Positions 1 through 64,000 of a stretch of DNA of 64,000 nucleotides are shown here, one piece after another. This stretch comes from Lytechinus pictus (taxonomy: Eukaryota): contig NC_087246.1 in the NCBI RefSeq assembly GCF_037042905.1, positions 50,220,001 through 50,284,000 on the forward strand. The letters are read 5' to 3'. The stretch's first letter is position 1. Each line of letters starts with the position of its first letter. The position numbers and the translations under genes are program-made. The notes below the pieces were generated by a model, which was given only the letters and a program-made list of their open reading frames with translations, was not told the origin of the DNA and ran no database searches.

Positions 1-284
1 CCCCACTTCATGAAGTAACACGCTCAAATTCTGCATTGTCGAAGCGCGTTTACAATTATTGTGCAATTGTTTAAGAGGAATAGAGATTTGTGCACTTTAG
101 CTGTCGATATACAATGTACACTTTTGGTACATCCGATTTTCACGATTTGATGAAATTTTTTGGCGTTATGCTTGTTGGATTTTTCTCATTTTATTCAAAT
201 CACCTTTTTGTTGGGGGTGAACTTCTGCTTTAATAAAGGGAATTCTTGCAAAGAATTGCTTGCAAAAAAAAAATATAAAAAAAT

Positions 285-1220
285 TGAGCTATATAGCGCT
301 TCGCTCTCGCATTATTTGACAGACAAATTGAGTGAGATACGTATTTTCTTCATGAATTACAGCAACAGTAATTTAATTGTTCTCTTTTCAAGTCAGTAAA
401 TCACTCATCTTCATCTCTTTCCTCACTATCGCATCAGTGTTTAGTTAGCTGACTTTCCTGTTAAAAAAAGGGCTTAGAATCCCAATTTTGGGGTCGAAAT
501 ATCAAAAAATTTCAGCTCGCGCTTCGCCCTCGCATAAATGTTTGGTTAGATATACCCAACCGGTTCATAATTACTAAAAGTGCTTAGAATCTCAAGTTTT
601 TGGTTGGAATATAAAAACTTTTCAGCTCGCTCTTCGTGCTCGCATAGAACGTTTAGTTCGATACCCATACTGTTCATGATTACCAAAAGTGCTTAGAATC
701 CCAAGTTTTGGGTAGGAATATCAACAATTTTCAGCTCGCGCTTCGTCCACGCATCAATTTTTTTAGATACCCATCATTTTCATGGTCACAACAAGTGCTT
801 AGAATCTCAAGTTTTGGGTTGGAATATCAAAAGATTCCAGCTCGCGCTCGCATAAAATGTTTAGTTAGATACCCATCCTTTTCATGAATACCGAATTTAC
901 TACGGATGTCAAAATTCTAGGTCAGAATTAAAAAAAATTCAGCTCGCGCTTCGCGCTCTTCGCGCTCGCATCAATTGTTTAGATAGATAGATAGATAAAT
1001 AGATAGATAGATACCCATCATGGTTCCAAGAGGGCTTAGAATGTCCAGTTATGGGATGAAATAACAAAAATTTCAGCTCGCGCTACGTGCTCACATAAAA
1101 TGTTTATGTTGATACCCATCCTGTTCATGTTCATGGGGGGGGGGCAATTTTACGAAAATTACACAGGGGCACCAAAATCTGGTCGGGCCCACGGGTTGCA
1201 AAATCCTGGATGCGCGCCTG
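285..1220. repeat. Array of ~110-130-bp subrepeats with core CAGCTCGCGCTTCGCGCTCGCAT, ending in a MITE-type terminus; includes a (GATA)n tract
   Basis: Core recurs near 513, 623, 732, 838, 940 and 1074 with a shared AAAGTGCTTAGAAT segment. GATA repeats at ~981-1012. Terminus CCTGGATGCGCGCCTG at 1205-1220. Confidence 0.85.
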
Positions 1221-1280
1221 CCCTATTAGATATCTCATCTAGTTTGTAAGAAAAGAATGTACTTAAAGCTTCAGACTTAA

Positions 1281-1827
1281 AGGAGAATGAAAAACTTTTG
1301 AACAAAATTGCTTGTGTGAAAACAAAAAAATCAAAGAAACAGATCAACGTAAGTTTGAGAAAAATCGGACAAATAATGAGAAAGTTATCGGCATTTGAAT
1401 ATGCGATCACTAATGCTATGGAGATCCTCAAATTGGCAATGCGGCAAATATGTGGGATGTCACTTGTGAACAACTCTCCCCATTACTTTAGTATATATTT
1501 CACTTAAATTGCCTCTTTTATCACTTCTATCACTAGATCATGACATTGTGTTCTTTCTATTGGATGGCATGTAATACAGATTTTTAAAGAATACACCATG
1601 GATAAAGAGTTTGTATCACCATAAGAAAAAGCAAAAAGAGACAATTTGAGGGTATTTTATAGTCCATCAAAGGGAAAGTTGTTCACATGTGACATCACAC
1701 ATAAGAGGATCTCTATAGCAATAACTTTCTCATTATTTGTCCGATTTTTCTCAAACTTTCTTTGTTCTTATTCTTTGATTTTTCTGTTTCGACACAAGCC
1801 TACTTGTTCCAAAGATTTCATTCCCCT
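1281..1827. mobile_element. TTAA-flanked non-autonomous DNA transposon (Kolobok-like MITE)
   Basis: TTAA|AGGAGAATGAAA ... TTTCATTCCCCT|TTAA, with internal inverted segments (AATCGGACAAATAATGAGAAAGTTAT / ATAACTTTCTCATTATTTGTCCGATT). Confidence 0.8.
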
Positions 1828-1920
1828 TTAAGTAGAGACTACCCCCTAAAAAAGCAGCCGACTGGGAAAATGTGGGGGAAAATATATTTTCCGCCCCCTT
1901 AAAATGTTGATGCTTCCGCC

Positions 1921-3501
1921 CAGTGGCGTAACAGGCGGGGGGGGGGGGGGCAGGGGGGAGGGCAAGCTGCCCCCCCCCCCCTGGCGGAGCTCACCGGGAA
2001 AATAAATAAAAAACGAGAAAAAGAAAAAAAAGGGAGGAAGAAAGGGAAAGGGAAAGGAAAGAAAAGAAAAAAAGGGAAAGGGAAAAGGGAAGGGGAAAGG
2101 AAAAGGGAAAAGAAAACTAAGAAAAAACATAAAAAAGGGAAAACGGAAAGATAACGGGAAAAGGAAGGAAAAAGAACAAGTGAGAAAGAACAATTCGCCC
2201 CGATATAATACATTAGCATGATTAGTAAGAAAGGGAAATAAATTAAAGATGACAAAAAGGCAAACAAAAGCGGGAAAAAAAGGCAGAATGGAATTAGCCA
2301 AATCTAAATTGGAAAATAAAGAATAGGGACAAGATAACGTACACTATACACTATAACGAGCGGGAAGAAAAATGGATGGTATATAGCATAATGTACGAAA
2401 GTCTATCATAAACGTGCTAAATCTCCAAAGGCTCTGTCCTAGAGTCAAGACCCCGTGCAGTGGAGGCTCTTCATCTGTAACCTTTTATGGGTTCTATAAC
2501 GGGCCCCTATATGGACCCTTCCTGCATTAAGCTTTACGTTGAAGCACTGGCGTACCGGGGGGTGGTTCCACAGCCAAGGGGAAATAAAAGAAAATAAAGG
2601 AGGCAGCGAAATGAGATGAATGAAAAAAAATATATGACATGATATTTGCTATAATGATGTAAAAATCTATCACATAATTAGAATTTCATTTTAACAGGCC
2701 ATTTTTTTTCTGGCTCGCTTCGCTCGCTGGCGACTTTTTACTAATTTTCCCACATTTGCTATGGTGTGCCTCTCACAATATTTGGATGATTACGATACAC
2801 AACTGCATTGAATTTATGTGTTGTGTTAAAGCTATATAAATATACACGCAATTTGATTAAAACAAGTGGCCATCTGTAAGGTTTAAAATGGCTTTGATAT
2901 CAAGAGGTTCCGGGGCTCTGCCCTGGACCCCACCCATAAAGCACTGTTATATGGATGAGTTGGACCATGTTCTACCAAAAGTTCTACAACCAAACAAAAA
3001 AAAAAGAGGAAAGAAAGGAAAGTGTATTATATTTTTCTGAATATCACGTTAAAATCTATCTTCATGTTAGATTCTCATGAAAAGGTTATTTTTTTTATCT
3101 TGCTCGCTTCGCTCGCTCGGGACCTATATTAAGCTACTTCTTGCCAGAAGCGCCATACTCGGCCCCCTCGAGCATATAGAGCTTCGCCCTGATGCTGACA
3201 ATCATAACAAAAATACTGTTCACCGTGGCGTACAAAAAAAGAGAGAAAAAAGGAAAGAGAGGAGGGTGAAATATGATATCATCTTTTTAACATTTTGTCA
3301 AAATCTATCACAAAATTGGATTTTTGCAATAAAAATGTCAAAAAGATTTGCTCGCTCGCTCGCTTATATATATATATTTGCCCGATACGCCATATCGCCC
3401 CCTTAATTTTTTTGCCTTATGACACCATTGCCTGTTCCATGATATGACCGGGAAATTTTTGGCTCTTGCCCCCCTGGCCACCGACCCCTGTTACGCCGCT
3501 G
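1921..3501. mobile_element. Non-autonomous hAT-like element (1.58 kb)
   Basis: TIR CAGTGGCGTAACAGG / CCTGTTACGCCGCTG. Exact 8-bp TSD CTTCCGCC (1913-1920, 3502-3509). Internal purine-rich low-complexity tract; no transposase. Confidence 0.9.
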
Positions 3502-6053
3502 CTTCCGCCGCCTCTTCACCCGGCTTTGAGCGAATAGTCTCTTACTAGTTGCTCATATTCTGAATTGCATACCAGACATGGGCCTTAGGGCTACGTCGGA
3601 TCTGACTCTTCGTTAAATTGGGGGTATAATGCTATCAAAGGTCGGGTTAAGAGACCAAACTCAACATGGACTGTTTCATTTTAAAAGTTTTTTAAACCCT
3701 TTTATCTATCGTGACAAGGATACCTTCTTACTAAAACGTCCTTGCCATTTGCTACAAGCAATGTACGAAAAAAAAAGTCATTTTGCAGTGAAACTGTTAA
3801 AAAGTACCTTCTGTTATCGTTGACATGGTCAAGTGTTCTTGGCCTGTGGTTGGAGATCCTTTTCCGGAGGAAAGGGTTGACCATTTAAGACCCATGTTTG
3901 TAGTAACAAAGTGATCTGATAGGGAGACAAAATAAGAAAATACTAGCTAGATGTATCACTTGCACACAATTACACTTGAAGGTAAAGATCACCTTGACCA
4001 AAATTTGATTATAAAAATAGTTTTGTATTCAATATTCAATAATAGAGAAATCCATCAAAGACTATAAAAGTTATTTGAAATTCATTTTTTGTGACGTCAT
4101 ATGCGTGCAGTTTCATATATCGTAAATTAAAAAAAATCAATGAAATGCCATTTTATAAAAAAAATGAAGATGGTTTTTATTGTACCTTCATTATCAACAG
4201 ACAAATTATTTCACACCCGCTCCTGAAAGAAGAAGTTTTTAGTCATCATGAACCATTAAAAAGTTGAAATTTATGCTTTTTATATTACGTAACATTTGGG
4301 GCAGCTGCATTTATATAACGTCACAAATAAAAAAATTCTATTAACTTTCTTAATTTTCATTGGATTTTCCTCAAACCTTTATCAATAGTTTTTTCCTGCT
4401 ATTTTTACAATAAAGTCTTTGTCAGGGTGAATTAACACTTTAATACAATAATGGTCAACTATTTTAACGGAAATTGTGAAAACAAAAGTGATGCAAAGAG
4501 AGGATGTGTTATTCCCCCAAAAAATCTTAATTTCGAGAAAATGCAGAACCCTTAAGGTGACATGCATGACGTTTTATTTCTTCTATTACCATGATTTACT
4601 AACTCGTTCCCTCAACTTGAAGCCGTTCATCATGTTCATCCTACGATTTATATAGTACAATTCAGCTTGTTCGTTCTTCGAATTATAATTCGTTCCCTCG
4701 ACTAATATAAATCGTTCCATCGACTTATATTACTCATTCCCTCTAATTGGATAAATCATGCCCCCCTAAATGGCTCCCTGTATTTACCATATTTTTTAGA
4801 GGGAAACAATGCCCGGGCCCCAAAAAAAGTTTGTTCACGATTTTTTAATCAATGTCTTGAAAATATTCTCAAAAGCATTTCCCTTGAGCCATATAGAAAA
4901 TGATATTTAACAAATATTCAACCAGAATGTTAACATATACATATATACTGATATATATATATATAATTGAACGTACGACACGACAAGTCAATGATTGTGG
5001 TGGAAAATGACTATTAAAGCATTTAATGATTATTAAACGCACTACCAGTGATTTCCACCATAATCAATTAAGCAGTGAAGGTCCGAGAGATTGGGAAAGT
5101 TATTGTTTTGGTATACTATTTATATATACAATTTTACCGTATGGTTGGATAATATTGAACAGATGCGAAGGAACCGGGAGCAGGGGGCACTTGCCCCCCC
5201 CCCCAGAAAAATACCCTTTTTGAATAAAACACAATGCATTTTAGGTTACAAAATCACAAAAAAATCTCGGCTCGCGTTTCGGGCTCTCATCAATTATTGT
5301 TTAGTTAGGTACTCAATCTGTTCCTGGCTACAAAAAATACTTGAATTGTCCAATTCTCAGGTTGGATTATCACAAATTTTCAGTTCGCGCTTCGCACTCG
5401 CATTATTCGATTGGTGAGATATGTATCCTATTCATGAGTTACTAAATGCAGTCCTTAACAGGTTTCTTTTCTGGTCAGTATATTAAAAAAATCATTAATT
5501 TTTCTTAAATCTAACTAATAGTTAGATACACATCTTTTTCATGATTACAAAAATTGCTCGGATTTTTTTATTTTCATGTCTTATTACATGAAATGGCCAA
5601 AAGTTTGAGCTCGTGACTCGAGCTCGCAACATCTCGCAAGGATGCCCTTTTGGCAGTGATTAGCGCCATAATTGACAAAAAATCGAGACTTACAACTTCA
5701 AATTTTAAAAATTTCAAAACCGCCAGCTCGCTAAGCCTAAATATCATACAGAAATCACTTCAAAATGGCTTTGCTCAACTTAATTACTACAAAACACACA
5801 ATTACTTCACGCAGATGATAATCTCATGGGAAAATATCCGTTTGAACCAATGTGCCCATCATTGAGATATAAGTGCCCTTATTTGCTTTGCCCCCCCCCC
5901 CTACGAAAATACGTTCTGCCGCTCCTGTGATTAAATGCACACTTAATATTCATTTCATACTAAATATACATGTATCAGCCACAGTGACTTATATACACGC
6001 CCATCTATCATCGTAATTATGATCAAGAGGGAAGTATTTGTAAAAGGCCTTAA

Positions 6054-6634
6054 AGGGATGGTCCAGGCTGAAAGTATTTATAGCTTAATAAATATAGAAG
6101 AATTCACCGAGCAAAATGCTGAAAATTTCATCGAAATCGGATAACAAATAACAAAGTTATTGAATTTCAAAGTTTAGCAATATTTTGTGAAAACATTCGT
6201 CATGAATATTCATTACGTGGGTTGATGATGTCACATCTCCACTTGTTCTTTTGTATTTTACTATATGAAATTAGGTTTATTCAATTTTTTCCTCCAAGAA
6301 CTAGAAAAATTGGATTGACAACTGATTTAGTGCATTAGATATTTATTGCTGCAACTGATTTCATTATAAGGGAGACATATTATTCACACAAGTATTAAAT
6401 AATGAAAAAAATATGATTTTATGTAATAACATAAGAAAACGGAAAGTGGAGATGTGACATCATCAGCCCACCTAATGAATATTCATGACAACTGTTTTCA
6501 CAAAATATTGCTAAACTTTAAACTTCAATAACTTTATTATTTGTTAGCCGATTTTGATGAAATTTTCGGCATTTTGCTCAGTGAATTCTACTCTATGTAT
6601 TAAGATATAAATATTTTCAGCCCGGACCATCCCT
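6054..6634. mobile_element. Long palindromic TTAA-flanked MITE (Kolobok-like)
   Basis: TTAA|AGGGATGGTCCAGGCTGAAA ... TTTCAGCCCGGACCATCCCT|TTAA; about 200-bp near-perfect inverted arms. Confidence 0.9.
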
Positions 6635-7465
6635 TTAAATGAATGTATATGTTCTAATACAAAATTCATAACATACTGACTTCTGCATTTGTTCATGTCA
6701 TTTTTAACGTCCTTGCCTATAATCGTAACTGAATGTCAGAAGAGCTGACTCGGTGACTGAAAATCAGAAACTATGTGAAATCGAATTTACCTTATAGGCT
6801 TATCAGAAAGAGAGGATTTACGATTTGAGAATTTCATTGGATTTGGGGCTTTTTTCACAGTTATCGGTTATCTTCATTCATTTATGCCAGTTTATTATTT
6901 TTTTTTTTCGGAGAAATAAAGAAATATATGACAATTAATTTGGAACAAAATATGTAAACTGTACGCTATTAAAATAATAAACAACGCTGTTTACATTGAG
7001 TATCGCACAGTAGTTGTTTAAACATTTTAAACAAGTGTTTAAACTCTTAAACAAAGTTTAAATTCAAATATTTAATTATTAATAAACTGTTTAACCAACT
7101 AGCTGTGCGGTTCACAAAGTAAATAGCGTTGTTTAAATTATTTTTGAAAGTGTATTCATTATTTGTTAACGTCAAACAAACATGTCAACGTATTGAAAAA
7201 TATCTTAGTTTCAAACATAATTACCGTAGCACAAAATGAAATAAATACCTCGGAATGTCTCAGTTCAAATGCTTCAATACAATACGCAGGTGCGACGACT
7301 TCTCTCTCGACACTCAGTAAAGCTCGACCACTAGTCTTAGTTTACCTTGGCCCACAGAGGCTCGCAAGTACACGTAGGAGAGGATGAGCTTCAACTTGCT
7401 AAATGATCGCTCACTTATTGATTTTGGATAGTCGTTGACTTGTTGTGCAATAAGTCATGCAATAC

Positions 7466-7498
7466 CATAGAGATATATACTAAGTATACATCTCTATG
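7466..7498. mobile_element. 33-bp palindromic mini-element with 8-bp TSD
   Basis: TGCAATAC|CATAGAGATATATACTAAGTATACATCTCTATG|TGCAATAC. Confidence 0.75.
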
Positions 7499-8437
7499 TG
7501 CAATACAGAGCCAATTAAGTCGCGAGCGCCCTCTTAAGACTTATACTTGATTTGAATAAAACGAGAAAATCCAAAAAGCATAACACTGAAAATGTCATCA
7601 AAATTGGATGTTAAATAAGAAAGTTATGACGTTTTTAAGTTTCGCCTATTCACAAAACAGTTATATACACATCCTGGGTTGGTATAGGCCCTATGTAAAT
7701 GAGGGGACTGATCAGACTTTTATTCTGGGACTAATGACATCACCCACTCACCATTTCTTTTGTATTGTATTATAACATGAAATATTCTAATTTTCTCCTC
7801 ATCTTCATGCGAAACAAAGCATTATTCCTCCCTGAACATGTGGTATTACCATTGTTATAACATTTTATGGTTCGGTAAAGTCGGTCCTCGTTGTCTCAAA
7901 TCGGAAAAAAAAGTTAAAATGTAGGCATACTGCATAAATAAAAAACTAAACAACAACAAGAACAAAAGAGATAGTGAGTGATAGACATCATCGACTCTCT
8001 CATTTGCATGCATGTCACTAAGTTGTGGAGATGACTGCATGTTTTGTGAAAAATTATTTTAAAATGTTAAATCTTTCTTATTTTACATCCAATTTTGATG
8101 AAGTTTTCAGCGTTATGCTTGTTTTTTTTTTTACTAATTCAAGTCAACGTATTTCTGGGGTGGACTTGACTTTTAAGGCAAGGATGCAAGAAGGCAACGG
8201 TAGCAAATCTTACAAAACTGAAGTAAAAAGTGCATATCGAATCCCAGTTTTTACAAGACATTTATGCAGATTAACTATAATTTTACTTATTTGTTCTACC
8301 TTTCCAATAAGTTAGACGTATGGATTTGTCATGGCCAAAATCTTGTAAGATTTGGAGTGAGAGTGGGAGTTGAGTGGCCAAGCGAGAAGTTTTTCATTTT
8401 AGTATAATACAACATTTTTCCAATTCAAGCATTTTAA

Positions 8438-9065
8438 AGGGGAAGTTCATCCTGAAGAAAAGTTTGTCGTAAAAATAGCATAAAAATAATAACAAATATT
8501 GGTGAAGGTTTGAGGAAAATCCATTATAGATTAAGAAAGTTGTATAATAGAATTTCAAGTTTTTTATTAGTACGCCATAAACGAGCAGACGCCCCATCCA
8601 TATGTTTTATAAAATGCATAAATTTAATATTTTTATTGTTCATGATTACTCATTTTTTATTTCATTTTTATAGGAGCGGGTGTGATATCATTTGTGTTTT
8701 CTGAGAGAATGAAATTTCATTGATTTGGTACCATACGATATGTAAGGAAGCTGCTCGCGCTTATGGCGTCACAACTCACATTATTGAAATATTAAAGGGA
8801 TGGCCTTCATGACGACTGTTTTCACAAAATATTGCTAAACTTTAAAATTCAATAACTTTGTTATTTGTAATCCGATTTTGATGAAATTTTCGGCATTTTG
8901 CTCAGTGAATTCTACTTTTCATTATACTTTAAATACTTTCAGCCCGGACCATCCCTTTACTAATTTTTATATCATTTCATGGATTTTCCTGAAACCTTCG
9001 CCAATATTTTTTTTATTGTTTTTCTCCTTTTTTTCAAAAACTTTTTGTCAGGGTAAACTTCCCCT
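8438..9065. mobile_element. TTAA-flanked MITE carrying a nested, internally deleted copy (8796-8956) of the 6054-type element
   Basis: TTAA|AGGGGAAGTTCATCCTGA ... TCAGGGTAAACTTCCCCT|TTAA. A related copy lies at ~3980-4440, and other TTAA-ended elements at ~1-232 and ~7560-8175. Confidence 0.8.
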
Positions 9066-9646
9066 TTAAGATGAATCAACAGTAGTAGGTCCTATTGATA
9101 ACTTGATGATTAAAAGATATCGTTTCTGTCTTGAAGGGGAGGGGGGGTGATTGTACCTGCCATCCCCCAGGTGGGAGAGGGGCCCTGGGGAGGGGATAAC
9201 CCCCGGCCATCTCCCGAAGGGGGGGGGGGTGGGGATATACGCCCGTGATTGTACTTTGGAGAGAGTGAAATTTAAAAGAAAGTTTCGAAATAAACAAATT
9301 TCACAATTTAGAGTGAATAGTATTGGTCCAATCCCTCAGCCTCATATCCGATTTATTGTTGCATGGCAATGATCAACAATATTGGATGAAAACATTCCCT
9401 AAAGGGTATAAGAATGTACGTACGACGAACTATCTCAACTTTTGATTTGATTTGTTTTTTATAGAAAATGTAATGATATACGGAAAATTTGTTTCATTAT
9501 GTAACTGCAACACATATAAATATATTAGAAGATTGATGAGGAATGATTTAGCATAGATTCTATCCGTTTCATCATCCGTAATTGTTACTAATTATGTCCC
9601 TCATTCACGTCACCCCTTCTGCATCTGATAGATTAACCCAAACAAA

Positions 9647-12600
9647 ATGGCAATTGAAGTGAAGATCTTATCTCCGAGGAGCAGAGATTCAAGCGTTTTT
9701 ATGTTAATTCTTTCGATTTTCATTGCATTTGGAGAGGGAATACAAGTTTGTGAGTATGATTGATTTCATTAAATTAAATGAAATTGAGATAATGAGAGTA
9801 CAATATCATTATAAAGATCACTCAAATTACCTGGGTACGTACCTCCAGTACAATATTGTCCCGCATACTTATTTCTGCGTAAGTTGACGAAGTTTAAGCC
9901 GTCATTGGATTTGTCACTTGTTTGGTCACTGCACTCGTCCCACTCACACACATGCGAGGTTAGTATGCTATACCACTCACACTAATACGAGGTTCGTATA
10001 TATTATATACGAACCTCGTACACCGGACCTTGTTTGACCGTAGATTTCGAAGTATTCGGCAAACATTGCTTCATTGCTGAAGTAATATTTGCCGAAACTC
10101 CTTCTCGCTACGCACCGGGGCTCTTTCCGGTAAGTAGCAATACATAACAAAATTATACGATATTTAACTCATTTCATTTAAAAAGAGCAAATTTCGCTTA
10201 CCTCGGCCTAGCAAGTGACTTCGTTTGTCTCTTCTACGGAAATACAAGGAAGCCCATTGGTGGCGCTAATAAATTTCACAACCTTGATTCAGCTCCTCGG
10301 TAATTTTATAACTGTGTCTAAATTCTTTGAATGCGCAATTCTTATGATTAATTTACTAATTATGGGCACCAATAAATAAAATACCTTCAAAAACATATTC
10401 AGGATTACTATTGGCGATGATAACACTTTTGTTGCAATTAATTTAAAACGATGACTAATGTAATTTTTTTTTTTTTAAATACATATGCCTGGAACGAAAC
10501 CAGCAGTACAAGCAGTATTAACGAACGTCACGGTATACCAAAGTCTATACAATGAAAATATTGGACACTTCACGGACTTCGCGTTATGCCTTGCGTCGAT
10601 TTGCGTGTAAAATAGTGTAGGTTCCTAATCTTTCCCTTGTCGTGTCTTTGATATGAATATAAATCGCGCGCCCTCTTTAGGCGAAAATTGATATCTACGC
10701 TGACCAAATTTTATCTCCGTGAAATCTTCACTAAAGATCAAGAAAATATACATATTTTTAAGAAAAAACTTCAAGGAGAAGTCACGGAAGGATCTAAATG
10801 ATTCGGTAAGTGTCATAGCAGAATGTGAAATACCAGATTATTGGTGATATTTTATGTGGGCAAAAGCCCACTATCTTTTTGACTTGTCGTGTGTGTCGCG
10901 TGCATATGACTGATATTCCTTCGCACGCGAGATGATATGAACCCATGGCCATGGGTGATGCTATACTAACCTCGTACAAGTATGTGTTTTGACGATGGAC
11001 AATTGATTTGTCCTTCGTCACACGAATTTGGGGTGATAAAACGCATAAAATTTCCCCAAAAGTAAAGCCAACTAAAGTAAAGCCGGCAAAAGAACATGAA
11101 GAACTTCGACTTCAAAGGAAGTGCATACATATTACTGATTACTGTACTCTCTAGACTCTTAATTATCAACTAGATCCACTCACACGTATTGCGAGGTTAG
11201 TATTAGTATACTAACTAGATCTAGATCTATCTGTCCTTGATTTGTCTAACATTAGATCTAGACATATTGTTTTAAAAATATAATCTAAAGTAAAGAGTCT
11301 ATTAACTCTTACCTCCACTCATTCAATGAACAAGGTTATGATGTAACCTTGTTCTCAGTTATATCTCCATGTGTGGCAAAATAAGGGTGGCAATGTTTGG
11401 CTTATTTTCTCTTTTTTCTTTGGGACAAATGCTTGATTTTTTTTACACTGACAGTTTCCAATACACCTATTTGTCATACAACTTAGCTTTTAAATAAATT
11501 TGATTCTTTAAATTATTTTTTTCTTGATTAAAAATAGAGATCAAAAAAAGAAAAATTTCTTGCCATATTACTTTCCACCAACAGAGGGCGTACACAAAAA
11601 TATGCCCAAAAATCAAGTTTTTGAGCGCTCTGGTGAATACAAAAATTATTCCCAAGTTACTAATGAAAAATAAATTGCAACTGTATGGAAATTAGTAATT
11701 TTAGTAAAAAAAGTTATATTTTAATGATTTTTTAAAGTGTGTGCTCCGTACAACATTAGCATACCATAGTCCTACCTGTAGATTCCCCACAGCCACAGGC
11801 AGGATGGTTGCAGTGAACAAGTGCTTACCTCCAGCTCCAAATCTCGGCCAAGATGCTCCGAAGATCCTTTCATACTGCGGTGGAAATCAGGCAAACAACT
11901 GTGTGTGTGTGTTTTGAGTTTTTGTCAGACGTGTATCAATCAGATATGATTATTTACGTCTGGGACTGACCTTTTACATCACCATCTGAAAGACATGACC
12001 AGGGCTCGAACCTCGAATCTCTGTATTCGAAATGTGAATGACCATCTAGGGGAAGAGCTCCTTTAGCGACAGCCACCCAAAAAATTGAAAATAAAAATAT
12101 GGAGAAGGTTCAAAATAATATACATGTATGATGTAAGAGTCACCATGGCGAGACTGCCAAAGACGTTCCTTTTGTTTTGTGAATAGTCTACATGTTATTA
12201 TTCTTTTATATATTTTCTTCACCCAAGATATTCTCATTTGATTTTTTAATTGTATCTTTCAGCGTATCTGTACAATAGCTGCAATACCACAATCCTAGCA
12301 GACATCACAGGCCTTGTAGAGCCAGACAGTAGTCTGCGATACAGGAATAATCAGGACTGCCACGTTGTCCTCTCAACAGAGCCAAGCAAGAAGCTGCTCT
12401 TACAGTTTAACAGATTCGTCTTAGAAGAGGCAGTAAATGGTAAACTAAAGACAGCATTTGATATCAGTTTTCATCCTTCTAATTTTTATTGTTATACATG
12501 TAAACCATCTTGTCCATCATCATTCTCATCATACTCTTTATCATTATCTTTACATATCCTTACTTTTTATTTTTATGCCCCCCCCCCTCTGTAGATGGTT

Positions 12601-15600
12601 TCCAGAGACATCATGTTTTCTGGTTGACTGTCCCTTCTGTTTTCGTTCTCGAGATAATTAAAAAAAATCATTTGTTTGACCGATCATTTTCAAACTGATT
12701 CCAAATATGCAATTATTAGGATGACAATGATCTGGGTCCCGTAACACAAAGTTAAGCGATCAATCGCTGAATGAATTGGCCTATTAGTATCATTGTTGCA
12801 TGCGCATTTTGATCAGTAGGCTGACTAGGAACCAATCAGAATGGCTCTTTCAAATTTACGATCAATTGCTAACCTTTGTGTTATGGGGCCCAGATTATGA
12901 TTTTGGGTATCAGGTTTACAAAGGCCATTGTATACCTACCTGAACGTACACCATTCTAATGATGACTAAAGAACTGTTTGAAGGTCTAACTTCAAACTTG
13001 GTTTTTGTTTTCGTATGGGGAAGGGGGGGGGGGAGATTGCTTCCACAAGTGGTAAAATATGTCTATTTCAGGAATTTCACTGAATGTTTGTTAAAAAAAA
13101 TAACCTTTATTTAAATCGGTAACAAAATCAATTTTTCCAATTTCTCGTTTGTCTTTGCATAATTCAGGAGCATGTGTGGACAGTTTAAGATTGCACGATG
13201 GAGAGTCCGACATGGCGTCACCTTTGACCCCAAAACTCTGCGGCCGACAATCCCTGTCCGAGGTGGTCTCAACCAGTAGCAATGTGACGTTTGTGTTTGA
13301 AACAGATGATACTGGGGTTAGCCTCGGATTTGGAATTCTGTACACAGTGTTTGAAGATGGTGAGTCATATACAGGTGGAGCTCGAGGTCTTTGAAGGGAC
13401 TGAAGTTTCATGTATCTGTGAAACAGGGCTTTGCTGTTACAGCTAGTGTACCTAGTATTCTACATAATGGTATTGCTGTATTTGAATCTACATGAAAATG
13501 TATACAGTTGTAGGGGTAAAAACACATTTTTAAAAATTTCGAGTTGTATTGTTCGAAACAAAAGAGGAGGGGGTGGGGGATTGAATGCAAACATTTCTAA
13601 GATTAACTGTGGTTTAAAACTTTAGAAGCTAAGGGAGATCTGGGGCTTGTTTCATAAAGGACCTGCAACTTTTGTAACTTTGCCATAATGGCAACTACCA
13701 TGGCAACAGGGCTCAGCAGCCAATCAGAATCAAGGTTACCATGGTAGTTGCCATAATGCCAAAGTTACAACAGTTGGAAGTCCTTTCTGAAACGGGCCCC
13801 AGATGCATCTGTTCCATGCAATTTTTATATAACATCTCATGGATAGACTGATGAAAAATAATCATTCAGGTTTTGAAAATTGAATTAATTCCATTCTTGT
13901 ACAAAGATAGCATGTCATCAGAAACTTTGTGCACTCTCAAGGGACTTTCGATATTTTTTTACCCTAGCTATAGCCTGACAGCCTTTTACAGAACACAAAC
14001 ATTTCAAGGAACTGATTCCTGCTGGGTAGCTATTTACCTTCCCTTGGGTCAAGTATAAAAAGTATAAAAAGGTAAAATTCATGAAATATGTGTCTGCCAA
14101 AATATTGGCCAGTAAAAGTATGCCAAAATATTGGCTAATAGATCTATGCCAAAAATCAGCCTTTTATAGAATGTGAATTTAACGATATAAGTGTAATGGT
14201 ATGGGCATATTAAATGATGAGAATTTAGTTGCATGTATATATGAAACCTAACATCCTTTTTCATTCACATTCTTCTTCAGCACCATGTTCAGCGGGTCAG
14301 TTTCAGTGTAACAACAGCCGGTGTATTGATTACTCTCTAATCTGTGATTCACTGGACAACTGTGGAGATAACAGTGATGAGGCACAATGCATGGGTAAGC
14401 AACTCAAATGTCTTCTTTTCTCCATGCTTCACAAAGTTACTTGTAATTCTTGCTTTGCCGTAGCAGAGGCAAATACTTTTGTGCTTTGCAGGTTTACATG
14501 GTGGTGAGACTAGATGACCAAGTTCTCAGATACACCATGTAAGCTAGTCGCGAAAAGGACTGTTGGGTGATCTTTCGGATAATAGTTCATCCACGTTTTG
14601 ACTCTGTTTTGAGCTACCAGAAGTATTGCCCATTACCCCATTAAGGCCACCATTCACATTACGACTGTTGTATGATCTGAGTTTAGGACAAACAGCATTT
14701 GTATTTTGCATATGCTCTTATTTAATTAAACAAACAGATCAAGAGGTTCAGAATAAGTTCTGCAATAAAACGAGTCTCATTGATCATAAGCCTCTAGTTT
14801 GGAGTAATGGCAAAATAGGCATTTCTATTTTAAGCTGATTCTATGAATGCTATGAAACCATTAATATTATGGATTTAAATTAAATTTTATGCCAATATGG
14901 AGGAATAAAATATCCATAAATTTCCACCCATTGATTTAGAACTTGGACGGTAGTATGTTCTGTGTTGTAAACTTTCCTCAAATGTTTTGATGTTTTATAT
15001 CTAATTAGGTCGTACATGTCATGTACCTACACAAGTCGTAAAATGTGCGGTGGTGTTTACTCATCATAATTAGTTTTTGTACTCTTCGGGAACTATTTGT
15101 ATGTCATGTTATAATATAGTGCTTTGGATTCTAATCAAATGATTGGCTGAAATCTATCACATGACCAGACTTTTTGTGTTAACTGAAGCTAAAATTTGCT
15201 AATGAGTGGTATTAATTAATAGCAAGTTCAATTGACCGGTTATGGTTTGGAGATGAGGATGGATTATCAAATAACAAGGACCCACATTTTTATAGTGATA
15301 ATGATTCACAGCAGTTGCACAGTGCTTTGAATCTGTTTGAATAACATTTTTGGATGCCTTCACACACAACTACCTGATAAACCATGTGTTTTGAGTGAAA
15401 CCTTGGAAGATCCAGAGACGTGGCAAATATTGCCATGTAACATTGTTTCCTATTGCCTTTCTCATCTCATTATCATTTCAATATGTTAAGCCTCTGGAGC
15501 TCCGATCACTACTTTTAGAAGTAAAGCGTTCAGCGCTTTATTATTTTTCCAAGTTTAAATCTAAACAATATTAATGTAATCCCAGTCCTCCCTCACTAAT

Positions 15601-15913
15601 ATATTTTTTATTGAAGCAAACACTCCATGTACTTATGTATGTTTACCTCATCAGTTTGAAACAATATCTATATACTTTTGGTCTTCTCTATTTACTTTGA
15701 TCAGATGTCATCGAAACATCCAGTGGTCTAACGCTAGGTCAGATTGTCCTCATCGCTCTCGGAGGCATCGTGGTCATTGTCATCGTCATCTTCATCGCCA
15801 GATCACTTGCACAGAAGATCCGCTCCAACAAGCTTGTGAAGCAGCTCAGAGCCGACATGGACAACTCCAGGGTGGACAACGAGTATAGCAATAAAGACTT
15901 CTGGGGCAAGTGA
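9647..15913 (+). CDS. Gene A: single-pass CUB + LDL-receptor class A + transmembrane protein, ~264 aa, 5 exons
   Basis: Exons 9647-9749, 12263-12439, 13168-13359, 14281-14394, 15705-15913. All introns are GT-AG and phase 1; total 795 nt. ATG lies in a CAAAATGG context. Exon 1 has a hydrophobic leader ([15 protein letters not shown]). Exons 2-3 encode a CUB domain ([42 protein letters not shown]). Exon 4 is a canonical LDLa ([35 protein letters not shown]). Exon 5 has a TM ([19 protein letters not shown]) and a short tail ending DFWGK*. Exon 1 is the least certain. Confidence 0.88.
11785..12050 (-). mobile_element. tRNA-derived SINE (sea urchin SURF-type)
   Basis: Minus strand has B-box GAGGTTCGAGCCC followed by GATGGTGATGTAAAAGGTCAGTCCCAGACGTAAATAATCATATCTGATTGATACACGTCTGAC and a (CA)n tract. 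The family name is from recall. Confidence 0.7.
12732..12893. mobile_element. ~160-bp CWG-flanked MITE (PIF/Harbinger-like)
   Basis: CTG-GGTCCCGTAACACAAAG ... CTTTGTGTTATGGGGCC-CAG. Similar elements at 13640-13802, 16419-16695, 32282-32439, 38479-38629, 39315-39501 and 44731-44960 (truncated). Confidence 0.75.
13640..13802. mobile_element. CWG-flanked palindromic MITE
   Basis: CTGGGGCTTGTTTCATAAAGGAC ... GTCCTTTCTGAAACGGGCCCCAG, with internal inverted arms. Confidence 0.8.
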
Positions 15914-18178
15914 TGGAGCAGGAATAGACATGACAGGCCTCTTGGGTAATTTAGCAAAGTGTAGTTGGCCCGCCAAAATGTGTAAGGAATCCAACGTTAA
16001 TAATGGTTGATCACACAAAATACACACACTTTACACAATTGAAATCATGTGTTTTGGGATATCATTTTTTTATAGGAATATTAATTTTTCCTCGAGACCC
16101 GATTTTCTTGAATTTTTTTTCAAGTTTCTCACAATATATATTTTGAATAGATATCATGGTTTACTTTGATATTAGCTCTGTAAAAATACCTTTGTATGTT
16201 TGTGTTTTGTTGGTTACCTAAATTGAAGAGTGAAGACCATGCAACTCAATGAATTTCTTCTGATTCCAGTAGTACCTGCTGCAGCGGATGCCTAGAATGG
16301 TAAATAATAATAATCTTTTGAAAGACTCCATACACAGTAAAAAATTGCAAACTGCTTTAAATCTTTGTAAGTGACTGGACATTCACAAGTACAAATTTGT
16401 CAGGTGAATTTACCAGGCCTGGGCCCCACCTTACTAAGAGTTAAGATTGATCCAATCAACCTCAACTGTATGGAAATCTATCATTGTCATAATTTTTTCT
16501 ACATGAACTTTGCACAATATCCTTAGTAAACAAAGAGAAGCACACTGAATTTTTAAGAAAACAATGAATGTAAGAATTTTTAGCATATCTAGAAAATATT
16601 TTGAACAACACATACAATTTAGATGTTGACGTTGCTGGCTTTCCATAGTAGTGGTTGATCACATCAATGGTAACTCTTCATAAGACGGGGCCTTGGAATT
16701 TACTGATGAGGCGCATCATAAAATTCCCCTGTGTTGGGAATGCTTCCCACGAAGTGATGAAAGTGGATGTAACAAATCTTATTTTTCAACAACATTAATA
16801 TCATGAAAGAGGGAAAGAAATTATTACCAATGTACATATGTAATGTTCATTTGGGTGGCTTGTGGCCTTTTGTGAAAGCTGTTACTTTTCTATCTAATAT
16901 ATCCTTTCATCTATGAATTTTATAGAAAGAAATATATATACTTGACAAATTATCAATCAAGTGCTTTTTGAAATCATACATATATATTGATTATTTTTTA
17001 TACTTGTATATAAATATTTTGCACTGGAAGTACTTTAGACCTCTTTGTCTTTCATACATTTATTTGCGATAATTGTGAATATACTTTAAGCATTCCTGGG
17101 TGTGCTGTTTGTCTTTCTATTTATTATTGTATCCGTCCAAACATCAATGTCAGTGAATCAATATAATATTGTTACATAGCTCAGTACAACCTAAAACATG
17201 TTGTTGTAGTGTGATGATAGTTTCATGATATATTTTTCTATAATATTTTGTAGAGAAATAAAGGAAGTCTTAATTTAGATCATGTACATAATTTAAATTG
17301 AACAAAAGTGTTGCATGTAGTACAAGTACATGCAGATAACACTTAATTGTGTTTAGTGTAAGATCATGCTCTAAGTAGATGGGTATTCATTAACTTGACT
17401 TTTAAGAATAGCTTACTCGTTTGAGATCACAGAAATTTGCCTGCAGTCGACTGAAACATGCTTCCCGTTCCGATCAGCCTTCAAGCTATCGCCTAAAGTT
17501 GATACTGCTGGAGGGAGGCAAAGCATGTCTTGTGGATGATCTAGATTTGTCCCGCTTTATTGAAAATTAGCTAGCTATGTTTGAAGTGAGGTTTTAGAAG
17601 AATTATTTTTTGGGGGGGATTGAAATTAAGCGTTCGTTCCACCATCTTTACATAATTTTATGCAACTGGTGTGATGGCACCTGCTATATACAAGTTATTT
17701 TTTATGAAAAGTTTGTTATTAATGGTAGCTATACTCTGGTAACAGGTCTTAGCAGCCAGTGAAATCAACATTTCCTGTTAGTTACCAAGACAGTAAAGCT
17801 ACTATAATAGTATTCAACGGGACCCTATTATGTAATACGGCTGTTATAGACAAGGAAAAGCATGCTATTCTTGAATTTCAAAATGCTGTCTTATAGATGC
17901 ATGTTTCTACATGAAAATAATTGGAGATATCGAATTTGTCTTTCTGCTTTGTACACAAACATGAGATATTCATATTAAAAGTTTGTTTTACAAATTACAC
18001 TTAGACACAAGTCTATTCCTTGTAAGTGTTAAGCCTGCATTCCTAACACTGAACACCATCTATTCCCCTCTTCTTTTACCCGATTTAGTTGATCAAAGAA
18101 GGAAACAAAAGTGAATATAGGTGGAGAAAAGGGTATAGACAAGCAGTAAGAGAGATATAGCAAGAGGTGATACTGTAA

Positions 18179-18262
18179 GGCCCGAATTCACAAAGGTGGT
18201 TTCTGCAAAACCCACGGTTGAAACCATGGTTTCTGCAGAAACCACCTTTGTGAATTCGGGCC
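18179..18262. mobile_element. 84-bp palindromic MITE
   Basis: GGCCCGAATTCACAAAGGTGGTTTCTGCA / TGCAGAAACCACCTTTGTGAATTCGGGCC is a perfect 29-bp inverted repeat. Confidence 0.85.
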
Positions 18263-19088
18263 AAAGAGTATCATGTGTATGTCTGTGTGGGGAAGGGATA
18301 TGTGTCCGAGAGAGAGAGATTTGGAGAAAGGGAACAAAAGAACGAGAGAGAGATAAAGAGGAGAGAAAGAGTCAGAGAAGATAAAGAGGAGAGCAAGGTG
18401 GAGATGGAATGATTCTGTGATATTTCACCACATCTGCCCCCTTTCCTCACACAGCCACAGGTTTGACTTTGCACCTTTAATGTCATTACTTACTGTGAAA
18501 GCTGAAGACCAATGTCCCAAAGGGAGCAATTTTATATTGAAACTGCATCTTTCACAAAGAAAAGCACTTTTAAATGAGCTCTCGGTGTGGCATTGGCAAA
18601 GGTGCAAAGTTTAACCTAGCACACTTTATCATCTCTACCTCTCTATTGGGCAGTGTTATTGCTTCAACTATTACCATACCTTACTATTGTATACATTGTC
18701 AGCAAACAAGCACATTGCAAATCTCAAAGAATATCTTTTATTCCAAATATACTAGTTTATTACAACGTTTTGCTCTTTACAAATGAATGATCAAATTTGA
18801 TAATCTTCACAAATCAGTGATAAAAGTTGGATATATTTTTGGTCCTGTCTTTGTAAGGTTTAACTATGGGTGTATAATGCTTACATTTACCATTTACAAT
18901 GTTTCTTTCAAATCAACCGATCTTTCGTTCGAACTTCAAAGTTCTTGCTCAAATTTCCCAAAGGAAAGGATGAAGAATATATGTACATATATTTGGAAAT
19001 ATGGAAATATATACTAGTCCTGTATATATTATAGGTAATTGCAAATTTGCATAAATCTTCAATTTAATCAGTTTATCTTCCTTTTTTC

Positions 19089-22000
19089 TCATCGAGCCTC
19101 TCGAGCATGCCCTCCATCCCAGTCTTTCTGATAGTCCTCCATGAGAGAAGGGGTAATAAGAGTTGATGGTGGGGGTAAAATGGTGTCCTCGTGGTAGATA
19201 CCAAAAGCCATTGGTTGTATCCTCCCTTGTTCCTCTGACGGGGGAAGTATAACCCCGTCTTTATAGAGTTGTGGCCTGGGACCATATTGGGGTACGATCA
19301 AATCTTCCTTGTATAAGGATGGACGGATAGCATCGGGGGGCAACATCAAACCCTCACGTTGGAGTCGTGGTCTTTCCCCCGCACCGGGTGGTAACATTAC
19401 CCCCTCACGTTCAAGCCTTGGTCTATCTCCCGCGTCAGGGGGTAACATCAGCCCCTCTTTGTGGAGCCCAGGTCGCTGGAGCGGGGTCATGCTGGAATTT
19501 GATCCTTGACTTGGATGTCGATTTGATCTCCGATCGTTTGAGGAGCAACATCGACAGCACCGACAGCAAAAGCATCCTCCTGATACATCATCGTCGTCGT
19601 CGTCCTCGTGGTCTGCATCGTGGTATTGCATCCCGTCTTGGTGACCCACTCCTAGCCCACTCTTCTTTCCTTGAGATCCTTTGTTATACCTGCGGGACTT
19701 TCCGCAGCATTTTGAATTGGCGCCCTTGCAGCACCCATACCAGAGGTTCCGACAACATCCGAGTCTCCAGATGATGTAGCCCGGTCGCCATAGCAACCAA
19801 TAGAGGATGAACGCCATCAAGAGAGCGCCAATGATGCCGAGCAGGACCCAGAGCCATAGGTATGATTCGGATTCGGTTGAATCGTCAGATTCTTAAAATG
19901 GGATTAAAAAATAGGAGAAAAAGGATTAGACAACTGCATGCCGCAGGGCTGTGTTACATGGGGCAAGGGACGCGTCCCTCTTTGATTACTTAAGTAGTGA
20001 AATATTATTTTGATAAAAAAACGGAGGGGGGGGTAAGAAAAAGGAAAACTGACCATCAAAAAGTGGTCAGCGTGTGGGATTCTGAAAAAAATGACGTCAG
20101 CTTAAGATCGTATTTCTGCCCCACTTAGGTACCCTGGCTCCACCCTGAATGTACAGTATTAAAAACATTAGGAATGCAATTTGAAAATCCTCAGATTAAA
20201 TGGAAATGTCGGAGAAGATCACTTAAATGTTGATAAAAACGGATAATTCTTCAACAAGACGATATCTGGAGAGAAGGGGATAACTTAGAATGTTGAATAT
20301 GTTACCAATTTCATCGCCATCATCTGTGTATAGCAATGTTTATCTTTTGTTTTTATTCACATTCATTTATTCATCTTTATTTCCGTTACCCCGGCCAACA
20401 TTTCTTGTATGTTTTCCTCAGACTTTTAATAGTCTACGAGATCATTCTGCAAGGACTGTTCTCAAGGATGAGATTGTCATTACCTTGTACGAGTATGAAA
20501 TTGTAAAAAAGGAAGTTTTTGTAACAAAGATTTCAGTTTTACCAGAGCAGAATGCTGGTTCTTGGATGAATTGGTCTGAATTGTCGCCACAGTTGTTGGC
20601 GAAATCACAGCGGACAGAGCGCGGCACGCATCGTCCGTTGTTGCATCTCAGCTCAGTGACATCGTCATCACATGCGCCTGAAAAGGAAAATAAAGTTCAT
20701 TGGATTCTACTGCTGGAAAGAAAAATTTCGAGATGATGTACCGACTCTTGATGTAATAAGGATGGGAGAAAAAGTAGTATAATTATGGAATAAAGGTCTC
20801 GTTTCATTATTGAGATTGGGAAGAATGGGCAGAAAAAGAAGAATGTCCGCTTGCCATCATTTTAAAATACATCGTAGTCGATAATGTTACTCCGTGATGG
20901 CAGCACGATGGTAGAGACCTTCTTCAACAATAGACTGTCTTCCGAACTTCCTTTCTAGCTGTATGTCCCACTTCATCTCACCCTTCTTTTTTTCATTTGT
21001 TTTGAGGATTCTCACTTTACTCTTCCTTCTTCGTCCTCTCTTAATTTCGTCTTCTGATCTCGTTTTTTCCCCTTCTTTTTCGTGTTCTTCTAGTTCCAGT
21101 TGTTTTTGTCTTCTTTTTGTCTTTTTTTATTCTTCCCCTTCTCCTTATCATTCTTCCCATGGGCGGAAATCCCAGGGGGACAGGGGGGACGTGTCCCCCT
21201 ACTAAAAAATGGTAGGGGGACACAATATCAAATGTCCCCCTACTATTTCTGGTCTTTTATGATGGTAAGAAATTCATCATTCAAAATCGAAATAAAACAT
21301 GTATTTTAAGACGAGATGACCTAACTTTTGGGATGATAACCTTTTTTTTTTTTGCTTGTCAAATTTTCCAGCCCCTTGTCCCCCTACCTTTTGGAAGAGA
21401 TTTCCGCCCCTGATTCTTCCGCTTCTCTTTTTTTTTCTTCTTCCTCATTCTTCGTCTTTATCACCATCATCATCTTCTTCTCCTCTTCCTCCTCCTCCCC
21501 CTTCTTCTTCTTGTAATTTCTCTCCTTCTTTCTTGTGACGTATTCTTGTTCATCTTCTTCATTGTTCAGACTGGGGAAGGACAGGCGAAAAGAGAAGAGT
21601 GTCCGCTTGCCGACTTTTCTTTACCCAGTTGACTTGCGTCAGTAACACTTATAATCTGCGTTTGTTCCCTTCAGTGGAATAATGAAATAATGATGTAAGA
21701 CTAGAATCAAGGGCGGATCCAGGATTTTCTAAGGGGGGGGGGGGCACATTTTCCCGAGGAAAAATTTGACAACCAATAAAAAAAGAAAAAAAAGGCCTTC
21801 AATTTCAAGGGTGGGGGCACACTTGTGTTTTAACGGCAATTTTACATTCCAAATTTTCATTGTGCCTCTCAAAAGGGGGGCACGGGCCGGCTGCGCCCCC
21901 CACCTGGATCCGCTAGTGACTATAGAATGCTATTGAAATGAACTCTTTGCAATGCGGGGAGCAACAAAGATAGAAAATATCACTTCTCTTCATGCAGGTA

Positions 22001-25000
22001 GGACTAGGAGGTAAAGGCTGAAACAGGCGGAAATATCATATTTCCTTTTACAATACTCGTAGTATATCATGTCAACAATATTTAAAAAAAGTAGAAATCA
22101 TAACCAGCAAAAGAATGTTGGATTTGTCAGTGGAGAGACATGTAATCTGACTTTTGAAAAATACTAATTATTATCTTTACCAGTGGCGTCATTTACCAGC
22201 AATTTTGAGGGGGTGAATGTTTTTTTGTACGCGATGCACTATTTGCGAGAGAGAGAAAGAAAAGCGAGATAAAACTATTAGTTGAATTGCGAATAGTTTT
22301 AATAATCTATTTGGCACGCAAAATATATTAGATTTACTATGTTGAAAATACAATACAATGATTTGAAAATAATAACAACCAGTAGATCAGTGCTTTTACC
22401 ATTATCAAATGAAGTGACGAGGAGTGTGATGTTGGCCGCGGCTGATTCGTTGAGAGCGAGCCTGATTGTCAAGAACTGACCAGTAGACTCGAAGCTTACC
22501 GGAGTCTCTGTGCCGCAGTATCGACCAATCAGCTCGTCCGTCTCAGAGTCATCTCCATCCCATATCATCAGAGAGGATCTTCTGCAACCTTGTCCGTCTG
22601 GTATACTTGGGTTANNNNNNNNNNNNNNNNNNNNNNNNNNNNNNNNNNNNNNNNNNNNNNNNNNNNNNNNNNNNNNNNNNNNNNNNNNNNNNNNNNNNNN
22701 NNNNNNNNNNNNNNNNNNNNNNNNNNNNNNNNNNNNNNNNNNNNNNNNNNNNNNNNNNNNNNNNNNNNNNNTTTTCATATTCGTATTCAATGTTTGAAGG
22801 GGCACACCGGTGAAGCATTTTGCGTCTCTATCAAAATAGTTCATACTATAAAAAATTTCCAAATATCATTAATATTGTACAACCCTGATATGAAGATTCA
22901 ACAATGACGTAAAATATGAAAATCAATGAGTCACTATTTTATCTAGAGTAGCTGGAGTAGGCAATGATAATTATTGTACTTCAAATTACAGAGGCTGAAC
23001 GCAAACATTAGCCCCACCCCACCCCACCCCCCCCCCAAGAAAAAAAAGGTCACAATCTTCACGATCTTTGATCTTTTCAACTGCTGATATTTTGTCTAGG
23101 TAATGTAATTGACATGATTATGCCCAAACGATGAAAGAGAAATAAATTTAATTTATTAAAATTCCCGACCTAATTGGTGCCCTCAAAGCTACGATCACTT
23201 ATCCCTCAGTCACATTTCCCCTTCGGCGAGTAGAAAAAACGGCCGTTTTAACATTCTTTTGTACCAGCTACATGTACGTGATTTGAATAAAAATGATTCA
23301 AACGGCCGTTTTAGACTCGCCATACGGCCGCCCTAGGGAAAATGTGACTGGATATAAATTAGCAATGGGCATATCCCAAAGCAGGACATCCAATTTGACA
23401 AACATTACGAAGAAATAATAATGGGTAGACAACTTAATCCAGCGGAGAATATATTACCGCCAATTAATATCATAAAGAAAGGCCTTTTTATCTTGTTTGT
23501 TATCATGAAGAAAATCCTTTAAAAAAACAAATAGCCCGATGTATTTAAACTTTTTGAGGAAATCTGGGATATCGACACTCGGATATTCAATTTGACATGC
23601 ACGCAAGCAAACATTACCACAAGGTAGAACTTGCTTTATAGACTTGATCAGCAATGTGGTTTTGGCCTATTGTGTTATTGTTTATCATTTATTCCACATG
23701 TTTATTCAAAAGTAATATAAATCATTATTTATCAAGTAAGCTTGAAGATTGATTATCATTATAATTGCTTGGTTTTGATTTATTGATATCATGGATTATC
23801 GTCTATTTGAAAAGTGATGACTTTTACTGGTGNNNNNNNNNNNNNNNNNNNNNNNNNNNNNNNNNNNNNNNNNNNNNNNNNNNNNNNNNNNNNNNNNNNN
23901 NNNNNNNNNNNNNNNNNNNNNNNNNNNNNNNNNNNNNNNNNNNNNNNNNNNNNNNNNNNNNNNNNNNNNNNNNNNNNNNNNNNNNNNNNNNNNNNNNNNN
24001 NNNNNNNNNNNNNNNNNNNNNNNNNNNNNNNNNNNNNNNNNNNNNNNNNNNNNNNNNNNNNNNNNNNNNNNNNNNNNNNNNNNNNNNNNNNNNNNNNNNN
24101 NNNNNNNNNNNNNNNNNNNNNNNNNNNNNNNNNNNNNNNNNNNNNNNNNNNNNNNNNNNNNNNNNNNNNNNNNNNNNNNNNNNNNNNNNNNNNNNNNNNN
24201 NNNNNNNNNNNNNNNNNNNNNNNNNNNNNNNNNNNNNNNNNNNNNNNNNNNNNNNNNNNNNNNNNNNNNNNNNNNNNNNNNNNNNNNNNNNNNNNNNNNN
24301 NNNNNNNNNNNNNNNNNNNNNNNNNNNNNNNNNNNNNNNNNNNNNNNNNNNNNNNNNNNNNNNNNNNNNNNNNNNNNNNNNNNNNNNNNNNNNNNNNNNN
24401 NNNNNNNNNNNNNNNNNNNNNNNNNNNNNNNNNNNNNNNNNNNNNNNNNNNNNNNNNNNNNNNNNNNNNNNNNNNNNNNNNNNNNGATCAATATTTTGGA
24501 GTGAGCGGCAATTAAAAGTTACAAAAAAATGCCCAAATTATAATACAGAATTTTCATGGGGTGATCACGGGTAGGGGAGGGGGCTATTTCAATTGATTAA
24601 TTTAACATTACATCATGATGGAAAGCATGTACCTTCGAGTAGGAATGGTGGAACGAAGACGGCAGCGATCATCTGGTTTGATTTGAGAGCCTGGACGACC
24701 ACGGTGCAATCCTGAGGGCCCGTGATGTTCTCGAAGGTTGCTGACGTCACAATAAAGCTAGCGTCCTTTTTCTGAAGACTTGCATCACAGACGCTTGTCA
24801 AAACAACTTCATACGGCATAATCAAAGAGAAAGGGATTATCAAAAATATTGCTAAATTTTCAGAATAAAATGAACTTAGAATTGTATGATAACGCTCTGA
24901 CATACGGAGTTAAATCTGATCAAAATCTTATATCCTAGGGGAGAAGGTGCAGGGAGGTTTTTGATATCTCATCAAATTCAAATAAAAAGAAGAGGTCTCT

Positions 25001-26461
25001 TGCGTCTTTAGTACCCTTATCAACTCGAATTCAATTGACTTGCTTTTTTCGAAATAAATAATGAGCGCTCCAAAATGGGAAACGATTGAGGAATTTGAGA
25101 TAATTCCTAGCTAAGCTAAAACGTTTTATAAAGATTGAGAACAGAAATGGTATAAAATGCCTACCTTGGTCACATCAGATATGATTGTAAAAACTTAAGC
25201 TACTGTACATGAAATTTCTTTAACTCGCAAAACAGAGTAGGAGACAGATATATGCAGGGAGGAAATATATCTTCCCGCGAATGGCGTTGATGCTCTGAAT
25301 TTTAGAAATTTCTCTGAAACTTTAACCTGCCCTAATGTTGATATTTCTTAGATTTCATAACTCGATTGCGAAGAAAAAAAGAGCTCAAAATTTGAAAGGG
25401 ATGATGCAGGCTAGAAGAGGCACGCGAAGCACGGAAACCCCGGCGTAAACCTCTGTGATTTATTTTGAAAGAGAAACAATTGTGTAATTTCGCTCATTAT
25501 TAAGCGCTTTCTTTTGTTTGATTAGGAAAATTCAGTGTTATTAAAAAATTCGAATCAATGGCAAAAAACAAGACAGGAGATGGCTGTACAGCGATATAAA
25601 ACAAAGTTTCATCGTACATACTTTTGCATATATAGCACAGCACGAATTTACGGCCTCCCCTTTGAAAAGATACTTTGCCAAAAATTGCTTGCTGAAAAGC
25701 GGAAGAAATAGCATTTGGGGACTCGGGGAGTGAGAGCAGAAAGTTTGTGTCGAGGCAATTGAAAAAATGCTTTTCATACTTCTTACACTCATGTTCACTT
25801 TATAATTTCTGGCAAAAATATAGGATTCCCATCGCCAGGAAGGGGAAAAACGGAGTAGAAAAAAGGTGTGGGGAAACAAAGAGAAAAGGCAATTTCGATA
25901 TTTTCCCGCGCGGAAGCAAAATTTTGTACGAAAAGAGAGAACTTCTCGTTTAGCGGGTTATTATCATTTAGACAAAAATATAAGAAAGAAAAAACAAAAA
26001 AGCTATACCCATCTTCCTTTTTCTCCCTTTGCTTTTTCTTTTTTCTCCTTTCCCCCTTCTTTTTTTTCTTTTTTGTGGCGTTTTTTTTTTTTTTTTTTTT
26101 TTGGGGGGGGGGGGGCGACCGTCCCTGGCTACGCGCCTGTTCCTAGTCTTATTTATACCATAATCATAATTAATCATAAAAATTCATCATGCTAGTATAC
26201 TTAAATATTATTTCACATAAGACGTCTCTTTATTCGGTGCATGTTTTGTTTGATACTGCATTTTCTTCTGTACTGATAATAATTATAACGAAGATGATTA
26301 AGAGGAGGATGTTGATGGAGTTCAGATGAGAAAAGTAAAAAAAAGCGGAGAGATGAAAAAGCATGCAAAATCAAATCATGAAAATTACCTGTATTTGTAC
26401 TTCCGCTGACGATGACGAAAAGAATATTCACCAAACATACAAAGAACTGTGACGTCGCCAT
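19089..26461 (-). CDS. LDLRAD2-like: Gene B: CUB + LDLa + transmembrane protein with long Cys-rich, repeat-containing cytoplasmic tail, 5 exons (5' edge of exon 3 is in an assembly gap)
   Basis: Exons (minus) 26461-26389 signal peptide [20 protein letters not shown]; 24806-24633 CUB N-half ([11 protein letters not shown]); >=22614-22400 CUB C-half ([29 protein letters not shown]); 20677-20543 LDLa ([35 protein letters not shown]); 19891-19089 TM ([24 protein letters not shown]) plus tail. GT-AG, phase-1 junctions. The LDLRAD2 similarity (NCGDxSDQxxxxPAxC) is recalled, not searched. Confidence 0.85.
21158..21412. mobile_element. hAT-like MITE inserted in a (CTT)n-rich tract
   Basis: TIR CATGGGCGGAAATC / GATTTCCGCCCCTG; exact 8-bp TSD ATTCTTCC. 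Confidence 0.88.
21708..21918. mobile_element. hAT-like MITE
   Basis: TIR CAAGGGCGGATCCAGG / CCTGGATCCGCTAGTG; degenerate TSD ACTAGAAT / ACTATAGAAT. Confidence 0.7.
22615..22771. other. Assembly gap covering the acceptor of gene B exon 3
   Basis: Run of N. Confidence 1.
23207..23350. mobile_element. Small palindromic MITE
   Basis: CAGTCACATTT ... AAATGTGACTG termini, with an internal inverted AAAACGGCCGTT pair. Confidence 0.7.
23833..24485. other. Assembly gap in gene B intron 2
   Basis: Run of N. Confidence 1.
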
Positions 26462-28176
26462 TGTTGTTACATGGTCTGGGATTATTATAAGCCTACTCAA
26501 GAAGACGTTGACATAATTATTGACATGTTGAAATCAGCAATTTCCAATTCTCACCTTTTTTCTCTGTAGATAATATAGCTCTCTGTTTTTGCCGTTCAAA
26601 ACTGTCATGTGCGCCGCCGTCATAATGAATTATTTGCAAAATAAAATTGAAATAATGTTAGATTATTATTGGTATTCCAGACAGATCATAATCAACATCA
26701 TATTAACTAAATTCCATCAAAATTAACTGCTGAATCTCCAGTTAAAAAAAACACAAAGAAGACAGGGAATTCCTCCGTCTCATCCAATGTTGAAATCATA
26801 TCAAACTGCAGGCTTCCATGTCAGACTTTTTTTCAAAATGGCGCCGGGTAGTTCTCCTTCAGATCAAAATACACTTTTCCCTGGAAATGCACTTCACCTT
26901 GTACCGCCTACATTTCAACCTTTGTAATAATTGTCCAGGGAGACGGCACGCATCGTATCTAATCTGCGATAAAAATCCTCATTATTGAATTCAGATTTTT
27001 TCAGGTCGCACTTAGATGTTAATTAAACCGCCGGACGAAATACATTCTGTATAATAATATGCTGTTGTCTTGGCAACGCAGGACGCATGCTGTATGTGTT
27101 CACTTCACACAGCTCAGTGTTGTGTTTCTGTGTTAAAATATAAATTGACGTCTCTCTGGAATATCATGTTTACTTAACACGATCAGATTATTTGCGATGT
27201 ATTCTTAAGTAAATGTTTAGAGTGAATACTGTGTGAATATTACTCGATTTGGTGCTGGTCTGATTATGTCCATAACTCGCCCTCCTTTTTGGTGCACGAA
27301 TGTTTTTTTTTAAATCTCTACCATGGGATTTAGCTACCCCTTCCGTCAGTTGATTGCGTCGTTCCCTCGACTTTTGAAAATCCCTCGCTGTATACGCAAA
27401 GGGCTGTGATATTCATAGTGCAACTGGCATTTCCCCTTGGAATTACTTTTATTAAATATCGAATATAAAGATTATTTTTGGATGATGCTCTGATGGTCTA
27501 TTATCATAATGTAATAGAGTGGATCATTTTTATTTTCAAAACCAAGGATATGTTTAATGTATGCTTAAAACTGTCGGTAAATTTCCTTGGGCATCACAAT
27601 TTTTGTTAGAATTCGTCCGAAACTGGGCAAATTGTGACCAAATTTGATCAAGATCAATGGACCAATTATTTGTGTAACGACCCAACGTTGATTGGATATT
27701 AGTTAAAATACTAACCATAACCATTTAAAAGGTATACATTTGATTCAAAATCGTAATTTACAACATAAACTGCATGAATGTGGATATTGACTTTGAGGGA
27801 TGCTTCGAAGAAGAAAGTTTGCTGGCAGTGAATGTAAATTATATAGCTAAAAGAATGGAAAACCATCATAAATAGGAAATAAAATTAAGAAGATTGTGGG
27901 AAATGAATAATGGAGCTCGAAAGAGAGAGAGAGGGAGAGAGGAAGGGTGAGAGACGGAGGAAACTAGTAAATTAGAATGAATTACAACATTCAAAATATA
28001 GTAATGGAAAGAAGAATATACTGGACAACATTCTTTAGTACTTAATTCAAGATTTTACAGTACTATAGAATAATGATAAATCTATGGGTATACATTTCGC
28101 CCGATGAAACGATTTTAATTACGGCTCAATGATACATTGAGCAGATCTCGAAGAGCTTGGAAAGGCAAAACAATAT

Positions 28177-28339
28177 CAGGGGAGCGTTTCATCAATATTT
28201 TCATCCGACAAGTTGTCAGATCTGACATATTTCCATGATTTTGATTGGCAAAGAGGCACTGTTCCTATGGTAACTGTCGGATAGAATGGGACTTGTCGGA
28301 TAAAACGTCCGACAAGTCCTTTCATGAAACGCCCCCCAG
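28177..28339. mobile_element. CWG-flanked MITE, CCGACAAGT family
   Basis: CAG|GGGAGCGTTTCAT ... ATGAAACGCCCCC|CAG. The same family occurs at 29422-29819, 44009-44164 and 62988-63143. Confidence 0.88.
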
Positions 28340-28823
28340 AAGAAAGCGAAATGTCATGGATATTAATTGAGGTGATGATATATCCTGGATATATAATTAA
28401 GTGTCGCCTTTATTAACAAAAAAAAATGCACATTCACCAAGATCAGCACATATTTTTACAGTTTACATAACAAAAAAGGGACTACATACACTTCAAACAT
28501 TACAAAAGCAAAAGAAAACGGGAACAATTATGCAATTAAAAGTTACATAAAACTGGGTTGTTGCATGTTCTTGTTGTTTTTCTTTTTCTCCTTCGTCGCC
28601 CCTTCTTCTTTCTTCTGTTCTTCTTCTTCCCCCCTTCTCCTTCTACTTCTTCTTCTTCTTATTCTTCTTCTAGCTAACAGGCTTAAGTGTTGACCTTATT
28701 TCCTCTCACCATCTTACATTTTTATTCTATTCATTTGTTGTTATATGCCTATAAAAAAATCTTAGCGTCACTCCAAACGAACAATGTCTGTCAAGTTCTA
28801 TCAAAATAATGCAAGAAACACTA

Positions 28824-31800
28824 CTACAGCATTTTCTCTCTGTGTATTTTTCTGCCTTCTCGAAGATTGCCGACCGAGTTCATCTTCGTTGCTCGTCGAC
28901 CACAGGTGCATATTCGACGACACAGCCCTCGACTTCGAACGGGGCAGCACCATCCACAGTCGCCCAAACTTCGGCGTCGCCAACAACCACAGGCCCATAC
29001 CATGTAGCCGGGTCTCCAGAAACAGAAGTAGAGGAGGAACAGGAAGGGGAGGATGAGGGCGAGGGCCGCGTATAGAAGAGGGCGGAGGTCGGGTGTCGTG
29101 TAGATTACTGTCGATATGAAAATAATTCAGTGGTAATTTATTTGTGATTCAAAATATTTCTTCTTTAAATAGTTGAATTTTGTGACGGATTTGACGTATT
29201 TTTTAGTCAGAAAAATAATATAATCTATATCCCTTCCTTTCCTTTTTTTTCTTTGTCGGCAAAATGAGGGTCCATGACCCCACCACCCATCTGTACACCA
29301 ATGACAAGCTTATAACCTTCAGGAAAAGGTACAAGTGTAGTGACCAAATTTCATATATCATAACCGTTAGGATCATTAAATTGGAGAATAGGTGAGGGGG
29401 ATGTCACATCTCATCATTACACAGGAAAGCGTTTCATGAAAAGACTTGTCAGACGCTATATCCGACAAGTCCTGTTTTACCAGACAGTTACCATAGTAAC
29501 AGTGCCTCTCAGCCAATCAGAATCAAGCAAAGTTGTCAGATCTGACATCTTTCCATGATTTTGATTGGCAGAGAGGCACTGTTCCTATGGTAACTGTCGG
29601 ATAAGATGGGACTTGTCGCATAAAACGTCCGACAAGTCCTTTCATGAAACGCCCCCCAGGAGAGTGTTTCATCAACATTTTCATCCGACAAGTTGTCAGA
29701 TCTGATATCTTTCTCTGATGTTGATTGGCTGAATGGTACTGTTACTATGGTAACTGTCGGATAAAATGGGACTTGTCGGATAAAACGTCCGACAAGTCCT
29801 TTCATGAAACGCCCCCCCTGGTCTCATTTACTCTTGATGAATCCAAATACAATCATATTCAAAGTAAAATTATGATCTCGTTGATCAGGTGTTTACCGGG
29901 GCAGTTGGCTTCGTCCTGATCGCTGAAGTCCTCATCGCCGCAATTGCCATACCCCTGCCTGTCACACGTCACGGTCGAGTCGATGCACCGACCCGTCGTC
30001 GTACACGTGAACGATGAACAGGACGTATCTAGATGAAACAAGATCATGAAGGGAAAAGGTGGATTATCATGTTGAAGGAGAGGGGAACACTGATAAAAGG
30101 GCAAAGAGGTTATAGAAGGGAGGGTGATAGAAGATTAAGATGATGGTGACGTGAAGATCAAGAAGATAAAGCTTGATGGGGGAGCGTGGGGATGGAGTCA
30201 CCCCCTTAGAAATAGGAGAAAATTGGAGAGAGAAGTGGGAGATGTACGGAGAAATGAAGTGTTTTTGACATGCCCTGTCTTTCAGACAAAGTCTAATAAA
30301 TAAATGAATCCCGAAAGTAAATCTATCATTTAATTCAAACACTATTTCAAATTATTTTACATAAGAAACTATAAATAGCAAAATAGCGTGGACAATGATG
30401 CATGTTTCAAGAAAGGACACTTATTATCAGTCCCCAAACAATACCTCCACAAATACAATGTGCGATGATTTTCCTCTTTTTATACTTTAGTCCTTCTAAC
30501 GGGATAGCCGTCCGTGAGAAATACATTTCTTATTGACGATTACTCTCAGTAATTTTTCGTTACCTTAAGTGTAGTGTCCGTTAGGCCTATGTCTTTTTAT
30601 GCAATCATGCCAATTTCGATGCCAGAATTACAGATCTTTAAGATTTTGATTGATGTACATGAATGTCTATCAACTTTCATTACTGTCTGAAAACGCAGTG
30701 TAGATGGCTCTGAAGTCCATGACACTGAAATCCCCGGATGTTTGTAATCTCAACGATAAGCTGCTCCCTGACGAAAGAACAAGGGTTGGTCTGTCTGTAC
30801 CGCACAGCGTGTCACCGAGCTGGCTAGAGGATGCGATGGGACCATCGAAAATTCGCACACTGGCATCATCACAATTGTCATTTGGAAAGCCATACCTAGA
30901 AAAAAAAGATGGAGTCGAAACTTACTGGTCAGTCATCCTGATATGCTCGGCGTTTGCCAGTTTAATTTGTAAATTCATCATCGTCATCCTAGAGTGGTTA
31001 TTGTCATTTTACAGACTATCATGTGCTGAAAATGTGTTTTTAAGACATTGTGATAGGATTATTTTAATTACATCCATTTCAGAATGCTGGTGATTGATCA
31101 TCGCCATCATGACGACATTTTCGTCACCCATTCCGTCATTTCAATCGTCATTTTGCACCATCGTCATCATCTGGACTGACTTTTAACAATGCAAGCGAAT
31201 GAACTTAAAACGAATTTATTGAGCTCTAAAACATTCCATTACGTTCGAAGAATTTACTGAAAGGTGATAATGATTTGGCAGAGAATAAAAAATATCTGCT
31301 GGAAGATGAAAAAAGCAAAAATGAATTGAGGAGTGACCGTCAACACTCAAATACTCTGACCTACTCCTATTTTATTTGTGGTGTTTTTGGCTTTTTCATT
31401 AAGGTTTTACTTATATACTTTACTTTTTTTATTTCGCTGTGCTTGCCATATCCTTTTCTTTTCCAAAATCATCCTATATATAGATGTACGAGAGAGCGCA
31501 GCGAACGACGAAATAATGAAACACATCTATGTGGAAAGGAACCTTATTTCACACTTTCCCACATGTTTTCACATATGGGTATGAGAAAAATTAACGGTAC
31601 TATCGCTTGATTGATTGGATGAAAAACTTGTTTAACTTCTATTTTCAAATTTGATACAAATATATTGTTAAGCCACACTAACAATCAGAATGGGGGTAGG
31701 GGGCAAAATTTGTACCACATCTCGTGTGATATTTTTAAGTCCATTTTTTTTATACTTACCTTCTATTAACATCAAACCATCGAAAGTCCACCATTACTCT

Positions 31801-32840
31801 GGTATAAGGGTCATTTGCCTGGAACAGATATGAACAATCTATTGTGACGTTATACAGGTCAAAGGTTAACTGGTTTGAATGAGATTTCAACTCCTTGCTG
31901 AATGAATCTGCGTCTGACGTTGTTGCTAAGCAACTGCCATCATCGGAAATGAGAATATCTGTTTCGATGAAAACAACAGCATGATTGGATGATAAGAAGA
32001 AATATTTTGATGGAGTTTTTATCTACAGGAATGTTTGAATTTATTTTTATCTTTATTCCATCAAACTTTCTTCATTTTTTTCGTGTTCAACTGGTTTCAA
32101 AAGTTATACTGAACTTTGAACTAGCATATAGATGGCACTTGTGAAATAACATATTTTTCCTTCGCTTTCGAGGGATTGCGGAATGGAAGTCTGTTGTCAA
32201 GTCCTCCTTCCTGAGACCATCAATCAAGTTGATATCCATACGAATCTCTACCGGGGAAAGTCAACCATCATACTACGAGAACAGGGACCTATTTCATTAA
32301 AACTTGTTTTAATAACAAATTTGCAATTACAGTTAAAAGCTTCTGAAATCCGACATTCTGATTGGCTGATAGTAAACTTGTTGTAGATATTTTGCATTTG
32401 TTGTTTAAAACAAGTTTTTTTTAATGAAACAGGACCCTGGGCCCAAGAAAGAACCATCAAAATATGTACAATACATAAAAAGATTGCTATTAGTCACAAT
32501 GTACGCGAAATGTATTTTTTTACGTGAATAGTGCGATGGCTCTTTTCACCCCCTACTTGAACAAATCGTATTTTTTACCGAAGAGTAATAAACTAAACAA
32601 TAGATAACAAATAAAAATCATAGTGTCGGGGAAAGCTTCCCAATCCTCGCCCCTGTAATATAATTAGAGCTCTCATAAATTTGATGGACAATGATAAAAC
32701 AATACATGTGATACACACCTACCTGTTGCTATGTCAGGCTGATTTGCAGTATCTCGTACCGTCTGCCTCGTCAAGCAAGCCTCAACACTCCTAATTGTGA
32801 CGAGCCATAGAAAATAAAATCTGATGGCATTCCTGCCCAT
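28824..32840 (-). CDS. LDLRAD2-like: Gene C: CUB + LDLa + transmembrane protein with Cys/Arg-rich tail, ~314 aa, 5 exons; paralogue of gene B
   Basis: Exons (minus) 32840-32723 (MGRNAIRFYFLWLVTIRSVEA, CAAAATGG context), 31958-31760 (YNVTIDCSYLFQA, VMVDFRWFDV), 30895-30684 (NCDDASVRIFDG, LCG, LSLRLQT, DFRAIYTAF), 30028-29897 (FTCTTTGRCIDSTVTCDRQGYGNCGDEDFSDQDEANC), 29107-28824 (TM LLYAALALILPFLFLLYFCFW, then RPGYMVW...KML*). Intron phases 1,2,1,1; total 945 nt. Confidence 0.86.
29422..29819. mobile_element. Compound CCGACAAGT-family MITE locus (palindromic hybrid plus an adjacent normal copy)
   Basis: 29422-29659 is symmetric about TGTCAGATCTGACA. 29657-29819 is a standard copy sharing the CAG. 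Confidence 0.85.
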
Positions 32841-35800
32841 TTTGTGATATGAATTTGATAGTATCATCATGATTGTGATTGTGATGCGACAAAGTACCTC
32901 ACAATGTATATTTACAGTTTATACGATTTTACATGTTTGCTATTTAGTTCGTATGATATGGTTGAACTTGTTTGCAGTGTCGCTAGGCGATTCAACGTTG
33001 ATGTATGGTATGCGATTATTCTTTGTCTCCCCGTCTTTGTTAGTAGCACAATAAGCCAAAGAGTTTGAGGGGGGGCAGACATGGCATAATTATGGGGCAA
33101 CATTTTTATAAAAGCTGCAATAAACATGATAAACGAAGCGAGCGAGCATTTTTGTTTACCTTTTTTGATATAAAAAATTAATTTGTGATACATTTTGTCA
33201 TAATAATCAGAAAACAATTTCCTATTTCACCGTCTGTCTGCGCTCCCCCCTCTCTCCCTTCCCCCTTCATCTATGTGTGATTGACTGTAGTTATGGTGAC
33301 TGACTACCAGCCTATATACATGTTATAATGAACGCAAAATAATGCTGCAAATTATAAGGGGAAACTCGCCTAGGTCCATTATTTGAAAAACCGTTTTTAT
33401 TTCCATCCTTACAAAACGGGGATGTACGAGTTAGGTCCCGATAGACCAGCATGGCATTTGTAACTCATGGATCCATTGATTCGTTAGATATGTTATTTCT
33501 GATATAAAAACTAAAAACTTGACTTTTTATACAAACAGTGAGGAAATCATTTGAATAGTTACACGATAGGAGAACTAAAATGTTTGTTCATAAACATATC
33601 GAAAGTCATAATCTTCGAGCAAAAATCTTTGGATGGATGAAGATGGCGGGCTGTTCAAACTCAAGGCTAGAATTCAAATTCTATATTACACCCTGACAGA
33701 CCGATTATTGGCCCGAACTGCTCCAAAACATCTTTCATCGCAACACTTTGAATTAATCCATTAAAAACGAGGGAACTTATTCATTAGAGGGCGACATGGA
33801 CGACAGACTGTTCTCACTCGTGTTTTAATTAGTGTCGAGTTATCACATCAGCTGTGAAGCGGCCATGACCTGATCAGGATGGGCAAACCAGTTGGTTCTC
33901 AAGTCCAGCAAGAATAAGGGCCCTATGCACGGTCGGTCGCACCTTGTATCCAGATATCAAAAGTGAAAATCCAATGTTTCTTGTTAGAATCTTCAGTTGC
34001 AGCAATGATGATAAAACCCGTAGTAAGATTCGCACATGTTGTTTATCCATTATGAATGTTGAATATCGATGATGAGGTGTGTTTATCCACTCTCAGACAA
34101 TTTCAGAAAAGTCTGTAGGTTGGTTAAAATACAGCGACGGAGTCTTTTTTTTCACAAATAATTTTAAAAGATAAAGAAAATGCTGATCACATTTATCACA
34201 AAATAATTGGCAGGAAAGATTATCAATATCTAATTGGTAAGTTTTTCTCCCAAACAAAATTATGCCCCCACAAAAAATATCAGGAATCAAGAGAGGAGAG
34301 GGGCATTTCCTTCTTTTTCACAGACATAATATTGGCGGATTAAGATTCGCATCTAGATCCAATGTGGTTGATGTATATTTGATTTGTTGAATCAATAGGC
34401 AAAAATTAGCAGACACTTTTTATCAACAAACAATTATAAGAATTATTTTCGTAATCGCTTTCTTAGTTAACCAATAAAGTCTCTCTCTCTCTTTTTTTTT
34501 TTTTTTTTTTTTTTTGGGGGGGGGTGCTGGTTGCTGTTAAATGGGTTTCATTGTCTGCAGTGGCATAATGACTATTTTTTTCCGAGGGGGTGAAGAGCAA
34601 TAGTCCTCCAATCATCCTTGCTCATGAAAACTTTCGTGGCAGTGCTCCCCCCAAAAAAAAAAAAAATATATATATAGTACGCCAGATCGAGGTGCTTGAT
34701 CATGTTGGTTCCTTACTTGTAAAGTTAGAAATCTGGTTCGTATTCAAATTTTACGAGAGTTGGGAATTTTCATTAATGACTGTTCCATTATAAGGATGAT
34801 CCATTGCTGTCAGTATGGCGTGGATGCCACCGGGGTCATTGTCATGGGGTGAAATAGGGCGTGTCTACCCCACCCTATAAGATGACCAATGACCTGAAAT
34901 GGTGCATTAATTGAATTCATATTTTGAACGCGTGGTTGACAAAATACCGAGAAACACTTTAGGGGGTTACACATTTTGTTTTGGCCGTACATAATATTAG
35001 TTACTTTACCTTTGTCTCGATAATTGAGCAAATATAATTATAGGCATATAGACAGTTGCACCGTGTTAAAATATTGTATATTCATATCAACTGTTGTAAC
35101 TGTTGATCTATATGGCCTACAATATCATAAAGAGTTATTGTTGATCGTTATATCTACTTTATCTCTTTAGTGTTGCAAAGATAGATTTGTTATTGAAATG
35201 AGATTCAGTGAGCTTTTTTTAAAATAAATTTTACATTCCTTTCATTAAACTACATGTGTTCGCTATAAGCTGTTTTATGATATCATTCTTTCTAAAGAGT
35301 AATTTTGTTAAGGCCAAAGAAGTCCGGAATAACAATTTAACATATTCACCAAGCGTATCTCTAAAAACAATATGAAACGATTTTCAGCTACCTTTCACAC
35401 GGTGTAACAGCGATTATTGACCTTTCTCACAATGCCCGCCTAAACCAGGACAAAAATTATACCAAACTACTATCCATATAGTCAGCACTGGCACCTGTGC
35501 GTCAGAGAGCGTGAAATCTCATTTACGTTCGCCTCTATACCGACAAGACTAAAAGAAATATCAATATCTCGTGGGGCTTTATTCAAGGAAATATATATCT
35601 ATCTTTACATCTGTAAATATTATACCCTGATTCCGCATTTTGTTTTGGCCGCCGGGCCGGGCCAGCTGTCGATCGCACCCCGAGCATATAGCTGCCGAGA
35701 GGAAACGTCAAATGCGCTTCTGATCGCTTTTCGGTGATACCTCTAGCAGACGTTATTATTTAGCTTGCATACAAATAATAAATAAAAAAAAAGAGCGGGA

Positions 35801-36455
35801 AATGGGAGCGTGCTCAGGCGCTTTCTGATTGTCGCCTCACGGGAAAATTAAAAGTTGAAATCATTCGTTTCCCTCTAACTTAGGGTAAGTCCTGTCAAAT
35901 CTAGTTAGGGCCCTCGGCCTGAAGCGGGTGCCTTTATACTGTAATTTATTATTTTACTTGTCAGTATTCGTTAACAGCAAGGAAATCTTGTGAGCTGGTC
36001 AGTCCTTGTTTTATACACGTTAATGAGGGCATGTTTAAAAACGATTTAATTGATATATAATTATACTTGCTTGCGGCTAATACATCTTTATCAGAAGTCT
36101 CTATAAGCGCTAGCTCTGCAATAAATGCAGCATAAATTCCCGTTGCTTTGGCCGAAGTATACGATTTTCAAGGGATAAAATCCTGCCAGGTTTCCATTTA
36201 CCCCACCTGGGTAGAAGTTGAAGGCTCCCCACTCCCTAGTCATGATTGCAATATTACAAGGCCCGTCGCCTGTCTCTGCATAGCCCCCTCGAATCTTTCA
36301 GTAAATATCACACTTCCTCTTCCAAACTTCCGTCTCTTCTGACCAAGATGTCATCCTCAATTTGAAATAATTTTTATAATAGGATGCACAACAGACAAGA
36401 ATAGATGGAATTCTATGGTATTGGTTAATGAGGAAGTTAAAAACGTATAGGCCGA

Positions 36456-36948
36456 CAGTCAAACCTGTGCATAGTGGTCACTGAAGGGAAACAGCAAATG
36501 TGGCCACTAAAGACAGGTTGGTAGCCATCTTAGATTTATCATTGCAGATACTGTGCAATGTACTGGAGATACATGCGTTTTAACAACTTCAATTTTTTTT
36601 TAAAATATATAATATGCGTACATATATCTATTTCAATAAAAAAAATGACCAAATACTTGTGTTGATTGCATAATAGTTATTTTAAGAGTAAGATTCATGT
36701 TTAAATGCAATTGCAAGGGCAAGGGCTAGCTATTCAACTACTGTCCGAGTCAAAAGTTTTGGGGAAGCTTGTTTTTAGTGGCCACTATAGAGGGTCTGCT
36801 ATTGACCGATGGAGGCAAAATGAGTGGCCACTGGCCGCAATAGACAGGTGGCCACTATTTAATAGACAGGAACTGCAAGACATGAATTTCCTGCGGGTAA
36901 ATTTAATTGGCCGCTATAGACAGTTGGCCACTAAGACAGATTCGACTG
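36456..36948. mobile_element. Tc1/mariner-pogo-like MITE
   Basis: CAGTCAAACCTGT ... ACAGATTCGACTG|TA termini, with repeated GTGGCCACTA subterminal motifs. Confidence 0.7.
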
Positions 36949-38444
36949 TATATATACATTATTTTATGGAGGAGGAGACAATAGAACTGAATGATTACAC
37001 GATGAAAAATATCCAACAATATATTGATATCCATATTTCTTGATGAATCTGATCGTTAAGACTAAACGTATTTTGAATGTCGCACGGAATAATAGTGACT
37101 CATTATGAATCGATTAAAACAACATTTCAAACAAATTTGTATGCAACTAGTTGTTGACATTCTGATTTTAAATTGTTCGATGTATGTTTACATTGCATCA
37201 TTTGCAAATTCATAATTGTAATAATTTATCCAAGGAAATTTTTAGGACCCCTCAAGAAAAAAAGGAATTGAAGCAAATCACGTATGCTTTCGAGATTTTC
37301 ATTTGACCTAATCGAAGAAAAGAAAAACAACAATATATATAAAAAAATAATTTTATTCAATAAATCGTCTCATTTAAAAATTGTATTCTTTGAAAACGAA
37401 AACTAGAAAAAGAATCCAATCTTTTTTTTTGCATGGGAATACAAACTTCTCCTAACTCCCTTTCATTTTTCAATATCTCGTGCATGTCAGTCCACTGTAG
37501 AAAACGTGCGAAACGGCGCTCGAGAGATTGAATTAGCTCGAATTAGTAAATTTCTGCTCTCTATTACCAAAACACTGATTATGGCTTCCCGATTGGAATT
37601 TTCATCGACGAAAGCTTGCCTTGACGAAAGACAAGACTCCGCAAGTGTTCCAAAGTCAAACGACAGAGGGAGGTACTCTAACTGTTGATAATTAGTAGCT
37701 GGTAATCTCGTGTGAAGAATTGTTTGAGGTGTCAGGATTCAACTTGAAGTTCACTTCTTCTTTTTTTCTTCGAAACCAAATCATTTTAAAAAATGCATTC
37801 AAGTTGTCATCTGATTGCTAAAGAAAAAAAAATGTATATAAAATATTTGAGATAACGGGTATTACGAAAAGAAAGGTGAATACTCCCGGATGTACTTGTT
37901 TTGAATGACTTTTTCTTTCTATAAGTGCAGACGCCAGTCGGTGCCATGTATTGGAAATGTTTGGTATATTATTTACTCTTTGGTCTGACTTTCAACAGTT
38001 GAACCAAGTTATTCAATCTTTCTCTGCTGGTATTGGCTCACTTGAAACATGAAATGAAGAAAATATGGTTGATGCATCTTCTTTGTATTAAAAGTTTAGA
38101 TCAAGGTTGAATTACATAGTGTCCTGATAAGAATTATCAAGTTTCATGAGAGTTTTGAACCAGATATACCCACCATCCTTTTCATCATCTAAGATCTCTA
38201 TAAAATCAAGTGAGTGTTTACTAATGACATATTTCATAGAATTGTCCGTACATCCTTGAAAAAATAGAACATTATGACGGTATCATATAACCTGATCATA
38301 ATAAGCAGAGAGTGAACGGCGGCTAAGTCCAATGATCATCAAGAGTTTGCAACCCCAAAGATTCCATGTTTGTCCTCAATCTTGAACTATCTCTTACAAC
38401 TTAAAACAATTTTGTTTTGCTTTGAATATAATATTTCATTAGTG

Positions 38445-38892
38445 CAGGGGCATGGGAACTATTTTTTAATAAGGGGTGCTGGGGCCCGTTTCAGAAAGAG
38501 TTGCAATCAATCGCAACTTTAAAAATCATGCGCGACTTGATTTTCAGCCAATCAACAGCGCGCATTTGGGACTTGCGATTGATTTTTTGACTTGCGTTTA
38601 AACGCAACTCTTTCTGCAACGGACCCCAGGTTTGGTAAAAAAAATTGACAACCCCCACAAATGGGTTTGTGCTCCAAAAAAAGAAGGTAATATTGGTTTT
38701 AAAAAACATTGAAAAGCAAAAAAAAAGTTTTCCCTCCAAAATGAAAGTGATTTTTGTATTTTTTGTTGTTGACATTTTGGCATAAGCACCTGATTTCCCG
38801 GGGGTGCTGTCTATGGTGTATAACATACGCAGCACCCCCAGAAAGTTCTTAAGGTGTTTAAGAAACACCAAGCTCCGCTTCCCAGGACCATG
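38445..38892. mobile_element. hAT-like MITE with nested CWG MITE (38479-38629)
   Basis: Exact 8-bp TSD CATTAGTG; termini CAGGGGCATGGGAA / TTCCCAGGACCATG. Confidence 0.82.
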
Positions 38893-39317
38893 CATTAGTG
38901 TATGTCATTTTTATCTGTTGTATCCTTGCCGATCATAATACGAACATTGTTTCTGGATCACCTGTACAATCGAAGATTTCCATTTAGATTAAGTTCCGCA
39001 ACTTGCATAATTCCTATGGCATTTACCTATTTGAATTATATTATATTTAACGTTCACATTTCAAGTTTAATTTATTATGATATTCATGTTTAATTTATTG
39101 TAATTGGATGCTAAAAAACTGTGGAGAAGTATATAAAAATCAAGACGAAAATTAAAAATATTAATAAAATAACCAAAGGTGAGCTGACAGTCACCAAAGT
39201 ATCTGCATCGAGACATGTGACGACTTACTTGTCATCTAGAGGCATGATATGTGCGTGGTGGCGTTGACACGGGCGATATGAGGTGCCCCACCCCACCCCT
39301 TCCTGGCTTTTATCCTG

Positions 39318-39498
39318 GGGGCCGTTTCATAAAGCTGTTCGTAAGTTAAGAGCGACTGTAAGAACGACTGGTGATCCTTTCTTACGCTCTAAACCATCGC
39401 CAATGAACATTTTGGTGTACACCATTTAACAAAAGAAAGGATCACCAGTCATTCTTAAAGTTGCTCTTAACTTACGAACAGCTTTATGAAACACCCAC
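39318..39498. mobile_element. CWG-flanked palindromic MITE
   Basis: CTG|GGGGCCGTTTCATAAAGCTGTTCGTAAGTTAAGAGC ... GCTCTTAACTTACGAACAGCTTTATGAAACACCCAC|CTG. Confidence 0.88.
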
Positions 39499-40439
39499 CT
39501 GGTATTGAATCCACATCTCAACACCACCATAAGCCCAAGGAAAAAGCCAGTGATCAGGTAACATAATGTGTTGGTGCAACAATGGCTTCGGGCAACTGTT
39601 TCTGAAGACAAACGGGGTGAAAGAGGGAAGTAGGTCTAATTTGTCTGGACGCCCTGAAATAATGACCCATTGACAAATGACTTTAAAACATGTATACATC
39701 CTTGGTAGAGACAATGAAATGCGTCGGATGTTGCCCCAGAAGCCCTGCTCGTTTTCTGTTTCTCGTGATATTTTCGTTTGACGCTGATCCAATGCTATAT
39801 ATCATACAAGAAAGCTCATGTTAGATTTAACAGGGAATTTGACCGGGAGGGGGCCAATATAGGTACCTGAAAAGAGCATAAGCCAAGAATGGGAGTTACT
39901 AGAATGATTAAGGTCAATATCCTCCAATAAGTTGATTTTGACATATGCAAAAAAAAAAGAGTCAAGCTTATCTGGATTATATTTTTTAGGAAAGTAGATT
40001 CGGAAGAAATTGAAACAATGATGAGGAAATAATTCGTTTGATTAGAGTTCCTCTTTTCTTTCTTACCTTTTCGTCACCACCCTTTACTTACATACCATTT
40101 TCTCGTCTCTTCGTCACATTTCGTAATGTCTTGTCACCTTTCTATCGCCTCTTTTAGTCACTTTTAGTCCCCTTTTCGTCACCTTTTCGACAACCTTTTA
40201 CCACCATCCGTTACTATGTCACCGTCGCCATTTTGACATTACCTCTAAAACCCACTGAACACAATATGCACTTGGTTATACATAAACACCCGTTTTCTCT
40301 TTGCAGAAAATCACATTAAGGTCAATGTAAAACAGATTTTACTTTCATTCTGTCTTACCTAATTATGTTCGATGTGCCCGACCCAAAATATCTGACAGCA
40401 TATTGGCATTGGTGACCTTTCCCTCATAATGACTGTTTA

Positions 40440-41242
40440 CAGTGGCGTACCGTGGGTCACGGCATTGGGGGGGCACCAGCAAAAATTTCGAGTCACTTAG
40501 GGAGCGGGCTCAGTTGTCAGGTATACTGACCTAATATAGATATTTTAAGGACATGCAGTGCCATTAAACGGATATGTATCTCACTGATTAAATAATGCGA
40601 GCGCGAAGCGCGAGCTGAAAATTTTTGATATTCAGAGCTAAAAAGGGACATTATAAGCAAATTTTTTGTAATCATGATACGTAACTGTCTCGCTAAACAA
40701 ACAATGCTAGCGCAAAGCGCGAGCTAAAATTTTTGTATATATTGACCCTAAACAGGGAAATTTTAAGGACTATATTTTAGAATCCATTAAGAGTATAAAT
40801 ATCTCACCATAGTCATCTAATGCTAGTGCCAAGCGCTTGCTGATTTTGTTAGAATTACATCTAAACACATGAAGCAATTTTTGAAGTCATTGTAATCATG
40901 ATTATCATACGCGTCTCACTAATCAAATGCTGCAAGCGCGAAGCGCGAGCTGAAAATTTAGGAAATTCAGAACTGAAGAGGGGCATTCTAAGGCTTGTTT
41001 GTAGGAATTCACTAAGACCCTACGTATTTCACTAATGTTTCATAAGTTATAAAAACAATGCTTCTTATGTAATATAACATAATACAATATAACATTATTT
41101 CTTTCAATTATTTCTTCTTTCCCCACTACGTTTCTCTACCTTTTTCCCTCCCTTTCTCCTTTTCCCCGTTTTTTTTTGCCAGCCGATGGGGGGGGGGGGG
41201 CACGTGCCCCCCCCCATGCCCCCCCCCGTAGTTACGCCACTG
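40440..41242. mobile_element. hAT-like non-autonomous element with GCGAGCGCGAAGCGCGAGCTG subrepeats
   Basis: TIR CAGTGGCGTA / TACGCCACTG; exact 8-bp TSD ACTGTTTA. Confidence 0.9.
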
Positions 41243-43692
41243 ACTGTTTAACAAACTAGATAAGTGGACTTCAGATGATTTTGATTTGATTGTTGTCACC
41301 GATGATTCTTGCAAGACTTCGATGCTTGGATCCAATTAATGTGGAAAGCCGTCCTTGTTATAATTTTCAAAACGACCCTTGGGCTAAGATTTATTCATAA
41401 ATTGACATGAATGACATCTGACTTCTGAAATCCTCTGGGCTTGTAGCTTTGTTCATAGTAGAGAACGTGGTCATGTTTTTGACGAATCCTCATACGCTCT
41501 TGATCTAGAGCATCCCTTTTTCTTGTAAATGATAAATTCAGACACTTCGAAACCTTGACAATTACCTTTTCCCTTCAAATTTCTCATTCAAATTAAAGTC
41601 TATCGCTTATTCTTTCCTCAGAGAGGTCGAGATGTCGTGCCTTTCTTTTTTGACGAATCTTTTATTTATTTTCTTTATCCCCGCCGATGGAATTGTACCC
41701 CTACCCTGAAAATTCCTAGATCCGCCGTTGGTATGGCCCAAGCCTGGTTTAATTTACAAGTCATCGAAACTTTCAAAATATGAAGTGAGAAGTTGCTTGC
41801 AGTTTTCAAATTTTCGCCGAAAGCGGAGACCGAGATTAATCTAGACCATCTCGTTGGGTGTATTACTTTTTCATGCCCATGTTAGGCCAAGAAGGCACAT
41901 TGAAATTATTTTATATTTATCTCTTCGGACCTTGAAAAGATCTGAAGAAAAACAAATCAGTTTTAAAAAGGTTGCTATATAGTGTTTGACACTAATGTCG
42001 CCATGATGAACTTTTTGCTTTTGGGGAATTATGCTTTCTTCTGAAAACAAATATTTTATAATAGATGATTTTGTATGAATTATATTGAAAATTGATAATT
42101 TGTGAAAATGGAACAAAATAAATATTTATTTGAATTCAATTGAAAAATACAAGAAAAACTGCCATTCTATTAAATCATCTATTAATTTCAATTTTTTATT
42201 TTTCACGAATTCAAAGTATTCTTTTCTTTCTAATTGTGAAAATATTCAGCAAATAAACATACCAACCTGACCACAGTAAATAAGAAACAAAATAATTGAA
42301 TACATAATATCTTATCTCACTTTGTAATGCAATGCTCTGTTAAAAACAAGGCCAAATTAGATCACGTAAGCCTCACTTATAAAGACGAAAATATTAATTT
42401 TCGGAAGGAGGGATATGAGTAACATTGAGCAAATCGCCTTTTGAACAAGATCGGCTGACCTCTCCTGTATCCTCGGATCATAATTGCTCCAATATGAAGC
42501 ATGTCCATTAATTAAGTCTTTATTTACTACGGCGAGTAATTGAAAACAATAGGTGACAATTAAACACATCACGTGGGACTACGGTGGATTGTTTGATGAT
42601 GTCATGGGTGGATCATATCATCCAGTCCCTCGGATGATTTACTCCTTGTTGTTCTTTTTTTTTCGCTCGATGACCTAGATCACTTTAAACAGAGGACGTA
42701 ATATAGTTGTCGTCAACATCAAATTCAATTTGGGGCTAAGTAGAAGCAGGTTCTAAAAATTTACATCACTCAGGATTTAGGGCATATATCATTTTTAATA
42801 TACATCATTTAACATTGTTTAAAGTATGATTTGTGAGTTTGTCACTCTGTATTCAGTATCTGTTTCTCTTTTCTCAACCATCTCTCCCCATCTATCCCCC
42901 CCCCTGCCCTCTCTCCCTAACTTCCCCCCTCTCTCTCCGTCCTCTGTGCTTATGATTTTCTATTTCATTTCTGTCTCTGTTTTAATCTCTCTTTATTCTG
43001 CCGTTCACCTAATCCACTCTCGTATTTTTTTCCTCAAGTTTTTGTTTTCTTTTTGTCCACTGTAAAAACGATTGAGAAACGATTTTTACGCCCTACAAAC
43101 GCAACCACTCCCCTTTATCCATACATGTTGTTCAAATTTTCCAAACAGTTATTATTATATAAGAAACATTTGCGCGAACCCCCACCCCCGTCCTTCCACA
43201 TCTTGAACTTCAAAAGATAATCAGTAATCGAGTTTTGGTCTTTCCTTTTCATCGAAGGAGACGCCACATCAATTTTAAAGACCAACAGCTTCGTAATCGC
43301 TGAAAATTGTTTAGCCCTACATGACCTAAAAAACTCGAGGTCATTGGCAAGTTCATCTTTAGTAAGCAGATATATGTCCACGAATTGCTGCTCTCTTGTA
43401 ATCTGGAAGTATGACATTATGACGCCTATACCAGTAACTGTTGAACGGAGCCATGATTATTGCCGCCGTAATTAGATTGATTTACACTATTTTCTCGAAA
43501 TTTTATGACAGAATTCTAAAAGGGTTGAGACATGAATAGTGATTACCAGTAATGATTAACTAAAACTGATATTCATGTTTGTGTGAAATGAACGTCACAA
43601 CATTGTAAATTTCAACCTTTTTAAAATTCAAAAAAAAAAATCACTAAAACAAATCGCATGAGATAGAAAATATGTATGTATGTATACATATA

Positions 43693-43948
43693 CACTGTAC
43701 AATTTGTTGGTTAAAATTTTAACCAGCACGAGGGTAATTATGTGTCCAACCAATTTGGGGCAGTATTTTACCCAGTGCGGGAAGCATATTGTCCAGTAAG
43801 GTTAAAAAAGGAGCAGCAATTACTTTAGAATGGGCAAAATTTTCATCACACTGGATAAATAAAAATGCCCAAAAGAAATGCCCAATTTTGGTTGGACACA
43901 TAAGTACCCTCATGCATGGAATATTTTTACCCAATATTTTTTAAAGTG
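43693..43948. mobile_element. TA-flanked CACT...AGTG MITE
   Basis: TA|CACTGT ... AAAGTG|TA with internal inverted segments. Similar termini at ~6962-7154 and ~52943-53342. Confidence 0.55.
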
Positions 43949-46641
43949 TACAAAGGATGACGGTTAATTTGTTACATTTTCATCACATGACCCCGTTCAA
44001 TTTCTATTACTGGGAACCGTTTCATCATTTTTTCTGTCCGACAAGTTGTCAGATCTTTCCTTGATTTTGATTGGCTGAGAAGCACTGTAGCTATGGTTAC
44101 TGTCGGATAAAATGGGACTTGTCGGATACAACGTCCGACATGTCCTTTCACGAAACGATCCCCTTATATTGCGGTACCTCGAAATAAAGAAATGTCTGCA
44201 TAAATTAAAAACAATTAAAACAATATGATTATCTGGGTTAATGCCCTTTTATTCGTTATGTAACTAGTGCTTCATGATCTACAAGTATAAAACACCATGA
44301 GTTAAAAATTCAATTATTTGCATCACATACATTTACACACAACGTTGACTACCTGCACATAGATATAATTTTTGTCAATCATTTATACAATTAAACATAC
44401 TTCAAACCAAAGCGTTATCATCTGACTGGACACTGTCATTGAAATATGTCAAAGGCACGATATTTGAGGCATTTTTCAAAAATAAAATTGACTTCATTTT
44501 TAATAGGGATATCAGCAGTGCAAATCGAAATGATTGTGAGCAAATTGATAGGCATTATATTTGCTTTCATTATTATAAATCAAGATATATTTACAAATTT
44601 CATATCGTCATCATTATGTTGTAGAGATATTCCATTCATTCTTAAAGTCAGACGTAACTTTACGAACGGTTTTCTGAAACAGTCCCCCTGCCGGTAAATT
44701 GGTATTGCGAATGCAGGGAATGATAATGATCTGGGCCCCGTCTTACAAAGAGTTATGATTGATCCAATTAATCGTAAGTCTATGGAAATCCATCAGTGTC
44801 ATTATTTTTTCTACAGGAAATTTGCAAAATGTCCTTTGTATCAAAGGCAAACAAACCAAATTGTCAAGAAATCAATGAATTTGAAAATACATCATCTCCA
44901 GAAATATTTGAACAAGCATGTATTTTTAGATGTAGGCATTGCTGGCTTTCCATCGATGCAGGTGCATGATGGTACTGAAAATGACCCTCCCTAATATATT
45001 TGAAAGGTATCTTTAATATCTGCATTACGTCATACAACAAGATGTCATGTCAAACAGTTATAACAGATGACAGTTCGACAACCGGAACTGTTTGAAAAGT
45101 TCCATCGTAATAACATCACTTAAATCCATGTAGAACAATATATCACTTTAGGAGTCAGATATAGTGCAACGCTCGTGAGCATGCGCGGCGAATTCGTGAG
45201 ATTTTTGGTCCATCCCGATTGTCGTCGCACATGCTCGTAAAGTAAAGCCTTTACAAATATACAAACAAACAGTTGATTTCTACCCGTTATTAGTCCAAGG
45301 CAATAATGGTATCTCGACAATTAAAATGGGTTCGTTAGATTAGGTGATTAATTTGCATCAAATTTTCTAAAATATATGCTTTAATAGGCCGTCTTTCATT
45401 CTACTCTTCTAGCTGGTACTTGTTTCTTTCAATATCAAAGGCCAAATTATTTCAAATTGTCCAACAAATACATGACAGAATAATCATAATTAATTAGGAA
45501 ATGTTGAATCTTCATATTTTCATGTAAAAAATGAAATGTAATAAATTCTCCGTCAGTCCACATTGATTTCTTTTGCTCATTATACCGTTGCTAAAGAGTA
45601 CACATAAAATAATAAACGATTTGGAACTAATGTATGAGGCATTTTGTATGGTTAACACATCATCAACTGTGGGTACTGTGCGCAATGTCTTCGTGTTGTT
45701 TTTCCGATATCTTAACCTGATTTCGCTCAATTGAACTTCGACATTATATTCAGAGTCTTCTCACGTAGTATCCAGGCCAAAATGCACCTGGCCCTTAGAA
45801 TTCACCTCTCTGAACGTTATCATTTTACAGGCCGAGGCTGCCATGATTAGACAGATCCCTGGTCGTGCCTATCTGCTCCTTCGCGATATGCTGTCTTTTC
45901 CTATTCGTCTTCAAGAAGTCTGTGATTCAGCGAGCGACCGCAACTCCGTCATCGTCACCATCGGAGCTAATTTGATCAAGGAATCCTTTTGCCTTGTGTA
46001 ATTTGAAGATCACCTTGTCTCCAACCGTTAGTAAACCACAGGGATGATCCGTGAAGACGCAGGATGTACATCGACCCAGAACTGCTCCGAATTCACCGCA
46101 TCCTTGATCGCATCCTCTCCTGTTGGCTCAGTGGTCAGTGGCAGAGATGTGTATGCTCGTACCAAACGCAGAAGAGTCTAGAGTTCGAAACTCATTCGAT
46201 GCGCTCTTCAACACAATAGCCAACTTAAGCTTAACGTATTCATTGATTTCCAGTAATAAGAAACATATCGATATATACAAATGCCTACATATAAAGGTAC
46301 AAATCGCAAAAAAAGGAAATGTTCCTCGAATGCATTAATCCTTGCTAAAAAAATCTGGATTCCTTGATAATGACGCAAAGTTCCGACTGGCATGCCGTCT
46401 ATGTCGGAGTAAGATAAGAGATGCAGAGATCAGAGGTTCGAACTTCGATGTCTTCGCATCGTTCAGCACCCGCTCATCCAGTGCCCTCGTTGCAATGCCC
46501 ACTCGATGGGATTAAAGCTATATGTCCCCTTTCAGGTCCACCATATCCCATGTAAAACAAGAACTACACCATTAAGCAGTTAGGTAAATCAAATGGCCAA
46601 TACGTCTTCTTGTTCATGAAACGTCCTTTGCATAGAGCCCG

Positions 46642-49600
46642 TTATTTCAGTGGCTCTTTCTTGGTGGAGTGGTTGTTTCCGCTGACAATGTGTGTCATCT
46701 GTTTGTTGGAGATGATCCTGCGGAGAAATTGGGCTGGTTGGTCGATATCTGTGAAGCGACATTGGATGATGCATCGGATAACATCTGCAACGATAATGAT
46801 AAAAAAATAAAGACAATGAAAATTAATTAATGCTCACCCTGATTTTGATTTTAAAGATATCATTGATTGCATCTGGGTCGGAATTGTAATGACGATGAAT
46901 TTCCTCAACAGCATGCATGGTCAAGAAAAGAGTATGGATATGCATGTACTCTCTTATATGCATGTGTGGGGATACAATCGGCAGCGTACAGATGGGGGAT
47001 TTGGGCGCCCCCCCCCCCCACGACCAATTAAAAGAAAAGGAAAGGAAAGAGAGAAGGGTGAATTTTTGATATTATATTCTGAATATTTTTATGTAAAAAT
47101 ATATCACAAAAAATGATTTTTTGTAATAAAAATGTCCTTTCTTTAAATAAATTTTGCCCGATACGCCATATCTGGCCCCCTCAAAGTTGTTGGCTTAGTA
47201 CGCCACTGGATACATTCTTTTGTAAACGTGTGTTGATTAGATATTATCATGTATGAAGGGGGGGGGGGGGGTCGACTTGTTATGTAAAGCATGGCATCAC
47301 GCGTTCAAATAAAATTGTCAATTACCTGTGAATAAAATCATGACGTATAAGATTTAAATTTTTTGTTATTTAAACAATATTTCAATAGGGTGCCCTTTCA
47401 GCAAAAGCTGGTATCAAAAGGGGCCCTAAAAGCATAAAAGCATAAAAATTAAAATAAAAGATTCGATTAGCGATGCTAAGGAATCAATCATCTCATAATA
47501 GTCATAGGATTGGACATTAAACTTGTCAATAAAAATCAATTATCTTTGACATGATTGATGCTAAAAACATGGTCAATTAAGTCATAACAGTGTTCTCAAT
47601 GAGTCATGGGAGTTTAACCTACATCGTTAATGATCTATAACCCGAAAAATTGTTTCGTCACGGGGAATTGCAGGGGATTACAGCTAGAAATGACCCCTAT
47701 CGAAATGTTGCTTCAGGAAATTTTGTCTGGTTCATAAGGTCCGAGAGGGGGACACGAGGGACCCGAAGGGGTCTCGAGGCAGAAGAGAGCTAGAGAGGGG
47801 TCATGGCTGAAGTGATATTGAGATGACCACCTCTAGAGTCTAAGAATTGTTCTTGAAAAACACCTAATTAGTCAAGACTTTTATCTATGAAGCGCAATTC
47901 CTCTTTCGTTTGGACTACAAGGAGGGGCATCCGATTGTTCCGATCTCCGAATGAAGTACAATTCCTTCATTTGATTTTAAATACAAGGAATGGTATCTTA
48001 TTTTCTTGAAGAAAAATCATTGTTTTACCTCCGATCTATTTGAGGAATACCCCAACTCGATCATGCCGGTGAACGCACATGCCCCTTTTTATCTCGAAGC
48101 GAGAGAGCGAAGCAATATCTGATTGTGGGAGGTAATAATAATTTATGTTGGTCTGATTAGCCCTCTGTAGATTCTGATAGCTCAGATGATGACCATATCA
48201 ACAGAATTTTTGCCAAATTGGCTTTGGGGTCGCGAATAACCTAAATAAATTTAGATTCCTCTTTTGATTCAAGAACTTCTTCTGCCTGGCTAATCAGAAT
48301 TTGTTTTAGTTAACGATAAAAAGGAAACGTCAAACAGTGAGACAAATGGAAATGGCACTTTTCGGAAATAAGTCTGATTGCAGGGTGACTGCAATGAATA
48401 AGTGTGTTTTGTCTTGCTTTGAAATCAATACTAAATGGAACTAACTAATTAAGTGGATGGGAGTGGCGAGGAGTGTTCTTAAGACTCTTGTCTTTTCTTC
48501 TGTTACCGAGATGATACAAATCAAAACAAAACGAATTTCATACTTCGCCAAGATATATCCAGGGCAAGGAGTTTCCCAGGCCGTTATGGTCAAGATTTCA
48601 GAGTGGACCCTCCTTTTTTGCAAACTAAAACAGAGCATTTTTTAGCAGACAGCAACCATCTCATCCTTCTTTACTTCCCCTATGCGTCTTCCAATATTGG
48701 GATTTCCTTACAAGACGTTGACCCTTTATACACTCTCTGTGACCTGACGCACTATGATGCGTTCGCACTGTGCTGGCATTCGGGAATTCTCAAACCGATT
48801 TGACAATTTTGTTTCAAGTACGTGTAGCGCATCCCTATGATCCAGTCACACCACGAAGCCGACTCCATACCGATTATCTCCAATGACATATCATCGGTCG
48901 GTTTGTAGTCGGGGTTACTGGTCAGGTGTGACTGCGTCATCATTATTCTTGGCTCGCTTTGGCCTCTAACATGTCTAAGTTGGAGAAAGTATACAGCGTG
49001 CTCCCACTGCGGGTTGCACAGACACTGTGACACTTAGGATTCATTATTGAATCACTTGGAAATAGGGAGGTTGGCACGTTTCCACTGCTTGGTGTGCAGC
49101 CGTGTGACGCATCTTCTGCTGGTGCATGATGATGCCATACAGCCTCACCAACGAAACCGACTCCAAACCGATTGATGGTATGACACTGGTAACAACGTAC
49201 AAAACTCTGGTCGGTCTCGAGTCGGTTTCGCCTGTGTGACCGGCCATAAACTGTAAGTACCGAGGTATCCGTTTCAAGGCGGATACACGGGTACACCTGC
49301 ACGCGCAGACCACTAGTTGTAAACTTTCTCAGACATTCTGGATTAAAAGAAAATGTAAACATGCTTCCTTACTCAAGACCGTCGACATCTTAGATGAACT
49401 GATATACACCCTTTCCTTCCCCTTCAAACGCCCGCTGTATTCTTTGTATCATTTTCCATAATCAATTGTTTATTTTTTTTTCTTGTTCACCTCTAAATAA
49501 TACTGCTGACATCATTTTAAAAATCGTATACTGATTCGTTTTGGTGATGTGTTGTTCTTTTTGTTTTAAGTAGGCGGTCACAAATCACACCCTATCCTAT

Positions 49601-52600
49601 TGCATGAAACAATCTTTCTCCTTTCTTCTCGATGTGTTTGTTTGTTTGAAAACAACCATCGACGAAAGATGTCGAGTGATTGACAAACAATCATAATATT
49701 TTAGATATCAAGTACAGAGTCGTGGTCAGACCTTATTTGTATGACATCGAACATCTGCATTTTTCAAACGTGGGCAGCGTTATGAATCAAAATACCCAGA
49801 AGGGATGCATTCAAACTTGACTTCGTTGTACCCCCTTCTCATTTCCCACGCGAGCTCTGACGTCTAATTGGTATCCCGTATGGTATCGTTTGTTCATGGT
49901 ACATGTAGATATAAGGCTAATAAAAAACGAAAGTTTCTAATAATCATTTTGTGGTTCCTTCATATAACCATGGGATTCCCTAGTGTCTGTAATGATTTAA
50001 TTTGATATTGATTCACATTCATTACCCTAATAAGAAATATGTAAATAAACAAAGAAGGGGTCAACGTTTTGTCGAAAAGTTGAGATTTCCTCAATCCGTT
50101 GCGATAGCAGGTCAAAAGACTTTTTTTCGAATAACAAGTTATAATACCCTGAATACACAAATTCCTTGGTAAAAAAAATCAGTATATTAACTATTATTCA
50201 AAATTATTTTTGACTGGCTGGTCGAGAAAATAATGACGTATGTGTCTTATCTTGGGCATCATAAGGACTTAAAAAAAATATTGATATCGCCTGACACCTT
50301 TCCTTTGTCCAACAATACAACCTTGCTTTGATTGTACATGTCTGTGGTAAACTGGTAAGTATTATCTATCATATCGTGTTAATAACCTAAACCACTACCG
50401 GAGTTGTAACCTCTATACTACCTGCGTTCCGTTCATGACCAGAGGTTATTACTTATCTTTGATGAGTAAGAGTGAGTGGGCTGGGTTATAAAGCGTACTC
50501 TAAAAATGAATAATGAATATAGTCCACTTGACTACATTGTTATTTCGATTATTTAGATCATTTTGGATTATTTCGAGGAATAATTTGATTCTGAATCGTT
50601 ACGACTTCTTTTTTATTGATTTATTAAACCAAACTTTATTTTTTCAACTTTACTTCAATTTGTCGATTCTTTATCATGTTTATGACACAGGGAGACGTAA
50701 ATGGGTATATGTTGCCTTGTTGAATCGTTGGATCTCATCATAACAAAAACATGTTTGGAATCATAAGTTGATTCAAAGCTTGTGAACGATTTTTAACAAT
50801 CAATTTACTATGATCATTAAAAATATGAGTGGAATGTGATCATCTTCATTTTGGCAATATCATTATCTCTCATAATTGAAAAAAAAAGAACCATTTTAAA
50901 AATATTTTTCTAAATGCAAAAGAAAAACGGGAAAACAAATTTTATAGAAGGAGAGCGCAAGAACGTACAATGTATTTGAAAGGTTAAGCAAAAGTAGAAC
51001 CCGGTTTACCAGAAATTATAAAAACTCGTTGTCTTGAAACGGTTGTAAACAAGACAACAATGCTAACGGACGGAAGGATGTGGGATTAATGTTGTTTGTA
51101 TTTTTGTCTTTAAAAGTAGAAAGGAAATGTTGGAGGAGGAAAACAAGTCAGTTCGTTCATAGTTTTTAATCTTATCCAAGATGAAATAGTAATCAGATAC
51201 AGGAAATGAATGTAGGCCTACAACCAGGAGAGAATTAGAACACTTTATTGATTTTTAATCATAATCATAAACTCCATGATAAAGTGCAGATTTTAAAAGT
51301 AGGCCTATATCTTAACGCTACTACGGACTGCAATTTCCCAATTCAATTTTCATGCACTTTAGAGTCTGAATTGAAAAAAATGATTTTATTGATTGTCCAA
51401 TCACATATTAGCTCAAAATTGAAAAAAGGATAAATTTTTATATTTTAGTAGTACTTCTGAAGAATTTTCAGTTTTTCACTCAACCCAAAATGAAAATGGG
51501 GTAAGTGGGATAGCTGTTGACTTTTCTGAGAACCACCGGGTAATTTCAACAAAGCTATCTTATGAAAACGATCACTCAAATGCTGGCTTAAAGTAGTCTA
51601 ATCAAAATACTTCATATCTCAAAAATCTTCTTAATAATCATACATATTCTGAGGATCAAATCAACAATCCTCTGTGCTTTATAGTTTCGTTGCACTTTTA
51701 AGACGTCATTTTGGCCAAGCCAGATTAGATTACCGTGTAAGGGGGTTTACACCTGGGGGTAAGACCAAGGCAGGAGTAAACTTGTTTCTTGATTAGTTGC
51801 GGTTTACTAACAACGGGGTTCAGCACGAAGTACACACTCTCAGTTCAAGGGCTTTAGTTATTGAATTCTTAATGAACGTGGCAAGCATTTCTTTCTCTCT
51901 CCTCTTACTTCTATTTTGTTAGCATTGACATTTTGATTGATGGTGACAGGTTGGTGTAATTATGATTATAATTGTTTAATTCAATCCATGTATTTGCGAA
52001 ACGATGATTGTTTTGAATTAGACCACTTCGTCTACCTAAATGAAATAAGGAATGCAAAGTGCTACCATTAACTATTCCTGAAATGCCAAAACGTGGTTAA
52101 AGAATATTGTTAACATTATTTGTTATACCACAGAAGCTCTTTAAGTTCATTTTCCTTCAAACTTTGTTCATTTAGTGAGTGATTTATCAGGAGAAAAGAA
52201 TGTAATTTTATGTCAATTTCCGTGTTCTTTTTTCCAACTTTGACAAAATTATACGTTTTAGTATACTATGAAGTTTCAGGAAATGGCTCTGATTCGAATG
52301 AGTTTATATTGCAGCCATTGATAATGATATTCTGCCTTCTGATAATCAGAAATCAATTTGAGTGGTTTAAAATTTTTCATTACATCAAGGCAGGGGCGCG
52401 GGCGGTACCAGAGGGGGGAGCAGGGGGCGACCGCCCCTGCCCTATAAATTTTCAAGTAGTGAAAACAAAAGTAATAAAGGAGAAAATGAAAAGAGGGGGA
52501 ATTAGGAAGAAAGGAGGAAGAAGATAATCAAATGGAGATGTCTTGATCACGAAACTCTATCACTGAAATTAAACTGAGAAAAATATGACACCATCTCTAG

Positions 52601-55600
52601 GTCATCTTGTCCTCCCCCCTCCACCAATTAAAATATCCTTGCGCAATCCCTGGATCAAACCTGTTTTATGAAGCTATTGTTTCAAATTTCGGCACAATGC
52701 TTAAACTTAATATGATAATCATCCGTAAACTCTATCTCGAATTCATAAAACATGTGGGTTATATTCGAAAAGAGTTCAAGTTAAAGAAAATGACTCCATT
52801 GCATTATTGTTTAGCCTGTATGTTTTGATAAAGTGTAGAATAGCTTCCTCGATCAGTTTTCCCGGAAACAGTTGATTGGATATTCAGGTATATGGGCAGT
52901 GTGGATAGAAGCGTGTTAAGTTGAAATAAGTTGAAATTACATTGCACCCAGAAAAAAACCAAACCTGAAATTATATGTTATATAATACATTTTTGCTTAG
53001 ATCATCAACAATTTTACTTAAAGCATAAGAATAATAGCTCAGTTAAAATAATTTGGAGAGATTATTTTAAGCAAGTTATGACTTATTATTTCACTAGTTT
53101 GGATTTCTTATTATAAAGGGCAGAAAACAAGAATTACCCGCCAGATTATTTTTGATACGCTCTCCTCAACACCTCCTCAAGTTATTTTACTGACTTATGC
53201 ATAAAATATGTTTAATAAGTTGCAACATTTGGAATGGGATTCAAAGCTATTCAAAGCTCGATATGCCATTTATTGATTAGCATGATAAAACATGGAAAAT
53301 TCTCGGTTCTTTTTTTTTGCGGTTTTTCTTGGAAACAGTGTAAAATAGATTGATTCAAATGATTGAAACTCTTGAGCCTTTATATAGATTCGTACCAATA
53401 ATGTGTAGTATATTGGGACAAATGATTATTTGCAATACACGATAAGTCGTCTTAATCATCGTAACCGTCGTCATCGTCGTCGTCTTCGTCATCATCATTA
53501 ATATAATTTTTAATTCTATATTAACCTATCCAATGTGATCTGTCTTGTTTCTCGTCTTTCCTCGTTATTTATCTATGTATCATGTTAACGTATATCTTAA
53601 AGGGATCGTTTAACTTTGTGAGCAGCTGATTAAAAAAATTCTCAAACTGAGTTGAAACGTGCATATGAGTGCCTGTATTTGTCCTCAAAAACCCTGAAAC
53701 GGACCACAATTTAGGATGAAAAACTCTAATTTAGATACAAGTAGCAATTTATTAGCCTGATTTTGAGAACCGTCTAGTAGACGGGTTCAGCTTATGACCA
53801 GTTTTCTCCAATTCCAAAAGTCCGTTGGCTATTTTGACTAGTAGGTCATGCTGTGTTCATCTAAAATTAATGTGTTGTGGTGCACAGATTCCCTGTATAC
53901 ACATAGTCATTGAAACCAACTCCCAATTATTTTCAAACTTTGGTTTACATCTCCAAGGTTTTAAAATTGATCCTGTAAATATAATACTTTGAAACTTTTG
54001 GGATGGTATTTTTACACTATAAGCCTAATGTTTAGCCCATTTTCAGGAACCAAAAGGAGATTTTTTTTAAATCAGAACAAAGTGAAATGATCACTTTAAG
54101 GCTACCTTACGACTGGTCCGCGATCTGATTTTGGAACAAATCGCATTTTGCTCTTTTTTCTGAGAATGTGAATTGAAAAGTATCTTTTTTATTTGAGGTT
54201 CATATTAACTGAAAGAATACTTATATAACAAGTTTGGATGATTGCAAGCCTTTATTTTGGAGTAATGGCCAAATTAGTTTCAAATCGTAGCCAATCGTAC
54301 GATTGCTATGACTTCATTACGACAAGATATTGGATTCGCTTTTATTCCATGTATTCTGATAAGGATGATAGCATGATATGCCATGTCTCAATATTAGAAT
54401 AAAATTCTACTACGCTTTACTCCAAAATTGGGTCGCAAAGCAATCACAAGGTGTGCGATGGCTTTAACACACTTTTGTTTTAATCAGTGGCCAATAAAAG
54501 TTAAAAATATTCAATCGATTTTGTTGAGATTATAGGATGTTGCCGATAATGAAATACAATTATTACGAATGAACAACGTATGATATCAATGAAACTTACT
54601 TTTAAAATGAGGATGTTTTGTAGCATAGATGAACGGATTGACGCAGCTCCCTAAGAGATAGATAGCTCCAGCATAAGGCACGATGTGGTCACTCCCTGGG
54701 ATCATCAACGAAACACTGTACGGAGTCAAGCAAAGAAAGAAAGCGATCACGACATAGAAGAGATTCCTTGTGATCTCAAGCTGTCGTCTGCTAAAATGCT
54801 GCTTGGTTTGTCTCCTGTTTAAGTCCTGGAAAAACTTCTCCCCCTTCTCCGCCGACTCGGACGTACGGGACATGGGCGGCGACGTCGCAACGGCGTCGGA
54901 TGGCGTCTTTGGCGGAAACGACGACGATGAGGGTTCCGAAGACGACATCGTCTTCATGTGACGTTTCACGTAGGCGAATATTTTGCAGTAGCAGACGATG
55001 ATGATGACGAGAGGGCCGGGGTAGAAGATGGTTGCAAGCATCATGTCGTAGATGCTGGCGTTGTCGGTGTGCTTTGGACCGCATCTAGTGTACTTCTCAT
55101 CGAATCCGATCTCACCGATAGAAAACAAGGGCGGGAAGACGGTGAAGACTGTCGGTACGATCCACGTAAGGAGAGTCGTGAAGACCAGGTTACGGGTTCG
55201 ATAGAAGCTACGGTAGCGATGACTGGGTTGGGTGACGAGGAAAAGGCGATTGAGAGCGATGGCGGCCAAGGTAAATATACTGCACCCAGACGATATGATG
55301 CTGCTTGCCGCTGCGATCGAACACGTCCATTCGGCGAGCGGATACGTCTCCGTACTCAACACGGCGATGACATGGAAAGGCATGAGAATGCACGTGAACA
55401 TATCGGCAATACTAAGGTTGACGACGTAAACATTGGTCGCTGTCCGTAGCTTCCTTGAGAGTGCCACACCGGTGATGACGAGGCCGTTCCCTAGGAGACC
55501 GACGACGGCAATGAGAGCCGACATCATAGCAAGAAAAATCCGCTCCGTATAATGAAGAGGACTTTCATAATCGTACGGTGCTTCCGTGATGACAAAGTCC

Positions 55601-55611
55601 GTTTCATTCAT
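46642..55611 (-). CDS. Rhodopsin-like (class A) GPCR, Moody/Tre1/GPR84-like type as in expanded sea urchin chemoreceptor-like families, ~384 aa, 2 coding exons
   Basis: Exon 55611-54600 encodes all 7 TMs: GN (TM1), NLSIAD (TM2), IALNRL (DRY variant), TM4 W, ECL2 Cys, FFLCLTPY (TM6), NPFIY (TM7), KHPHFK. It ends at a perfect AA|GTAAGT donor (phase 1). A phase-1 acceptor at 46784 continues NVIRCIIQCRFTDIDQPAQFLRRII...EPLK* (helix 8 with Cys). N-terminal NET sequon. A probable 5'-UTR acceptor lies at 55717. The 7TM call is high confidence; the last-exon assignment is about 0.8. Confidence 0.92.
46979..47208. mobile_element. hAT-like MITE
   Basis: Termini CGGCAGCGTAC / GTACGCCACTG; TSD GATACAAT / GATACATT. 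Confidence 0.75.
48745..49304 (+). ncRNA. Candidate structured non-coding RNA of unknown family, antisense within the GPCR intron
   Basis: About ten helices found by eye, two homologous long hairpins (48843-48934, 49145-49239), and G-U wobbles on the + strand. I recognise no known family. Confidence 0.4.
53601..54463. mobile_element. Two abutting TTAA-flanked MITEs (53601-54095, 54100-54463) sharing one TTAA
   Basis: TTAA|AGGGATCGTTTAACTTTGT ... ACAAAGTGAAATGATCACT|TTAA|GGCTACC ... GATGGCT|TTAA. The second element resembles ~14645-15056. Confidence 0.7.
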
Positions 55612-58134
55612 GTTGACGAAGTCCTGTGATTTAGGGTCGATGAAGTTATAAGAAATAAGTTTACTTTATGGTAGTGTAAGAGAATCCCAACAAATTTCCA
55701 ATCTTAAAGCCAAACCTCTAACGAGGAGAGTATAAATCAGGACAACGACAATGAAAAAAAAATCAATGTCCGCGATTATTGTATTCAGATGTCTATCCTA
55801 TAGTCTATCCCAAACATATCCTGATTGCGTTGACCTTTGTGATGTATGCGATGATCAAAGTCACAGTCGTAATTGTTATTCAGGTCAAAACATGGTCACT
55901 AGACATTTATTGTAAGAATCATCCATGGTAAATACTAATAACTCAAAACCTTAAAGATCAATCTCTTCGTCTCTCATAAGAAAACAAATGTTCTAATTAT
56001 TATTGCTGCAGCCTCAAGTGTATCAAGGAAGAAGATGTTTACTTAATCTCAACATTTGAGTACGTGATGGCCCGTATAATAATCATGCAGTATATTCTTC
56101 ACAATAAAGATAATATATTATATGAAGATAGTGACGCCGAGAAGAAAAATGTCGTTTTTTCGCGAGAGAGCTGTAGACCAGAGTATGTACCAAAAATTAG
56201 ATATTGATCAGTATGTCCTCCGAGGTGAGCAATGTCATTTGAAGATTGAGTTACAACAGTCTCCATATAACCAGCAATAAGAGATACATTGACCGTTTAA
56301 TGAGATCAAGTACCATCTAAAGAAGGCTGCCAATATCCGCCAATGATCCTCTGGGTGGTTGAGCTTTTATGTCAACTACCAGGTGTGTCCGTGAGCAATA
56401 AAAAAAAATGTTTAGAGAATGAGAATCGAATTGGGGTTATCGAACCTTGGTTGAGAAGCATTACAATTTGATTCCTCCATAAAGCCAGGTTTATCAGCCA
56501 GTTAATGGCGCCAAACTTGAGGTAGAAAATGAGAATCAGCTCAGATTATATCCTGAATGTACTTTCAATTCCTCTGGTGGAGTAACGTGATACATGCCGG
56601 TAGAGGTATTACAGAAAAGTTTGAGGCGTCCTAGGATTGGCTTAAAATACCACTTTGAAAAATGAAAACATGCGCAGAATATCATAAGAGCAAGCAATCT
56701 CCGACTCTTCAGCGATGACAGACCATTCAAAATGCCCCTCGGTTTTCCAAAACACTCCGATTTATAGATTTCTACCCTCTTCCTCAAATGCAAGGTCAAG
56801 CCTTGATTGCTTGGGTTGGTTACCAGCTACCGTACGTCGGTTGACGAATCCATTAAGCAGGATGACAGCCAACAGAGTGTGCCTTTAATTTTGGTAACAA
56901 GTGCATACCCTCGACAACTGCGTCCTCACAGCGCAACGCCCGGCTACCAAATGCGTCGATGCTGACGGACGAGTTTGTCTGGTTGATCGGGGCGGTGCGC
57001 CATCACCGGCGGAGCTCTCCGCTCAGCTGTCTGGAAGATCAGTTAGTGATGACAAAGAAGTTCTTACAGCTCATTGCTTTAATACATTTTCTTTTTGATC
57101 ACCCCGATTCATTTGAAAAAGAGAAATATCCCTTGTATTCAAAGTATCGTGGTGGAATCTCCCGTGATGACCCCCGAGGCTAAAAATAAGATAAATGGAT
57201 TCGTCAGGAAATCATCGTATTAGGTATCCAGTTACCCTTTCATACTTCGGCATTGTGATGTCGTTTTTATTTTTACTCAAATCTTCCAATTGTTGTTGTG
57301 AATCATCGTTTAACTCAATTGATAAAATTATTTCCCGTTCGCCAATTTGATATCGGGTCTAAAATATTATGAGAGAGTGACAAATCTCGCATAAGAATTC
57401 TTCTTTTTCCATTAACCCATACAATCATTGTAATACTAAATTCTTCTCGTATCATGTATTATGTTCGCATTCAAAACATTGAAAATGTCTGAAAGTTTCA
57501 AAGTTTTTGTTGGCGTTTTTTAAAGATTATGATACAAGAATAATGATATTTTCACCTTTTTTTCTGCAAAAACCCTATTAATAAAATTAAGGACTCAAAG
57601 CACAGTTTTTTTAAGAAAAGAAAAATCACCCAGATGGTTAAGCACAATGTTAAAGGAACAGGAGCTTAACTGCCTTAGAATGGAAGTAATTTGATATTAA
57701 GGATGTGTAAAAAGATAATGAAGATTGGCTGTATACACTTGGAAAGATGATACCTTATATTTTTTTAATCTAACGATTTAGCAACGATTTAACCTCGTGG
57801 GAAATAACTTATGATAGAAAGTTATGATATACCAATGATAATGTTTACCCAACAATGCCTTAGTAGTCTGGGCAATTAGAAGAAGAAGGAGGAGGATGAG
57901 GAGAATTATGGGGAGCAGAAGCAGAAAAAGAGAGGAGATCGAGAGATAGACATTAATATGATATCGGAACAATGTTGGGCACGCAGGGAAGAGCAGTTTC
58001 ATTAATGGAGTGGCTACCTAGAGTAAATAAAATGTTTATCATTATTAAAATACTTTTGTAAAGTATGGTAAGGAGGAGGGGGTTGTCATTGTATACATTA
58101 ATGCAATGATGTACACACTTAAAATGTTTGGCAA

Positions 58135-58412
58135 CATAATAATTATAATAATATGCAACATTTATATAGCGCTTAATACAAAATTTTCTAATCGCTGCAT
58201 ACTATTACCCCGGCTTTTGCACGGCTATCCTGATCGGACGCTCGAGCATTCAAGGAATTCCTTCCTACCAGGTACCCATTTACAACACCTGGGTGGAGAG
58301 TGGCAAATGTAGATAAACGCCTTGTCAAAGGACGCAAGTGCTGCGGTGGGATTTGAACCCCGGACCTTGTGGTTCATAGTCCGGAGACTTATCCACTGAT
58401 CCACAACACCTC
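58135..58412 (-). mobile_element. tRNA-derived SINE with Nin/Deu-type conserved core
   Basis: A-box TGGATCAGTGG, B-box GGTTCAAATCC, core CTCTCCACCCAGGTG..AAATGGGTACC, and a 3' AGCGCTATATAAAT plus (ATT)n tail. A related fragment lies at ~36100-36215. Confidence 0.82.
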
Positions 58413-59673
58413 TACCATACTGTCCACTGTGTTGGTAATGTATGTTGGTAAACAGCTACATATATTCTGGGAAATTATTATCAAATTGAGCAAATTTATT
58501 ACCCAATTATTAGTTTTTATTACCCAATTTGGGCAGATTTTACCAAATAGATCTCTATCTCTATAGAACTCTATCTTTGCTAAATGCAAACGATCCAAGC
58601 TCCTTTATTCCCACTCTTTGGAACCAAAGAGGTTCCACTTTACTTTGGTGAACTGCGAGGCCCCTATTTTCCAAAGGGAGTTTTTAGTCATACAACGGCG
58701 AAGATGCAATCATCCAATTGATAAAATCAAAGTTTTGTCGCCATAAATGATAAATACATCGACTCTGTCTGTAATATGGTTATGGTGAGCCCCACAAATG
58801 ATGACTATATTTGTCGTTTGGCACTGAACCACCTTTGTTCATAGGTGTATACCGCGAAATGCCGTGAGAAGAAAAAATAATAAAAAGCACTGAACATAAT
58901 GAAAAGCAAAATTTTCATCTAAAAAAAAGGAACGGGTGGTTGTGGACGGATGGCCATTTTCATACTCATCACATTGTATTAATTGCATTTAGATTTGGGC
59001 AAAAAAATGGGCGCATAACCCGTGTACCCCCCCCCCCCCCACCCAACCTCTCCGGATCCCCGCTAGCTATGTGAGAAGTTTGAAGAACTGGTATTCGAGT
59101 TAAGTCTACATATGGTTTTTAAAGGAATAAAAAATGAGTCCTATTGAATGGCAATGACTAAAAAGAATAAAAATATGCCAAGCAAAAAAAGCAAAAATAT
59201 TGACATGGATGCGAAACAAACCAAAATTTCCGTACCAATATGATGCAAACTTGTCTCATTAAGTTCTCCGTTCACGTATAGAAAAGCGACTGGAAAAGAA
59301 GTGACATTCTCAACCCTACAAAATCCAATTTCCTTTAATTCTCTGCTGTCCCTCTTAATCATCGTAAACCTACATGCAGGATAAAAGTCCATTCTAGCTG
59401 TCTTCAAAGATGTCGAAGAATAAAGAAAGTACAGGTTCCTGAGATGGTAATATTCAGGGTTCTTTACGAGGATATTAATGTATGTGTAATTGACTTAAGA
59501 GAGAGGTTCCGTCCAGGACAATTCAATGCTTCCGAGTAGAGAGGACGGGTTGAAGCTGAACAAACAGACCTGACAATTAGTTTTGAACAGATCGACAACA
59601 TTATAAGGCCTTTAACCTTAGCTCCGATGGGAAGTATTTGAATAAAAACGTAATATTATGAGCTCGATAAAAC

Positions 59674-60482
59674 CATAGGCGGATCAAGGGGGGCCCACCC
59701 CCCCCCCCCCATTGGCGGAGCAAAAAAAAGAAAGAAAGGGTAAAAGAGAGGGGGAAAAGAAAAAGAAGGGAAAAGAAAAGAGAAAAAAAGAAGGGAAACA
59801 TAAGAGGAGGAAGACGAGTAAATAAAATAAGGCGAGGGGAAGACGTAGAAAATAATATCAAAAAATCTTCCATGTCACTATACAAAATTTTCGCTCCCAT
59901 TTTTAGGTGTAAATCTCGATTTTTTCCAGTCGCGCTTCGCGATCGCATCAATTGTTTAGTTATATACTTATCCTTTTCACAATTTCAAAAAGTGCTTAGA
60001 ATTTCCATTCTTCAGGTAGAAATGTCAACATTTTCAGCTCGCGCTTCGCGCTCGCATTATTTGATTGTTGAAATATGTAACGTCTTCGTGGCTAACTGCA
60101 AGCAGCCGTTAACAGATCTTTTTTTGATCAGATCAAAACGTATATTGAAAATTTCTGCTCGCGCTTCGCGCTCGCAGTAATTATTTGGTTGGATAAACAC
60201 CTCATTTAGGTTCACAAACATTGCCCAGAATGATTAAATTTTGGGACAAAATAAATGAATGTAAAAAAATAGCTCGCACTTTGCGCTCGCATCATTTAAA
60301 TAAGGCTCATGAGATTATTTTATATTTATATTGATTTATAAGACTTAAGCTTAGAAGTGACTATTAGGACTACCCCTTCAAAGAAACAAACCAAAATCAA
60401 CTTCGAGCGGCCGATCGGGGAAAATGTGGCTGAAAAAAATTCCGCCCCCTCCCCCTATTGGCGAAGGCTGGATACGCCCCTG
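59674..60482. mobile_element. hAT-like non-autonomous element with GCTCGCGCTTCGCGCTCGCA subrepeats
   Basis: TIR CATAGGCGGATC / GATACGCCCCTG; exact 8-bp TSD GATAAAAC. A related degenerate copy lies at ~5165-5927. Confidence 0.88.
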
Positions 60483-62987
60483 GATAAAACCGTTTATTTT
60501 TGGCAAACAGCAATCACTCCGCAAGAACAGACTGTCAAAGTACACGAAAAAAATCAATATTATTCACAGTTTCAATCAAATATATTTCTGGAAATGTTGC
60601 ATCAATATTTTTTATAAGCAATATAAACTTATTACAGTATTAGAATATTCACCAAGGGAACACAAGACATATAACCACTCATGACACAAGTAATTAGTTC
60701 ATCATTTTTCAATTTCCAATAGTATACAAAAACACTGCCTACATATTTCGTTGACTATTTAGGGTCCATTTTATAGTAACTGATGTTTCATTTCATGTGT
60801 TTTTATCAGTTTACGAAGTATTGCAAGCCTAAAATATTTCAAGAAACATTCGTTTTAAAATTATCGGCTACATTAACCATGTTATGTAATTTAATACTTC
60901 CTTATTGTCAATTTGAGTCGTATTAACTGTAATTCATTTAAAGTATAATGTTAGGTTTGTTATTTTATTGATAGATAACCTGTTTTCTTGTAAAAACGTA
61001 GTTCTTATACATGATCAAAATTAAAGGTCTAAAATTTATTCAACATGACTCTCCTCGAAGTCTTATATTTGTCTTTTTACAAAGGCATGACATTTGATAA
61101 TAATCGATTTATTATACCAACTATTTTCGAATGTGCCTATACATACACATGTACATATCACGTGGATATTGATATCTCATTGCTGTTTAAAAAATATCCA
61201 TGATTTTCTCTTTTTTTTTTTCATTTTTTAATAGAGGATTATAGTAAAGTAAAAGATATTTAAGATATCTGGAAAAAGGATTTTTCGAAAGTCAAAGAAA
61301 TTACAAGGTTACCCTTGGGAAAGGTCATCTTTGTCAGTCTGATCTGAAATGCAGATGATTTAGAGATGAAAATTGAAACAGTCGGGTAAAAAAAAAGATT
61401 CACAAAATGATGGGGGGGGGGTAGGCAGAGGGGTGAATGAACAACACACACAAGAGCGTCTGGTTTACACCGTTGTTAAAGTCGAGTACAGAGAAGTGTA
61501 TACAATTTAAAATTTCATTCATTTAAACCTATGAAATTATTCAGCGTTAAATTCTTTGCACATTCATTCGCAGGACTGCATGGGTGCGTAACGGCAAATC
61601 AGTGGGTACTCTTACTACCCCCAAATTCACCTCGCCCTCTTTCCTACCGGCAGAAGAGGAAGGGGGGGGGGGGTGGGTGGGGTGGGATGGTACACTCGTC
61701 TTGTATTGCAGGGGTCGCTAAATTAATTCAGTAAATAATCGAGTCAAGTACGAGGGGTCGACCAGGAACATCCCATATCGTTTAAGATGAGTTGATGAGT
61801 TTTACATCGAATTTCAAAATGGATAAGAGGGCTTAACGATAGTCACACCTGTTAAACTCTGGTATATAGGAAAACATTAACCCTTCACATATTGGTGTCG
61901 CCAATAGGCACCAAATAGTACAACTAATCCAGGAGAGATTCAGTTCTTCTGGCACGTTAAGAGTTAAGACGAAATCTTTGCTTTTTGCGTTTTTTGTAAA
62001 TCGCGTGTAATATTGACCTTGCCCGTACTAACAAAACCAATGACGCCGATATGTTTTTGAAGGAGTAAACAAGATGAGGAGTATAATTCACCGTGAGAAA
62101 AAAAAAGCGGTCAAGATGCACTGACCATCAAATTCTCAATTGTAACAGGTTTTCGCTTTATTTAATGCTCCTAATGTTAAAAAAAAACTATAGGCCTATA
62201 GGCTTACATCGGGGCTTTCTGTCATATTGGGATATTCCATTTTAGCAAGGACGTGCAAAATACACATTTTAAATGATTCGTTTGAGAATTTATGTGATGT
62301 TATTCAAAATTAAATGAATTAAACCGGAAGAAACAAAATCTTAATTAAAAGAAATTGGAGTAAAACATTAATTGGATTCAACAGACAGATACTGGAGGTA
62401 AATTAAGAAAAAGAATGCTAGAATGTGACTTTCTATTAAGATTTTCAGTGTCCTTTAAGAATTTAACATCTAAAAAGAACACCGAAACTACTTATCGATT
62501 AATCATAAGACATCTGAGAGCTGAGGAAGAGATAGTGTTTCAGGAAATGGCACAGTGCAATCAAAACTGTGATTTTCTTCAATATGTGCTTAGAAGTGAA
62601 TCGCTTAAAAGTGCAGATGGTTTAGTGATTTGCTTATTTCTCTCGTTTTTTTCACAAGCGGGAAAATATCGTGCTTTACTTCAGAATCATTATCTTATAA
62701 TCATGAACAACATGCCAGATTAAAATGAAAAGATTATTCAACTATTTGTCAAGGAAAACAAGTGGATGTGATAAAAAAAAACACCTATTAAGTTTTCAAT
62801 AATTTTTTATTAAAAAAACATGCATTTTCTGTGTTAGAATATCTATTTATGTAAGAAGCGCCAATTAGCATCATATTGGACATTTTTTTAATATATACGC
62901 GGTAAATTAAGCGTAATTTACACAGGAAATCTGAATAAACCATTTAGTTCAACCAATGGTTTTCATAACCACCTTTACAGACCATAG

Positions 62988-63143
62988 TCGGAGAGCGTTT
63001 CATGAAAAGGACGTTTTATCCGAAAAGTCCTGTTTTATCCGACCGTTACTATGGTAACAGTGCCTCTCAGCCAATTTAGAATCAAGGAAAGTTGTCAGAC
63101 CGGACAACTTGTCGGACGAAAATGTTGATGAAAGGCTCCCCAG
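62988..63143. mobile_element. CCGACAAGT-family MITE, reverse orientation
   Basis: Reverse complement of 28177-28339. Confidence 0.82.
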
Positions 63144-64000
63144 GTGACACACAGTTATTTTATATGGTCGTTTATTAGTTCTGCCCGACCCAGGTGAAGC
63201 TCATGGGTATACCTGTTACTATAAAGGCATGGAAATTACTTGCAAGCGCAGATAAAATGCTATCTAATAATCTCTTTAGCAAATGATTACCTGAGGTTAG
63301 AGAGCATAAGGTCAAAACCTTTATATCCGAGGCAATATTAGATGTAGATATAGCGTCTACATTCACATCACCGAAGTAATAATAGTTTCTCTCATCCACT
63401 AAAGACTAATAAAGTTGATTATTTGCTTTATATAACATACCGTAAACAATTGTATTGAAAACGTTTGTTTTAATCGCGCGTGTGTGTAATGTGCGCGTAT
63501 TTAAATCTTTTTCAAAAGATAGTATACAGTGCAACGCACTTTTGGACAAATCTGCATTCACTTTTCGCCAATCAGACAGTCACCTCCTATGTAGAACATA
63601 ATATGCGCTGTTACATGTAAACATCTGCAGTGTACTACTCTGTTGTCGGTTGATTTGTTTTGAACTAGACATGCTAAATGGTACTGTACTTACAAGTGGT
63701 TCGTAATGAATATGAATAACAAACTGAAACTCTACAATCAATCACGTACCATGCATTAATTTTTGTTCAATATGTTGATCTAACACTCAAAAGAAAGTTA
63801 TCAAATTCCATCCTTTTCTTTTCATTTGTGCCGAAGAGTGGTATTCTTTAAAGAATGGCCGTCAATTTATAAGAAAAGATGATGTATGTCCGTGGGAAAA
63901 TATGGAAATGTTATATTGTTTCGATCTTCATTTTTCTTTGGTAATCGTGTATTATCGTGAAAAAAGCCCTTCAAAATGTCATGATTTTGAATGTCATCGT

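Follow-up and report, generated by a model that had tools for sequence, protein, structure and literature searches.

Three neighbouring genes of the sea urchin Lytechinus pictus raise the question whether they form an old array of related membrane receptors, and which role such an array may have in the cell. The window, a stretch of 64,000 nucleotides (NC_087246.1, positions 50,220,001 to 50,284,000 of the forward strand; coordinates below count from its first letter), had been described in an earlier note as holding three divergent paralogues with one ectodomain plan and different tails. The genes were present where the note had placed them, with open frames and canonical splice sites: A (+, 9647-15913), B (-, 19089-26461) and C (-, 28824-32840), the interval ends 9647 and 32840 being the ATGs of A and C. 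Each has five exons with GT-AG sites, except that the acceptor of B exon 3 is hidden by an assembly gap. Gene models bore out the proposed orientation: A and B converge, and C lies in tandem with B. The common plan of the products comprises a signal peptide, one CUB domain encoded by two exons, one LDLa-type module, a membrane helix and a tail. By inspection, every spliced product has a hydrophobic N-terminus and a single helix of about 23 aa, as in a type I protein. Only one CUB domain is present per protein, and in alignment all four CUB cysteines were found in A, B and C. Tails of about 38, 233 and 64 aa agree with the roughly 40, 230 and 60 aa given before, and the C-termini read FWGK, REAR and KML, respectively. 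A, B and C were confirmed as real genes for CUB-LDLa single-pass membrane proteins; they are intact and spliced as modelled, with the reservation that the five-exon model of C is only probable.

The features of gene A were the following:
9647-9749, + strand: exon 1, ATG and signal peptide, phase 1 donor (splice site and open frame, RefSeq match)
12263-12439, + strand: exon 2, N-terminal CUB half (matches positions 1-50 of the Pfam CUB profile)
13168-13359, + strand: exon 3, C-terminal CUB half (matches positions 51-110 of the Pfam CUB profile with E 8e-7)
14281-14394, + strand: exon 4, LDLa module (PF00057, 44 bits)
15705-15913, + strand: exon 5, helix at 15728-15799, Cys-free tail of 38 aa to FWGK, stop (open frame)

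The product of 264 aa differs at two residues from the L. pictus RefSeq protein XP_054748476.1, and at full length it scored 48.8 bits for CUB and 41 bits for LDLa in Pfam. Its tail motif is kept in urchins and a sea cucumber. RefSeq names the protein "LRP12-like". LRP3, LRP10 and LRP12 are proteins of about 700-860 aa with two CUB domains interleaved with several LDLa modules; A shares with them CUB and LDLa modules and one membrane helix, but with 264 aa, one CUB and one LDLa it falls outside their definition. The name is a misnomer that reflects domain similarity without orthology.

For gene B, the following features were identified:
26389-26461, - strand: exon 1, ATG and signal peptide (ATG equals the start of the annotated 470-aa L. 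variegatus orthologue)
24633-24806, - strand: exon 2, N-terminal CUB half (protein 100% identical in L. variegatus)
23833-24485: assembly gap in intron 2 (L. variegatus needs no exon there for its 470 aa)
22615-22771: assembly gap hiding the exon-3 acceptor and the first few codons, left unfilled
22400-22614 at least, - strand: exon 3, C-terminal CUB half, running on into the gap (RNA contigs; Pfam CUB 26.4 bits)
20543-20677, - strand: exon 4, LDLa in which the Cys5-Cys6 loop is longer and SDQ replaces SDE (PF00057, 32 bits)
19089-19891, - strand: exon 5, helix, WRPGYIIW, Cys clusters, acidic run, repeats, stop (RNA contigs, dN/dS)
19791-19862, - strand: membrane helix
19767-19790, - strand: juxtamembrane WRPGYIIW
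19704-19760 and 19545-19574, - strand: Cys clusters
19239-19475, - strand: five Pro-rich repeats of 16-17 aa

The earlier note had called for RNA evidence of splicing, and exons 3-5 of B were seen spliced in RNA contigs from two studies: both joints flanking exon 4 were present, among them the joint from 20676/7 to 22399/400, and the 3' UTR extends to about 18742. RNA contigs in X1, X15 and X16 are collinear and unspliced up to 22614 and carry 237-818 further nucleotides beyond. The acceptor of exon 3 therefore lies inside the gap at 22615-22771, and thus a few codons of B are unread in this assembly. In the gap-free L. variegatus gene, a phase-1 acceptor was found 10 nt beyond the equivalent of 22614. 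Candidate acceptors at 22597 and 22585 were rejected, as the RNA contigs cross both without splicing. Orthologues of 470-471 aa, annotated as "uncharacterized", exist in L. variegatus, S. purpuratus and Diadema; that of L. variegatus consists of the same five exons, and a word-indexed protein search with a 273-aa B segment of S. purpuratus retrieved these orthologues. At full length, they matched CUB at profile positions 1-103 with 22.9-27 bits (Pfam cut-off 21.4) and LDLa above the cut-off with 26-29 bits. Against a local CUB profile, built from 1524 unrelated CUB domains, the CUB of B covered positions 2-104 with 50 bits.

Gene C was modelled from these features:
32723-32840, - strand: exon 1, ATG and signal peptide (size and splice donor equal in L. 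variegatus)
31760-31958, - strand: exon 2, N-terminal CUB half carrying an insertion, phase 2 donor (199 nt in L. variegatus and S. purpuratus)
30684-30895, - strand: exon 3, C-terminal CUB half (Pfam CUB 17.5 bits, under cut-off)
29897-30028, - strand: exon 4, divergent LDLa-like module with six Cys and two insertions (PF00057 11.8 bits, E 0.3)
28824-29107, - strand: exon 5, helix at 29019-29087, WRPGYMVW at 28995-29018, Cys/Arg-rich tail, stop

The Pfam check for PF00431 and PF00057 proposed in the earlier note thus succeeded above the cut-offs for A and B, while C, searched exon by exon only, stayed below them. Exon 4 of C matched PF00057 over its full length, but below the Pfam cut-off; the six cysteines and the CGD...SDQ signature are kept, and the module is also present in L. 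variegatus and S. purpuratus. With the local CUB profile, spliced C reached 51 bits. Between L. pictus and S. purpuratus, DNA similarity in the region of gene C is limited to the five exons. Sizes and GT-AG sites of all five are identical in L. variegatus and those of exons 2-5 in S. purpuratus, where exon 1 is 12 nt longer. Protein identities to L. variegatus and S. purpuratus were 93% and 88% for exon 2 and 94% and 82% for exon 5. The NCBI models for C are shorter (233 aa in L. variegatus, 220 aa in S. purpuratus) and have no Pfam match. Gene C probably has five exons and a predicted product of 314 aa, and the two NCBI models would lack the N-terminal half of the CUB domain.

B, C or both could instead be copies in decay, or exons wrongly joined that belong to one larger gene. 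Both are highly divergent, their CUB N-terminal exons taken singly had no CUB match in Pfam, the two NCBI models of C lack the first two exons, and an old S. purpuratus model of B had 668 aa. This reading is very improbable and already largely refuted by the intact frames and preserved exon sizes in all species, by dN/dS values of 0.13-0.16, by the spliced B mRNA with its 3' UTR and by the concordance of the current 470-aa B models in three genera; moreover, the stop codon of C lies 2.4 kb upstream of the ATG and signal peptide of B.

An old array had been proposed, and comparison with other echinoderms agrees with this. The order C-B-A is kept in L. pictus, L. variegatus, S. purpuratus and Diadema, so that its synteny spans the split between Diadema and the camarodonts. 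Purifying selection acts on A, B and C, on the tails as well; dN/dS between L. pictus and S. purpuratus was 0.13 for exon 5 of B and 0.16 for C. In S. purpuratus and Diadema, a fourth member, D, stands head to head with A; the D gene of L. pictus is intact and located 17.4 Mb away on the same chromosome. We infer an ancestral cluster D(-) A(+) B(-) C(-) from which D later moved in Lytechinus. The microsynteny suggested for inspection was thus retained in urchins, but the A-type gene of a sea cucumber had no B, C or D neighbour within 10 kb.

Are the three genes paralogues, as the earlier note had assumed? For B and C the motif WRPGYxxW is decisive. It occurred twice in the 812-Mb genome, directly after the helices of B and C, and a control with the reversed pattern gave one match. 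Since the motif was found only in these two genes, B and C are certainly duplicates, and they arose by tandem duplication. Searches of the L. pictus genome with their CUB C-terminal exons gave weak generic CUB matches and no mutual best match, and the tail exon of C matched only itself. Among 1358 CUB domains ranked for similarity to the CUB of A, those of B took ranks 860-1143 and those of C ranks 370-566, so that the CUBs of A, B and C are mutually no closer than to hundreds of others, and the top nine matches of the CUB of D all belonged to the A family. The nearest relatives of A are D, its ancestral neighbour, and A2, an unlinked copy on another chromosome. In a tree of 83 CUB domains, each gene family was resolved, the relations among the families were not. 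An AU test of a single clade gave p 0.48, which neither supports nor rejects it. By the CUB sequences, an ancestor shared by A, B and C is neither indicated nor rejected.

These similarity ranks would suit a juxtaposition of two unrelated lineages, A/D/A2 and B/C, with an architecture that resulted from repeated module shuffling. The intron that splits the CUB domain fits this origin as well: it is in phase 1 and two codons before the third Cys in A, in phase 2 and eight codons before it in C, near the fourth Cys in D, and absent from the sea-cucumber gene. Hence, of the one exon plan claimed for all three genes, the number of five exons held, but not the position and phase of this intron. We regard the two-lineage origin as unlikely. 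Four genes of the same rare architecture adjoin in S. purpuratus and Diadema, a single clade was not rejected by the AU test, and the LDLa modules of A and B are 54% identical over 28 residues. All family members also lack the usual Asp before LDLa Cys5, which is only suggestive, because the background proteins contained only 10 LDLa modules.

Characterised CUB/LDLa membrane proteins are few (NETO, SOL-2, LEV-10 and CULD), and each proved to be a key partner of a channel or receptor. CULD of Drosophila has one CUB, one LDLa and one membrane helix and acts in endocytic trafficking of rhodopsin and TRPL in fly photoreceptors (PMC4732287). A, B and C, the last with its LDLa-like module, share this architecture; the likeness is one of domain order and number. 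The ionotropic glutamate receptor auxiliary subunits NETO1/NETO2, Drosophila Neto and C. elegans SOL-2 are type I proteins with the CUB-LDLa-helix order found in A, B and C. Residues 54-230 of A are collinear with NETO2 194-370 (CUB2, LDLa, helix) with an E-value of 3e-20, and the Diadema orthologue of A carries the NCBI name "NETO2". NETO and SOL-2 carry a second CUB and end in a PDZ-binding motif (PMC9083331), whereas A, B and C have a single CUB. A PDZ-binding C-terminus is absent in all three: none ends in a class I motif (S/T-x-hydrophobic), and a non-hydrophobic position -2 excludes class II. LEV-10 of C. elegans, a type I protein with CUB and LDLa, clusters a ligand-gated channel via its ectodomain (PMC9083331); unlike A, B and C it has five CUB domains, and its LDLa is dispensable for function. 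The cluster belongs to the CUB/LDLa family that includes Drosophila CULD and the two-CUB proteins NETO and SOL-2. As regards orthology to vertebrate LDLRAD2, the protein searches made for orthologues brought up no vertebrate sequence. A literature search on LOC100888991, an identifier of gene B like LOC121409431, and on sea-urchin CUB/LDLa single-pass proteins yielded nothing relevant.

The best explanation, which we hold with moderate confidence, is a conserved echinoid CUB/LDLa cluster in which the ectodomain docks on a membrane partner and the tails provide a coupling specific to each paralogue. As in CULD, NETO, SOL-2 and LEV-10, the small ectodomain would dock with the outer region of another membrane protein, be it a channel, receptor or transporter, and each tail would supply its own intracellular coupling. 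The tail of A is short, basic then acidic, and ends with FWG; that of B combines juxtamembrane Cys clusters, putatively palmitoylated as judged from the alignment, with an acidic run and the five Pro-rich repeats as possible docking sites, and that of C is compact and rich in Cys and Arg. In alignment, the calcium-binding acidic residues of canonical CUB domains were kept in A and D and two of the three were lost in B. Together with the change from SDE to SDQ in the LDLa module, this makes it likely that B, and probably C, contacts its partner otherwise than A. For A, B and C we can only infer such an accessory or trafficking role.

Endocytic or scavenger receptors of the LDL receptor, LRP or cubilin type use CUB and LDLa modules for the capture of soluble ligands and their tails for uptake, and the same could be assumed for the products of the cluster. 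The modules of LRP2 and cubilin, which bind soluble ligands, were the best PDB matches to single modules, and the RefSeq name of A points in this direction. Such a function is nevertheless improbable for proteins with just one CUB and one LDLa each, in whose tails neither NPxY nor a clear YxxPhi or dileucine motif was seen by inspection; calcium-cage residues are lost in both modules of B in alignment, and A is collinear with the membrane-proximal half of NETO2, not with an LRP.

The docking of partners may also have been specialised further. D, A, B and C could be dedicated auxiliary subunits, anciently clustered and so far echinoid-specific, each associated with a different receptor or channel. 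The B/C tail would then be a previously undescribed module, WRPGY with multiply palmitoylated Cys clusters and, in B, the repeats, which anchors or sorts the complex. No named protein or Pfam domain was seen to resemble these WRPGY-plus-Cys-cluster tails or the Pro-rich repeats of B. This extension is speculative, and we consider it rather doubtful; if true, it would present a new way to build auxiliary-subunit tails, and the conserved tails would be tractable in L. pictus.

Proteins of the CULD/NETO kind are already known, and A, B and C are unstudied additions; until a partner is identified, the gain stays modest. Sea urchins retain a small, very long-conserved CUB/LDLa cluster with tails constrained as strongly as the ectodomains. 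Public genomes leave two of its genes without a name or with incomplete annotation, and corrected gene models for the cluster are an outcome of this analysis. As L. pictus is genetically tractable, A, B and C offer specific targets for knock-out. In a comparison with the language-model clusters of the Atlas, those closest to B, with a score of 0.95, held CUB+LDLa proteins of arthropods and nematodes, 300-370 aa long; the arthropod ones have about 310-320 aa, and the resemblance is to be taken as a lead only.

Manual reading of all frames and splice signals gave three neighbouring genes at 9647-32840, each with five exons and canonical GT-AG ends at every intron. Frames, splice sites and domain scores confirmed the cluster of three CUB-LDLa-TM genes proposed in the earlier note, with corrections to exon 3 of gene B and to intron positions.

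Gene models and assembly gaps
9647-9749, 12263-12439, 13168-13359, 14281-14394, 15705-15913, + strand: exons of gene A, product 264 aa
26389-26461, 24633-24806, 22400 to at least 22614, 20543-20677, 19089-19891, - strand: exons of gene B
32723-32840, 31760-31958, 30684-30895, 29897-30028, 28824-29107, - strand: exons of gene C, product 314 aa
23833-24485: assembly gap in intron 2 of B
22615-22771: assembly gap cutting into exon 3 of B

As had been described, A is convergent with B, and B and C lie in tandem. In all three genes, a hydrophobic N-terminus is followed by a four-Cys CUB domain (exons 2 and 3), a six-Cys LDLa-type module (exon 4) and the membrane helix with the tail (exon 5). The three contrasting tails were also recovered: about 38 aa without Cys in A, about 233 aa with Cys clusters, an acidic run and five Pro-rich repeats of 16-17 aa in B, and about 64 aa, rich in Cys and Arg, in C. 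The membrane-adjacent Cys clusters of B and C are candidate palmitoylation sites. Further CUB or LDLa exons were not found elsewhere within the window.

RNA contigs from three runs of two studies covered B from a 3' UTR extending to about 18742 through exon 5, the joint 19891 to 20543, exon 4 and the joint 20676/7 to 22399/400. CT..AC ends were found at each of the two joints, equal to GT..AG on the minus strand. The splicing of B was thus borne out at these two joints, but not at the acceptor of exon 3, which had first been placed 17 nt short of the gap 22615-22771. This placement was ruled out: beyond 22399/400 the contigs are collinear with the genome up to 22614 and continue for 237-818 nt upstream, therefore exon 3 extends into the gap. 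The L. variegatus orthologue is free of gaps, and its phase-1 acceptor sits 10 nt past the equivalent of the gap edge; a few codons of the L. pictus exon lie unread inside the gap. The L. variegatus exons of 73, 174, 225, 135 and 806 nt encode exactly the annotated 470 aa, thus no exon is hidden in intron 2 of B. An unspliced transcribed stretch (16719-17982), lying between the A and B stop codons, was present in contigs of three runs. Stranded raw reads at 16650-17640 had the first mate on the minus strand, implying + strand RNA. The stretch is probably a roughly 2-kb 3' UTR of A.

Pfam scored A with 48.8 bits for CUB and 41 bits for LDLa. Single exons of B reached 26.4 bits (CUB C-terminal exon) and 32 bits (LDLa), and full-length B orthologues exceeded the Pfam cut-offs with 22.9-27 bits for CUB (profile positions 1-103) and 26-29 bits for LDLa. 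C, searched against Pfam exon by exon only, gave 17.5 bits for the C-terminal CUB half and 11.8 bits for LDLa. On our own CUB profile, made from unrelated multi-CUB proteins (1524 CUB domains), spliced B scored 50 bits (profile 2-104) and spliced C 51 bits (profile 20-116); therefore both CUB halves are real in B and C. In the alignments, the acidic triad of calcium-binding CUBs is retained in A and in the further family member D; B has lost two of the three positions and carries SDQ in place of SDE in its LDLa module. These replacements suggest that B, and probably C, binds in a different way.

With the C-terminal CUB exon as query, a profile search retrieved a 264-aa RefSeq protein (XP_054748476.1) differing from our model of A by two residues. 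A is already in RefSeq, under a misleading name. Its orthologues comprise 265 aa in L. variegatus, 268 aa in S. purpuratus (84% identical) and 257 aa in Diadema antillarum (66%), the last auto-named NETO2. Diadema also has a more distant A-type protein of 298 aa, and the sea cucumber Apostichopus one of 263 aa. The B orthologues are all annotated as "uncharacterized" (S. purpuratus LOC100888991 and L. variegatus LOC121409431, 470 aa each; Diadema, 471 aa). C is under-annotated: the NCBI models of 233 and 220 aa in L. variegatus and S. purpuratus lack exons 1-2 and have no Pfam hit. The protein encoded by these two exons is conserved at 84-93% in L. variegatus and 54-88% in S. purpuratus. The C gene of L. 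variegatus has identical exon lengths (118/199/212/132/284 nt) and splice sites; that of S. purpuratus has an exon 1 longer by 12 nt, the remaining four exons being the same. Between L. pictus and S. purpuratus, DNA similarity over C is confined to the five exons and dN/dS is 0.16, therefore C looks like a constrained gene; the last exon of B, mostly tail, has a dN/dS of 0.13. No paper on any of these genes was found in a literature search. A, B and C are new, unstudied members of a known protein kind.

The neighbourhood is retained in L. variegatus, S. purpuratus and Diadema, where the B orthologue is the convergent neighbour of A, with the C orthologue upstream of B in the same orientation. 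B, C or D were not detected within 10 kb of the sea-cucumber A-type gene. In S. purpuratus and Diadema, D, also a CUB-LDLa-TM gene, is the head-to-head neighbour of A; it was not found within 10 kb of A in L. variegatus. In L. pictus it is intact on the same chromosome (G000:C2:67.67 Mb), 17.4 Mb from the cluster. The fourth cysteine is missing from the LDLa module of D in L. pictus (3267-3404 of locus L011), S. purpuratus and Diadema, therefore one canonical disulfide cannot form. Intron 3 of S. purpuratus C (L008:6068-6254) contains a degenerate, frame-broken extra copy of the LDLa exon upstream of the functional one. On L. variegatus CM031016.1, a block of p450, Gln-synthetase, A and B occurs twice, at 31.04 and 23.87 Mb (loci L003, L004); in the second, no B gene is called and the B tail matches as two pieces overlapping in the query. 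A segmental duplication or an uncollapsed haplotype could account for the doubling.

The proposed paralogy of the three genes held for B and C. The whole 812-Mb genome contains back-translated WRPGYxxW just twice, once in B and once in C, each time immediately behind the helix (reversed pattern as control, one hit). The helix-plus-juxtamembrane segments of B and C share 36-54% identity; judged from sequence, B and C are certainly paralogues. For A, the evidence of paralogy with them is solely architectural. Among 1358 CUB domains, B ranked 860-1143 and C 370-566 for A; C ranked 55-99 for B. All best matches of D belong to the A family. D also clusters with A in the CUB tree, in which each gene family had a support of 98-100 and relations between families were not separated. 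A single A+B+C+D clade was not rejected in the AU test (p 0.48). An unlinked paralogue of A, A2 (contig C5), is 54% identical in the C-terminal CUB half. The common five-exon plan of the cluster holds only approximately: the intron ahead of the third CUB Cys is in phase 1 in A and B, with about ten extra residues there in B, whereas the CUB intron of C is in phase 2, 8 codons ahead of this Cys. In D it lies near the fourth Cys, and the sea-cucumber A-type CUB is encoded by one exon. A starfish protein (Acanthaster planci XP_022084129.1, 478 aa) has two CUB and two LDLa matches, and each of the two CUBs groups with the families of A and D; it is possibly a natural tandem form, or else an annotation that fused two adjacent genes.

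A is collinear with CUB2, LDLa and membrane helix of NETO2 (E 3e-20); B aligns with the C-terminal part of NETO2 CUB2 plus the LDLa module (8e-7), and its CUB with the a1 domain of neuropilin-2 (2e-13). The nearest Atlas clusters of B, arthropod and nematode CUB+LDLa proteins of 300-370 aa, provide a lead only. Drosophila CULD, like A, B and C, has one CUB, one LDLa and one helix. CULD traffics rhodopsin and TRPL; ligand-gated channels have NETO, SOL-2 and LEV-10 as auxiliary or clustering partners (PMC4732287, PMC9083331). In analogy with these, the ectodomains would dock onto a further membrane protein, and the tails, distinct and conserved, would couple differently inside the cell. The interpretation in the earlier note is partly supported: the genes form an old array with distinct tails, and their role as accessory co-receptors would be an analogy with these proteins.

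Other features were observed in the window. On the minus strand, 54589-55665 holds an uninterrupted open frame of 359 aa that resembles a rhodopsin-type seven-helix receptor (GPCR) and is unrelated to the cluster. Two stretches, 21028-22022 in intron 3 of B and 18043-18440, have very deep RNA contig coverage of both strands and many aberrant joints; they resemble interspersed repeats or pieces of transposons. A repeat about 140-160 nt long has several copies in both orientations at 28176-28370 and 29376-29919, just downstream of the C stop codon and in intron 4 of C, as well as in locus L002 (about 2500-3000); members of this repeat family are also arrayed in tandem at the 3' end of A2.
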